DNA from: Verrucomicrobiota bacterium | Lineage (GTDB): Bacteria; Verrucomicrobiota; Verrucomicrobiia; Limisphaerales; CANJXF01 | Length of the DNA: 50,381 nucleotides | Direction: 5' to 3' | Assembly (NCBI GenBank): GCA_038214755.1 | Contig: JBBQRQ010000028.1 | Location: 1 to 50,381, forward strand | Part shown: positions 1 through 50,381 of the stretch, piece by piece | Numbering within the stretch: position 1 is the first letter of the stretch | Layout: the number at the start of each line of letters is the position of its first letter | The notes under the pieces: model-generated | The model's input: only the letters and a program-made list of their open reading frames with translations | The model's database searches: none | Told to the model about the DNA's origin: nothing | Translations under genes and position numbers: made by a program

Positions 1-639
1 TTTGATCCCACGAAAATTGTTCAGGTCACGGATGGAATGATTCACATGTATTCCGCGGCGGAGCAGGGTTCCAAACAACCCATTGCCATTGTTTGCACCG
101 AGAAAGAATTTTCCGATTACGATTTGCGATTCGAATACAAATGGGGAACGAAAAAATTCGCGCCGCGAGTTGATAAAAAGAGAGACGCCGGGTTGCTTTA
201 TCACTGCTATGACGAGCGCGTTTGGCCCTCCAGTGTGGAATGCCAAATCCAAGAAGGCGACGTCGGCGACGTTTTTGTGGTGCGCTCCCAGGTGAAAACC
301 ACCACCGATCCAAACAAAACCAACCGCGTTTTCCTTCCGGCAAAAGACGGCGGTGTGATGAATACATTTGGAAATACGAACGGCGTTGTCGGCATCCGAA
401 AAAGCCACGTCTGCGAAAAGGAAGGATGGAACACAGTCGAAGTAAAAATTCGAGGCGACTCGGCCATTCATATCATTAACGGTCAGACCAACAATATGGT
501 ATTCTCAATGGCGAGAATGGTGGAGGGCGAATGGAAACCGCTGGTGCGAGGCAGAATCGCGCTCCAAGCCGAGTTCTCCGAAGTTTTCTATCGCAACATC
601 GAGATACGACCGATTGAAACCAAGGCAGCGCAAAGATAA
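1..639 (+). CDS. DUF1080 / 3-keto-disaccharide hydrolase family protein, 5'-truncated by the window edge
   Basis: Frame is open from base 1. Family motifs: 'YDLRFEYKWG', 'RDAGLLYH', 'WPSSVECQIQEGDVGD', 'GWNTVEV', 'GRIALQAEFSEVFYRNIEI'. Confidence 0.85.
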   Translation, partial: FDPTKIVQVTDGMIHMYSAAEQGSKQPIAIVCTEKEFSDYDLRFEYKWGTKKFAPRVDKKRDAGLLYHCYDERVWPSSVECQIQEGDVGDVFVVRSQVKTTTDPNKTNRVFLPAKDGGVMNTFGNTNGVVGIRKSHVCEKEGWNTVEVKIRGDSAIHIINGQTNNMVFSMARMVEGEWKPLVRGRIALQAEFSEVFYRNIEIRPIETKAAQR

Positions 640-660
640 TGTTCAAAACGCATCTCGTAG

Positions 661-765
661 AAACGGAGCGCGGTCTTCAGGCCGCTTCAACGGCATTGAT
701 GCAGGCGGGTTCGCCGCGTTTTTGCGGTTGCGGCATCGAAACGGCGTAAGTGCCGCGCTCCGTTT
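661..765. repeat. REP-like palindromic element (GGAGCGCGG...CCGCGCTCC); may also act as a terminator
   Basis: 13-bp perfect inverted repeat aaacggagcgcgg (661-673) / ccgcgctccgttt (753-765), followed by a T run, between two genes. Confidence 0.65.
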
Positions 766-781
766 TTTTTGTGAAAAAATA

Positions 782-3700
782 ATGACTCGCCCTATTTTCA
801 AATTTTCAAATTGCGGCGCGACGGTGCTGGCGGCGGCGGCTTTGTTTGCGCCCGGCACCGCGCGGAGTGCTGACAAAAACGCAGTCGATTTCGCGACGCA
901 AATTCTCCCGATTATTTCGACGAAATGTTTTCATTGTCACGGGCCGGATGAAAGCGCGCGAAAAGCAAAATTGCGTCTGGATATCGGCACGGAAGCGGTC
1001 AAGGAACGAAAGGACGGAACGTTTGCGATTAAGCCGGGCAACCTCGAGCACAGTGAATTGGTCAAGCGCATCACCAACCCCGATCCCGATGAAGTGATGC
1101 CGCCGCCGGATGAAAAGCATCCACTCAAACCCGCCGAAATTGCGCTGCTGAAAAAATGGATTCAGCAAGGCGCGCCGTACGAGAAACATTGGGCTTTCAA
1201 AAAACCGGTGCGCGCGGCATTGCCTGCGGTCAAAAATAAAAAGTGGGCGCGAAACGAGATTGATCGTTTTATCCTGGCGAAAATTGAAGCGGCAAAATTA
1301 AAACCGTCGCCGCCAGCCGAACGTTCTATTTTATTGCGCCGCCTTTCGCTCGACTTGACTGGTTTGCCGCCGACGCCCGCTGAGGTTGAAGATTTCTTAA
1401 AAGATAAATCGCCCAAGGCTTATGAAAAAGCGGTCGATCGATTGCTCGCTTCTCCGGCGTATGGAGAACGGTGGGCGCGAATGTGGCTCGACATTGCGCG
1501 TTACGCTGATTCCGCCGGCTACGGTTCCGATCCGTTGCGTCTGAACGTTTGGCCTTATCGCGAGTGGGTCATCAAAGCGTTCAATCGGAACATGCCTTTT
1601 GACCAGTTCACCATCGAACAACTCGCCGGCGATCTGCTGGAGAATGCAACGGAAGACCAACGGGTGGCGACGGCGTTTCATCGCAACACGATGACGAACA
1701 CCGAAGGCGGGACGGAAGATGAAGAGTGGCGTGTCGCCGCCGTGAAAGATCGCGCGGAAGTGACGGCGCAAGCGTGGATGGGATTGACGATGGGTTGCGC
1801 GCAATGTCACACGCACAAATTCGATCCGATCACCCATCGCGAGTATTACCAGTTTTACTCCTTCTTCAATCAAACCGAAGACAGCGACAAAGCGGATGAA
1901 AGTCCCACGATGCCGTTGCCGACGCCGGAACAGCGGGAAAAAATCAAACGTTTCGACGCAGAAATCGCGGCGCTGGAAAAAAAGTTGGACACCGCTTCGC
2001 CCGAAATTTTCGCCGACCTCGCCGCATGGGAAAAAATTCCTGCGGCATCGAACGCCTGGACAACGTTGGAGCCGATCAGCTTCAGTTCTTTGGCTGGCCC
2101 GACGTTTAAAAAGCTGGAAGATAATTCGTTGCTCGCCACCAACGCGCCGCCTGCAAAAGACACCTACACCGTGACGTTGCGTTCGACCGTTTCAAATTTG
2201 TCCGCGTTGCGTTTGGAAGTTTTATCCGATGAGAGTCTTCCCGCCAAAGGCCCCGGGCGCAACGAGACGGGAAATTTTCTGCTCAACCAATTTGAAGCGC
2301 GCTTTCAACAGGAGGCAAAGGCGGTGTCGAACGCGCAATTTGTTCGCGTTGAATTACCCGGTGAAAATCGGATTCTTTCGTTGGCGGAGGTTCAAGTTTT
2401 TAAAGGTGAAACCAATCTCGCGCTCAAAGGCAAGGCCACGCAATCGAGCCTCGATTTCGAAGGGCCGCCGCAATTGGCCATCGACGGAAATACCAACGGG
2501 AATTTTGAAGAAGCAAAAACAACTCACACCAAAACAGAAAATAATCCGTGGTGGGAAGTCGATCTCGGCGCGGAACAATCACTTGATGCCATCATGATTT
2601 GGAACCGGACAGACGGCGATGTGGGAGAGCGGTTGGCTGGCGCCCGGGTTGTCGTTTTGAATTCAAAGCGCGAACAAGTCTGGGAAGCGAAAGTTGCGGA
2701 AGCGCCCAAGCCGAGCGTGCGTCTCGCCATTAACGGAGAACAACCGATAAAATTCACGCGGGCCACTGCCAGCTTTACGGAAAAAAATTACAGCATCGCC
2801 GCGACGATCGAAGAAAAGATGAAACCCAAAATGGGATGGTCGGTCGATGGCGGCAAAGGAAAAAATCAGACGGCAGTTTTTGAAACGGCCAGCCCATTGC
2901 CGCCAGGAAATCTGACGATTAAACTCGTTCAAAATCTCGGAGGAAAACAAACCATCGGCCGGTTTCGCATTTCCGCATCCACACTTCCTTCGCCGGTCAT
3001 CGTCGTGCCCGAAGCACTCGTTCCGGTTCTCGCGATTGCTCCTGAAAAACGTTCCGATGAACAAAAAACGGAGCTGGAGAAATGGTTTCGGCAATTCTCT
3101 CCCGCAGTCAGCAAACAAGTGAAGGCCGTCGCTGCCGTGAAGATGCAACGCGATGCGATCAAGCCAGTGACGGTGCCCGTCATGCAGGATTTTTCGCCCG
3201 ACAAATTCCGGCCCACCCATTTATTGACCCGCGGAAATTATCTTGAGCCGGGCGAAAAAGTTTCGCCGGGCGTTCCCTCCGCCTTCAATCCCTGGCCGGC
3301 GAACGCGCCGACAAATCGGCTCGGCGTGGCGAAGTGGTTGTTGAGTGACGAAAATCCTCTCACCGCTCGCGTCACCGCCAATCGTTTTTGGGCGCAAATT
3401 TTCGGACGCGGAATTGTCGAGACGGAAGAAGATTTCGGAACGCAAGGAACCAAGCCAACCCATCCCGAATTGCTCGACTGGCTCGCGGTGGAACTGCGCG
3501 ACAATGGCTGGAACGTAAAACAATTTCTCAAAACAATTGTGATGAGCGCGACCTATCAACAAAGCTCCCGCATCACTCCAGAATCGTTGAAAAAAGATCC
3601 GGGCAATTATCTGCTCGCGCGCGCGCCGCGTCATCGTCTGGACGCGGAAATGATTCGCGATCAGGCTCTCGCCCTCAGTGGATTGTTGAGTTCCAAAATT

Positions 3701-4255
3701 GGCGGGCCGAGTGTTTACCCGCCGCAGCCCGACAATCTCTGGCGCGCGGCGTTTAACGGCCAGCGCGCTTATCCCACGAGCACCGGGGAAGATCGACATC
3801 GTCGCGGACTCTACACGATTTGGCGGCGCACCATTCCGTATCCGAGCATGACGACCTTCGACGCGCCGAGCCGCGAGACGTGCGCGTTCCGACGTTTGCC
3901 CACGAACACGCCGTTGCAGGCGTATGTGACGTTGAACGATCCCGTTTACGTCGAAGCGGCCCAGGCGTTGGGACGGCGATTGGTAAAGGAAGGCGGAGAG
4001 ACTTTGGAAAATAAAATTCAATTTGGTTTGCGATTGGCGCTGGCGCGTCAGCCGACTAAAAATGAAGTCACATCTTTGCGCGAGTTGTACGAATCGGAAT
4101 TAGTGCACTACAGCGCGCATGAAAAGGAAGCCAAAGATTTGGCCACCAGCCAGGTTGGTCCATTGCCGGAGGGACTGAATGCAGCCGAAGCGGCCGCGTG
4201 GACGACGGTGGCGAATGTGTTGTTGAACCTCGATGGAATTTTGACGAAAGGGTGA
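782..4255 (+). CDS. Planctomycete cytochrome c (PSCyt1) / DUF1549 / DUF1553 protein with an internal F5/8-type C (fucolectin-like) domain
   Basis: CxxCH motifs 'CFHCHG' and 'CAQCHTHKFDP'; 'LLRRLSLDLTGLPPT', 'PTHPELLDWLA', 'TPLQAYVTLND'; discoidin-like 'AIDGNTNG...NPWWEVDLG'. ATG 782 is preferred over the ORF-track start 614, which runs through a repeat. Confidence 0.9.
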   Translation: MTRPIFKFSNCGATVLAAAALFAPGTARSADKNAVDFATQILPIISTKCFHCHGPDESARKAKLRLDIGTEAVKERKDGTFAIKPGNLEHSELVKRITNPDPDEVMPPPDEKHPLKPAEIALLKKWIQQGAPYEKHWAFKKPVRAALPAVKNKKWARNEIDRFILAKIEAAKLKPSPPAERSILLRRLSLDLTGLPPTPAEVEDFLKDKSPKAYEKAVDRLLASPAYGERWARMWLDIARYADSAGYGSDPLRLNVWPYREWVIKAFNRNMPFDQFTIEQLAGDLLENATEDQRVATAFHRNTMTNTEGGTEDEEWRVAAVKDRAEVTAQAWMGLTMGCAQCHTHKFDPITHREYYQFYSFFNQTEDSDKADESPTMPLPTPEQREKIKRFDAEIAALEKKLDTASPEIFADLAAWEKIPAASNAWTTLEPISFSSLAGPTFKKLEDNSLLATNAPPAKDTYTVTLRSTVSNLSALRLEVLSDESLPAKGPGRNETGNFLLNQFEARFQQEAKAVSNAQFVRVELPGENRILSLAEVQVFKGETNLALKGKATQSSLDFEGPPQLAIDGNTNGNFEEAKTTHTKTENNPWWEVDLGAEQSLDAIMIWNRTDGDVGERLAGARVVVLNSKREQVWEAKVAEAPKPSVRLAINGEQPIKFTRATASFTEKNYSIAATIEEKMKPKMGWSVDGGKGKNQTAVFETASPLPPGNLTIKLVQNLGGKQTIGRFRISASTLPSPVIVVPEALVPVLAIAPEKRSDEQKTELEKWFRQFSPAVSKQVKAVAAVKMQRDAIKPVTVPVMQDFSPDKFRPTHLLTRGNYLEPGEKVSPGVPSAFNPWPANAPTNRLGVAKWLLSDENPLTARVTANRFWAQIFGRGIVETEEDFGTQGTKPTHPELLDWLAVELRDNGWNVKQFLKTIVMSATYQQSSRITPESLKKDPGNYLLARAPRHRLDAEMIRDQALALSGLLSSKIGGPSVYPPQPDNLWRAAFNGQRAYPTSTGEDRHRRGLYTIWRRTIPYPSMTTFDAPSRETCAFRRLPTNTPLQAYVTLNDPVYVEAAQALGRRLVKEGGETLENKIQFGLRLALARQPTKNEVTSLRELYESELVHYSAHEKEAKDLATSQVGPLPEGLNAAEAAAWTTVANVLLNLDGILTKG

Positions 4256-4265
4256 GATGAAGAAA

Positions 4266-4373
4266 CACCAAACTCCAAACACCGTAGAAGCACCAAACAT
4301 CAAATTCCAAACATGGTATTCTTTGGAGCTTGGGATTTGAATTTTCTCTGGAGCTTGATGTTTGGAGTTTGGG
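4266..4373. repeat. Imperfect inverted repeat built from short CCAAA(C/T)-type units
   Basis: Left arm ccaaactccaaacacc...caaattccaaa; right arm tttggagcttggg...gatgtttggagtttggg. Confidence 0.6.
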
Positions 4374-4401
4374 ATTTTTCTTCCACACATACGAAAAATT
4401 T

Positions 4402-5862
4402 ATGAATGAATCAGCGTTTAATTTTGCCCACGGTCGCGCTCAGACGCGGCGACAATTTTTACAGCGTGCGGGCCTCAGCCTGGGCAGCGTTGCTTTGGGT
4501 GGATTGCTTGCGCGCGACGCAATGGCCGCATCCGGTTCAGCATCGCCTATGGCCGTGAAGCCGCCGATTCTTCCGGGCCGCGCCAAATCGATTATTTATT
4601 TGCACATGTCCGGCGCGCCGCCATCGCTCGATCTGTTCGATTACAAACCAAAGTTGAACGAGATGAACATGCAGCCTTGTCCCGACGAAGTGTTGCGTGG
4701 GCAAAAATTTCCATTTCTCAAAGGCGTTCCAAAATTGCTGGGCACTCCGCACAAATTCGCGCGGCACGGAAAAAGCGGCGCGTGGTTCAGCAATCTCGTT
4801 CCGCACATGGCGGAACTTGCCGATGAAACTTGTTTCATCCGCTCGATGTGGACGGATCAGTTTAATCATTCTCCAGCGGAATTATTTTTGTTCACCGGAA
4901 CACAACGAGCTGGCGCGGCGTCGATGGGTTCGTGGGTGACATACGGACTCGGCAGCGAGAATCAGGATTTGCCCGGCTTCGTCGTCCTGCTCAGTGGCGG
5001 CACCGATCCGACCGGCGGAAAAAGTCTTTGGGGCAGTGGATTTTTGCCGAGCGTTTATCAAGGCGTGCAATGCCGCACTTCCGGCGCGCCCATTTTGTAT
5101 TCGGAAAATCCGACTGGAATGGATCGGCCAAGTCGTCGTCGCAGTCTCGATAAACTTCGCGAGTTGAATGAAGCGGAAGCGAAACTTTACGGCGACCCCG
5201 AAACGCTCACGCGCATCGAGCAATATGAATTGGCCTATCGAATGCAAATCACCGTGCCCGATGTTTTCGATATTTCTAAAGAACCGGATTACATCCGCGA
5301 AATGTACGGCGCGAAACCGGGCGAAGGTTCTTTTGCGAATAATTGTTTGCAAGCGCGAAGGTTGATCGAAAAGGGCGTTCGCTTTGTTCAACTTTTTGAT
5401 TGGGGTTGGGACATGCACGGAACGGCGAAGTCGAATGATCTGTTAGAGGGGCTTCCGATGAAATGCAAAGAAGTGGATAAAGCCAGCGCCGCATTGGTGA
5501 ACGATTTGAAACAACGCGGAATGCTCGAAGACACGCTCGTGATCTGGGGCGGCGAATTTGGACGAACGCCAATGAACGAAGCGCGCAACGGATCAACTTT
5601 TCTCGGACGCGATCACCATCCAAATTGTTTCACGATTTGGATGGTTGGCGGCGGCGTGAAACCGGGATTTAGTTATGGCGCAACGGATGATTTCGGTTAT
5701 CACATCGTGCAAAATAAAATGACGGTGCGCGATTTGCAGGCGACAATTTTGCATCAAGTCGGTCTCGATCCGCACAAATTCAGTTTTCCGTACCTTGGAT
5801 TGAACCAACGTTTGATCGGGCCATCCAACGAAGGACAGATCGTCCGCGAAATCTTAAGTTGA
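4402..5862 (+). CDS. DUF1501 family protein (sulfatase-like, Tat-type signal)
   Basis: 'TRRQFL' twin-arginine-like motif; 'AKSIIYLHMSGAPPSLDLFDYKP'; 'WGGEFGRTP'; 'GRDHHP'. Usual partner of the upstream DUF1553 gene. Confidence 0.9.
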   Translation: MNESAFNFAHGRAQTRRQFLQRAGLSLGSVALGGLLARDAMAASGSASPMAVKPPILPGRAKSIIYLHMSGAPPSLDLFDYKPKLNEMNMQPCPDEVLRGQKFPFLKGVPKLLGTPHKFARHGKSGAWFSNLVPHMAELADETCFIRSMWTDQFNHSPAELFLFTGTQRAGAASMGSWVTYGLGSENQDLPGFVVLLSGGTDPTGGKSLWGSGFLPSVYQGVQCRTSGAPILYSENPTGMDRPSRRRSLDKLRELNEAEAKLYGDPETLTRIEQYELAYRMQITVPDVFDISKEPDYIREMYGAKPGEGSFANNCLQARRLIEKGVRFVQLFDWGWDMHGTAKSNDLLEGLPMKCKEVDKASAALVNDLKQRGMLEDTLVIWGGEFGRTPMNEARNGSTFLGRDHHPNCFTIWMVGGGVKPGFSYGATDDFGYHIVQNKMTVRDLQATILHQVGLDPHKFSFPYLGLNQRLIGPSNEGQIVREILS

Positions 5863-6381
5863 GACAATTCAGGCTCGTTTCAAAGGTGTGAGGTGGATTG
5901 CCTGCGCGTTGATTGTCGTTTTCTAAATTCATCTTCAATGGGTAACGCAGTGAACTTTATCACTATTTTTCTTAACCCTTCTTAACTCTTTTGGTGTCCG
6001 TTTTGGTGTCCGCTGTTCTACCCCAGGACCGAAGCGCGGAGAGATCCTGGTAGCATCACCCGTGAGCTGAGGCACGGATAGGAGATGAACTCCTTGGAAA
6101 CAAGAACATCGCTGGTGTTGGAGCCGCTGAGCGGATAAAAAACAAAAACTACCTTTAAAAAATAAAACCCTTCCCCTAACTCTTGACTCATCAAACCTCC
6201 TAGAAGGCGTCGATCCAGACTGGACGAAGCAGATAAGACAACTCTGCAACATCAGAATAGGAAAAGTGACCGTTATTTTGCGCTTACTGGATTGTTCGGC
6301 GAATCAGCGAACAGTTTTGGAAAATCAGTTTTGCATGTGATTCGGCGTATTGCTATTCCGCTTTTCGCCAACCTGGAGAAG

Positions 6382-7761
6382 ATGCCGTCTCCTTCAATTG
6401 TGAAATCGATTTTATCTTTTCGCTGTCTGGTACTCATCGCCACAACATTGATCGGGAACGACTCCATTGCTTTGGAAGTTGGAATCGCCACTCGAGATGT
6501 GACTCCGACTGAACCCGTTTGGCTGGTGGGTTATTCCGGCAGAAATCGTCCATGGGAAGAAATTGATTCGCCCTTGGTCGCGCAAGCTGTCGCCTTCAAG
6601 GATGAAGCAGGCGAGAGGTTTGTGCTAGTTGCGGTGGATAATGTCGGAGTGAGCCGCTCGTTCAGCGCCCCTGTGCTCGAACACGCGAGGGTAAAACATC
6701 AAATGAAGCCGGGCAGTGTGATGATTGTATCAAGTCACACGCATTCCGCTCCACTTCTGGAGGGAACCCTTCCTGGAATGTTTGACTTAGCGCAAAAAGA
6801 TTTGGAGTCCGTAAAAAAATACAGCCGATTTTTACAATCCAAATTGATCGAAGTCATCGACGCTGCCATGGCTGATTTGAAACCCGCTCAACTTGAACAT
6901 GCCATCGGGAAAGCAACTTTCGCCATGAATCGGCGCGTCTTTCAGGAAGACAAAGTTGTGTTTGGAGAAAATCCCGATGGCCCGGTGGATTGGGATGTTC
7001 CGGTGCTTAAGATCAGTGGAACCAACGGCGACGTGCGCGCAATTTTATTTGGTTATGCCTGTCACGGCACCAGTATCAGCGAGAATCAATGGTATATCGT
7101 TTCGGGTGATTACATGGCCTACGCGCGGCAGCAATTGGAGGCGCATTTTCCCGGAGCCATTGCGGTTTATCTGACCGGCATGGGAGCGGATTCAAATCCG
7201 TCGCCGCGAAAAACCGTCCTCGACGCGAAACGTCATGGACTGGAATTGGCCGGAGCGGTCGTGGAAGTTTTAGGTCATCCGATGCGTCAAGTGAAAGGAC
7301 AATTGAAGCTCGCCTATGCCGAAGTGGATTTGCGACTGGAAACCCCCACCGCTGACCAAATTCAAAAAGATGCGAAGAGTGCCGACCTCCACATTCGCAA
7401 ACGCGCAGAGTTGTATTTGAAACAGATGGAAGGCGGCAAGCCTGCACCGAGTGCCCTGAAGCTTCCAATCAGCGCAGTAAAAATCGGCAATGATTTTACG
7501 TTCATTGCCATGGGTGGCGAAGTGGTGGTGGATTACGGAATCAAGTTAAAGCGTCTGTTCGGCCACGAACGTTTGTGGACGATTGGTTACGCCTACGAAG
7601 TTCCTTGCTACATTCCATCGAGTCGCATTTTGCGTGAAGGCGGTTACGAAGCCGAAGATTCGTTGAAGTTGTATGGTCTTTACGGACCGTTCCTCCCGAG
7701 CATTGAAAGAACTTTGGTTGACAAAATGAAAGAACTGATGCGCGCGGTGGAAAGCCGTTAA
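6382..7761 (+). CDS. Neutral/alkaline non-lysosomal ceramidase N-terminal domain protein
   Basis: 'SSHTHSAP', 'GPVDWDVPVL', 'FGYACHGT', 'GEVVVDYG', 'CYIPSSRILREGGYE'; N-terminal signal-like segment. Start uncertain (ORF track 6292). Confidence 0.8.
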   Translation: MPSPSIVKSILSFRCLVLIATTLIGNDSIALEVGIATRDVTPTEPVWLVGYSGRNRPWEEIDSPLVAQAVAFKDEAGERFVLVAVDNVGVSRSFSAPVLEHARVKHQMKPGSVMIVSSHTHSAPLLEGTLPGMFDLAQKDLESVKKYSRFLQSKLIEVIDAAMADLKPAQLEHAIGKATFAMNRRVFQEDKVVFGENPDGPVDWDVPVLKISGTNGDVRAILFGYACHGTSISENQWYIVSGDYMAYARQQLEAHFPGAIAVYLTGMGADSNPSPRKTVLDAKRHGLELAGAVVEVLGHPMRQVKGQLKLAYAEVDLRLETPTADQIQKDAKSADLHIRKRAELYLKQMEGGKPAPSALKLPISAVKIGNDFTFIAMGGEVVVDYGIKLKRLFGHERLWTIGYAYEVPCYIPSSRILREGGYEAEDSLKLYGLYGPFLPSIERTLVDKMKELMRAVESR

Positions 7762-7805
7762 CAGTTGTTCAGAGTCTTTCACCCCGGACACTCGTAAACA
7801 GAAGC

Positions 7806-10800
7806 TCAGCGACGCGCGTTCAGAACGTAGGAAATCAAGTCGGCCATGTCTTGCGGCTTGAGCGCGGTTTCGAAACCTTCCGGCATGAGCGAGCGTGAGA
7901 GGCGGTTCAACCCTTTGATGTTGTTGCGGAGGACGACTTCTTCCGAACCGCCGGGAATTTTCAGCGAAATGCTCGTGGGCGTTTCGGCTGCAATCACACC
8001 GCTCAATTCGCGCTCGTCTTTCGTCACGATGGAGTAGGCGGCAAAGGTCGGGTCCACCGCCTGGTTCGGGTCCAGAAGAGCGACGACGATGGATTGCACA
8101 GTTTTGTCAGCCATCGTGCCGAGATTGGGTCCGACGGGATGTCCCTCGCCGTTGAGTTGATGGCACGTCGCACAGGTTTGCAGAAAGAGCGCGTGGCCTT
8201 TGGCGATATCGCCGCGAAGTGCAGCAACCGATTTGTAGTTTTCAATAATCTTCGCCCGATCGCTGTTCACGGCGGAGAAAATCTTTTCGGCGCGCTCGCG
8301 AATTTCTGCTTTCGAATGACTCAATAACTTTTGCCGTTGCGCCAGGGAAACGTCGCCGCTCGCAATTTTGCCCGTTTCGATTCCGGCAAGCACCGACTCG
8401 CTCCATTCCGACCGGCCGAGCAGAGAGTTGAGAATTTCCTGACGCAAACTGAGGCCGTAGGTTTTCAAATTCGCCATTAAAATTTCGGCGGCTCCCTTGC
8501 GTCCTCCAGTTACGATTGATTGCAATGCCGCATGCTGAAGCGCCGGCGAGTTTTGCGGGCCGAGCAATTTGCCAAGATGTTCGAGATCGTTTTCGTTCGT
8601 CCTGCGCCCCAACAAACGCACCGCCAACAAACGATCCGCTTCCGCAGCGCTGGAGTTATCCGCAGTTTCACGCGCCTGAACAAAAATGGCGTCAAGTTGC
8701 GCAATGGAATTGTTCAACTTGAAATCGGCCTGCTCTTGAAATTTCGCGAGCGAAAGTTTTCTGCGCTCCAACGCATCGAGAAATCCGAGCGTTCCCGAAA
8801 TTTGCCATTGAGAAAACCGGGTTCCATTCACGGGCGTTCCGAGGTGCGAAATTGTTTCGGCCAAAATTCCATCGTGAGAAAGCGCGGTCGCCAGAAAAAC
8901 GAGTTGCTCGATTAAATCAGGAGAAGGCGTCGCGGTTTTGCTGTTCGCGAAAACCGAGCGCAGCATTTCATCAACGTGATGGGTGGCGGAACTCATCACC
9001 GCAATTTGCATCGGAGCATTCGTCCAGTCTTTCAGCGCGAGTTTCGATAGTGCGCGAGCGGCGGCGGCTTCGCTGGACTCGCCCAGACTGAATGCGAGTT
9101 GGTAACGAACGCGAATGTTGTCGTCATCCACCATCGTCAACACTTTCGCGTCGAGTTCCGGCGATTCTCCAAAAAGAGTTTCAGCAAATTGAATCGCCAG
9201 TCTGCGCACGGCGAAGTGCGAATCGTTCATCGCGGTCAACAAATCTTTTTCAGACAGAGCATCGAGGCCGGAAAGAATGGAGAGGGCTTGCAATCGCGCT
9301 TTCGGATTTTCGCTGTGCGAGAGGATTTGTTGGAGCGGCGTGATGGCTGCTTTGTCGCGAGCCTGCACCAGAAGACGCTGTATGGTGTCGCGCTGCCAGC
9401 CGTTGGGAGAATCCAGCGCCGCGACAAGTTCAGCCGTATTTAATTTATCGAGCCGGGGAATTTTCCGAAGCTGTGCTCCTTCTGGATAGACGCGGTAAAT
9501 TCTTCCTTTGTCGTCGCCCGCGCGCAGGTCGGGACGATTTTTTAATTCTGTCGGAAAATATTCCGGGTGTTCCAGCACCAGTCGATACATGTCGGCGATG
9601 TAAAGCGCGCCGTCGGGACCAACCTTAAGCATGGTCGGGCGAAACCAATTGTCCGTTGACGCGAGAAATTCATTCGTCTGTTCCGTCGCCGCGCGATGAC
9701 TGATGAAAGTTGGGCCATCCTGTTCCAACACTTCGCGATGCACGGCGTTGTTGGCCGGTTCACTTACGAATGCGCTTGTCGTAAAATCAGGACCGAACAA
9801 TTCGTCGCGATAAGGCGTCACGCTGCACGCTGATGTGACTTGGAAAATGCGGTCCGGCCAATTAAAACGTTGTTGCGGCCGGCTGACGGAGAAGACGCGA
9901 TTCGGATCGGGCGAGTGCGGCAAAATATTCCGCGAATCTTTCACGCCGAGGAATGGATTCCGAGCCAGATACCGATCCTCGTAAATAAAATGCCAAATCC
10001 AAATCCCGTTGTGATTGCCGAACCAGTTTCCCCAATCATCGCGACGACGACCATATTGCGTCGTGCCGGCGACGGGTTCCATCTCACCGGTGTCGGGACG
10101 AAAACGAACATCATGCCCGACGATCTCGGTGGTTTTTCCGGTGAGCGCGGAGTGGATTTTTCCACCGCCATCGGCTGCGGCGTAAATCCAATTGTCGAGG
10201 CCAAGCTGAAAGCCGTTGAAGCGATGTTGTTGATTGATTTCGGCAAAACCTGAAAAAAGAACTTTGCGAACATCGGCTTTGCCATCGCTGTTGGTGTCCT
10301 CAGCGTAAATAATATCAGGCGCGGCGCAAATCAAAACTCCTTTGCTCCACGGCATGATGCTGTTGGGAAAATTTAGATTCTCCAGAAACACCGTGGACTT
10401 GTCGTATTGTCCGTCGCCGTTTGTGTCTTCCAAAAAACGCACCACGCCGCCGGGTTTTCCTTTTCCATCGAGACCCAGCGGATAGTCGCGCATTTCCACC
10501 ACCCACAATTTTCCATCCGCGCCCCAATCGAAATGAACCGGGTCAACAACGAGCGGCTCGCTCGCGACGAGTTCGATTTTGAATCCGGGCGCGACGCGAA
10601 AACTGCTCAACGCTTCAGCCGGAGATTTGGGTTTCGCTTCGGCTCCAGAAAGAATTTCCTTGAACGACTGTCGCTCCACGCGAGCTGGCAGATTCGACGT
10701 GTATTCATTTTGCACGAACAATTGTTTCGCATGAAACCATGCGCCGTTGTCGCGATGCGGCCCGCTGCGGACGAACGCTGGAAGGCCGCCCGGTTCGCCA

Positions 10801-12575
10801 TGTTTGCCGGAACGAACGCGATACGACCAGCCCGCTTCCCATCCCAGGTTCGGCCTGGCCCGCGCAATAAAAAGATGAACGGAGTATTCAGACTCGTTGG
10901 AAAAAATAACATCATCGTAACCGTCCTCGTTCAGGTCAACGAATCGCAATCCGTTATCTTCGCCAGCCGAATTAACAATCGATGTCCCTGCCGGTAACGC
11001 GAAGGAAAGTTTCTTCCAGGATTTCTCTGCGTCCGACCAACTGAAAATTGCGTTTTGAGTTTCGTTGCCGACGAGTAGTTCGCAACGCCCGTCATTGTCC
11101 ACGTCGCACAAACGCACTCCCGCATCACGGCCATTTTGAGTGGTGAAAATCGGCTGGGCTTTCACATTTAATCCCGCAAAAAATCCCGCGTCCTCTTTCC
11201 ACTGCTGCCCGTCAAAATGCCACGCGCCTTTGGATTTCTCGTCCCGATAAAATGCGGTTACCAAATGATTTGTCTGAACGATGCCGCATTTTACGCCGCG
11301 ATCTCGCGTGTTCCCGGTTGGATCGCGAGAGACGAGCGCGATGGGAAAACCCGTTTCGCTCCAACGATTTTCCGAAGGATTCCAGAGGCGCGTTTTGCGA
11401 ACTTGTTCGTTGCCGATGACGACATCCATAAAGCCATCATTGTTTAGATCGAGCAGCCGCACACCGTTGTCCTCGCCTTTCGCGGCGCGCAACGGCTGGC
11501 CGGAGAGCAGATTTTTATCGAGCCGTTCCTGCGCTTCGCGAAACGTGAGGAACTTGATTTTGTCGCCGTATTTTTTTTGCGCGTAGTCAATCAAGTCAAT
11601 CATTTGCTCCGCGCGGATCCAACCATGCGGATGAAAAACCATGGTGAACACGCCTTGCTTGATCATAGTGTTGTCAATCCCCGCTTTCCAATCGGCGATG
11701 GTTGTCTCGTTGGTTGATCCGTGAAAATTGTGGGCTTCCCAATCACTCGGCGCCGCGCAGGGGAATTCCCAGCAAAGTTTTCCAATCACATACGGGTAGG
11801 GATAATTTTCAATCGTGGTGGCGAATGCTTCCAGGCTAATGCGCGTTGTGGCGTTGGTCTGGCTCGGAAAATATTTGCGAAATCGCGCGCGTCCATTTGC
11901 GTCCGTGGTGAGGTCGCGCGGAAGCTTGGCGTCGTTTGTTGTAAAAATGTTCATCACGGACGTGTCAATGGTTAGAAAATTTCCGTCGGGACTGGGGCGG
12001 TTGAAAATTTCCGCATAAAAACGCGGGCTGGGACTGTTCATCGAATCGCAACACGGCATGCGAAAGGCGACTGGTTTGTTGCCCGGAATTTTGTTCATCA
12101 AATCAATGCCGGAAAAATAAGTTTCTGCAGCGGAATTAAAGTCGCCATCAGCGAGAAGCGGACAAGGATGTTTGATCGTATGAACTTCCAACGAGAGACC
12201 TTCCTTCAACCAGATTTGCGCCAGTGGATCATTTGCCGGGATGGCTTCCGTCATGATCGAAACCGGCGCGCGTCCGTCAATTTTTTTTAACCGTTCGAGA
12301 ATGGGCCGGAGAAAAATTTCGTAACGTTTTGTCTCCAGCATGTCGTCCACGGCGAGGATCACCACCGCCTGCACATTTGATTCGCCAATCCATTGCGGAG
12401 TTACAAGGGCGGGAAACTGGGCGTCGGGGTAAAACGGGTTCTTTTCATCGAGATAAGAAAGTCGATTTCCGGTGGATAAACGGAAATTTGCATTTGGGTT
12501 CTGTGCGACCGCGTTTGAAGCCAAGATACCCGCGGCAATGAAACTCCAGCCGAGCGTTGGTGATAAATTTTTCAT
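7806..12575 (-). CDS. Large PVC-type heme-binding (CxxCH) dehydrogenase-like protein with an N-terminal polysaccharide-deacetylase-like domain, FG-GAP/VCBS repeats and HEAT repeats
   Basis: 'VILAVDDM' and 'EVHTIKHPCP' (NodB-like); 'DLNNDGFMDVV', 'DVDNDGRCELL', 'DLNEDGYDDVI'; 'LVASEPLVVDPVHFDWGADGKLWVVEMRDYP'; 'DNWFRPT'; 'CATCHQ'; 'SLMPEGFE'. Confidence 0.85.
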   Translation of the reverse strand: MKNLSPTLGWSFIAAGILASNAVAQNPNANFRLSTGNRLSYLDEKNPFYPDAQFPALVTPQWIGESNVQAVVILAVDDMLETKRYEIFLRPILERLKKIDGRAPVSIMTEAIPANDPLAQIWLKEGLSLEVHTIKHPCPLLADGDFNSAAETYFSGIDLMNKIPGNKPVAFRMPCCDSMNSPSPRFYAEIFNRPSPDGNFLTIDTSVMNIFTTNDAKLPRDLTTDANGRARFRKYFPSQTNATTRISLEAFATTIENYPYPYVIGKLCWEFPCAAPSDWEAHNFHGSTNETTIADWKAGIDNTMIKQGVFTMVFHPHGWIRAEQMIDLIDYAQKKYGDKIKFLTFREAQERLDKNLLSGQPLRAAKGEDNGVRLLDLNNDGFMDVVIGNEQVRKTRLWNPSENRWSETGFPIALVSRDPTGNTRDRGVKCGIVQTNHLVTAFYRDEKSKGAWHFDGQQWKEDAGFFAGLNVKAQPIFTTQNGRDAGVRLCDVDNDGRCELLVGNETQNAIFSWSDAEKSWKKLSFALPAGTSIVNSAGEDNGLRFVDLNEDGYDDVIFSNESEYSVHLFIARARPNLGWEAGWSYRVRSGKHGEPGGLPAFVRSGPHRDNGAWFHAKQLFVQNEYTSNLPARVERQSFKEILSGAEAKPKSPAEALSSFRVAPGFKIELVASEPLVVDPVHFDWGADGKLWVVEMRDYPLGLDGKGKPGGVVRFLEDTNGDGQYDKSTVFLENLNFPNSIMPWSKGVLICAAPDIIYAEDTNSDGKADVRKVLFSGFAEINQQHRFNGFQLGLDNWIYAAADGGGKIHSALTGKTTEIVGHDVRFRPDTGEMEPVAGTTQYGRRRDDWGNWFGNHNGIWIWHFIYEDRYLARNPFLGVKDSRNILPHSPDPNRVFSVSRPQQRFNWPDRIFQVTSACSVTPYRDELFGPDFTTSAFVSEPANNAVHREVLEQDGPTFISHRAATEQTNEFLASTDNWFRPTMLKVGPDGALYIADMYRLVLEHPEYFPTELKNRPDLRAGDDKGRIYRVYPEGAQLRKIPRLDKLNTAELVAALDSPNGWQRDTIQRLLVQARDKAAITPLQQILSHSENPKARLQALSILSGLDALSEKDLLTAMNDSHFAVRRLAIQFAETLFGESPELDAKVLTMVDDDNIRVRYQLAFSLGESSEAAAARALSKLALKDWTNAPMQIAVMSSATHHVDEMLRSVFANSKTATPSPDLIEQLVFLATALSHDGILAETISHLGTPVNGTRFSQWQISGTLGFLDALERRKLSLAKFQEQADFKLNNSIAQLDAIFVQARETADNSSAAEADRLLAVRLLGRRTNENDLEHLGKLLGPQNSPALQHAALQSIVTGGRKGAAEILMANLKTYGLSLRQEILNSLLGRSEWSESVLAGIETGKIASGDVSLAQRQKLLSHSKAEIRERAEKIFSAVNSDRAKIIENYKSVAALRGDIAKGHALFLQTCATCHQLNGEGHPVGPNLGTMADKTVQSIVVALLDPNQAVDPTFAAYSIVTKDERELSGVIAAETPTSISLKIPGGSEEVVLRNNIKGLNRLSRSLMPEGFETALKPQDMADLISYVLNARR

Positions 12576-12629
12576 TAAGTTTGTGTCGAAAATCAAAACC
12601 GGCTGGCCCGCGCAAAGCAACGTCGTTCC

Positions 12630-12660
12630 AAAAAAAGAAGGAGAGCCCAAGCTCTCCTCC
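12630..12660 (-). terminator. Rho-independent terminator after the minus-strand secreted-protein gene
   Basis: Minus strand reads GGAGGAGAGC-TTGG-GCTCTCCTTC followed by TTTTTTT, 25 nt after the stop at 12686. Confidence 0.7.
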
Positions 12661-12685
12661 CACTGCAAAATTTTCTAGGAAACGG

Positions 12686-14689
12686 TCACGGCAAACGGAT
12701 GCGGTAGAATTTGGTGGAGGAAACCGGCTTCGCAAATTCCGCCGTCAGCTTTCCACAGTCCCCACCAAAGGTGACACCGGTGACGGGAGTCCAGATTGGA
12801 TTGGTCAGGGTGTCGGTCTGACTGATTTCGTGAGTGGCATTGGTGGACGGGGTGGTAAAGGTCAACCGGATGGTCGCGCCCAGGTTCTCGACTTTGGAAA
12901 TTTTAAGCAAGTCCAGCGGAGCCGTGTAAATCACGTCGTCGATGTAGAGTTGCGTTGCGTCATTCGTATTGATGGTCGAGTTTCTCGTTTGAACAATTCC
13001 GAAAGCGTTAAAGGAAGTGTTTATCTGCCGCTGGGCCAAAGAGAGCGTGTTGGTAAGGCTGATCGTTCCGCCGGACCCATCATCGATCGTGACGACGAGA
13101 CGGCCCGATGGATCATAAACGTAATTCCAATTGTACACCTGGCTGGTTAGAACAAGGCGAAAAATCGTCGCGCTGTATTGTACTGCTCCACTTCCTAACT
13201 GGAAAACCGCCCGCACTCGGGCGCCGGGAGGGGTGGCGCTTGGTTCGGCAATGGAGATACCAATAAAATTGGTGTTTGCACTGGTGGGTGTGGCCAGAAT
13301 TTGCATATGGCCGATTCTTACTTCATTGTCGAAGGGAAGGACGGGCACAATGATTTTTCCGCTCGCTGAGATGTTGTCGTTCAGAGTCAAAGCGCCGGGG
13401 AAAATATCGGCGTAATAGGCACCATTCGTTTTACGAGTGAACAGGCCGCCCGCCTCGCCGATGTTCGCGCCACCGGCGAGCTGCGAGTTGGTGAAACCGA
13501 AATTAAAACCATTGCTGCGGCTCAAGAATTCCACCCAGCCATCACAAGCAGCCAATGCCGCCGTGTCGAAAGTTTCTAAATTGGTGATGGTCGTCTGTGC
13601 TGCCGCAGTGACGGAAATTTCGACATTGGCATCAACGCAAACCCCGTTGGTATTCGACAGAGTAAAAACGGTGCTGCCCAAGCCGCGCCCCACCACTGTG
13701 AAGTTCATGTTCGTCGTTCCGCCGGTTGCAAAGAGCAAAGTGAGTTTGCCATTCGCGTCCGCACCCGCCGGAAGAGCGACATTGGTATTGAGACTGGTCA
13801 CAACCACAGAGAGGGCATTGGTGAGATTGGCCGTAGTGGGAATCGTGACGCTCACGTTTTGATTGGAGCTTCCGACAGCGGTAATTAATTGGGAAGGAGA
13901 GGGCGTCACACAAGTTATGACCGGGCCAGCGTAATACTGGACGTTATCGATAAAAAAAGTCGAAGTGTTGGTATCAAGCGACGGGGGGATGCCGCCTATG
14001 ACAATACCAAAACTGTCGAGGAACACATTTGTCGTCCTTTGCGCGGCGGTCAGGTTCACCGTGCGCGCGCCAAGTGAGAAGCCCCCGAGGTTATACATCG
14101 TCACCGTAAGTGATCCGTTGCCGGAATTGAGGGTGGGATCATAAACAAAACTAAATCTGCCGGCCGTATTCGTGCCGAGAGCGATGACTTGCGCCGTGGC
14201 AGTCTGGACCGCTGCGCCGTTCGTGAGATAGTAAGCCGCCCTGATGCGGAGTCCGTTGGCTCCAGGCTCCGCCACCGTTAAGCCCAGAGTATTTCTTCGA
14301 TTTGTGGCTCCAATATCAGCGCTATTATAGAAGCCGATCCCGATGGAAGCGCCCACAGGGGTAAAAGTCGGCGAAGCCCATTCTCCATCGGCGCGAAAGG
14401 AATCGCTCAAGGAAAAATTAGTTCCGAGAGAAACCCCATAGGATGAGGTGTTGGTAAAATGAATCATCGTGCCGCCCGCTTCTCCGCCCGGGGAGGACTG
14501 TGCGGTGAAATCTGAATTGGTGAATCCGTAAGTATTTCCGTTAAGGGTATTGCCGATGCCGGCCCATCCCGCAGCCGTTGTGCTCGCAGCAGTATCGAAC
14601 GTCTGCACCGTGGCAGCCTCAGCAAAGCTCGCCGGAAAAACCAATAACGCGGACGTAACCAGAACCTGAGTGATTGAAGGGAATTTCAT
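12686..14689 (-). CDS. Secreted T/S/N/G-rich protein with two copies of an uncharacterised beta-rich domain and a C-terminal Verrucomicrobia-type export domain
   Basis: Signal peptide MKFPSITQVLVTSALLVFPASFAEA; internal duplication (TFDTAA..GW..GFTNS..GEAGG twice); C-terminus 'STKFYRIRLP'. Confidence 0.8.
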   Translation of the reverse strand: MKFPSITQVLVTSALLVFPASFAEAATVQTFDTAASTTAAGWAGIGNTLNGNTYGFTNSDFTAQSSPGGEAGGTMIHFTNTSSYGVSLGTNFSLSDSFRADGEWASPTFTPVGASIGIGFYNSADIGATNRRNTLGLTVAEPGANGLRIRAAYYLTNGAAVQTATAQVIALGTNTAGRFSFVYDPTLNSGNGSLTVTMYNLGGFSLGARTVNLTAAQRTTNVFLDSFGIVIGGIPPSLDTNTSTFFIDNVQYYAGPVITCVTPSPSQLITAVGSSNQNVSVTIPTTANLTNALSVVVTSLNTNVALPAGADANGKLTLLFATGGTTNMNFTVVGRGLGSTVFTLSNTNGVCVDANVEISVTAAAQTTITNLETFDTAALAACDGWVEFLSRSNGFNFGFTNSQLAGGANIGEAGGLFTRKTNGAYYADIFPGALTLNDNISASGKIIVPVLPFDNEVRIGHMQILATPTSANTNFIGISIAEPSATPPGARVRAVFQLGSGAVQYSATIFRLVLTSQVYNWNYVYDPSGRLVVTIDDGSGGTISLTNTLSLAQRQINTSFNAFGIVQTRNSTINTNDATQLYIDDVIYTAPLDLLKISKVENLGATIRLTFTTPSTNATHEISQTDTLTNPIWTPVTGVTFGGDCGKLTAEFAKPVSSTKFYRIRLP

Positions 14690-14754
14690 ATTCGATATGT
14701 GTTTGTTTTTTGAACGAGTGGATTTCACGCGATATTATTCCCCAAGTTTGGGTT

Positions 14755-14793
14755 GGACATAGAAAAACAGATAAAAACCTTGCGAAAAATGCC
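14755..14793 (-). promoter_or_regulatory. Putative AraC-type operator, site 1
   Basis: GGCATTTTTCGCAAGGTTTTTATCTGTTTTTCTATGTCC (gene sense), ending about 66 nt before ATG 14689; matches four other upstream sites. Confidence 0.6.
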
Positions 14794-14841
14794 TCGTGTT
14801 TGGGCGGCGTCGTAGCTCGCGTCCCTGAGAGATTTTCTTTT

Positions 14842-15867
14842 TTATGGACGAGTGCCATTCCGCAAATGCTCTCGAAAACGGCTCGGACAAATCCCGGTTT
14901 GATTTCGGAAAAAATGGCTGAAATAAAACTCGCTGGAAAAATTAAGTTGTGCCGCGACATCTTTGATGGAAAGGCGTTGATCGGCCAGCAGCAGTCGCGC
15001 ATGATCCAGTCGCATTTTCTGAATGTGATGATGAAGAGTTCCCTGGCCGGAATTGCGAAACAAGGTTCGCAACAAAGAATAGCTGACTTTGGCCACCGTC
15101 CCCAATTCCTTCGTCTTCCAGTCTTTAAGGGGATTTGCCGCAATCGCATTCAAAACGCGGGCCATGGGAAGAGGCATCTCTGCGTGGGGTGATACCAAGA
15201 GATCGCGGGACATGAGCAGTTTTCCCAAGAGGTTTGTAATAATGACATGCACCTGCCACTCCCAACCCGAGGGATGCCTTTTAACCAGGCGAAGTAACTC
15301 GGATTGGGTTCGCCGCACGATCTCGAAATCTTTAATCACAAATTCGGATTGATGATTTCCGCCAATTTGCTCGTGCCAGAACTCCAGTCCGGGACCGCCG
15401 AAACGAAAGCCGGCTATCGTCAGGTTCCGGGTCGGCGCGGGGACGTAAGTGCGCGGCTTGCTCATGTCGATCAACCAGAGCCGGCGTCCCGGCTTCAAGG
15501 CGAAACGTCCCGTCTCGTGGCGCAACTCTCCCTCACCAGATCGAACCCAGAACAAATGTGCGCCCGGCTTTTCGAATGGTTCGTGATGGTCGGGGCAATC
15601 CAGTCGTCGTGTGCCGATGGAAAAAACATGCCAGAGCAATCGGCGGGCAATGGGAGAAGGCTCGACAAAGGTTAGTCTGTCCAATGATTTAGAGGCTGTT
15701 GGAAAAGTGGGGCAGGCATCCTGCCTGCCTTGCGGGCTTCCAGCCCTAGAAACTGGGGCAAGATGCCCCGGAGTGGCAGGCTGGAAGCCTGCCCCACTAT
15801 CAGGCAAGCCTGCTTCACCCGTGCCGCTCGCCGACTTTTCCAACCGCCTCTTAGATAATTTGCTCAT
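14842..15867 (-). CDS. AraC family transcriptional regulator carrying an in-frame MITE insertion near its N-terminus
   Basis: C-terminal HTH 'RLDHARLLL...SIKDVAAQLNFSSEFYFSHFFRNQTGICPSRFR'; cupin-like 'HLFWVRSGEGEL'. The start overlaps the stop of the upstream symporter. Confidence 0.9.
   Translation of the reverse strand: MSKLSKRRLEKSASGTGEAGLPDSGAGFQPATPGHLAPVSRAGSPQGRQDACPTFPTASKSLDRLTFVEPSPIARRLLWHVFSIGTRRLDCPDHHEPFEKPGAHLFWVRSGEGELRHETGRFALKPGRRLWLIDMSKPRTYVPAPTRNLTIAGFRFGGPGLEFWHEQIGGNHQSEFVIKDFEIVRRTQSELLRLVKRHPSGWEWQVHVIITNLLGKLLMSRDLLVSPHAEMPLPMARVLNAIAANPLKDWKTKELGTVAKVSYSLLRTLFRNSGQGTLHHHIQKMRLDHARLLLADQRLSIKDVAAQLNFSSEFYFSHFFRNQTGICPSRFREHLRNGTRP
15692..15850. mobile_element. 159-bp MITE-like element with IS5-like terminal inverted repeats enclosing a REP doublet; TTA target duplication
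   Basis: GAGGCTGTTGGAAAAGT (15692-15708) / ACTTTTCCAACCGCCTC (15834-15850), 16 of 17 matching; TTA on both sides (15689-15691 and 15851-15853); internal GTGGGGCAGGC...GCCTGCCCCAC. Confidence 0.75.
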
Positions 15868-17404
15868 GAATATCTTTTCTAGCGACTCCGCCATCGGACT
15901 CGTCTGCGACCGTTGGCAAAGCGCTTTTTCGAGTTATCCAGCTCACCCCATACCCCACGACGAATAGCACAATGTGATTGAAAATGCCGATGAGAAATGG
16001 ATGCCATTTATAATTGTACTCGCCCAAATCCAAAAGGACGCGGTGGATGGCTGGTAATTTTACAGAGGTCAGAGTCGCCCATGCCGTAAAAATAACACAG
16101 GCAATAATTCCTGCGATCGCCCCTTTGGCGGTTGCCTTTTTTGTGAGCGCACCCAAAGCAAATAGCCCGAGCATTCCGGCCGAGGCGATGGAAAAAAGCT
16201 GAACCGCGAATTCGAGGGCTGAACCAATGCCGATCCAGAGCTGCGATAATACAATCGAAAAAATTCCCAAAATAAAAACGGTTGTGCGTCCAACCCATAA
16301 TCGCGCGACGTCGGGGGATTTTGGTTTGATCCGACCATAAAAATCATCCACCACGACCGCGGCCATGCTGTTCAAATCGGAGTCGAGACTCGACATCGCC
16401 GCCGCGAGAAGCGCGGCCACTACCAGGCCGATCAACCCAATCGGGAGTTGAGTTTTTATGAAGTAAGGAACGATGTTGTCCTTCAGTACTGCGACGCTTG
16501 GAGGTAGAGCCGCGCCATCCAGTTGATAAAATGCCCAGAGACACGCACCAAATAAGATGAATAAAAACCAAATGGGCAGACACGCAATGGCTCCAAAAAA
16601 AGCGCTTCGTTTCGCATCTCGATCTGTTTTGGCCAAAAGATATTTTTGAACGATGTGCTGGTCCAATGCGTAACGCTGCACCGCCCACAGCCCCCCGCCG
16701 ATCAGAAAAAACCAAATGTTTTCGTGAACCAAACTGAAATGCCAGTCGCCTAACCCGAATTTGCCGCCTTCCCATGCGGTTTTAAGAACTAAGCCAGGGC
16801 CGCCTGCGGGTTTGAACAGCGCAATACCAAGACAGATAAGTCCTCCGGCAATCAGCAGAATGCCCTGGATGATGTCCGAGTAAACGACGGCGGCGATTCC
16901 TCCGACCAGCGTCATCGTCAAGGTGATGAAGCCAACGATTAGAATGACCCACCAAATTGGATATCCGGTGAGGTACGAAACGGGAACTGCGAGAAAATAA
17001 AGCGTGGCGCTCATATCGACTATCCGACTCACAATAAATGCCGCCGCCCCGTAGGCTCGCGCGGTATAGCTGAAACGCCGCTCCAGATAATCGTAAATGC
17101 TCATGCGGATTGTTTTGCGGTAGAACGCAACGACGTAGCGCGAGATAAAGAGCATCGCGATGGGAAGCAAAAAAAAAGAAGGGAGATTCCACATGTTCCG
17201 GGCAAAAACGTTCCCAGGATGACCGATGAAAGTAGTGCTGCTGATCATCGTCCCGATGATGGCGAAGCCAATCACCCATCCGGGAACATTTCGTCCCGCC
17301 AGAAAATAATCCTCAGTCGTTTTCTGATTTCGGGAAAAATGAAATCCCATTCCGAAAATAACCGCGAAATACACTCCGACGATGGCGGTATCAATGATTC
17401 CCAT
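15851..17404 (-). CDS. Sodium:solute symporter (SSS), similar to sialic-acid/sugar-acid transporters
   Basis: 'EDYFLAGRNVPGWVIG', 'SIYDYLERRF', 'DQHIVQKYL', 'AAAMSSLDSDLNS'; many transmembrane segments. Confidence 0.9.
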   Translation of the reverse strand: MGIIDTAIVGVYFAVIFGMGFHFSRNQKTTEDYFLAGRNVPGWVIGFAIIGTMISSTTFIGHPGNVFARNMWNLPSFFLLPIAMLFISRYVVAFYRKTIRMSIYDYLERRFSYTARAYGAAAFIVSRIVDMSATLYFLAVPVSYLTGYPIWWVILIVGFITLTMTLVGGIAAVVYSDIIQGILLIAGGLICLGIALFKPAGGPGLVLKTAWEGGKFGLGDWHFSLVHENIWFFLIGGGLWAVQRYALDQHIVQKYLLAKTDRDAKRSAFFGAIACLPIWFLFILFGACLWAFYQLDGAALPPSVAVLKDNIVPYFIKTQLPIGLIGLVVAALLAAAMSSLDSDLNSMAAVVVDDFYGRIKPKSPDVARLWVGRTTVFILGIFSIVLSQLWIGIGSALEFAVQLFSIASAGMLGLFALGALTKKATAKGAIAGIIACVIFTAWATLTSVKLPAIHRVLLDLGEYNYKWHPFLIGIFNHIVLFVVGYGVSWITRKSALPTVADESDGGVARKDIHEQII

Positions 17405-17415
17405 GGTGAGAAAAT

Positions 17416-20223
17416 TTAATCAGCAACGGATTTCAGATCGCGAATCAAATTTTTTCCGTTGGCCTCTTCGACCGATTTGACGATGACGAGGTATTGATTA
17501 GCCCCGCCCAGTTGTCCGTTCCATCCGAGCGTGACCGTATCAGTCGGCTTAAATCGCTTCACATAAACGCTCGCCGAACTGGTGGCAGAACTTACTCCAA
17601 TAATTTTTTCATCGGTCTTTTTCCAATCGGCCAGCAAGGTGGGAAGTTTGGCGAGGTCGTTGTGCGCTACATACACATCCGATTCCTGGGCCACGCGAAA
17701 CGTCGCCAGTGGATTTGTTTTATCGTCGCTGCTGTCGTTGGCGGTTTGAATCCATTCCTGGCCGAGTAAAGTTTTCGGGATGGATTTAAATTGATACTTG
17801 CGATCGGTGAACATTTTGTCGCCGACGCGCAGATTCTTTTGCACCAGCCACGACAACACATGGGCAAAATTTCCATCGCGAAAAAGTTTTTCTGAAACGA
17901 CTTTGCCTTGGGGATTCCAAATCGTCGCTTTTCCAACGCACCGGTGGTTGACCCAAGAAGACTCAGATTTTTTTTTCTCGTTCGAATGCCACTGCGTCCA
18001 AACATTCGTGCCGTCCTCGCGATGTTGCCATTGCCAGACGAGTTTGCCTTCGTCCGTCCAATAACTTTCTTCGCCGGTTTTTTTACCATCGCGATAAGTC
18101 ACTTCATGTTGCTTTTGGCCGGCCGGATAAAACGCGGTTTGCTTTCCATTCAGCCAGAAAGTTCCGTCCGCGAAATTTTTCGCGCTCGAACTGATCCGCG
18201 CTTTCCCGTTGGGATAATTTTCCTGCTCAGTTTTTGTTTCTGCTTTGCCACTCGGTTTCGGCAGGGGAACTGCGTCTCCTTCCTGTGAAATCCACGCTTC
18301 GTTAAACTCAAAGTGCAAGCTCGGATGGTTCATACTTGTGATGAGATGAATGCGTCCGTTCGGCGCCTGGCGCATGACGCAATAACCAAGCGTGCCATCG
18401 GAGTGACTCGATGAGGCGTGAGCCGTAATTCCCGGAATTCTCGATTCGTGCGGCAAGGTTTGCGGAATGGATTTGAACTTCCACGTTGTGCCTTCGTCCT
18501 CCGAAATCGCGACATACGAACCCCGTTTCGAGAAACCTTTGGGTTGAACCCCTTTGATGTCTTGATAATCGCCAGCGACCAGCAATCGTCCGCTCGCCAG
18601 GCGAATGATGCACGGACGCTGATTTCCGCCCACCGTCGGGAATGGAGTTTTGGTGGGTGTTCCCCAAGTTTTTCCGCCGTCGCCAGAGAGGACTTGCGGC
18701 ATGAAGCCTTCAATGCCGGTGTTCTTTCCGCCCAGCCCAAGAATGCGTCCGTCTTTCAACAGAACAAAAGTGGTGTGACGCCCAGCCGTCCGACCGCCCG
18801 CGTCCCCCCAGGTTTTTCCCTCGTCGTGGCTGACCCAGAGCATCGAGTCATCTTCCGCACCATCGGCGGCGACATACATCGCGCCTTTCTGGTCGCGAAA
18901 ACCCGTGTTGATCGGTTGCGCGCGAAAATCAATTTTGCCCGTCGTCGGTTTGATGAAACGAACTTTGCTCCAGGTCGCGCCGTTGTCTTTCGATGAAGTC
19001 CAACGCAGGACAACGTCGAGAGTTGTGGCTGGGCCGCCCCAAAATAAATTCAATTGTCCGTGGTCGGTCCAAAGCATCGGCGACGCGTCGTTCATGTCGG
19101 GCAAATCGAAAAGGTAATCGGGCATGTCCCATTCGTCGGCGCCGAAGCGAAGCCGCGTCGCAATGAGCGCGACATCACCAGTGTATTCGTCGTCGGAAGT
19201 GTAATAAACCGCGAACACATCGCCGTTCGGACAAACTTCCACGGCTGGACTGTGATTGTGCGGCAGAAAGGAGGGATGCAGACCCGCGGCGAGCGTGGCT
19301 TCTTTGGTAACGTTCTCGAGCGGGATGGGGAGAATACTTCGACGTTTGAAAAACGGCTGTTTTAGATTCGCACCGAACTGCGCGAAGTTCGTATTTTGTT
19401 TCACGGATTGGGTGACAAATGGCGGAAGATTTTTCGCGGGAGGCGTTTTCACGGGAGGCGCTTGGACGATACGAAACCCAATGGGCATCTCTCCGCTGTA
19501 ATCAGGAACGCAACCGCTGCGATTTGCTGAACGCGAGTAAAAATTCTGAATGAACGGATCGAAATTGGCGGTTCCCGGTTGGCGTCGCGGAGTCATCCCT
19601 CCGCCGCGAATAATGCGAGCGATTCCGGTTCCTGGCCCAACCGGATCGGTTTGTTCTTCCCACGAATAAAGCCCGTGCCAATCCAAACACCATTCCAACG
19701 CTCCGGTGTGCATGTTGCGCAAACCCCACTGGTTCGCCCAGTCCGCTTTCGGCGCGGAATCGCCCGACGCAAAATGCGTCGTGGTTCCGGCACGACAGGC
19801 GTATTCCCATTCCGCTTCCGTCGGCAAACGATAATGTGTTTTCTCTTTTTGGCTGAGCCATTGGCAGAAAGCCACCGCATCATCCCAACTCATTCCACCC
19901 GCGTAAGGCGCAATTTTTTGAACTGTTTTGAAATCCGGACGAAACTGACGGAACTGCTCCTCTGTGATTTCCGTTTCAGACATCAAAAAGTCTTTTGAGA
20001 TTTTTACTTTATGAACCGGACGCTCGTCCCAATCGCCATTCGGAAGGTGGGCCGGCCCGCCGAGTCGCGGCGTTGGAGCTTCATTTCCCATGAGAAAAGA
20101 GCCAGCGAGAATTTTCAGCAAACGCATGCCGAGCGAGTTGGTGTGAAAAGTTTTTTCAGTGATTTGAGCGTTGGCCAATTGGCTTACCGCCAGGAGAACA
20201 GCTATTACAATTTGTTTTTTCAT
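17416..20223 (-). CDS. Secreted multidomain protein: FGE/SUMF1-like domain, BNR (Asp-box) sialidase-like domain, MORN-like repeats and a C-terminal domain
   Basis: 'RLPTEAEWEYACRAGT', 'NQWGLRNMH'; Asp boxes 'SKDNGATW', 'SHDEGKTW', 'SGDGGKTW', 'SEDEGTTW'; 'YPNGKAR..YPAGQKQ..YRDGKKTG'. Confidence 0.85.
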   Translation of the reverse strand: MKKQIVIAVLLAVSQLANAQITEKTFHTNSLGMRLLKILAGSFLMGNEAPTPRLGGPAHLPNGDWDERPVHKVKISKDFLMSETEITEEQFRQFRPDFKTVQKIAPYAGGMSWDDAVAFCQWLSQKEKTHYRLPTEAEWEYACRAGTTTHFASGDSAPKADWANQWGLRNMHTGALEWCLDWHGLYSWEEQTDPVGPGTGIARIIRGGGMTPRRQPGTANFDPFIQNFYSRSANRSGCVPDYSGEMPIGFRIVQAPPVKTPPAKNLPPFVTQSVKQNTNFAQFGANLKQPFFKRRSILPIPLENVTKEATLAAGLHPSFLPHNHSPAVEVCPNGDVFAVYYTSDDEYTGDVALIATRLRFGADEWDMPDYLFDLPDMNDASPMLWTDHGQLNLFWGGPATTLDVVLRWTSSKDNGATWSKVRFIKPTTGKIDFRAQPINTGFRDQKGAMYVAADGAEDDSMLWVSHDEGKTWGDAGGRTAGRHTTFVLLKDGRILGLGGKNTGIEGFMPQVLSGDGGKTWGTPTKTPFPTVGGNQRPCIIRLASGRLLVAGDYQDIKGVQPKGFSKRGSYVAISEDEGTTWKFKSIPQTLPHESRIPGITAHASSSHSDGTLGYCVMRQAPNGRIHLITSMNHPSLHFEFNEAWISQEGDAVPLPKPSGKAETKTEQENYPNGKARISSSAKNFADGTFWLNGKQTAFYPAGQKQHEVTYRDGKKTGEESYWTDEGKLVWQWQHREDGTNVWTQWHSNEKKKSESSWVNHRCVGKATIWNPQGKVVSEKLFRDGNFAHVLSWLVQKNLRVGDKMFTDRKYQFKSIPKTLLGQEWIQTANDSSDDKTNPLATFRVAQESDVYVAHNDLAKLPTLLADWKKTDEKIIGVSSATSSASVYVKRFKPTDTVTLGWNGQLGGANQYLVIVKSVEEANGKNLIRDLKSVAD

Positions 20224-20275
20224 CAGCGTTCTTAAGCAAAATATTTTACAACTGTTTTCATGAGTCCCGAGAACC

Positions 20276-20401
20276 GTAGCCGCCGACGTGAGGAGGCGGA
20301 TTTGTTTCTCCGTCGAGTTCGCCTATCCATGCTGTCGGAGCGCGGAGCATTGCTCCGCTCGATTCGTGATTTGGAACGAGCAGAGCAATGCTCTGCGCTC
20401 C
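20276..20401. repeat. Cluster of REP-like elements (GTAGCCGCCGACGTGAGGAGGCGG plus a GGAGCGC(G/A)GAGCATTGCTC doublet)
   Basis: Palindromic units; the GGAGCGC doublet recurs at 33602-33667. Confidence 0.7.
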
Positions 20402-20405
20402 CTCT

Positions 20406-21425
20406 CTATGCCCTTTGCAATTGGCGAGAGGACACATTCGTCTTCGACAAATCGCCGTTTGTCTTTCGACGATAGGCGAGCAAAAGGTCTTGGCAAAGTT
20501 CCTCCACGACGGGCAAAGCCGACTCTCTCAGGAAAGAAATTTCGGCTTTGCTCAACGGTTGCAACGGCGCGAACACCGTGTCAGAAGCGAAAACTCCGAT
20601 CTCTCGAAGAATCCATTTATAGACGGCAATGGTGGGAGGGAAACCCGGACGGTTCGGTAGTTTCATCGCTTCCAGCAATTGCCCAAGTCTGGCCGCCACG
20701 GCCTTTGCTGCCGTCCAATTCTCGTTCGCGGCGTGGTCGCAAATCTGTTTGCACGCATGCGGAGCGAGATTCGCTACACTGCACACCAGGCCGTGACCGC
20801 CGGCAAACAAACTGAGGTCACTGAGGACACTGGAGCCATTCAAACAACGAAGGGGCAATCCTTCCTTTCGCGCCCGGGCGATTAACTGCCGGAATTGATC
20901 GATGTTGCCGGAACTTTCCTTGATGCCGATGAGAACTCCTTCGCGCGCCAGATCGAGAACGGTCTCGGTGGCGGCCGAAACTTTAGTCAACTGCGGGACG
21001 TTGTAGAGGATGATGGGGCGACTGACCGCCTGGGAGACGGCGCGAAAGTGCGCCTTCAATTCAACCTGCGAATAATCCAGGTAAAACGGGACGACCACCG
21101 CCAGAAAGTCGGCTCCAGCAGTGAGCGCTTGTTCGGCTTTCATAATTGTTCCTCGCGTTGATGCATCACCGACTTGTGCGACCACCGGAAATCGCCCGGC
21201 GACGTGGTCAACGGAAACTTTTACCACCTCGGCGCATTCCGCATCTGACATCGCGTGAAAATCGCCCGTCGAACCGTTGAGCCAGATTCCATTTACGTTA
21301 CCTGCGTCGAGGTAATCAATTTCGCGCCGCAAACTGTCGAAATCTATTTCTGCGGAGTCATGCAAAGGCAACATCAATGGAGGAAGCAATCCTTCGAGGT
21401 GTTTGGCTGAATAGGAAATCTTCAT
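20406..21425 (-). CDS. DHDPS / N-acetylneuraminate lyase family aldolase
   Basis: 'NGSTGDF', 'ILYNVPQLT', Schiff-base lysine in 'IGIKESSG'. Confidence 0.88.
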   Translation of the reverse strand: MKISYSAKHLEGLLPPLMLPLHDSAEIDFDSLRREIDYLDAGNVNGIWLNGSTGDFHAMSDAECAEVVKVSVDHVAGRFPVVAQVGDASTRGTIMKAEQALTAGADFLAVVVPFYLDYSQVELKAHFRAVSQAVSRPIILYNVPQLTKVSAATETVLDLAREGVLIGIKESSGNIDQFRQLIARARKEGLPLRCLNGSSVLSDLSLFAGGHGLVCSVANLAPHACKQICDHAANENWTAAKAVAARLGQLLEAMKLPNRPGFPPTIAVYKWILREIGVFASDTVFAPLQPLSKAEISFLRESALPVVEELCQDLLLAYRRKTNGDLSKTNVSSRQLQRA

Positions 21426-21465
21426 TGTGTAAGTTGGAAGACCGGAGGGCGCAACAACGGCCGGA

Positions 21466-22218
21466 TCAGAAAATGCCGAAATAGATCTGGCGTGATTTCG
21501 CCTCCGAGGCTGCCCAACCGTCCCCTTTCATGGTCGTCAAATCCAATACCAATCCAAAATCTTCGCTGCGGATTCTCTCATATTTTTTGTATTCGACATG
21601 CCCGTCCACAAAAATAAGGTTGCCGCCTTTCTGATGCACGTTCGAGAGGCTTTCATCCTTCAATTTCCAGGAATTGAAAGCACTAGACTCCGCATACATG
21701 TGCCATTCAGAGAAAGAATTTGCGTTGACGTTTAGGGTCGCAATTTCTGCTTGTTGAAACACCGCGTTCATTCGTGCCCACATCTCCTGGATAAAAATAA
21801 TGTTCGAAGGTTTTGAAATCGCGGTCGAAGACCTTCCCAAGACCACGGCGTTTGGGCAGTAACTTGAATCGCTTGTCACCGTCGGTTTCAAATTAAGATC
21901 CGTGTGCTTGACCGCACTTGGACAGGCAAAAATTTTGAAACCGCAATAAGGCACCAGGACTTTCAAGCAATTCGCGGGGGTCGCCGGTTCGTTGAAGTAA
22001 TAGGATGCGACCGATCGGGGGGGCATCTTGCTGGCGTTATCCTGCTCATACAGGTTCAAGGCCAAAGACATTTGTCTCATGTTACTGAAACACTTCGCCT
22101 TGTTCGCCTTATCTTTCGCTTTCGCCAGCGCCGGCAATAGGAGGCCGGCGAGAATGGCGATGATGGCGATGACTACCAGAAGTTCGATCAAGGTAAAAGC
22201 TTGCCGGGTTGTTTTCAT
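21466..22218 (-). CDS. Prepilin-type N-terminal cleavage/methylation protein with H-X9-DG motif (DUF1559-like)
   Basis: '[29 protein letters not shown]', 'CFSNMRQ', '[14 protein letters not shown]'. Confidence 0.9.
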
Positions 22219-22264
22219 ACTTGGGTAGTTGCGATGAAAATGTTTATCCCTGAACTCGCCAGGA

Positions 22265-22303
22265 GGACATAGCAAAACCGACACATCAGTTGTTAAAATT
22301 GAC
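22265..22303 (-). promoter_or_regulatory. Putative AraC-type operator, site 2
   Basis: GTCAATTTTAACAACTGATGTGTCGGTTTTGCTATGTCC, ending about 47 nt before ATG 22218. Confidence 0.6.
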
Positions 22304-22317
22304 AAAGACTGCTTCTG

Positions 22318-22510
22318 CTACTCGAACAATTCAGTGCCGGACTGCAGAATTTCCAGAGCGACTCGATCTTTCTGGCTGAAACCCGGGTTCAGATATTCCT
22401 GCTTGGCAAATAATTTCCCGCGCAACCCGCGCTGTCGGACGATTCGCTTCAGTTCCACCATCGGTGAGCCGCCAATCAGTTCCAGGATAGACCCGACGCA
22501 GGTTGGCGTA
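22318..22510 (-). pseudogene. N-terminal fragment of a PLP-dependent cysteine synthase family gene
   Basis: 'SILELIGGSPMVEL...LFAKQEYLNPGFSQKDRVAL' ends in a stop shortly after the PLP lysine; the rest of the enzyme is absent. Confidence 0.75.
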
Positions 22511-22611
22511 GTGCGCTGGGGAAAGATCAACTTCGAGGAAACATCCGCGTGCATTGAAACACGATGACTCTGCACAAAAGTTGATTTGAATGGAAGCGGG
22601 AGTTTGATGTT

Positions 22612-22650
22612 GTCAGTTTTCATAAACGAATTGCCATTTTTCCTATGTCT
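22612..22650 (+). promoter_or_regulatory. Putative AraC-type operator, site 3
   Basis: GTCAGTTTTCATAAACGAATTGCCATTTTTCCTATGTCT, about 100 nt before ATG 22751; half-sites GTCAGTTTTCATA and GCCATTTTTCCTA lie 21 nt apart. Confidence 0.6.
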
Positions 22651-22750
22651 CGTTTGCGCCATAAAAGTTAATGAAAAGGGCGAGATTGGGCGGGAAAGAT
22701 TTTATGATGGCTGTCTTGAGTGTTGCTGGAAAATTACCGCTTTCAAATTC

Positions 22751-24286
22751 ATGAATCTTTCCCATTTAAGCTGGCTGGATGGTGTCATCTTCGTGGTTTA
22801 CCTCGCCGCAACCGTTGCGGTTGGCTCATTGTTTTTCAAGGAGCAACGAACCATCAAAGATTATTTCCTGGCCGGACGAAGCATGGGATCCGTCGTGGTC
22901 GGCATTTCTGTGCTGGCTGCCTTGATTTCTGGCATCAGCTATCTCGGCGGCCCAGCCGAGGTCTATGTGCATGGGATTGGACTGACCTTCGTTACTTTTA
23001 GTTTCTTTATCGCCACGCCGGTGACGACGTTGATCTTCCTTCCGTTCTTTTACCAGGCGCGCTTTTACACCGCTTATCAATATCTGGAGGAACGTTTCTC
23101 CGTTCAGGTGCGCGTGCTCGCCTCGTCACTTTTTATTGTGCGCGTACTGTTGTGGCTGGCTTTGGCCATCTACGCTCCCGCGCTCGCGTTAGAGCAAGTC
23201 ACAGGATTGCCGTTGTGGTTCACCATTTTTTGTACCGGAACATTGACGACTTTTTACACGACGCTCGGTGGGATGAAGGCCGTCATCTGGACTGACGTGA
23301 TGCAATTCTTTGTCCTGTGGGGCGGACAGATCATTATTTTATGGGTCGCGATTTCTAATGTTCCCGGCGGGATGGGAGGAGTGATTGATATCAGCCGGGC
23401 GGGCGGGCGACTGGCCACAAGCTTCAGTTTTGATCCGACTGTGCGTATTACTTTTTGGGCCGTGTTCCTCGGCGGGGCCGTCATGAACCTGGTCCAGCTT
23501 GCCGCCGACCAAGTCTCCGTCCAGCGCTATCTCAGCGCCGCGAATCTTCGAGAAGCAAAGCGCGCTCTCTGGATCAAGCTGGGATTATTGGTGCCGGTAA
23601 ATCTTATCGTTTGCCTGTCTGGACTGGCTCTCTATGCCTATTACCATGTCCACGGAGACCCGATTGCGGCCAAAAAAATTGTCAACGCGGATCAGATATT
23701 ACCGTATTTCGTGGTTCACGAACTGCCGCGAGGTTTGCCTGGCCTTTTGGTCGCCGCAATTTTTGCCGCCACGATGTCGGCAACTTCTTCGGGATTGAAT
23801 GCGCTCACCTCCGCCACGCTAGTTGATTTTTATCAACGTCTCTGGAACAAACCAAATCTGGCTGAAACATTCCAACTGAAATTGGCCCGCTATCTCACCA
23901 TCGGTTACGGAGGCGTCGTGATTTTTTTGGCTTTGATTATCGGACGACTCGGAACTTTGGCGGAAGCCAGCGTGAAAGGCATTGGGTTGGTGGGCGGGCC
24001 GCTGCTGGGGTTATTTTTACTCGGGATGCTTTTCAAACGAGCCAACGTGCAGGGGGCTGTGCTTGGCTGGTTTGCCGGGGTGATTGTTTTGGTCCCGGTT
24101 TGTTTCGCCACCCGGATTTCCTTTTTCTGGTATGCGAGTATCGGCTGTGCCGCAACGATCATAACAGGCTTGATCACCAGCAGCTTCTTTCCCAAACCCA
24201 CAGTCCAACAGCTTGATGATCTTGTTTTGCCGAAATCCAAAGGTCTGCAAAACAAAAGTTCAGAAGGCAATGTGGCCTCCAGTTAA
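22751..24286 (+). CDS. Sodium:solute symporter (SSS)
   Basis: 'KDYFLAGRSM', 'TAYQYLEERF', 'GGMKAVIWTDVMQ', 'DQVSVQRYL', 'AATMSATSSGLNAL'. Confidence 0.9.
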   Translation: MNLSHLSWLDGVIFVVYLAATVAVGSLFFKEQRTIKDYFLAGRSMGSVVVGISVLAALISGISYLGGPAEVYVHGIGLTFVTFSFFIATPVTTLIFLPFFYQARFYTAYQYLEERFSVQVRVLASSLFIVRVLLWLALAIYAPALALEQVTGLPLWFTIFCTGTLTTFYTTLGGMKAVIWTDVMQFFVLWGGQIIILWVAISNVPGGMGGVIDISRAGGRLATSFSFDPTVRITFWAVFLGGAVMNLVQLAADQVSVQRYLSAANLREAKRALWIKLGLLVPVNLIVCLSGLALYAYYHVHGDPIAAKKIVNADQILPYFVVHELPRGLPGLLVAAIFAATMSATSSGLNALTSATLVDFYQRLWNKPNLAETFQLKLARYLTIGYGGVVIFLALIIGRLGTLAEASVKGIGLVGGPLLGLFLLGMLFKRANVQGAVLGWFAGVIVLVPVCFATRISFFWYASIGCAATIITGLITSSFFPKPTVQQLDDLVLPKSKGLQNKSSEGNVASS

Positions 24287-24293
24287 AAAAATT

Positions 24294-25103
24294 ATGAGAC
24301 GTTCAAAAGTTTTGGCCAAAATTCGCGCCGGAGAAGTCGCCCGCATCTGTGCGCTCGGCCACTACATGCCTTATTTTCCAAAGCTCGCGGCCCACTTTGG
24401 CTACGACGGAATCTGGGTCGATGGCGAGCACCGCGCGTTTGATCCGCGCGAAGCGCAAGCCTTGATCGCGTTTCATCATCTGGCCGACATCGATTGCATC
24501 TGGCGAACCGCGACCTTGGAAAAAAGCGCGCTCTATCGCTTTTTGGAAGAGGGCGCGACGGGCTTGATGATTCCTCATGTTTCCACGGTGGAAAAAGCGA
24601 CGATGCTGAGCGCCGCCGTAAAATTTCCTCCGCTCGGCGATCGCGGCATTGATGGTTCGGGACTCGACAGCGGCTATTACGTCGGCAGCGAAAATTACGT
24701 CGAATTCGTCAACCGCGAAACGTTTCTCGTCGTGCAAATTGAAACTCCCGAAGCCATCCAGAACGCGGACAAAATTGCCGCCGTGCCGGGAGTCGAAGTT
24801 CTTTTTCTCGGTCCGGGCGATCTTTCACTGCGGCTCGGTTGCAGCGCGGAGTTGGACGATCCGCAGATGATGAAAATGAAAGAACTTGTGGCCAACGCCG
24901 CCAAAAAACATGGCAAAGCCTGGGGGCAACCTGTTTCCAACATGAACGAGGCAAAAAAAATTCGCGACATGGGCGGACAATTTATCGTGCTGGGAAATGA
25001 ATTCCTCGCCGTCCACGCGCATCTGGAAAGTTGCTCGGCTGAATTGGACGAAGCTCTCGGAGGAAAACGCGCCAAACCGGAAGTTGCACAAATCATCCCG
25101 TAA
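24294..25103 (+). CDS. HpcH/HpaI class II aldolase family protein
   Basis: 'GIWVDGEH', 'KFPPLGDRG', 'VVQIETPEA', 'LFLGPGDLS'. Confidence 0.9.
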   Translation: MRRSKVLAKIRAGEVARICALGHYMPYFPKLAAHFGYDGIWVDGEHRAFDPREAQALIAFHHLADIDCIWRTATLEKSALYRFLEEGATGLMIPHVSTVEKATMLSAAVKFPPLGDRGIDGSGLDSGYYVGSENYVEFVNRETFLVVQIETPEAIQNADKIAAVPGVEVLFLGPGDLSLRLGCSAELDDPQMMKMKELVANAAKKHGKAWGQPVSNMNEAKKIRDMGGQFIVLGNEFLAVHAHLESCSAELDEALGGKRAKPEVAQIIP

Positions 25104-25117
25104 CACTTTAGCTCGAC

Positions 25118-26257
25118 ATGAACACCATCACGCTGTTGCAGCCATCCCGAATCGTTTTCGGAAATGGCTGCGCCGCGCAATGCGCCGACTTTCTCATCGA
25201 GCGAAATCTGCGCCGCATTTTGGTGGTGTCGAGTCCTTCCGCCATAAAATCTGTTTCCGTAGTTTTGGATTTGCTCCGCAGCAACCAAATCGAAGTCGCC
25301 ATCGCCCACGTAAAAGCGGAGCCGACGATTTCTGATTTCGAACAAGCTCTGCAAATCGGAAAAGATTTTCAACCAACAGCCGTGATTGGCGTCGGAGGCG
25401 GAAGTCCGTTGGATGTCGCCAAGTTGATTGCCGCGCTGCTCGATGGTTCACAAAACGTTCGCGACGTTTTTGGCATCGGCAAACTTCATGCGCGCAAACT
25501 TCCATTGATTTGCCTGCCAACCACGGCCGGGACGGGCAGCGAAGTTTCGCCGAATGCAATTCTCCTCGATGAAACGGATCAATTAAAAAAAGCTGTGATC
25601 AGCCCTCACCTCGTTCCCGACGCTGCAATGATTGATCCGTTGTTGACGGTCAGTGTGCCATACCAAATTACGGCTTACACTGGAGTGGACGCGTTGGTTC
25701 ATTGCATCGAAGCGTTTGCCAACCGCTTTGCGCATCCGACCGTTGACCTTTACGCGCTGCAAGGAATTCGCTTGATCACAAATTTTTTGGAACGAGCGGT
25801 GAAAAACGGCACTGACCTCGAAGCGCGGGAAAATGTTGCGCTGGGCAGTCTCTACGGCGGACTTTGTCTCGGTCCGGTGAACACGGCGGCAGTGCATGCC
25901 TTGGCTTATCCACTCGGAGGAGAATTCCGCATCGCCCACGGTCTGGCCAACTCCGTTTTGCTTCCGCACGTTTTGACGTTCAACATCAATACTGCTCCCG
26001 AACGTTATGCCGAAATTGCGGCGGCTCTTGGCCTTGAAAAAAATTCGCCGTTGGAAATGGCGAAGGCGTCAGTGCAGAAATTTTCTGTTCTCTCGTGTCG
26101 CTGCGGAATTCCCATTCGTCTTTCCGATTTGAACATTCCCGAGGAAGCGATTCCGCGCATGGCGAAGTCGGCGATGTCCGTCACGCGTTTGTTGAAGAAC
26201 AATGTGCGAACTCTGACCGAAGCAGACGCAGAACAAATTTATCGCAACGCTTACTAA
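25118..26257 (+). CDS. Iron-containing alcohol dehydrogenase
   Basis: 'GVGGGSPLDVAK', 'PTTAGTGSEV', 'DALVHCIE', 'HALAYPLG...AHGLAN'. Confidence 0.92.
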   Translation: MNTITLLQPSRIVFGNGCAAQCADFLIERNLRRILVVSSPSAIKSVSVVLDLLRSNQIEVAIAHVKAEPTISDFEQALQIGKDFQPTAVIGVGGGSPLDVAKLIAALLDGSQNVRDVFGIGKLHARKLPLICLPTTAGTGSEVSPNAILLDETDQLKKAVISPHLVPDAAMIDPLLTVSVPYQITAYTGVDALVHCIEAFANRFAHPTVDLYALQGIRLITNFLERAVKNGTDLEARENVALGSLYGGLCLGPVNTAAVHALAYPLGGEFRIAHGLANSVLLPHVLTFNINTAPERYAEIAAALGLEKNSPLEMAKASVQKFSVLSCRCGIPIRLSDLNIPEEAIPRMAKSAMSVTRLLKNNVRTLTEADAEQIYRNAY

Positions 26258-27274
26258 ATGAAATCATTGCCGCGAATCGGGATTACAATGGGCGACCCAG
26301 CGGGGATCGGCCCGGAGCTTTGCCTGAGAGCGTTGCGCGAGCCGTCCATTCTCAAAATCTGCGCGCCAATAATTTTCGGCGACCTCGAGGCTCTGCGCAA
26401 AGTTGGCAAAGCCATTGGAATCAAACCATCCTTGAAACCTATTGGCCTCGATGAAATATCGGTTCACCAAATTTCATCTGCGGTTGTGCAGTGCGGTTCC
26501 CTCAATGTCGCGTCGCTGCAACCGGGAAAAGTTTCTGCGCAAAATGGCCGCGCTTCATTCGACTATATCCGAGAATCCATTCGCGCCGCCTGCGCCGGAG
26601 CCATTGATGCGGTGGTGACGGCGCCAGTAAATAAAGAAGCGTTGCACAAAGCGGGCGTTCCCTTTCCCGGCCACACCGAAATTTTCACCGCTCTGACCAA
26701 ATCGAAACGCTCCTGCATGATGCTCGCCTCCAAGCCGCTGACCGTCAGCATGGCGACAACGCACATTGGTTATGGCGACGTTCCAAAAACAATTTCGGTC
26801 GAAAGAATTCTGGATGTGATCGAACTCACGCATCAAACGCTCCGCTGGATTAAAAAGAAAGAGCCGCGTCTGGCCGTTTGTGGTTTGAATCCGCACGCCG
26901 GAGAAAATGGTTTGTTCGGAAATCGTGAGGAAGAACGTTTTATTATTCCCGCCATCGAACTCGCTCGGAAAAAAGGAATTCAAATTACCGGACCGCTGCC
27001 GCCGGACACCGCCTTCGTCGCTCGCTACCGCAAAAACTTCGACGCCATCATTTGCCAATATCACGATCAAGGACATATCCCATTCAAGATGCTCGCGTTT
27101 GACACGGGGGTGAACATCACGATTGGTTTGCCGATCATTCGCACCTCGGTGGATCACGGAACTGCCTTCGACATTGCTTGGCGCGGAATCGCCAGCCCGA
27201 CGAGCCTCTACAGCGCAATCCGAATGGCCGTGAAACTGCATCGTGGAAAAATAAATTCGCTCCAAACGTTATGA
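26258..27274 (+). CDS. pdxA: PdxA family 4-hydroxythreonine-4-phosphate / D-threonate-4-phosphate dehydrogenase
   Basis: 'ITMGDPAGIGPE', 'FPGHTE', 'GLNPHAGE', 'QYHDQGHIP', 'RTSVDHGTAFDIA'. Confidence 0.93.
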   Translation: MKSLPRIGITMGDPAGIGPELCLRALREPSILKICAPIIFGDLEALRKVGKAIGIKPSLKPIGLDEISVHQISSAVVQCGSLNVASLQPGKVSAQNGRASFDYIRESIRAACAGAIDAVVTAPVNKEALHKAGVPFPGHTEIFTALTKSKRSCMMLASKPLTVSMATTHIGYGDVPKTISVERILDVIELTHQTLRWIKKKEPRLAVCGLNPHAGENGLFGNREEERFIIPAIELARKKGIQITGPLPPDTAFVARYRKNFDAIICQYHDQGHIPFKMLAFDTGVNITIGLPIIRTSVDHGTAFDIAWRGIASPTSLYSAIRMAVKLHRGKINSLQTL

Positions 27275-28587
27275 TTGTTGCCATCGCCGATGATCTCACG
27301 GGTGCTGCGGAAATTGCGGCCATCGGCTGGCGTTATGGATTGCGCGCCGAGGTTCATTCGCAACTGGATTTGCCATCCACCGCAGACTTGGTCGTGATAG
27401 ACACCGACTCGCGAAATTGTCCGGCCAAAGAAGCCATCAAACGAGTTCGCAATGCGATCAAGTCTCTAGTGGGGCAGGCTTCCAGCCTGCCCATCCCGGG
27501 CATCTTGCCCCAGTTTCCAATTCGCGGGCTGGAAGCCCGCATGGCAGGCAGGATGCCTGCCCCACTTTACAAACAGTCTCTCATTTCTAAACAGGCTTTA
27601 AAGAATTACCACATCGATTGGATTTATAAAAAAATAGATTCCGTTTTGCGGGGAAATATTCTCGCGGAGGCGGAGGCCATGCAGAAAGCGATGGCGATTC
27701 CGCGTTCGCTCATCGTCCCATGCAATCCGTCTCTGGGCCGCACAATTCACAACGGAAAATATTCGGTGCAGGGGCGCCTCATCAGTGAGTCGGATTTTCG
27801 CAATGACCCGCATCATCCCATTACCAGTTCGGACGTGCTGGAAATTCTTCACGCAAAACGAAACCAGATTGAGGTGCGAAAGCCGACCCAGCCCGTCCGA
27901 AAAGCGGGTGTCACCGTCGGCGAAGCCAGCAGCAAAGCCGATCTGCAAATGTGGGCGGCAAAGATTTGGAGCGCCGCCATTTTGCCGATGGGCGGTGCGG
28001 AATTTTTTGCAGCGCTGCTGGAAGCCCGTGGTTTTCAATTAAAAGACAAGCCGTCCGCGCCCGCCGTTAATTCCTCCAAAAGATTATTTATTTGCGGGAG
28101 CGCTTCCGCGTCGGCCCAACTTTTTATCAGCACCGCGAGAACAAAGGGATTGGCGGTTTCATCCATGCCGTTGCGAATGGCGCATCGGCTCTCGGATAAA
28201 AAGTCGTTGCAGGAATGGAAAAAAAAGACGCAAACGGCGCTGAGATTTAACTCGGCGGTCATTGCCGCCATTGACCTGCCACTTCAGGCAAAATCTAAAT
28301 CGATGGAAAAATATTCCAAACAACTGCTGACCGTTGCGGGATCGATTCTGGAATCAGAATCCATCGGACAGATTTTTATTGAAGGTGGAGCCACCGCTTC
28401 TTCGCTCGTGCGGCAGATGGGGTGGAGCAGCCTGAGCGTCGTGCACGAGTGGGCACCGGGAGTTGCTACGATGCGGGTCGAGAATGATGGCGGACAATTT
28501 ATCACCATTAAACCGGGCAGCTACCAATGGCCTCCGGAAATCGTCAGGCTCGCCGCCACCGAGCGCATTCTTTTCCCAGTGGCGTAA
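27271..28587 (+). CDS. Four-carbon acid sugar kinase (DUF1537 family) with an in-frame REP insertion
   Basis: 'IADDLTGA', 'DTDSR', 'YKKIDSVLRGN', 'IEGGATA', 'ITIKPGSY'; ATG overlaps the pdxA stop. Confidence 0.88.
   Translation: MIVAIADDLTGAAEIAAIGWRYGLRAEVHSQLDLPSTADLVVIDTDSRNCPAKEAIKRVRNAIKSLVGQASSLPIPGILPQFPIRGLEARMAGRMPAPLYKQSLISKQALKNYHIDWIYKKIDSVLRGNILAEAEAMQKAMAIPRSLIVPCNPSLGRTIHNGKYSVQGRLISESDFRNDPHHPITSSDVLEILHAKRNQIEVRKPTQPVRKAGVTVGEASSKADLQMWAAKIWSAAILPMGGAEFFAALLEARGFQLKDKPSAPAVNSSKRLFICGSASASAQLFISTARTKGLAVSSMPLRMAHRLSDKKSLQEWKKKTQTALRFNSAVIAAIDLPLQAKSKSMEKYSKQLLTVAGSILESESIGQIFIEGGATASSLVRQMGWSSLSVVHEWAPGVATMRVENDGGQFITIKPGSYQWPPEIVRLAATERILFPVA
27469..27565. repeat. REP doublet (GTGGGGCAGGC...GCCTGCCCCAC) inside the kinase CDS
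   Basis: Closely matches the reverse complement of 15707-15797. Confidence 0.8.
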
Positions 28588-28591
28588 CTCG

Positions 28592-31500
28592 ATGATGATT
28601 CAATCCATCAACTTCCTCTCATTGCAGATGCGAAGGTGTTTCTTGCTCGTGATTATTTTTGTGGCGATGACTCCAGGCCGGGCCGCAGAGTTTCCGAAAA
28701 TTTACAACAGCGAAAAGGACAAATCCGCCGCGCCTCCTTCCGCCGGGGATTCCTTGGCCGCGCTGCAACTCCCGCCCGGCTTCAAAGCGACGGTGTTCGC
28801 ATCCGAGCCCGACGTGCAAAATCCCATTGCCATGACGTGGGATTCTCGTGGCCGTCTTTGGATCGCGGAAAATTACACCTACGCCGAACGGGGAATAAAT
28901 TTCGACCTGCGCTTGCGGGATCGCATCCTGATTTTCGAGGACACCAATGGCGACGGCCATTTTGATTCGCGAAAAGTTTTTACAGAGGAAGTGCAAATGC
29001 TGACCAGCATCGAAGTAGGTCACGGAGGTGTTTGGGCCATGTGCCCGCCTCAATTATTTTTTATTCCCGACAAAAACGGAGATGGAATTCCCGACGGCGC
29101 GACGGAAGTTGTTCTCGATGGCTTTAAGATTCCCTCCGCCAGTTATCATAATTTCGCCAACGGTTTGCGCTGGGGTCCTGATGGCTGGCTTTATGGTCGT
29201 TGCGGGGCATCGGCTCCGGGAGAAATCGGAATTCCGGGGACTGCCCAGAAAGACCGATTGCCGCTGCGTGGAGGAATCTGGCGTTATCATCCCGCGCGAA
29301 AACTGGTAGAGGTATTAACTTCAGGAACCGTCAATCCGGGGGGTCATGACTGGAACGAACACGGCGAAGCATTTTTTATCAACACGGTGGCCGGTCATTT
29401 CTGGCACCTGATTCCCGGCGCGCATTTTGTCGCCGCCCACGCGGTTGATTCCAATGCGCGCGCTTACGAATTGATCGACATGCACGCCGACCATTGGCAT
29501 TTCGACACCGGCAAATCCTGGACAGAATCTCGCGACGGGATTGCGAATGCCTATGGTGGTGGTCACGCGCACGCGGGCGCGATGATTTATCAAGGCGACA
29601 ATTGGCCGGCGCAATATCGCAATCACCTTTTCACTTTGAACATGCACGGTCGGCGCGCGAACCAGGAAATTTTGGAGCGGACAGGTTCCGGCTACGTGGC
29701 GCGACATGGAACTGACTGCTTTTTTTTCGGAGACAAATGGTTTCGCGGATTGGAGATCATCTCTGGTCCTGATGGCGGCGTGTTCGTCCTGGATTGGAGC
29801 GACACCGGCGAATGTCACGAGAGCACCGGCGTACATCGAACGTCCGGTCGCATTTACAAAATAACCTATGGCGACCCGAAGTTTAATCGAGTCGATCTCC
29901 AGGGTTTGTCGATAAGTGAATTGGTCAAACTCCATGCCCACACCAATGAGTGGTTCGTTCGACAGGCGCGGCTCCAACTCGCAGAAAAAATGATCGAGGG
30001 CAGTCAATTCAAGTCAGCGAAAACACAATTGGAAAATCTCTTCACGCGTGAAACCAATGTAGTAGTTCAACTCCGCGCTCTGTGGTCTCTCTACGCGATT
30101 GGTGGAGCCGATGAAAAATTCTTACGCGCGTCACTCAGTCATCCCAATGAGCATGTTCGAACCTGGGCCGTCCGTTTGCTCAGTGATCTGTGGCCTCTCG
30201 ATACCGTCGTTTCTCTCCGGCCTCCGGATCGGATCGAAGGTTCTCCCTCGCCTGCCATTGCAAAAAAATTTATTGAACTGGCGAAATCCGATTCCTCCGC
30301 CCTTGTTCGTCTGTCGTTGGCGAGCGTTTTGCAGCGTCTGCCTTTTTCCGAGCGCGCTGAACTTGCCGCGCCTCTTTTCTCTCACGCCGAGGATGCCAGC
30401 GACCACAATCTGCCGCTGATGATTTGGTATGGACTGATTCCCTTGGGAAACAGTTCCCCGGAATCTCTCGTGCAACTCGCCGCCGATTGCCGGATTCCGC
30501 TGGTGAGAAAATTTATTGCGCGGCGTCTCGCTGAAGATATTGAGAAAAATTCCGCTTCATTGAATCACTTGCTCGAATTGACCACGGCCCAATCCGAATC
30601 GTTCCAGGACGATGTGCTCGCGGGAATCGCAGAGGCGCTGCGCGGCTGGAGCAAAGCAAAAAAACCGCCGGGTTGGGACGCGTTGCAAAAGAAGTTGGCC
30701 ACCTCGGAAAGTCCCACGGCGCGGAATCGCGCGCGAGACCTCAGTGTTCTTTTCGGCGACGGTCGCGCGCTCGATGAAGTCAAACGGATCGTTCTCGATG
30801 ATAAAAATACTCTCGCGCTCCGGCGATCTGCTTTGCAGACGTTGATTGAAAATCGCCCACCCGACCTTCGGCAAATCTGCGAACAACTTTTGCCCGTTCG
30901 TTTTCTCAACACGACGGCTGTTCGAGGGTTGGCTCTGTTCAACGATGCCGCGATTGGAGAAAAGCTCGCGCGGAATTATGAAAAATTTTATCACTCGGAA
31001 CGCAATGCCGTGATGGAAACGCTTGTGTCTCGCCCGACTTTTGCAAAGTCATTGCTGAACGAAATTTTTGCCGGTCGAATTCCACGCGCGGATCTCACAG
31101 CGTTTCACGCCCGGCAAATTCGCAGTTTCAATGACCCGGCGCTGACCAAAAGGCTGACCGAAGTTTGGGGTGAATTGCGCGACAGCCCGGACGATAAAAA
31201 AAGATCGATCGCAAAATTAAAAGCCCATCTCACACCTGCGGTCATCGCCCGTGCCAACAAAAGCCAGGGGCGAGTGATCTTTGAAAAAACCTGCGCCGCC
31301 TGTCACACGCTCTATGGAAACGGTGGTCGCATTGGGCCTGACCTGACCGGTTCTGGACGCGATAATTTGGATTATCTGTTGGAAAACATAATCGATCCAA
31401 ACGGAGTGGTGAGCGTCGATTTTCTCATGTCTGTTGTTGACCTGAAAGATGGCCGCAGCTTGAACGGATTGATCAGGGCAAAAACAGATCGCGCCGTCAC

Positions 31501-31663
31501 CTTAAAAACAATCAACGAAACTTTGACGATGGAACGCAGCGGCATTGAAAGCATTCGGGAATCCGAGCTTTCATTGATGCCGGAAGGATTGCTGGACAGC
31601 TTAAGCGAAACAGACACGCGCGATTTAATCGGTTACTTGATGTCTCCATCCCAGGTTCTATGA
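28592..31663 (+). CDS. PVC-type heme-binding (CxxCH) membrane-bound dehydrogenase-like protein with HEAT repeats
   Basis: 'FASEPDVQNPIAMTWDSRGRLWIAENYTY', 'DKWFRG', 'CAACHTLYG', 'SLMPEGLL'. Alternative start at 28628. Confidence 0.9.
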   Translation: MMIQSINFLSLQMRRCFLLVIIFVAMTPGRAAEFPKIYNSEKDKSAAPPSAGDSLAALQLPPGFKATVFASEPDVQNPIAMTWDSRGRLWIAENYTYAERGINFDLRLRDRILIFEDTNGDGHFDSRKVFTEEVQMLTSIEVGHGGVWAMCPPQLFFIPDKNGDGIPDGATEVVLDGFKIPSASYHNFANGLRWGPDGWLYGRCGASAPGEIGIPGTAQKDRLPLRGGIWRYHPARKLVEVLTSGTVNPGGHDWNEHGEAFFINTVAGHFWHLIPGAHFVAAHAVDSNARAYELIDMHADHWHFDTGKSWTESRDGIANAYGGGHAHAGAMIYQGDNWPAQYRNHLFTLNMHGRRANQEILERTGSGYVARHGTDCFFFGDKWFRGLEIISGPDGGVFVLDWSDTGECHESTGVHRTSGRIYKITYGDPKFNRVDLQGLSISELVKLHAHTNEWFVRQARLQLAEKMIEGSQFKSAKTQLENLFTRETNVVVQLRALWSLYAIGGADEKFLRASLSHPNEHVRTWAVRLLSDLWPLDTVVSLRPPDRIEGSPSPAIAKKFIELAKSDSSALVRLSLASVLQRLPFSERAELAAPLFSHAEDASDHNLPLMIWYGLIPLGNSSPESLVQLAADCRIPLVRKFIARRLAEDIEKNSASLNHLLELTTAQSESFQDDVLAGIAEALRGWSKAKKPPGWDALQKKLATSESPTARNRARDLSVLFGDGRALDEVKRIVLDDKNTLALRRSALQTLIENRPPDLRQICEQLLPVRFLNTTAVRGLALFNDAAIGEKLARNYEKFYHSERNAVMETLVSRPTFAKSLLNEIFAGRIPRADLTAFHARQIRSFNDPALTKRLTEVWGELRDSPDDKKRSIAKLKAHLTPAVIARANKSQGRVIFEKTCAACHTLYGNGGRIGPDLTGSGRDNLDYLLENIIDPNGVVSVDFLMSVVDLKDGRSLNGLIRAKTDRAVTLKTINETLTMERSGIESIRESELSLMPEGLLDSLSETDTRDLIGYLMSPSQVL

Positions 31664-32991
31664 AAAATCTCAACCGCCATATCCCACGAATCCCGCCGCC
31701 TAATCCCGGGCGCATGATGAAACATTGGCGCGTGCTCTGCGAAGAAATTGGCGAGCGCCGCGCCGGCAGCAAAAATGAAAAACGCACTGCGGATTATTTG
31801 CAAAAACAGTTTCTCGAACTTGGATTATCATCGGTCGCCGCCGAAGAATTCCCCTGCATCACAGTGGAAAAATCGGAAGTGCTTTTGAAAGTGAAAACGC
31901 CAAAGGGTTTTCGCAAAATTCCCGGTCGCGCTCTGGTGGGCGCGCCCTCGACCTTTGGCACCAAGGAGATTTCCACCGAAATGGTTTGGGTCGAGATGCC
32001 GGAACAAGCATCACGACTTTTCCAAAAAAATTTGCGCGGCAAGATCGTCGTCCTCTTCGGGCCGCTGCCGAACGATGTCGGTTTGCATCGCAAGCTCGTC
32101 AGCCTCGCGCCTGCGGCAGTGATTCACGTGGATGATCGTCTTCCTTTTGACTGGCAAAAAGACGACGGCGTTTATCCTGAATGGACGCGGCGCTACGGAA
32201 TGCCGCCGATGATTTCCATTCCATATCGCGTGGCGTGGGATTTGAAAAAATTGGGATGCAACGAAGCGAAAATTCGTGTTCGTGTTCAGCAGCGGGAAGG
32301 AATTTCCCAAAATGTCGTCGCGGAAATTCCTGGATCAAATCCGAAACTTCCGCTCATTCAGGTCAGCGCGCACCATGACACGCAATGCAACACCGTCGGC
32401 GCGGACGACAATGCGTCGGGAGTGATTGGTTTGTTGGAACTCGCCGCCTTGCTGAAAAACAGCCGGCCACTTCGCACGATCCGATTCATTTCATTTGGCA
32501 CGGAAGAACAACTTTCGGTTGGCGCGGCGCACTATGTGAAAACACATCGCAAAGATCTTTCCAGAATTTGCGCGGTGCTCAACCTCGACGGGATTTCTTC
32601 CGTGCTGGGCCACAATTATCTTTTTCGCGGGGGCCAACCGGAATTTGGATCGACACTTGTTCGACTTCTGGCGGAAAACGGACTGGACGTAAAAGAGACG
32701 AACATTCTTTCACCTTACGGAGATCATTTTCCTTTTTCGGTTTATGGAATTCCGTCGATGACGCTTTCGCGACCGAACCTGCATTTTTTCATGAGCTGGA
32801 AACACCACAGCCTTCACGACACGTTGGACGAAGTTTCCGTCGAAGCGGCGGCAAAAATTATTCGCGCGCTGGCCGGAGTTATTTCTTCCCTGGCCGCTCG
32901 CGAGAAATGGCCGTTTGCACGCGGTCTTCCGCGCGATCAAGCCGTTGAAACTCGAAAGCTCGCCCGTGATTTGTTTGGAATGAATGTCTGA
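31660..32991 (+). CDS. M28 family metallopeptidase with a PA-like insert
   Basis: 'SAHHDT', 'GADDNASGV', 'FGTEEQ', 'VLNLDG', 'GDHFPF', 'HHSLHDT'. Confidence 0.88.
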   Translation: MKNLNRHIPRIPPPNPGRMMKHWRVLCEEIGERRAGSKNEKRTADYLQKQFLELGLSSVAAEEFPCITVEKSEVLLKVKTPKGFRKIPGRALVGAPSTFGTKEISTEMVWVEMPEQASRLFQKNLRGKIVVLFGPLPNDVGLHRKLVSLAPAAVIHVDDRLPFDWQKDDGVYPEWTRRYGMPPMISIPYRVAWDLKKLGCNEAKIRVRVQQREGISQNVVAEIPGSNPKLPLIQVSAHHDTQCNTVGADDNASGVIGLLELAALLKNSRPLRTIRFISFGTEEQLSVGAAHYVKTHRKDLSRICAVLNLDGISSVLGHNYLFRGGQPEFGSTLVRLLAENGLDVKETNILSPYGDHFPFSVYGIPSMTLSRPNLHFFMSWKHHSLHDTLDEVSVEAAAKIIRALAGVISSLAAREKWPFARGLPRDQAVETRKLARDLFGMNV

Positions 32992-33003
32992 ACCATGCAG
33001 CCG

Positions 33004-33564
33004 ATGAATACGCCAACCCAACCATCGCTGGCGTTTCGCTGTGTTGAAGAAGTGGATTTAAAACCGTCTCTCGATTTGGCGATCAAGAATTTTTTGTGCG
33101 TCTGTTCGCCTGAAGAAATTTCCGCTTTTTCAAGAACTCGTTATTGGCACGGCTCAAAACCAACTTAACCGTTCCTCGGAGAAAACGACGGAAAAATTCT
33201 CGCTCACGTCGGCGTTGTCACTCGGCAGATTCGCGTGGGTGCGGAGCAAATTGACATCGCAGGAATTCAAAATCTCGCGGTGCATCCAGCCTCGCGTGGG
33301 CGGGGTTTCGCACAGCAAATCATGACCGCCGCGATGGACGAAGCCGCGCGACGCGAGATTCCATATGGGCTTTTGTTTTGCGTGGCAAAGTTGGAACGCT
33401 TTTATAATTCGCTGGGCTGGCGCACTCGCGTTGGAAAACCGACCATGCTCGATTCGCATGGGAATCGCGTTCCGATTCCAGAGAAAAATAGTTGCATGGA
33501 GAAAAATCTCAGCACGGCAACATTTCCCTCCGGACAAATTTTTTTGCAAGGCGCCGACTGGTGA
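33004..33564 (+). pseudogene. GNAT N-acetyltransferase interrupted by an in-frame TAA at 33166-33168
   Basis: One frame runs from ATG 33004 through '...YWHGSKPT*PFLGENDGKILAHVGVV...NLAVHPASRGRGFA...FYNSLGW' to TGA 33564. Confidence 0.75.
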
Positions 33565-33572
33565 AACATCAT

Positions 33573-33697
33573 TTGAAACCTCTGCAAAAGTCGTCGAGCA
33601 ACGGAGCGCAGAGCATTGCTCTGCCTGGTTTGCCAGCAATTCGCGCGGAGCAATGCTCCGCGCTCCGGCCATTTCAGTTGTTTTGCAGAGTTCTCAA
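33573..33697. mobile_element. MITE-like element: IS5-like inverted ends enclosing a REP doublet
   Basis: TTGAAACCTCTGCAAAA (33573-33589) / TTTTGCAGAGTTCTCAA (33681-33697), 15 of 17 matching; internal CGGAGCGCAGAGCATTGCTCTGC...GCGGAGCAATGCTCCGCGCTCCG. Confidence 0.6.
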
Positions 33698-33700
33698 CTT

Positions 33701-34726
33701 ATGAAAAACATTGCCATCGCAGGTTTCGGTTTCATGGGATCAATGCACGCGCAGGTTTATCAATCGTTGTCGGAAGCTCAACTGATCGGCGTGGTTGATT
33801 CGCGGGTCGAGGTTACCAAAGAATCCTTGAAGAAACTTGGTATTGACGCGCCGGTTTTTTCCGACTTGAAAACGCTCTTCAAAAATATCTCCGTTGATGC
33901 AGTGGATATTTGTTTGCCGACCGACCTTCACTGCGTCACGGCCCTGGAAGCGATTGAAAATGGCAAACACGTTTTTCTCGAAAAGCCCATTGCCCGAACG
34001 TTGAGCGAAGCGGAACAGATCATCAACGCGGCGAGGCGCGAAGGTGTTCGCTTGATGATTGGTCAATGCATTCGCTTCTGGCCGGAATATGAAGCGTTGA
34101 CGAAATTTGTCCGCGAACAACGCGCCGGAAAATTGTTGAGTCTTTCGATGCAGCGCCGCACCAGCGCTCCACTCGCCAGCAGTGCGACCTGGCAGTTGGA
34201 CGAACAGCGTTCGCTCGGATGCGTCGTGGAACTGCACATCCACGACACGGATTTTGTTCATCATCTTCTCGGAAAACCCAAGTCGGTCACGTCCATTGGC
34301 ACGCGCGACTCCTCCGGTTGGTCGCACATTTTCACGACCTACGAATTTCCGTACCTGATTGTGCAAGCGGAAGGCGGTTGGAATTACCCGTCGAAATGGG
34401 GATTTCAAATGGCGTTTCAAGCCGTCTTTGAACGCGGCTCCGTTGAATACGATAGCCGCGCAAATTCGACTCTCACCTGTACGCTGGAAAATCATGCGCC
34501 TGCTCCACTCGCGTTTGATGCGCCTGCCGTCGGAACTTCAAAAAGCGGCGCGGGAAATATCAATTCGCTTGGCGGCTACCAGCGCGAACTAGAATATTTC
34601 ATCAATTGTCTGGAGCAAAATCGCGACCCGGAAATTTCCACTGGCGAGCAAGCCACTGATTCTTTACGCACTTGTTTTGCCGAAATAAAATCGTGCGCCG
34701 AACGCCGCGCCATTTCACTGGAGTAA
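33701..34726 (+). CDS. Gfo/Idh/MocA family oxidoreductase
   Basis: 'IAIAGFGFMGSMH', 'DICLPTDLH', 'GKHVFLEKP', 'ELHIHDTD'. Confidence 0.92.
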   Translation: MKNIAIAGFGFMGSMHAQVYQSLSEAQLIGVVDSRVEVTKESLKKLGIDAPVFSDLKTLFKNISVDAVDICLPTDLHCVTALEAIENGKHVFLEKPIARTLSEAEQIINAARREGVRLMIGQCIRFWPEYEALTKFVREQRAGKLLSLSMQRRTSAPLASSATWQLDEQRSLGCVVELHIHDTDFVHHLLGKPKSVTSIGTRDSSGWSHIFTTYEFPYLIVQAEGGWNYPSKWGFQMAFQAVFERGSVEYDSRANSTLTCTLENHAPAPLAFDAPAVGTSKSGAGNINSLGGYQRELEYFINCLEQNRDPEISTGEQATDSLRTCFAEIKSCAERRAISLE

Positions 34727-34728
34727 TC

Positions 34729-35619
34729 ATGAAAAAATCCATCAGCAATTGGTCGTTTTACGGAAACTGGAATCTTGCGGAAAAATTCGCGCTGGCGAGA
34801 GAAGCGGGTTTCGACGGATTTGAAATTGATTTATCGGAAGATGGCCCGGTGAATTTTAAAAGCAGCCAGGCCGATCTGGTTGCGTTGCGTAAACAGGCGG
34901 ACAAATCCGGTCTAATGCTCAGCGGATTGGCTTCGGGACTTTATTGGAATTTTAATGGCGCGAGTGAAAATCCGGCGACTCGCCAGAAAGCTGCGGAACT
35001 TCTCGAGCGCCAAATCGTCTGCGCCAATCATCTCGACATCGACGCGATTTTGGTCGTGCCTGCGACGGTGGGCGTCGATTTTATTCCGAACGCGGAAGTG
35101 GTTCGCTACGACGTGGCGCTGGAGCGCGCGAAGAAACTGGTCCAAAGCGCGCTTCCACTTGCGGAAAAACTCGGCGTCACCATCGGCATCGAAAATGTCT
35201 GGAATAAATTTCTTCTCAGCCCGCTCGAAATGCGCGACTTCATCGACAGCTTTGGCAGCGAACGTGTCGGCGCCTATTTCGACGTCGGCAACGCGCTGAA
35301 CACGGGTTATCCCGAACAATGGATTTCCATTCTCGGTTCACGCATCACGCGCGTTCATCTAAAAGATTTTCGCCGCAACGTCGGCACGGTGGACGGCTTT
35401 GTCGATTTGCTTTCCGGCGATGTCGATTGGAAAGCGGTCGTCGCCGCGTTGCGTGAAATCAAATACGCCGGCTGGTGCGTGGCGGAAATGCTTCCGCCCG
35501 TTCCATTTTATAAACACGCGCCGGAAACTTTGATTCACAACACATCACGAGCGATGGATGCGATTTTTGCGCTGGGTGAAACGGCGAAATTACTGCGCGC
35601 AAGGAAGACTCGTTCATGA
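34729..35619 (+). CDS. Sugar phosphate isomerase/epimerase (xylose isomerase-like TIM barrel)
   Basis: 'AGFDGFEI', 'GIENVWNKFLLSP', 'YFDVGN', 'VHLKDF', 'GDVDW'. Confidence 0.9.
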   Translation: MKKSISNWSFYGNWNLAEKFALAREAGFDGFEIDLSEDGPVNFKSSQADLVALRKQADKSGLMLSGLASGLYWNFNGASENPATRQKAAELLERQIVCANHLDIDAILVVPATVGVDFIPNAEVVRYDVALERAKKLVQSALPLAEKLGVTIGIENVWNKFLLSPLEMRDFIDSFGSERVGAYFDVGNALNTGYPEQWISILGSRITRVHLKDFRRNVGTVDGFVDLLSGDVDWKAVVAALREIKYAGWCVAEMLPPVPFYKHAPETLIHNTSRAMDAIFALGETAKLLRARKTRS

Positions 35620-35648
35620 AATCGCGATTGGCTCGCCAAAATATTATC

Positions 35649-35774
35649 TGGAGTGCGGGGACATGTCCCCGCTTTGGTTGCATTGTAAACAAAGCAAAGG
35701 CATCAGTTGGTTCGGGAATTTCCGCTCCCCCACGAGACGTGAAGGAAAAGCGGCCTCGTGCTGCCGCAGTCCAA
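35649..35774. repeat. REP doublet of the TGGAGTGCGG...CCGCA(G/C)TCCAA type
   Basis: Inverted units at 35649-35675 and 35747-35774; a related single unit at 38748-38775. Confidence 0.65.
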
Positions 35775-35779
35775 TGTCT

Positions 35780-36700
35780 ATGAAGAAACGCTATCCATCC
35801 TGCATTCTTGCGACCTGCTGCATTCCGTGGAACGACGACGGCGCACTGGCCGAGGAAGTTTTCCGGCGCGAAATTCGAAACCTGCGCGACAACCTTACGC
35901 GCCACCTTTATGTGTTCGGCACCGCAGGCGAAGGTCACGCCGTCACGGAAAAGCAATACGACCAGATCATCCGAATTTTCCACGAAGAAACTAGACAGCC
36001 GAACACGCATCCGATGATAGGCGTGATTCATCTCTCGCTCGGCACCATTATCGAACGCATCGAACGCGCTCGCGAGCTGGGTTTTCGCGCGTTTCAAATT
36101 TCCCTGCCCAGTTGGGGCGCTTTGAATGACCGCGAGATGATGACGTTTTTCCAGGAAACGTGCGGACGTTTTCCGGACTGCTCGTTTCTGCACTACAACT
36201 TGCCGCGCGTAAAACGTCTCGTCACCCAAGAGGAATACGCAAAGCTGGCGAAGCAATTTCCCAATCTCGTCGCCACGAAAAACAGCACCGATTCGATGGA
36301 TCGGATTATCGGCTTGATGACAAAAGCGCCGGAGCTTCAGCACTTCTACACCGAGACTGGCTTCGGCTACGGCGCGCTGCTTGGCGAATGCGGTTTTTTA
36401 ATTTCCGTCGCTTCGATGAATTTTCAGCTTGGCCGCGAATATTTCCAAGCTGGACGTGATCAAAACCAGGAGAAGCTTTTGGCAATGCAGCAGGAACTAA
36501 AACATCTAACGAATGATTTCATCGCCTTCGTCGGCAATGAGGCGCACATGGATGGGGCTTACGACAAATTTTTTTGCAAAATGCACGACCCGGAATTTCC
36601 ACTTCGCCTGTTACCGCCGTATGCAACTTTCAGCGATGAAAAATTCCAAGGCTTGGTGAAGTTTGTGCGGGAAAAATATCCGCGCTGGCTTAACCCCTAA
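35780..36700 (+). CDS. Divergent DHDPS/NAL family aldolase-like protein
   Basis: 'FGTAGEGHA', 'LHYNLPR', 'VATKNS'. The ORF-track start 35558 runs through a repeat. Confidence 0.8.
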   Translation: MKKRYPSCILATCCIPWNDDGALAEEVFRREIRNLRDNLTRHLYVFGTAGEGHAVTEKQYDQIIRIFHEETRQPNTHPMIGVIHLSLGTIIERIERARELGFRAFQISLPSWGALNDREMMTFFQETCGRFPDCSFLHYNLPRVKRLVTQEEYAKLAKQFPNLVATKNSTDSMDRIIGLMTKAPELQHFYTETGFGYGALLGECGFLISVASMNFQLGREYFQAGRDQNQEKLLAMQQELKHLTNDFIAFVGNEAHMDGAYDKFFCKMHDPEFPLRLLPPYATFSDEKFQGLVKFVREKYPRWLNP

Positions 36701-37863
36701 GAAAATCCTTTCGACTCAAAGCGCTGAGGATTGAAAAGCTCGATGTCGTGACGGGTTTTACCGTCCACGGCGAGATCGGCTAGAATCTCACCCACCACAC
36801 TGCAAAACTTAAACCCATGTCCAGAGAAGCCAGCGGCGATGGTGACTTCTTGATGCTGCGGGTGGAGCCCGATAACGAAGTTCTTGTCCGGCGTATTTGT
36901 GTACATACAAGTAACCGCATTCAACAACTCGCTGTTCAAACTTGGAATGAACTGCGCGATCGCACGGCGCATCAACTCGATTTCGTTTTGATGAACCATT
37001 CGGTCAATCGTTTGTGGCGTGCATTTGGAAACAATGGGGCCGCGATAAAATGAAACCTTTACTCCGCCATGCGCGCCTTCTGCAGCGGGAATGCCATAAG
37101 GCTGCAGCCCCTCTTCGCTTTCGTAAATGAACACTGGAAACCGGGTTGGAAGAAACGGCGCGATGCCGCCAATCGGATCAAACCAATAAAGCACTTGCCG
37201 TTCTACCTCCAAAGGAATTCCCAATTCGGCCAACACATTCGGCGCCCACGGACCAGCCGTGATGATGAGTCGTCCGGCTTCATACGTTTTTCTTCCTGTG
37301 GTCACTCGCACACCATCCGGCATTGCCTCCCACGCGAGGACTTCCTCCTCAAACCGGAGTGTCGCGCCGAGTTGTTGGGCGCGATCCAGGTGAGCTTTGA
37401 TGGATTCCTCCGGTCGGATAAATCCTGCGTTCATATCAAACAATGCTATGGTGTCAGGACTGGGTTGTAACGGCGGGAAACGTTTGCGAATCTGTTTGGC
37501 GTCCAGAATTTCATGAGGAAGGTTGTGTTCCTTTGCGCTACGAATACTTCCCGTGACAACCGAACTTCCCGGTTGCCCCATCATCAACCCGCCAGTCAAC
37601 GTCAATAAATCTCGACCAGTATCGCGTTCAAGTTCATGCCAGAGTTCGTAAGCGCGGAGTAACAGAGGAACGTAAGCAGTATCTTCGTAGTAAGCCTGGC
37701 GAATGACTCGACTCCTGCCATGACTAGAACCTCGATCATGCGGTGAGGTATACTGTTCCAATCCAAGAACGCGTTGTCCTCGATTCGCGAGGTGATAGGC
37801 TGCGGCACTACCCATTCCACCAAGCCCGATGACGATCACATCCAATGTTTGCCCATTACTCAT
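36697..37863 (-). CDS. solA: N-methyl-L-tryptophan oxidase / monomeric sarcosine oxidase family flavoprotein
   Basis: 'VIGLGGMGSAAAYHLA', 'GSSHGRSRVIRQAYYE', 'CMYTNTPD', 'GFSGHGFKF'. Confidence 0.88.
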   Translation of the reverse strand: MSNGQTLDVIVIGLGGMGSAAAYHLANRGQRVLGLEQYTSPHDRGSSHGRSRVIRQAYYEDTAYVPLLLRAYELWHELERDTGRDLLTLTGGLMMGQPGSSVVTGSIRSAKEHNLPHEILDAKQIRKRFPPLQPSPDTIALFDMNAGFIRPEESIKAHLDRAQQLGATLRFEEEVLAWEAMPDGVRVTTGRKTYEAGRLIITAGPWAPNVLAELGIPLEVERQVLYWFDPIGGIAPFLPTRFPVFIYESEEGLQPYGIPAAEGAHGGVKVSFYRGPIVSKCTPQTIDRMVHQNEIELMRRAIAQFIPSLNSELLNAVTCMYTNTPDKNFVIGLHPQHQEVTIAAGFSGHGFKFCSVVGEILADLAVDGKTRHDIELFNPQRFESKGFS

Positions 37864-38013
37864 CACTGAAATGAAACTACCGAACTGAACTCAGTCTCGC
37901 AACACCTGGCCGACAAAGATATGGAAGGCCAACTATTAAAATCGATTGGTAGAAAAAATATTGTGTCACCAAAAAACAAGTCTTACTCTTCGATTCAATA
38001 AATTCATTGACGA

Positions 38014-38712
38014 ATGAAATTTACAATCATCGCCAGTCTGTTACTCGGATGCGTTCTTTCGAGCTTTGCGCAACCAAAGCAGAAGTTACAAACCACGAAC
38101 CAACCGGTAAAAGATCCCGCCTTTGATCGCATCACTGACACTCTGAACCTTCCGCGCATTTTGTTGATCGGCGATTCCATTTCCATGGGTTATACCGTTC
38201 CCGTTCGGAAATTGCTGAAAGACAAGGCCAACGTGCATCGCATTCCCGAAAATGGCGGGCCGACTTCCAATGGGCTGGCGAAGATGAAGGTCTGGTTGGG
38301 CGAGAGCCGATGGGATGTCATCCATTTTAATTTTGGCTTGCACGATTTGAGATTGGTCACTCCAGGAAAGCAACGCGTCTCGCCGGAAGCGTATGAAAAA
38401 AATTTGCGCGAACTGGTCCGGCAGTTGCAGGAAACAAAAGCGAAATTGATCTGGGCCACCACCACGCCGGTTCCTCCCGGCCCATTCAGCACACTTGGAC
38501 GCGCCACGGAAGACGTGCCCATTTACAATGCAGTTGCCGCAAAAGTCATGGAGGAGAATGGAATTGTCACTGATGATTTGTATGCTTTCGCATTGCCGCA
38601 GTTATCAAAAATTCAAAAACCGGTGAATGTTCATTACACCGAGGAAGGTTATGAAGTGTTAGCCAAAAAAGTGGCGGCGAGCATTGAACCATTCCTTCCA
38701 AAATCGAAATAA
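38014..38712 (+). CDS. Secreted SGNH/GDSL hydrolase (esterase)
   Basis: Signal peptide; 'LLIGDSISMGY', 'HFNFGLHD', 'NVHYTEEGY'. Confidence 0.88.
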   Translation: MKFTIIASLLLGCVLSSFAQPKQKLQTTNQPVKDPAFDRITDTLNLPRILLIGDSISMGYTVPVRKLLKDKANVHRIPENGGPTSNGLAKMKVWLGESRWDVIHFNFGLHDLRLVTPGKQRVSPEAYEKNLRELVRQLQETKAKLIWATTTPVPPGPFSTLGRATEDVPIYNAVAAKVMEENGIVTDDLYAFALPQLSKIQKPVNVHYTEEGYEVLAKKVAASIEPFLPKSK

Positions 38713-38747
38713 GAACCCCCGTCGCAATGTCCGACGCGCTTCTTGCT

Positions 38748-38775
38748 AAAGCGGCGACATGTCTCCGCACTCCAA
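38748..38775. repeat. Single REP-like unit AAAGCGGCGACATGTCTCCGCACTCCAA
   Basis: Same family as 35649-35774; lies between convergent genes. Confidence 0.6.
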
Positions 38776-38792
38776 GTCCACCTCACCTTTCT

Positions 38793-41700
38793 TTACGGTG
38801 TTCGTTGGAGCCGATAGGTGCGGCTATTGAAGTTGATCGTTTGCGTGTCTGTGAAAGTAGTTACCCCATTGGTCAATAGGTTGGTCTGGAGCGGAAGCCA
38901 GTTCAATAGGTTGGTCGCGGCTTGGACGATGTAACTCTGACCCGCGCCGCCGGAGATGGTGAACTGGAATGGTCCGTTGCCCAGTCGTTGAGGCGAACTG
39001 AGGAGGAAGGGCTGAACGGTATTCGGGCTGGCCGCAGAGTAAGTGAGTTGGTCAATATACAAAGTGATCGCATCGCCGCTGTTCGCTGCGCCCAATCCGC
39101 CCGTTAGCAAACCATATCCATTGAAACTTGCTCCGGTATTACGTTGGGCTGCGGTTAGGTCTTGAGTCAACGTTCCCAAAGAAACACCTGAACTGTTAAA
39201 CACCTGCACAGTCAGCCGCCCTTGGCCGTTGACTCCATTGGTTGGATTGTAATCCGCCGTGAACTTGTAGCGGCTGTTGCCCGGCGTCAGGTTAATAACG
39301 GCAGAAGGCTGGACAGTTGCGCCGTCACTCAAGGCAAAGGTTGGTCTCGCTCGATAGGTTCCCTGTCCACCGCCAACGGGTTCGGCTATGGTCAAGCCGA
39401 GAACATTCTTCCGTAAAACAGCGCCCCCGTCTATGGTGTTAAAAAATCCAAGCATCACTGCGTTATCGTAGAGCGGATTGGTGCTCGCCGCGGTAATAGC
39501 CAGTTCACCATCGGCATGCAGTGTGTTCGTCAGAGTAAAGGTTGCGCCCAGTGTTGTATCACCATAGAAGGAGACATTGACAGTGCGGGCGAGAACATTC
39601 CCGCCTTCACCTGCCGGCGAACCAAACCCCGTGTTGTCCGAATTGGAAAAGCCAAAATTATTTCCGTTGTTTGTATTGCCCACGCCAGTCCAGCCGTGAG
39701 CCAGCACATCGGAAGCATTATCAAATGGTTCCGTCGCTTGAGTCACTGCCGTCGCGTCATTGTCCGCGATTATTACGGTGGCGCTGCTCGGCGAACCCAC
39801 TGTGTAACCGGCATTGGCAACGAGCGTCAGCACCACGGTCTCGTTCCCTTCGACAAGGCTATCATCTATTGGAGTAACTATGATATTCGTGCTACTAACT
39901 CCAGTAAGCAATGTTATCGAACCCGGAAGATTGGCATAATCCACTCCGTTACCAGCCGTGCCGCTAATCGTATAAGACACGGTCAAGTTGCTGCTCGTGC
40001 TTCCAATCCGGTTCACCGTCAACACGCCGGGCGTGGACGGCTCGGCGGCATTGGGACTGGTGGCGGTGAGAGTTATAGTAGGTAGTGGCAGGGTGTTGAG
40101 AATGGCCTGATACCAAACTTGAGCCATAGACTGGTAACCTGCGGCAGTGGGATGAACGCCGTCCGCCAGATTGCCGACCAACGCGGTGTATTGATCAACA
40201 AGTTTCACAGTGATATTCGAGAATAGATTGGTGGGAATGGCGGACATGATAAAAGTATTATATTGCACGACTTCGTTGGTTATGACATCGCTGACGGCAT
40301 CGCCCGTCCACGCTTTGGTGATGGGTGGAGTCGTAGAGACCAGCACCTCGATCTGAAGTCCCTGACTGGCGGCTCGAACATCAATCTCATGCAACAAGGA
40401 TTGAAGGCAGGCAATGCAGCCTTCGGCTATCCAATCCTGGCCTTCGCCCTGACCATCGTTATTGAGGTCGGTGTTGAAGCTGCCGTGGGCGCTGTCAACT
40501 ACTTGGTGCAAGTGATCATTCACACCGATCAACAAGAGGATGATATTCCGCGTCGTCGCGTTAATAGAGAAGTAGGTGAGCGCCACAGCATTGGTCATCT
40601 CGTCATATAAGCCGCTTCGATTCTGGCCCTGTATGGATACATAGGATCGCCCGTCAATCGTGGCCGGGGTATCGGAGAGCTGCCAACCGCTCTTGCCCCA
40701 GTGGTTCGGGTCCGGGCAAGTGTCACCTGCCTGGGTCTTGGCTCCCACAAAATCGACGGTATAGCCGTTTGTCTGGAGCAAATTGTAGAGGGGAAGGCGG
40801 TAGCCGCCGGGTATGGTTCCCACTGTAATGGAATCGCCCATCGGCATGATTTTCAAGTTCGTAATGAAATCATTGTCCATGAGGGTGATGGTCGCATTGC
40901 TTGGCAAACCAATGCTGTATTCGGCATTGGCCGCGAGTGTGAGCAGCACTGTTTCATTTCCTTCCAACACATTGTCGTCTATCGGACTCACTGTCACTAT
41001 TGCATTGGATGAACCTGCCAAAATGGTCAATGAACCGGTAAGGCTCAAATAGTCCACTCCGTTGCTGGCCGTGCCGGTGATCGTGTAATACACCGTGAGG
41101 TTGCTACTCGTGTTGCCACTGCGGCTAATGGTGAATTGTCCCGGCGTAGATGGTTCGGCGGAATTCGGAATGCTGGCTGTGATCGTGACGATTGGAACAT
41201 CACCGACTAACCGGAACCGATCCATGGTCACAGATTGGTCTGTTCGTCCGTAGTAGTCATCTGAACCAACATGGCCCGAGACATAGATGGTGCCGTCGCT
41301 CGTTTGGATACTCCTGGGATAGTAACGCGATGAGTAACTCGGAACTCCGGTAATGTTTAAAACGTTCCAGGTGGCTCCACCATCATCGGTCCAGTGAATA
41401 CCTGAAGTGGCGATGTGCAAGATAGGACCTTCACGGGTAGCCAACAGTTCTGGATGTCCTGAGTGCGGGAATGGCGCAGGGCCATACTGATCCAATATCC
41501 AGGTGCTGCCTGTTTTGTGGAATCGGCCCTGGTAGCGGACTTGTTGCGATGAGTTGGTGGGATTGTTCCTCCGGAAAACTCCGAGGAAATCGCCACTGGG
41601 TAGTTCCGCGACATCCCATTCGTTCCATGCGGCATAATTGGTCTGAATACCACTCAACATAATGATCTGCGGATTCCAGGTCGCCCCGTCGTTGCTGGAA

Positions 41701-42383
41701 AACATCAGCACCGGTTCACCTAGTAATCTGGTCGCCGGGTTTGGGTTATAACGTTTTACTCCCGTGGCGAGAAGGCGGCCATCGCTCACGCGCCGGACCC
41801 GTCCAACGTAATCTGCAAAGTCACCGATGTAGTTAGTATATTGTGGGGGTCTTGATGGCTCGGGCGGGACTTCGGGAAGTCCCCAAGTCTGTCCCTGATC
41901 CATCGAGCGTTGGAAGTAGATCGTCCTCGGCACGGCATTGGAGGGAAGTTGCGAACCATCCACCGCACGGATAATGCCTCCATTTGTGAGGGCGCAATGC
42001 GAGCCACCCCAGACGGGACGGTCGGAGAAGCTGGAGAATGGATCTTCACCCACCTTGCTCCAGTTAACGCCGCCATTAGTCGAGCGAAGATAGATATTGG
42101 CAAGCTGAAGTCCACTATAGTCGTAGTTGGCATTGGTGCGGTCTACAATCTGTCCCGTTGCCTGATGACACATTGCTATAAGACTGCCATTGGGCATGAC
42201 CCAGGCTCCAACCCAGGAGGTATATCCAGGCGTTTGTGGAGAATGGTAGATGGTCTGCCGCGAATAATTATCAGCAATCCATGTGGCCGCGCGAGCCGAC
42301 GGGGTAGTGACTGCGAACCATCCGGCGCAGAGCGGAAAAAACGTCGTCGCCAGTTGACACGATACTTTCCTAAAGTTCATCAT
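38793..42383 (-). CDS. Secreted multidomain protein: BNR beta-propeller, Calx-beta, SGNH esterase, Calx-beta, uncharacterised domain and C-terminal export domain
   Basis: Asp boxes 'STNGGVNW', 'SMDQGQTW', 'SNDGATW', 'TDDGGATW'; Calx-beta 'GTASNGVDY...PIDDNVLEGNETV' twice; SGNH 'MPMGDSIT...GVND...DGVHP'; C-terminus 'RTYRLQ'. Confidence 0.88.
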   Translation of the reverse strand: MMNFRKVSCQLATTFFPLCAGWFAVTTPSARAATWIADNYSRQTIYHSPQTPGYTSWVGAWVMPNGSLIAMCHQATGQIVDRTNANYDYSGLQLANIYLRSTNGGVNWSKVGEDPFSSFSDRPVWGGSHCALTNGGIIRAVDGSQLPSNAVPRTIYFQRSMDQGQTWGLPEVPPEPSRPPQYTNYIGDFADYVGRVRRVSDGRLLATGVKRYNPNPATRLLGEPVLMFSSNDGATWNPQIIMLSGIQTNYAAWNEWDVAELPSGDFLGVFRRNNPTNSSQQVRYQGRFHKTGSTWILDQYGPAPFPHSGHPELLATREGPILHIATSGIHWTDDGGATWNVLNITGVPSYSSRYYPRSIQTSDGTIYVSGHVGSDDYYGRTDQSVTMDRFRLVGDVPIVTITASIPNSAEPSTPGQFTISRSGNTSSNLTVYYTITGTASNGVDYLSLTGSLTILAGSSNAIVTVSPIDDNVLEGNETVLLTLAANAEYSIGLPSNATITLMDNDFITNLKIMPMGDSITVGTIPGGYRLPLYNLLQTNGYTVDFVGAKTQAGDTCPDPNHWGKSGWQLSDTPATIDGRSYVSIQGQNRSGLYDEMTNAVALTYFSINATTRNIILLLIGVNDHLHQVVDSAHGSFNTDLNNDGQGEGQDWIAEGCIACLQSLLHEIDVRAASQGLQIEVLVSTTPPITKAWTGDAVSDVITNEVVQYNTFIMSAIPTNLFSNITVKLVDQYTALVGNLADGVHPTAAGYQSMAQVWYQAILNTLPLPTITLTATSPNAAEPSTPGVLTVNRIGSTSSNLTVSYTISGTAGNGVDYANLPGSITLLTGVSSTNIIVTPIDDSLVEGNETVVLTLVANAGYTVGSPSSATVIIADNDATAVTQATEPFDNASDVLAHGWTGVGNTNNGNNFGFSNSDNTGFGSPAGEGGNVLARTVNVSFYGDTTLGATFTLTNTLHADGELAITAASTNPLYDNAVMLGFFNTIDGGAVLRKNVLGLTIAEPVGGGQGTYRARPTFALSDGATVQPSAVINLTPGNSRYKFTADYNPTNGVNGQGRLTVQVFNSSGVSLGTLTQDLTAAQRNTGASFNGYGLLTGGLGAANSGDAITLYIDQLTYSAASPNTVQPFLLSSPQRLGNGPFQFTISGGAGQSYIVQAATNLLNWLPLQTNLLTNGVTTFTDTQTINFNSRTYRLQRTP

Positions 42384-42445
42384 AATGTCGGGTTCAACCA
42401 GTTAATTGATTCGCTCTCGGTCTTTCCTTAATCCGACGCCGAACC

Positions 42446-43624
42446 TTATTCTGAATTTAGCCGAAAAGAATCCATGACAATGGATTGATCTATTTTGCCG
42501 TAGGCATTGTCTGACCCGGAATGGCTGACGATGTAAATCCGGCCATCCTTGGCCTGAACACTCACGGGGTAGTAGTGTGATTTGATTGGGCCTTTTCGTT
42601 CCTTCGCCTCGAGGGAGTGCCAGGTCTTTCCAGAATCGGAGGTCCAGTCAATGCCGCTGGTAGCGATATGCAAAACAATTCCTTCACGCGTGGACAGAAC
42701 TTCTGGATGACCGGAATGTTCAAAGGGCGCGGGGCGATACTCGTCCAGAATCCAGCCGTCGCCTTTCTTTCGCAGGAGACCCTGCCAGCGAACTTGTTTG
42801 AATTTGACGCTCTTTGGATCGTTCCTGCGAAAGACGCAAAGGAAATTACCGTCAGGCAACTGTGCGCAATCCCACTCGTTCCATGCATAACCGCCATGCA
42901 TTTCCGGAGAGGGCATCTCGATTTTCTGAGGCTCCCATGTTCTGCCATCGTCCTTTGAAAACATGACCAAGGGATCGCCCATCATTCGTTTCCTGGGACT
43001 TGGATTGGTGCGAATAACACCGGTGGCGATCAGCCAGCCGTTAGTGAGTCGGCGGACTCGGGTGATACAGTCTCCAAAATCACCGAGATAGTTGTTAATA
43101 GGTCTTGAGGGTTCTGGTGGAACCTCCGGCTTTCCCCAGGTTTTTCCCAAATCCATCGAGCGTTGAAAAAAAATTTTCCTTGGCACAGAATTGGAAGGCC
43201 ATTGCGAACCATCCACCGCCCGTATAATTTCTCCATTGGTCAGCGCGCAATGTGAGCCACCCCAGACGGGCCGCTCCGAAGGACCATTAAATATATCCTC
43301 CCCCGTTTTAGTCCAAGTGACGCCGCCATTAGTTGAGTGAAGGTAAATATTTGCCAGAACCAGTCCGCTATAGTCGTAGTCTTTCTCCTTCCGCCCTTCA
43401 ATCGGACCAGTCACTTGTTTGAAGGTCGCCATCAGGCTATCGTCAGGCATCGTCCACAGACCCACCCATGAGGTGTAGCCGGGAGTTTGCGGCGAATGAT
43501 AAATCGTTCGATGAGTGAGTTGTTCAGCGACGAAATGCGTCTCCGATTTTTTCTTCTCTGCGGCATGGCAGAAATACGAAACGAAAACTGCGCCGGCAAA
43601 AATCAGAATGGCTCGGTGTTTCAT
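42446..43624 (-). CDS. Secreted BNR/Asp-box sialidase-like beta-propeller protein
   Basis: Signal peptide; 'STNGGVTW', 'SMDLGKTW', 'SKDDGRTW', 'SDSGKTW'; paralogous to both neighbours. Confidence 0.85.
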   Translation of the reverse strand: MKHRAILIFAGAVFVSYFCHAAEKKKSETHFVAEQLTHRTIYHSPQTPGYTSWVGLWTMPDDSLMATFKQVTGPIEGRKEKDYDYSGLVLANIYLHSTNGGVTWTKTGEDIFNGPSERPVWGGSHCALTNGEIIRAVDGSQWPSNSVPRKIFFQRSMDLGKTWGKPEVPPEPSRPINNYLGDFGDCITRVRRLTNGWLIATGVIRTNPSPRKRMMGDPLVMFSKDDGRTWEPQKIEMPSPEMHGGYAWNEWDCAQLPDGNFLCVFRRNDPKSVKFKQVRWQGLLRKKGDGWILDEYRPAPFEHSGHPEVLSTREGIVLHIATSGIDWTSDSGKTWHSLEAKERKGPIKSHYYPVSVQAKDGRIYIVSHSGSDNAYGKIDQSIVMDSFRLNSE

Positions 43625-43664
43625 AAACAAGTTGAAAGGAAATATATCGGCGACTTTCTCAACC

Positions 43665-43703
43665 GAACATGCAAAAACTGATTGATTGCTTGATAAACGT
43701 GAA
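43665..43703 (-). promoter_or_regulatory. Putative AraC-type operator, site 4
   Basis: TTCACGTTTATCAAGCAATCAATCAGTTTTTGCATGTTC, ending about 41 nt before ATG 43624. Confidence 0.55.
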
Positions 43704-43740
43704 CACTTTCCGCAAGAAATCTGCTAGTTCTTCCATGTCC
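43702..43740 (+). promoter_or_regulatory. Putative AraC-type operator, site 5
   Basis: AACACTTTCCGCAAGAAATCTGCTAGTTCTTCCATGTCC, ending about 60 nt before ATG 43800. Confidence 0.55.
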
Positions 43741-43799
43741 TGCGTTTGAAAATTGTGGCATTGATGCAACCTCATTTACAACGCAGCCAATTAAAAATC

Positions 43800-45014
43800 A
43801 TGAATTCCAAATTAGCGAAGGCAACGACTTATACCGCACTGGGCCTCCTTCCTTTCGTCGCCATTTGCCGAGGAGATGATTCGACTAAACAAAAAGAATA
43901 TTTCGTAGAGAACTTCGCGCGCAAAACGATTTATCACTCGCCACAGACGCCCGGCTACACTTGCTGGCTCGGCACATGGATCATGCCGAACAAGGATTTG
44001 ATGATTACGTTCACCCAGAACACGGGCGAAATTGATCCGGCACACCGCGCTTCCGATGAATTGAGAAAACAATTTTATCCGCACCTCGAAAATCCGATGC
44101 GCGACGCGACGACATTGAATAAGAGCAATTTGTTTTTGCGTTCAAGCGACAAAGGCGCGACGTGGAAAGAACTCGGCGGATTCCGATTTGAAGGGCCGTT
44201 CGCCTACTGTTCGCCGGGGGGCCAAGACATAGTATTGAAAGACGGAACAATTTTGAAAGGCGTCTTCGGTTACTTCCAATTGAGGACATCAGGAGCGCCT
44301 CCGAGCGCATATCTAATTCGTTCCTCCGACGAGGGAAAAACCTGGAGCAAACCTCAAGTGCTGGGAGATCCTTCGAAGGACAACATGAGGTTGACGCGAA
44401 TTCGCCGATTGCGGGACGGGCGGTTGATTGGGACTGGCGGTCGCGCGCGCACCCCGAGCACATCTCAAATCAAACAAATTTGGGACCTTTGGGAACCGTT
44501 GCTTTTAGTTTCCGATGACGACGGGAAAACGTGGGCCGGGCCGATTGAAGTATTGAATGCCGAGCAACGCCAAGGTTGGAAGTGCGAAGAATACGACACG
44601 GCGGAGCTACCAAACGGCGACCTCGTTTGTGTCTTTCGCAGATTGGATCCGGCGGATGGAAAAACTCAAGTGCGTTGGCAAGGGCTTCTCAAGAAGGACG
44701 GGAAAAACTGGAAGATAACAAAACTGAAACCTTCGGTATTACCGCACTCGGGCCACCCCGAATTATTGATGACGAAGAAAGGTGTGGTTTTGCACATCGC
44801 GACCAGCGGAATGCACTGGACTGAAGACGGCGAAACTTGGACGCCGGTGGAGTTCCCCACTTTGAAAGAGGGCTACCATTCTCGCTATTACCCAAAAAGC
44901 CTTCAGACTGACGACGGCACAATTTATGTCTTCGGTCACGTCGGCTCGGACAATGATTACAAAGCCAGAGACCAATCGATTGCCATGGAGACATTCAAGT
45001 TGGTAAAAAAATAA
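43800..45014 (+). CDS. Secreted BNR/Asp-box sialidase-like beta-propeller protein
   Basis: 'SSDKGATW', 'SSDEGKTW', 'SDDDGKTW', 'TEDGETW'; shares 'TIYHSPQTPGYT' and 'HSGHPE' with its neighbours. Confidence 0.85.
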   Translation: MNSKLAKATTYTALGLLPFVAICRGDDSTKQKEYFVENFARKTIYHSPQTPGYTCWLGTWIMPNKDLMITFTQNTGEIDPAHRASDELRKQFYPHLENPMRDATTLNKSNLFLRSSDKGATWKELGGFRFEGPFAYCSPGGQDIVLKDGTILKGVFGYFQLRTSGAPPSAYLIRSSDEGKTWSKPQVLGDPSKDNMRLTRIRRLRDGRLIGTGGRARTPSTSQIKQIWDLWEPLLLVSDDDGKTWAGPIEVLNAEQRQGWKCEEYDTAELPNGDLVCVFRRLDPADGKTQVRWQGLLKKDGKNWKITKLKPSVLPHSGHPELLMTKKGVVLHIATSGMHWTEDGETWTPVEFPTLKEGYHSRYYPKSLQTDDGTIYVFGHVGSDNDYKARDQSIAMETFKLVKK

Positions 45015-45047
45015 ATCGCGAAAAGCGCCGATAGATGATCGGACGGT

Positions 45048-45974
45048 TTACGGGATCTTGTTTGGTTTCTGAAATTTGGTGGCAAAGAGAATCGCGTTGG
45101 CCGCGCTAATTCGCGCGTCCGGATTTTCATCTGCGAGCAAGGGCCTCAAATGCGACACATCCTGTTCCTCGGCCCGGCCAGCGAGAGCCGTGCAAGCCTC
45201 ATATTTTTCTTTGGGCGTTCCGTGTTGCAAAAAGTCCCACAACTTTTTTCTGAACTTTAATTGGCTGGAGTTTTTGGTCAGCCATAACCCGGTTCCAGCG
45301 AAATAAACTTTTGCTTTGGATTTTTCATTTTCAGCAGAAGCGAGCTTCAGAAATTGGCGACGCGTTGAATCAGAAACTTTCGGCAGGAATCGGAATCCAA
45401 AAGCGGCGAAACCGCGCCCATCAATATCTTCCATCTGACAGGACTCCAGCAGAGCTTTTTCATAAGCCACATTGCCGGCACGGGCCAAAACCCACTCAGC
45501 CAAAACGCGCTCAACTCCCGACTTTGTCCGCGCATAATTTTCGATTTCCTCGTCACCGTTTGTGCGCACGGCATAGTTCAATTTCCCCAAACTTTCCAGT
45601 GCGTGGGAACGGTCTTCGCCAGAACGATCCATGAACGCGTCGCGCAATCTCGAAATCCATTTCTCTCTTTCCTCCGGAGATTCCGCCGAGCGCGCCAGCA
45701 CGCGCCAGATGCCGATTCGATACGGCTTTTCCGATCCATGATTTTTCAATTCCTCCTCAAAGACAGCGCACGGATCTTCTTTGAAACCGTGTGCAATCAA
45801 AAATTCTGCCGCATGCACTTTTACAAAGAGTTTTTCTGTCTTGAGGGCATCTTGAATAATTTTCAGCGCCGTGGTGTGTACTTCCAGTTGCGACGAAGAA
45901 ACAGAATTTACCGATAATGACAGCGAGAGCATAAAAACAATTGGCAGAGCGAGTTGGAAAGAGGTTCGTTCCAC
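45048..45974 (-). CDS. Secreted HEAT/PBS-like repeat protein
   Basis: Signal-like N-terminus; helical repeats 'VKVHAAEFL', 'RSHALESLGKL', 'LLADENPDARISAANAI'. Confidence 0.7.
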   Translation of the reverse strand: MERTSFQLALPIVFMLSLSLSVNSVSSSQLEVHTTALKIIQDALKTEKLFVKVHAAEFLIAHGFKEDPCAVFEEELKNHGSEKPYRIGIWRVLARSAESPEEREKWISRLRDAFMDRSGEDRSHALESLGKLNYAVRTNGDEEIENYARTKSGVERVLAEWVLARAGNVAYEKALLESCQMEDIDGRGFAAFGFRFLPKVSDSTRRQFLKLASAENEKSKAKVYFAGTGLWLTKNSSQLKFRKKLWDFLQHGTPKEKYEACTALAGRAEEQDVSHLRPLLADENPDARISAANAILFATKFQKPNKIP

Positions 45975-46289
45975 AAGTAATTTTTATCGCAGAGATTTCC
46001 GATGCGACAACGACAAAATCAAAAAAACGCATCGTTATGATCGACTCGAGAAAAGCCTCATATTAGCGAGAATCCTCTGTTGCCCCATTCTCGTCGTAGG
46101 TTCCAAGACCTTTTGTGTCTCGAAGCGATGAGACTTACTGTGAAACCCCTTGGAAGGGGCCAATCGAAAAGATGGTCCCAAAAGGGGCTGCGCACTGGCG
46201 ACGAGAGCGAGAAAGGGCTCCGGGAACACGTCAAGAGAGTAGTGAACAAGTAACTGCGGTGGACTGACAAGATTCTGAGAGAGTGAGGG

Positions 46290-46362
46290 AGCCAGTTGTC
46301 GGACTCGAACCGACGACCTGCTCATTACGAATGAGCTGCTCTACCAACTGAGCTAAACTGGC
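46290..46362 (-). tRNA. tRNA-Thr (anticodon CGT); CCA not encoded
   Basis: GCCAGTTTAGCTCAGTTGGTAGAGCAGCTCATTCGTAATGAGCAGGTCGTCGGTTCGAGTCCGACAACTGGCT: acceptor stem GCCAGTT/AACTGGC, anticodon loop TTCGTAA, T-loop GGTTCGAGTCC. Confidence 0.96.
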
Positions 46363-46571
46363 GGCCAAGGGCAAAGATAACCTAACGAGCCGATGATTTG
46401 TGTGGCAAGAAATTTTCGTTTCGTCGCCAGAGAACGTTTCCAATAAAAGTTTTCGATCTCGAATCTTTTTAGAAAGATCGGGATGGACGCCGCTAAAAAT
46501 CCTCCGCCGGTTTTCTTGGCGCTCGATCCGACATTGCAAATTCTCGGTGGTTGCGCTTTCGTATTCCACGC

Positions 46572-48197
46572 GTGAAGCCTTACCAAACTTATCGCAATCT
46601 TCCCGCCATCGCCGGGCTTTGCACGATGGAAGAAGCGGCTCGGCCCGGCTTCTCCATCGAAGACTGCGTCGCGCGACTCAAGCGCTACCACTTCTCTTTC
46701 AAACGGCTGCACCAGATTTTTATTTCCCGCCTGACTGCGGAACCAATTTACGAATTGAAAATGGCGTTCTCACTTCACGCACATTGGTGCGCGGAACATG
46801 TCACGGCTCTCGCCAAACGCGTTGGCGAAATGCGTGAACCGCCGCTCGGACTCGATGTTGTTCCCGATAAAAATCTGGAAATTTTCTTCGACGAAATTCT
46901 GGCCGCGCCCACGACGGAGGAATTGATTCTCGGCCTTTATGGAAAAGCAATTCCTGCGCTGAAACTCGTTTTGGAAAATCACCTGCGCGACACCAATCCG
47001 CTCGCTGACGCGCCGAGCATTCGTCTCTGCCGTTTTGCGCTGCTCGAAGTGGATGACATGGTTGCTTACGGTGAAAAGGCGATCGCGAGTTTTTGGGACG
47101 AAATTGTTCGCCCTCACCCCGGCCCTCTCCCCCAAGAGAGGGAGAAAAGTTCGACGCCGCCGGGTAAGTTGGGCGCCGCTCACCATACCAACCATGCGAA
47201 TATCGGCCCCGCTCTCCCGTCGCTGGAAAAGTTCAGAGGCGATCGAGATTCCACAGACGGCATCTACGATCTCCCTCTCCCCGGGGGAGAGGGCCGGGGT
47301 GAGGGCGAGCGTGAACAAATTAAAAACTGGCTCACTCTTCTCGACGATTGCCTCGCCGCCGCCGGAGAGTTGGACGGTTCGCAAGAAAAAAATTCCGAGT
47401 TCCGCGTTCCGCCTTCCGCGTTGAGAAAGTTTTCCTACAACAAAATTCCCAAACGCGACGAACGTTTTCCCGATCCCTACAACATGGGCGTCAATGCCGA
47501 AGTCTTTCTCTACGACGAAACCAAACCGCCCGACGCCAAGGTGCTGATGATGTTTTACAAACGCCTTCGCGAAATCGACGTGCCGGAAATGATGGCGAGC
47601 ATCCTCGTCGAGACGCCCGGTAAGCCGTGGGATTATTATCGCGACATGACGCGCCAGCTTTGGGACGAAGCGCGCCACGCCATGATGGGCGAAGTCGGTT
47701 TCGCGAGCCTCGGCGTGGATTGGCCGCGCCACGTCATGATCAATTTCACTTGGTCACTCGGCCTCAACACCCAACTCACGCCCATCGAACGCCACGCCGT
47801 TTTATATTTCATCGAGCAAGGACTCATGCCGCGCAATGGCAAACGTTACGAATGGGAAGTCAGCCTCAAATCGCACAACAAACTCAGCGCGCTCTTTCAG
47901 GATTACGATTGGGCCGACGAAGTTTTGCATGCGCGAATCGGTCGCGACTGGTATTTGAAAAATTTCAAGAACGCGCACGAAGGCGTCGAATACGGCGACA
48001 AATGTTGGTCCAAAGTTTTGATGGGCTGGAAAAGCTGGCGCGACGAAGGCCTGACCCAACATCGCAACTGGTGGCCCGACCTTTATTGCGACGCCTGCCA
48101 ACAATCCGGCATCGAACCCGATCCCGAAGTTCTGGCCTACAACACGAGCTACGAACAAGTCCGCGCGGATTTGAAAAATCTTTCGGCGTCGGCGTAA
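46572..48197 (+). CDS. Ferritin-like di-iron protein (DUF455-like) with an in-frame palindromic insertion
   Basis: ExxH motifs 'WDEARHAMMG' and 'WADEVLHARIG', plus 'REIDVPE' and 'FIEQGLM'. GTG start assumed. Confidence 0.7.
   Translation: MKPYQTYRNLPAIAGLCTMEEAARPGFSIEDCVARLKRYHFSFKRLHQIFISRLTAEPIYELKMAFSLHAHWCAEHVTALAKRVGEMREPPLGLDVVPDKNLEIFFDEILAAPTTEELILGLYGKAIPALKLVLENHLRDTNPLADAPSIRLCRFALLEVDDMVAYGEKAIASFWDEIVRPHPGPLPQEREKSSTPPGKLGAAHHTNHANIGPALPSLEKFRGDRDSTDGIYDLPLPGGEGRGEGEREQIKNWLTLLDDCLAAAGELDGSQEKNSEFRVPPSALRKFSYNKIPKRDERFPDPYNMGVNAEVFLYDETKPPDAKVLMMFYKRLREIDVPEMMASILVETPGKPWDYYRDMTRQLWDEARHAMMGEVGFASLGVDWPRHVMINFTWSLGLNTQLTPIERHAVLYFIEQGLMPRNGKRYEWEVSLKSHNKLSALFQDYDWADEVLHARIGRDWYLKNFKNAHEGVEYGDKCWSKVLMGWKSWRDEGLTQHRNWWPDLYCDACQQSGIEPDPEVLAYNTSYEQVRADLKNLSASA
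47106..47310. repeat. CCCTCACCCCGGCCCTCTCCC-type palindromic repeat doublet inside a CDS
   Basis: 28-bp inverted repeat with one mismatch: 47106-47133 versus 47283-47310; translates as PHPGPLP...PLPGGEGRGEG. Confidence 0.85.
48106..48197 (+). repeat. 92-bp direct repeat, copy 1 (3' end of the ferritin-like gene)
   Basis: Matches 48708-48799 at 90 of 92 positions. Confidence 0.95.
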
Positions 48198-48218
48198 ATC
48201 AAAGCGGTTCTTGAAAAA

Positions 48219-48473
48219 ATGAAACCAATTCGTTTAACCAAACATGCCAGCGAGCAATGTCTCGAACGTGGCGCAACGGAGAGCGAAGTGATTGAAGCGA
48301 TTCGCAACGGCGCGCGCGAACCTGTCAAACTTGGACGCGAACTGTGCCGTTTCAACTTTAGTTACGCGAAAAAATGGCAAGGGAACTTTTACGCCATTAA
48401 GCAAATCGCTCCAGTCATTAAAGAGGAAGCCAACGAAATAGTTGTCATTACCGTCTATGCGTTCTACTTTTAA
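48219..48473 (+). CDS. DUF4258 family protein (putative RelE/BrnT-like toxin)
   Basis: 'IRLTKHASEQCLERGATESEVIEAIRNG...IVVITVY'; small gene directly upstream of DUF2283. Confidence 0.8.
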   Translation: MKPIRLTKHASEQCLERGATESEVIEAIRNGAREPVKLGRELCRFNFSYAKKWQGNFYAIKQIAPVIKEEANEIVVITVYAFYF

Positions 48474-48482
48474 TGTGCTCCT

Positions 48483-48701
48483 ATGAAAATCAGCTACGAT
48501 TCAGAAGTGGACGCCATGTATATCCGTCTCATCGATGGCGAACATGAATGCCGCACCGTGCGCCTCAATGACGAAGTCGCGCTCAACATCGGCGCAGGCG
48601 AAAAATTGGTCGGCATCGAAATCCTGGACGCCAAAGCTGTTTTGGCGGCGGGCAAACTTCCGCAAATCATCGTTGAAAATCTTCCACTGGCGGCAGCGTG
48701 A
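48483..48701 (+). CDS. DUF2283 family protein (putative antitoxin)
   Basis: 'MKISYDSEVDAMYIRL...GEKLVGIEILDA'. Confidence 0.88.
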   Translation: MKISYDSEVDAMYIRLIDGEHECRTVRLNDEVALNIGAGEKLVGIEILDAKAVLAAGKLPQIIVENLPLAAA

Positions 48702-48707
48702 AGAAAC

Positions 48708-48799
48708 CCGGCATCGAACCCGATCCCGAAGTTCTGGCCTACAACACGAGCTACGAACAAGTCCGCGCGGATTTGAAAAATCTTTCAGCATCGGCGTAA
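48708..48799 (+). repeat. 92-bp direct repeat, copy 2 (orphan 3' end of the ferritin-like gene)
   Basis: Encodes GIEPDPEVLAYNTSYEQVRADLKNLSASA*, with two synonymous differences from copy 1. Confidence 0.95.
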
Positions 48800-48862
48800 C
48801 AGTCGCTCGTGTCTCAGCTAAAAAATCTAAATAGTTTTACACAACGTCGCGACTTGTAGTTT

Positions 48863-49240
48863 TTATGCGCGCCTGTTCCGTAATATCTGCCAATAGTTCT
48901 GCGGCCCAAAAAGCAAGGCAATCAGAACTAAGACATTCAGAAATGGCACGAAACACAACAGCACGGCCAAAACAGGCAAACCAAAATCTCGAAGGCGGGG
49001 AACAATAACAAACGCGTAGAAGTAAATCAGAAGGACGGCAACCCATGCCATAATCAAAATAAGACGAATTCTCGGAGCAAGCGGCGAGTGCTGCAACAGA
49101 TACCCAATAACGAGATGAATCACCAAGAGCGCAACAATGCGACCAAAGTAAGAGAGACGTCCGATGGTCTTCGGCAAAAGGAAACTTGTCGATGGTTTGG
49201 GCGAAATCAGTTCAGGAACGCTTGTCGGTGGTTTTTCCAT
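48863..49240 (-). CDS. DUF805-like small membrane protein
   Basis: 'IGRLSYF', 'PRLRDFG', 'LLCFVPFLN'; three hydrophobic segments. Confidence 0.7.
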   Translation of the reverse strand: MEKPPTSVPELISPKPSTSFLLPKTIGRLSYFGRIVALLVIHLVIGYLLQHSPLAPRIRLILIMAWVAVLLIYFYAFVIVPRLRDFGLPVLAVLLCFVPFLNVLVLIALLFGPQNYWQILRNRRA

Positions 49241-49330
49241 AACGACCAATGATGTCTAACACATGGGTAAAAGGCAAAGATTCAAAAAAAAGGTTGTCGG
49301 CAAATGCGTGATTTTTTGAAATGATTGGCT

Positions 49331-49405
49331 ATGACTCCCACCCAAAACTGGTTTATCTGGGCATTGCTCTCCGCAGTGTTCGCCACGCTCATTGGCAGTT
49401 TGTAA
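49331..49405 (+). pseudogene. N-terminal remnant of an EamA/DMT-family transporter gene
   Basis: MTPTQNWFIWALLSAVFATLIGSL* resembles the 'W..WALLSAVFAALTAIF' start of small EamA proteins. Confidence 0.5.
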
Positions 49406-49443
49406 GCTTCACAAACCAGAGGCCGCGCGCTACGTTTTCGCGC

Positions 49444-49695
49444 ATGAGCACCGTTCAGGAAATTGAGGCCGCCATTCCAAAACTTCCTCCAACTGACTTG
49501 GCGGAACTGCGTGCATGGTTTGATGACTATTTCAAAAAGGTTTCCAGTGAAATCGAAAAGGATTGCAACGAACGCCTCAAAGCCGCCTGTGAATCCGCCA
49601 ATCGTGACACTCAACTCAAGTGTGAAATCGAGGAGTGGCAGAGTTTCGACGACTCAATGCCGGTCGAAGCTGAACTTCCGCTCGCGGCAGCGTGA
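49444..49695 (+). CDS. Small antitoxin-like hypothetical protein
   Basis: 'MSTVQEIEAAIPKLPPTDLAELRAWFDDY' resembles small TA-associated proteins; acidic C-terminus ending ELPLAAA. Confidence 0.55.
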   Translation: MSTVQEIEAAIPKLPPTDLAELRAWFDDYFKKVSSEIEKDCNERLKAACESANRDTQLKCEIEEWQSFDDSMPVEAELPLAAA

Positions 49696-49721
49696 TTTCT
49701 GAGCGTTTATTCCTCTTTGCG

Positions 49722-50258
49722 ATGAAACTTTGGAAGAAACTGCTGTTGGGTTTCGCGGCCTTTATCCTCATTCTGCTTCTGGTGGGTTGGTTTCTCCCGG
49801 CGCGGCAACGCGTCGAACGCACCCTCCTTGTGAATGGAAAGCCGGAAGACGTGTTCGCTCTCACCGCCACGCTGAAACGCTGGCCCGATTGGACGGCTTG
49901 GACGACCAACCGTTTCCCCGACTTATCCATGCGGTTCGACGGACCAGAAACTGGCGTCGGCGCAACCATGATTGCCGCCGGAAAATCCAGCGGCGATGGC
50001 GCGGTGAAAATCACCGCCGCCGATCCTGCCAGCGGCATTATTTACACCCTCGACTTCAATCACGGCACGCAAATCTTCATCGGCGCAATTTATCACACGA
50101 ATGCGCCTGACGGCTTGCGCGTGACATGGACGCTCGAAGCTGACCTGGGCATCAATCCCTTGAAACGCTGGAGCGGACTTGCGATGGGTTCGCTGATGGG
50201 CGGCGATATGGAACAAGGTTTGTTGAACCTCAAACATAATGTGGAGAAAAAGCCATGA
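49722..50258 (+). CDS. SRPBCC (polyketide cyclase-like) family protein with an N-terminal membrane anchor
   Basis: 'VERTLLVNGKPEDVF...WPDWTAW...GPETGVGA...GGDMEQGLLNLK'. Confidence 0.85.
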   Translation: MKLWKKLLLGFAAFILILLLVGWFLPARQRVERTLLVNGKPEDVFALTATLKRWPDWTAWTTNRFPDLSMRFDGPETGVGATMIAAGKSSGDGAVKITAADPASGIIYTLDFNHGTQIFIGAIYHTNAPDGLRVTWTLEADLGINPLKRWSGLAMGSLMGGDMEQGLLNLKHNVEKKP

Positions 50259-50381
50259 GCCGCCTTGCCTCGGTGCGTCGCGTCGCCGCGATACTGCTGC
50301 TCGCGCTCTGGTGGGGCGGGTTCACTTTCTACGCGCTGGTCGTTGTCCCGACGGGACATCAAGTGCTGAAAAGCAAAATAC
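50255..50381 (+). CDS. Membrane protein (DUF4149-like), 3'-truncated by the window edge
   Basis: MSRLASVRRVAAILLLALWWGGFTFYALVVVPTGHQVLKSKI; ATG overlaps the previous stop (ATGA). Confidence 0.6.
   Translation, partial: MSRLASVRRVAAILLLALWWGGFTFYALVVVPTGHQVLKSKI

Follow-up and report, generated by a model that had tools for sequence, protein, structure and literature searches.

A gene set conserved across phyla in a Verrucomicrobiota genome, and its proposed role in breakdown of the acid sugar Dha

We think it somewhat likely that a conserved operon in this Verrucomicrobiota genome (G000) imports Dha, a rare acid sugar of plants and green algae, and splits it to pyruvate, DHAP, and CO2. If so, this would be a breakdown route for Dha. 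We found no description of a catabolic pathway for Dha in the literature that we searched; an earlier note on this DNA had called the system undescribed, and within that literature the word stands. Beyond the genus, g07-g09 and g13-g17 (14842-28587 of the window, which is the whole stretch of 50,381 nucleotides that was analysed) are the only genes that recur together. To judge from their sequences, these ~14 kb hold a rearranged version of an operon that is found across phyla. The gene content, the operon packing, the conservation across phyla, the adjacency to GH143, and the folds were observed directly.

The earlier note had treated the 32 kb from 12686 to 45014 as one system, in which an ulosonic-acid-like sugar is de-esterified outside the cell by SGNH domains and imported; a pyruvate aldolase then cleaves it, and the fragment enters a DUF1537/PdxA tetronate route. 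Comparative genomics supports the import, the aldolase, and the tetronate route; it does not support the single system or the de-esterification.

Core genes and the proposed pathway

We scanned 29 open reading frames of the window with Pfam and 24 with NCBIfam, and placed the start codons of several of them downstream of the start of the longest frame. Every element that had been listed before was found again, including four BNR/sialidase-like propellers (g09, g25, g26, and g27), two SGNH domains (g24 and one inside g25), two SSS transporters (g08 and g13), and two DHDPS/NAL-family proteins (g10 and g22). The scans added an AraC-family regulator (g07), an M28 peptidase (g19), an N-methyltryptophan-oxidase-like FAD enzyme (g23), and a PALP fragment (g12). 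The earlier note was also right that the window has no NanK, NanE, or NagA: none of the 29 reading frames matched ROK/NanK, NanE, AGE, or NagA-type families in Pfam. For comparison, we used the 80 public loci that are closest to the iron-type alcohol dehydrogenase g15 (the best 80 of 554 confirmed relatives, 54-93% identical); counts among these 80 loci are conditional on Fe-ADH similarity, and many of the source genomes are related to one another.

The plus-strand part of the core (g13-g17) has intergenic gaps of just 0-14 nt. Its first gene is the second SSS symporter (g13, 22751-24286; Pfam SSF), which is followed after 7 nt by a class II pyruvate aldolase of the HpcH/HpaI family (g14, 24294-25103; Pfam HpcH_HpaI, 92 bits). 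The best match of g14 in the PDB is YfaU (2vws, E = 7e-27, ~98 bits), and H46, R71, E150, and D176 of g14 align with H49, R74, E153, and D179 of YfaU, which we take to be active-site positions. In other loci, the aldolase slot is filled by a class I enzyme of the DHDPS type; it is filled by class II HpcH in G000, in a contig of a same-genus MAG that maintains the order SSS2-HpcH-FeADH (L051), and in locus L112, where HpcH likewise adjoins Fe-ADH. No DHDPS of the module type was found in G000 (the best candidate is at 33%). We predict that g14 is a Dha aldolase that replaces the usual class I enzyme of the operon.

The next gene, g15 (25118-26257, plus strand; Pfam Fe-ADH and ADH_Fe_C), has lactaldehyde reductase among its NCBIfam matches and is predicted to reduce D-threuronate to D-threonate. 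It is followed by a PdxA-family dehydrogenase (g16, 26258-27274, plus strand; Pfam PdxA, E = 1e-107), which scores higher against 6e85, "D-threonate 4-phosphate dehydrogenase" (275 bits), than against the E. coli-type PdxA 1ps7 (224 bits). The NCBIfam score of g16 for D-threonate-4-phosphate dehydrogenase is below the equivalog cut-off (301.4 vs. 583). We predict that g16 is a decarboxylating 4-phospho-D-threonate dehydrogenase of the PdxA2 type. A second pdxA lies next to surA on contig C10 of this genome and is likely the housekeeping copy. The ATG of the DUF1537 four-carbon acid-sugar kinase (g17, 27271-28587, plus strand; Pfam SBD_N and NBD_C) overlaps the stop codon of g16 (ATGA). The best NCBIfam match of g17 is D-threonate kinase, again below the equivalog cut-off (122.9 vs. 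450), and this is also the best match for the kinases of related loci, so g17 is a predicted D-threonate kinase. It carries a 42-residue in-frame REP-like insert (roughly 27466-27595) and retains all 55 of the 55 columns that are invariant among 7 family members. Given the tight packing, the active-site positions of g14, and the retained columns of g17, the operon looks intact.

The other core genes are on the minus strand. The AraC-family protein g07 (14842-15894; Pfam HTH_18/HTH_AraC) has relatives of at least 40% identity (mostly 60-77%) that adjoin the operon in 18 of the 80 loci. REP-like units lie within its start region (15709-15729 and 15775-15795); a REP-like palindromic element encodes the N-terminal ~70 residues, and the protein may therefore begin further downstream. 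The SSS-family sodium:solute symporter g08 (15851-17404; above the cut-offs of both Pfam SSF and TIGR00813) is the predicted importer of the acid sugar, and an SSS homologue (37-75% identity) is present in 55 of the 80 loci. Finally, g09 (17416-20223) has a signal peptide, an FGE-sulfatase-like domain, BNR_2, and MORN repeats (Pfam). An AlphaFold model of residues 230-800 (pLDDT 83) shows a six-bladed GH33-like propeller, for which Foldseek ranks GH33 sialidases and KDNases highest (1eur, TM 0.72); hhalign relates g09 to a canonical BNR_2 protein with a probability of 96%. A g09-like gene is found in 25 of the 80 loci. We predict that g09 is an exo-hydrolase that releases an ulosonic or ulosaric acid.

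In the pathway that we propose, secreted g09 would likely act on an RG-II-like plant glycan or a glycan of green algae and free Dha (or a related ulosonic acid) from it, and an SSS symporter (g08 or g13) would import the sugar. The aldolase g14 would cut between C3 and C4 to give pyruvate and the four-carbon aldehydo-acid D-threuronate, and g15 would reduce the aldehyde with NAD(P)H. The product would be D-threonate because we read the D-lyxo configuration as C5 left and C6 right, which is the D-threo form. The kinase g17 would then form 4-phospho-D-threonate, and g16 would oxidise and decarboxylate it to DHAP and CO2. The oxidation by g16 would return the reducing equivalent spent by g15, and therefore the route would be redox-neutral. 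The gene set is likely controlled by g07.

Conservation across phyla and the link to Dha

The core genes co-occur in other genomes: an aldolase, PdxA, and DUF1537 lie beside Fe-ADH in 58 of the 80 loci, and in 47 of the 58 loci with full flanks. By record title, the carriers are Verrucomicrobiota, Phycisphaerae, Prevotella, Bacteroides, Ignavibacteriales, Melioribacter, Calditrichaceae, Anaerolineales, Oscillospiraceae, and Ca. Aquilonibacter. In a genome from the same order and another family (G025), the genes form a compact operon between housekeeping genes (SSS, BNR_2, SSS, FeADH, DHDPS, PdxA, and DUF1537). Relatives of the operon also carry a gene of the DUF386 anomerase family. Among 150 genomes sampled from the phylum, just 2 besides G000 have an orthologue of the Fe-ADH, and 1 of those 2 has PF24067.

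Dha can be proposed as the specific substrate because 8 of the 80 loci have, by tblastn, a gene for a GH143-type Dha hydrolase (a BT_1020-like propeller) no more than 10 kb from the operon. Pfam (PF24067) confirms 7 of the 8; in the other, L112, the tblastn match is probably to the GH142-like half. The N-terminus of BT1020 is the sole Dha hydrolase named in the available parts of PMC6811678 and PMC13501991. In L102, a protein of BT1020-like GH143 plus GH142 type is directly upstream of the operon; L113 has the order GH43, apiosidase-like, GH142-like, LacI, operon, SSS, BT1020-like; and L120 and L082 have the order BT1020-like, DUF386, SSS, operon. Further neighbours of RG-II type are GH127, GH29, and RGL11 (L084), GH78 and GH33 (L112), and a pectate lyase (L062). 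In 72 of the 80 loci, no GH143 lies in the 21-kb neighbourhood. G000 itself (97% completeness) has no match to PF24067/GH143, neither GH28 nor DUF386 was found in it, and it has only one apiosidase-like gene; it does not resemble an RG-II degrader.

The same core could instead act on another 2-keto-3-deoxy (ulosonic) acid, such as Kdo, Kdn, sialic acid, or a sulfated ulosonic acid, and the tetronate enzymes would then process a downstream fragment by unforeseen chemistry. The GH33 fold of g09, which resembles sialidases and KDNases, would agree with this, as would the absence of GH143 from G000 and the additional NAL-like lyase g10. The C-terminus of BT1013 also belongs to GH33. The available part of PMC13501991 names it as a Kdo hydrolase. 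Furthermore, 18 of the 80 loci contain sulfatases and g09 has a fused FGE-like domain, neither of which is accounted for by Dha chemistry. We nevertheless consider another ulosonic acid unlikely. Aldol cleavage of Kdo yields a pentose, and that of sialic acid or Kdn a hexose, and neither is a known type of substrate for DUF1537 or PdxA. The window lacks the NanK, NanE, and NagA families, and the recurring glycosidase neighbour besides g09 is GH143, which is Dha-specific in the available parts of PMC6811678 and PMC13501991.

Genes outside the core and other readings

The lyase g10 (20406-21425, minus strand; Pfam DHDPS) has 5c54, "DHDPS/N-acetylneuraminate lyase," as its best PDB match. It is 22-32% identical to the module aldolase, as compared to 38-78% between the module aldolase and two probes (among the matches listed), and is not orthologous to the aldolase normally found in the operon. 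It could be an additional lyase, and its membership in the operon is uncertain. The prepilin-type protein g11 (21466-22218, minus strand; Pfam N_methyl; H-X9-DG motif at residues 195-206) is an occasional neighbour of the operon: homologues adjoin it in L056, L091, L097, and L108, and L082 also has an N_methyl reading frame. The last gene of the minus-strand row, g06 (12686-14689), encodes a secreted protein of 667 residues with no match in Pfam or NCBIfam. It has two ~240-residue repeats that are shared with the C-terminus of g25 (39% and 33% identity to residues 866-1117, blastp).

Downstream of the core, Pfam and NCBIfam identify g18 as a PVC-type CxxCH/DUF7133 protein (28592-31663) and g19 as an M28 peptidase (the pair spans 28592-32991, plus strand). 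These are followed by a block (33701-37866) of Gfo/Idh/MocA (g20, 33701-34726), a xylose-isomerase-like TIM barrel that had been listed as an epimerase (g21, 34729-35619), a divergent DHDPS (g22 or DHDPS2, 35774-36700, plus strand), and the FAD enzyme g23. Next are an SGNH esterase (g24, 38014-38712, plus strand), a giant protein with BNR, Calx-beta, and SGNH domains (g25, 38793-42383, minus strand), and two paralogous sialidase-fold propellers (g26, 42446-43624, minus strand; g27, 43800-45014, plus strand), all by Pfam. The model of g26 is a six-bladed propeller (pLDDT 90.5) whose nearest relatives are Dfer_1899 and sialidases.

A single system over the whole span would mean that the core pathway is also supplied by the SGNH proteins, the three extra propellers, Gfo, the TIM barrel, DHDPS2, and the CxxCH protein. 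The genes are contiguous, g17-g18-g19 are packed without gaps, the gene order is kept in G007 of the same genus, and a fused sulfatase-SGNH protein is encoded two genes upstream of the operon in L120. But L120 is the only one of the 80 loci with a g24-like SGNH near the operon, and extracellular de-esterification by these domains is likewise not supported. At E ≤ 1e-10, Gfo has weak matches in 2 of the 80 loci (L098 and L123), and g18, g19, g21, DHDPS2, g23, and the paralogous propellers have none. Synteny of g18 and g19 is limited to G007 and G008, the order of g20-g23 is kept within the genus only, and such synteny is no proof of a common function. Even within the genus, the interval from g22 to a g28-like gene in G008 does not contain g23-g27, and a search of 150 other genomes sampled from the phylum gave no match to g26 at E ≤ 1e-20. 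A single system is thus improbable; g18-g27 appear to be neighbours that are syntenic within the genus only, and the 80-locus comparison does not support their membership in the pathway.

It is about as doubtful that PdxA and DUF1537 use free D-threonate or D-erythronate from the environment, with the aldolase and Fe-ADH belonging to an unrelated deoxy-sugar route (for example, a 2-keto-3-deoxy-rhamnonate aldolase and a lactaldehyde reductase). The YfaU match of g14, a 2-keto-3-deoxy-sugar aldolase, and the lactaldehyde reductase match of g15 fit this idea, and PdxA-DUF1537 pairs occur without the remaining operon genes in G051, G039, and G049. However, the four genes remain adjacent across phyla in most of the loci, the aldolase slot persists despite the switch of enzyme class, and the operon lacks a dehydratase or dehydrogenase for rhamnonate or fuconate.

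Apionate routes reportedly use PdxA-family and DUF1537 enzymes (Carter and colleagues, 2018). Enzyme names for these routes are given in the available part of bioRxiv 10.64898/2026.03.13.711244. A pathway of similar logic for a branched acid sugar of RG-II (aceric acid or apionate, for example) would fit this parallel, GH127 in L084, and the 7 of the 80 loci that have FGGY kinase or split transketolase genes close to the operon. It is very improbable, however: no RuBisCO-like protein is present in the window or the scanned loci, and both aldolase types are pyruvate aldolases that need a 4-hydroxy-2-oxo acid, which these branched sugars do not provide.

Comparison with known systems

Like the class II aldolases YfaU and HpaI, which act on 2-keto-3-deoxy sugar acids, g14 retains the His, Arg, Glu, and Asp positions; the match is just ~98 bits, and the context differs from the rhamnonate and hydroxyphenylacetate pathways. 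Sialic acid (Nan) clusters contain a sialidase, an SSS-type transporter, the NanA lyase, and the NanQ/YhcH anomerase. The proposed Dha operon similarly has a GH33-fold hydrolase, an SSS symporter, a pyruvate lyase for a 2-keto-3-deoxy acid sugar, and, in relatives, a DUF386 anomerase-family gene. In contrast to Nan clusters, it has no NanK, NanE, or NagA, its aldolase in G000 is class II, and the aldehyde product would go to a reductase, a kinase, and a decarboxylating dehydrogenase.

Ndeh and colleagues (2017) are said to have described RG-II degradation by B. thetaiotaomicron, with BT1020 as a GH143 Dha hydrolase joined to GH142. As in that system, BT1020-like propellers (PF24067) and other RG-II CAZyme families are near the operon in related loci. 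B. thetaiotaomicron releases Dha, and the available parts of PMC6811678 and PMC13501991 give no catabolic route for it. Unlike B. thetaiotaomicron, G000 has no PF24067 match; conversely, the B. thetaiotaomicron genome in our control panel, which has BT1020, gave no DUF1537 match.

D-threonate catabolism by DtnK and PdxA2 was reportedly established by Zhang and colleagues (PNAS, 2016). The available part of PMC10971088 describes it as a DUF1537 kinase (DtnK) plus PdxA2. Here too, a PdxA-family dehydrogenase and a DUF1537 kinase are adjacent and translationally coupled, their best family matches are D-threonate-4-phosphate dehydrogenase and D-threonate kinase, and the predicted product is DHAP. 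In contrast to DtnK and PdxA2, the scores are below the equivalog cut-offs, and the pair lies among genes for a pyruvate aldolase, Fe-ADH, SSS transporters, and a sialidase-fold protein. In this arrangement, D-threonate would arise as an intermediate from a seven-carbon sugar diacid, rather than serve as the growth substrate.

The recurring operon and its surroundings

The window is an entire contig of a 5.1-Mb assembly (completeness 97%). Pfam and NCBIfam scans of its long ORFs recovered every domain that the earlier note had named, including the H-X9-DG motif of the prepilin-like protein (g11). After refining the starts of several ORFs, we found that five genes on the forward strand (g13-g17), which encode an SSS transporter, an HpcH-family aldolase, an iron-containing alcohol dehydrogenase (Fe-ADH), a PdxA-family dehydrogenase, and a DUF1537 kinase, are separated by just 0-14 nt, and that the start of the kinase gene overlaps the stop of the PdxA gene (ATGA). 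A second row of genes lies on the opposite strand (g11-g10-g09-g08-g07-g06) and includes a DHDPS/NAL-family protein (g10), a BNR_2 propeller (g09), another SSS transporter (g08), and an AraC-type regulator (g07). Between these divergent operons, at 22318-22662 (-), is a 114-residue ORF in which just the first ~50 residues of a PALP / cysteine-synthase-like domain are present, probably the remnant of a gene.

The DUF1537 kinase was found in 12 of 61 genomes (this one included), so its distribution is patchy. We compared all of the window's proteins with the fetched neighbourhoods of the carriers. Two genomes of the same genus, G007 and G008, keep the order g17-g18-g19-g20-g21-g22, which runs from the kinase through CxxCH, M28, Gfo, and TIM-barrel proteins to a second DHDPS-family gene (DHDPS2), and in G007 the order continues through g23-g25. 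In G008 (locus L050, 8944-11085, versus 36700-45974 in the window), DHDPS2 is followed by a HEAT protein similar to g28 and then by another gene of the g09 type (58% identity), and the block of MTOX, SGNH, and propeller genes is absent there. Because g22 of G008 runs straight into the g28-like gene, close relatives here differ by an indel, the g23-g27 block. In G025, which comes from a different family within the order, a compact operon encodes an SSS transporter, a BNR_2 protein (38% identical to g09), another SSS transporter (41% identical to g08), Fe-ADH (55%), a DHDPS-family aldolase, PdxA (57%), and the DUF1537 kinase (34%). The operon is flanked by GroEL/DnaK and by an unrelated reductase.

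An alignment scan for Fe-ADH, with one genome per species, confirmed 554 relatives. We examined the loci of the best 80 of these 554 (54-93% identical) and scored their features by tblastn with fixed thresholds for coverage and identity. In these counts, which are conditional on Fe-ADH and come from genomes many of which are kin, PdxA was found at 72 of 80 loci, a conserved class I (DHDPS-type) aldolase at 68, the DUF1537 kinase at 64, an SSS transporter at 55, a g09-like protein at 25, a g07-like AraC protein at 18, and HpcH at 3. The four-gene core (Fe-ADH, aldolase, PdxA, and DUF1537) was present at 58/80 loci, or at 47/58 among loci with full flanks, and many of the misses are contig ends. 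The usual order is g09, SSS, FeADH, aldolase, PdxA, DUF1537, AraC, which in our genome is split across the two divergent rows. Carriers include soil and freshwater Verrucomicrobiota and Planctomycetota as well as rumen and gut Prevotella and Bacteroides.

Judging from these sequence comparisons, the recurring unit is g07-g09 together with g13-g17 (14842-28587), and g11 is an occasional neighbour. The earlier note had proposed one system spanning 12686-45014, which our data do not bear out: the remaining genes are syntenic only within the genus and are nearly absent from the 80 loci. Specifically, g18, g19, g21-g23, and g25-g27 had no match at E <= 1e-10 in the 80 loci (the best of the 554 Fe-ADH relatives), g20 (Gfo) had weak matches in two, and g24 (SGNH) had a match in one. 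The SGNH domains, three paralogous propellers, Gfo, TIM-barrel, DHDPS2, MTOX, CxxCH, and M28 proteins are tied to the core by proximity only.

Two genes contain a REP-like element, made up of paired palindromes, that is translated as part of the reading frame: g17 (at 27466-27595) and g07 (at 15709-15795). In the kinase it forms a 42-residue loop insert, and g17 keeps every column that is invariant in the family alignment; in the AraC protein it is part of the N-terminus. Elsewhere in the genome, at least 9 places match the translated copies. Because the copy in g07 occupies the very position that the FeADH-DUF1537 block has in other genomes, the element may mark the rearrangement.

The surroundings of the core have features of their own. 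Upstream, at 1-12668, the genes are typical of PVC bacteria: they encode a PSCyt1/PSCyt2/PSD1 protein and the DUF1501 protein that partners it, a ceramidase-like protein, and a 1620-residue protein with FG-GAP, DUF7133, HEAT, and cytochrome c domains that is related to g18. g06 (12686-14689) contains two copies of a ~240-residue domain without a known family, and the same domain recurs within 38793-39790 as residues 866-1117 of g25, a 1196-residue protein with propeller, Calx-beta, and SGNH domains. g23 (36697-37866, -) scores 489 bits as an N-methyl-L-tryptophan oxidase (NCBIfam cut-off 257); an oxidase of this amino-acid type has no evident function among genes for sugars. The three sialidase-fold propellers encoded at 41100-45014 (g26, g27, and the N-terminal part of g25) are paralogues with 42-58% identity; they have an N-terminal motif in common, as well as a stretch, H-S-G-H-P, that is invariant. 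This propeller family has 373 database relatives, of which the few with a source name are called "sialidase family protein" or "exo-alpha-sialidase." The model of g26 (pLDDT 90.5) is a six-bladed propeller closest to sialidases and to Dfer_1899, its nearest solved structure, and g26 has no homologue at E <= 1e-20 in 150 further genomes sampled from the phylum.

Aldolase, kinase, dehydrogenase, and propeller

The class I aldolase of the operon is missing from our genome, where its best match anywhere is 33% identical. g10 comes from a separate DHDPS subfamily, sharing 22-32% identity with the usual aldolase, and its best PDB match is 5c54. Instead, the HpcH protein g14 precedes Fe-ADH, as it does in a contig from the same genus (L051) and, independently, at L112. 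g14 matches PF03328 with 92.2 bits (cut-off 25), and its H46, R71, E150, and D176 align with H49, R74, E153, and D179 of YfaU, which we take to be metal-binding or catalytic residues. With class I enzymes in this slot at some loci and class II enzymes at others, the operon clearly exemplifies non-orthologous displacement. Since both types are pyruvate aldolases, we expect the substrate to be a 2-keto-3-deoxy (4-hydroxy-2-oxo) acid.

g17 has both DUF1537 domains (SBD_N and NBD_C) and adjoins the PdxA-family g16. Excerpts of PMC10971088 describe DUF1537 kinases and PdxA2 as acting on four-carbon acid sugars, and the names of the NCBIfam models agree. The best NCBIfam family for g17 is D-threonate kinase (NF047819), at 122.9 bits, which is below the equivalog cut-off of 450; the operon's kinases from L125 and L080 score 105 and 120.6 bits. 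Similarly, g16 scores 301.4 bits against D-threonate 4-phosphate dehydrogenase (NF002891), under the equivalog cut-off of 583, and passes the generic pdxA model TIGR00557 (377.8 bits, cut-off 290.35). g16 scores higher against 6e85 (275 bits) than against the PdxA1 structure 1ps7 (224 bits), although the order of PDB matches is the same for the housekeeping PdxA and the score margins alone differ. g16 is the genome's second PdxA, and the copy beside surA is likely to be the housekeeping one.

g09 has a signal peptide and matches BNR_2 with 59.9 bits (cut-off 31.4). The core of its model (pLDDT 83) is a six-bladed beta-propeller of the GH33 type, and its top Foldseek matches are GH33 enzymes (sialidases and KDNases). 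Aligning g09 to a canonical BNR_2 protein with hhalign gave a probability of 96%. In an alignment of 25 members of the g09 family, several Arg, Asp, and Glu positions do not vary, nor does Tyr385, which aligns with a Tyr of the canonical protein; the N-terminal Arg region lies outside that pairwise alignment, and when g09 or the profile of its family was aligned by sequence to solved sialidases, the alignments were too weak for catalytic residues to be read. BT1020 was not among the sequence matches. The genome has one apiosidase-like gene and no match to GH28 or DUF386. The releasing enzyme of this genome, if there is one, is likely to be g09.

A possible route for Dha breakdown

One sugar that fits all of these constraints is Dha, a seven-carbon diacid, because it would provide a 2-keto-3-deoxy acid for the aldolase, an aldehyde for Fe-ADH, and a four-carbon acid sugar for DUF1537/PdxA2. 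We set down this idea before examining the operon neighbourhoods that bear on it. The pyruvate aldolase would cleave Dha to pyruvate and a four-carbon aldehydo-acid, which, from the D-lyxo descriptor of Dha, would be D-threuronate. This would be reduced to D-threonate, and the position of Fe-ADH between the aldolase and the tetronate enzymes fits an aldehyde reduction. D-threonate would then be phosphorylated and oxidatively decarboxylated to DHAP and CO2. With reductase and dehydrogenase balancing each other's cofactor, the route would be redox-neutral and yield pyruvate and DHAP.

Dha is a rare sugar of rhamnogalacturonan-II (RG-II) and also of green-algal scales and thecae, according to excerpts of PMC10762512, and the N-terminus of BT1020 is described in parts of PMC6811678 and PMC13501991 as a Dha hydrolase (GH143). 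A BT_1020-like propeller was found at 8/80 loci, as compared to the ~0.5% expected for a single-copy gene if a 21-kb window were placed at random in a 4-Mb genome. At seven of these loci, Pfam confirmed the N-terminal propeller (PF24067) beside the operon. At L102 (Prevotellaceae), a 1391-residue BT1020-like protein is directly upstream; L113 (Nibricoccus) has GH43, apiosidase-like, DUF6298, GH142-like, and LacI genes, the operon, SSS, and a BT1020-like gene; and L120 and L082 (Verrucomicrobia subdivision 3) have BT1020-like, DUF386, and SSS genes followed by the operon. The others are L116 (Bacteroidetes), L118 (Anaerolineales), and L074 (Fodinibius). The eighth, L112, is a tblastn match only, probably to the GH142-like half. 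Further neighbours of the operon with a link to pectin are GH127, GH29, and an RGL11 lyase (L084), GH78 with a strong GH33-type BNR_2 protein (L112), and a pectate lyase (L062). DUF386 genes, which were found at 5/80 loci, reach the cut-off for the YhcH/YjgK/YiaL subfamily, with N-acetylneuraminate anomerase among the matches.

We tentatively propose that this operon family is the missing Dha pathway, with D-threonate as its intermediate, and that our genus uses the class II HpcH in place of the class I aldolase and a GH33-fold/FGE-like fusion, as a second, undescribed Dha-releasing hydrolase, in place of GH143. We judge this to be a real possibility that falls a little short of probable. Against it, GH143 is absent from 72/80 neighbourhoods and from our genome, B. 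thetaiotaomicron has GH143 without DUF1537, g16 and g17 do not reach the NCBIfam equivalog cut-offs, and Dha does not account for the frequent sulfatases or for the FGE-like domain of g09. In a sample of 150 genomes from the phylum, two besides ours have the Fe-ADH orthologue, five have PF24067 (four above the cut-off), and one has both, which is too few for statistics. Enzymes that set Dha free have been described, but in the literature, where most subscription journals were outside our coverage, we found no paper on Dha catabolism or on a link from RG-II to PdxA/DUF1537.

Sulfatase genes were found at 18/80 loci, and lie just upstream of Fe-ADH at L061, L065, L069, L080, L116, L118 (four sulfatases), L119, and other loci; the g09-like protein also comes in long forms that include an FGE-sulfatase-like domain. 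These features hint at a sulfated natural substrate (glycan or sugar) in the lineages concerned.

FGGY or transketolase genes were found at 7/80 loci: an FGGY kinase is near the operon at L062 (14092-18791), L058, L064, L070, L073, L081, and L100, as is a split transketolase at six of the seven. L062 also has a fucose-isomerase-like gene. We presume that these may represent a route of the apiose type, which would be in keeping with RG-II as the context.

We rejected several other substrates. 3-Deoxy-heptulosonates would need an aldehyde oxidase rather than Fe-ADH, while 5-keto-4-deoxy-glucarate and 4-deoxy-5-hexosulose uronates would give three-carbon fragments. Kdo, Neu5Ac, and Kdn have the wrong carbon count (cleavage would give a pentose from Kdo and hexoses from the other two), and aceric acid and apionate are not substrates of pyruvate aldolases.

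As a route for Dha, the operon offers a concrete four-enzyme hypothesis. If it is correct, then D-threonate is an intermediate in the degradation of plant and algal cell walls, and the DtnK/PdxA2 pair gains a physiological context.

Comparison with known systems

The operon differs from the Nan cluster for sialic acids: as the earlier note had remarked, the window lacks NanK, NanE, and NagA (0/29 ORFs matched the NanK (ROK), NanE, AGE, or NagA-type families in Pfam). It differs from apionate pathways (ApnO, OiaK, and a RuBisCO-like protein) in lacking the latter, as Pfam identified no RuBisCO-like decarboxylase/transcarboxylase in the window or in the scanned loci. Our genome also differs from systems with the GH143 type of Dha hydrolase (the N-terminal propeller of BT1020), as PF24067 matched none of the 29 ORFs of the window and nothing in the whole genome, while a control matched in B. 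thetaiotaomicron. From the DtnK/PdxA2 pathway for D-threonate the operon differs in its scores, which are below the equivalog cut-offs, and it resembles that pathway in its two-domain DUF1537 kinase adjoining a PdxA-family dehydrogenase.
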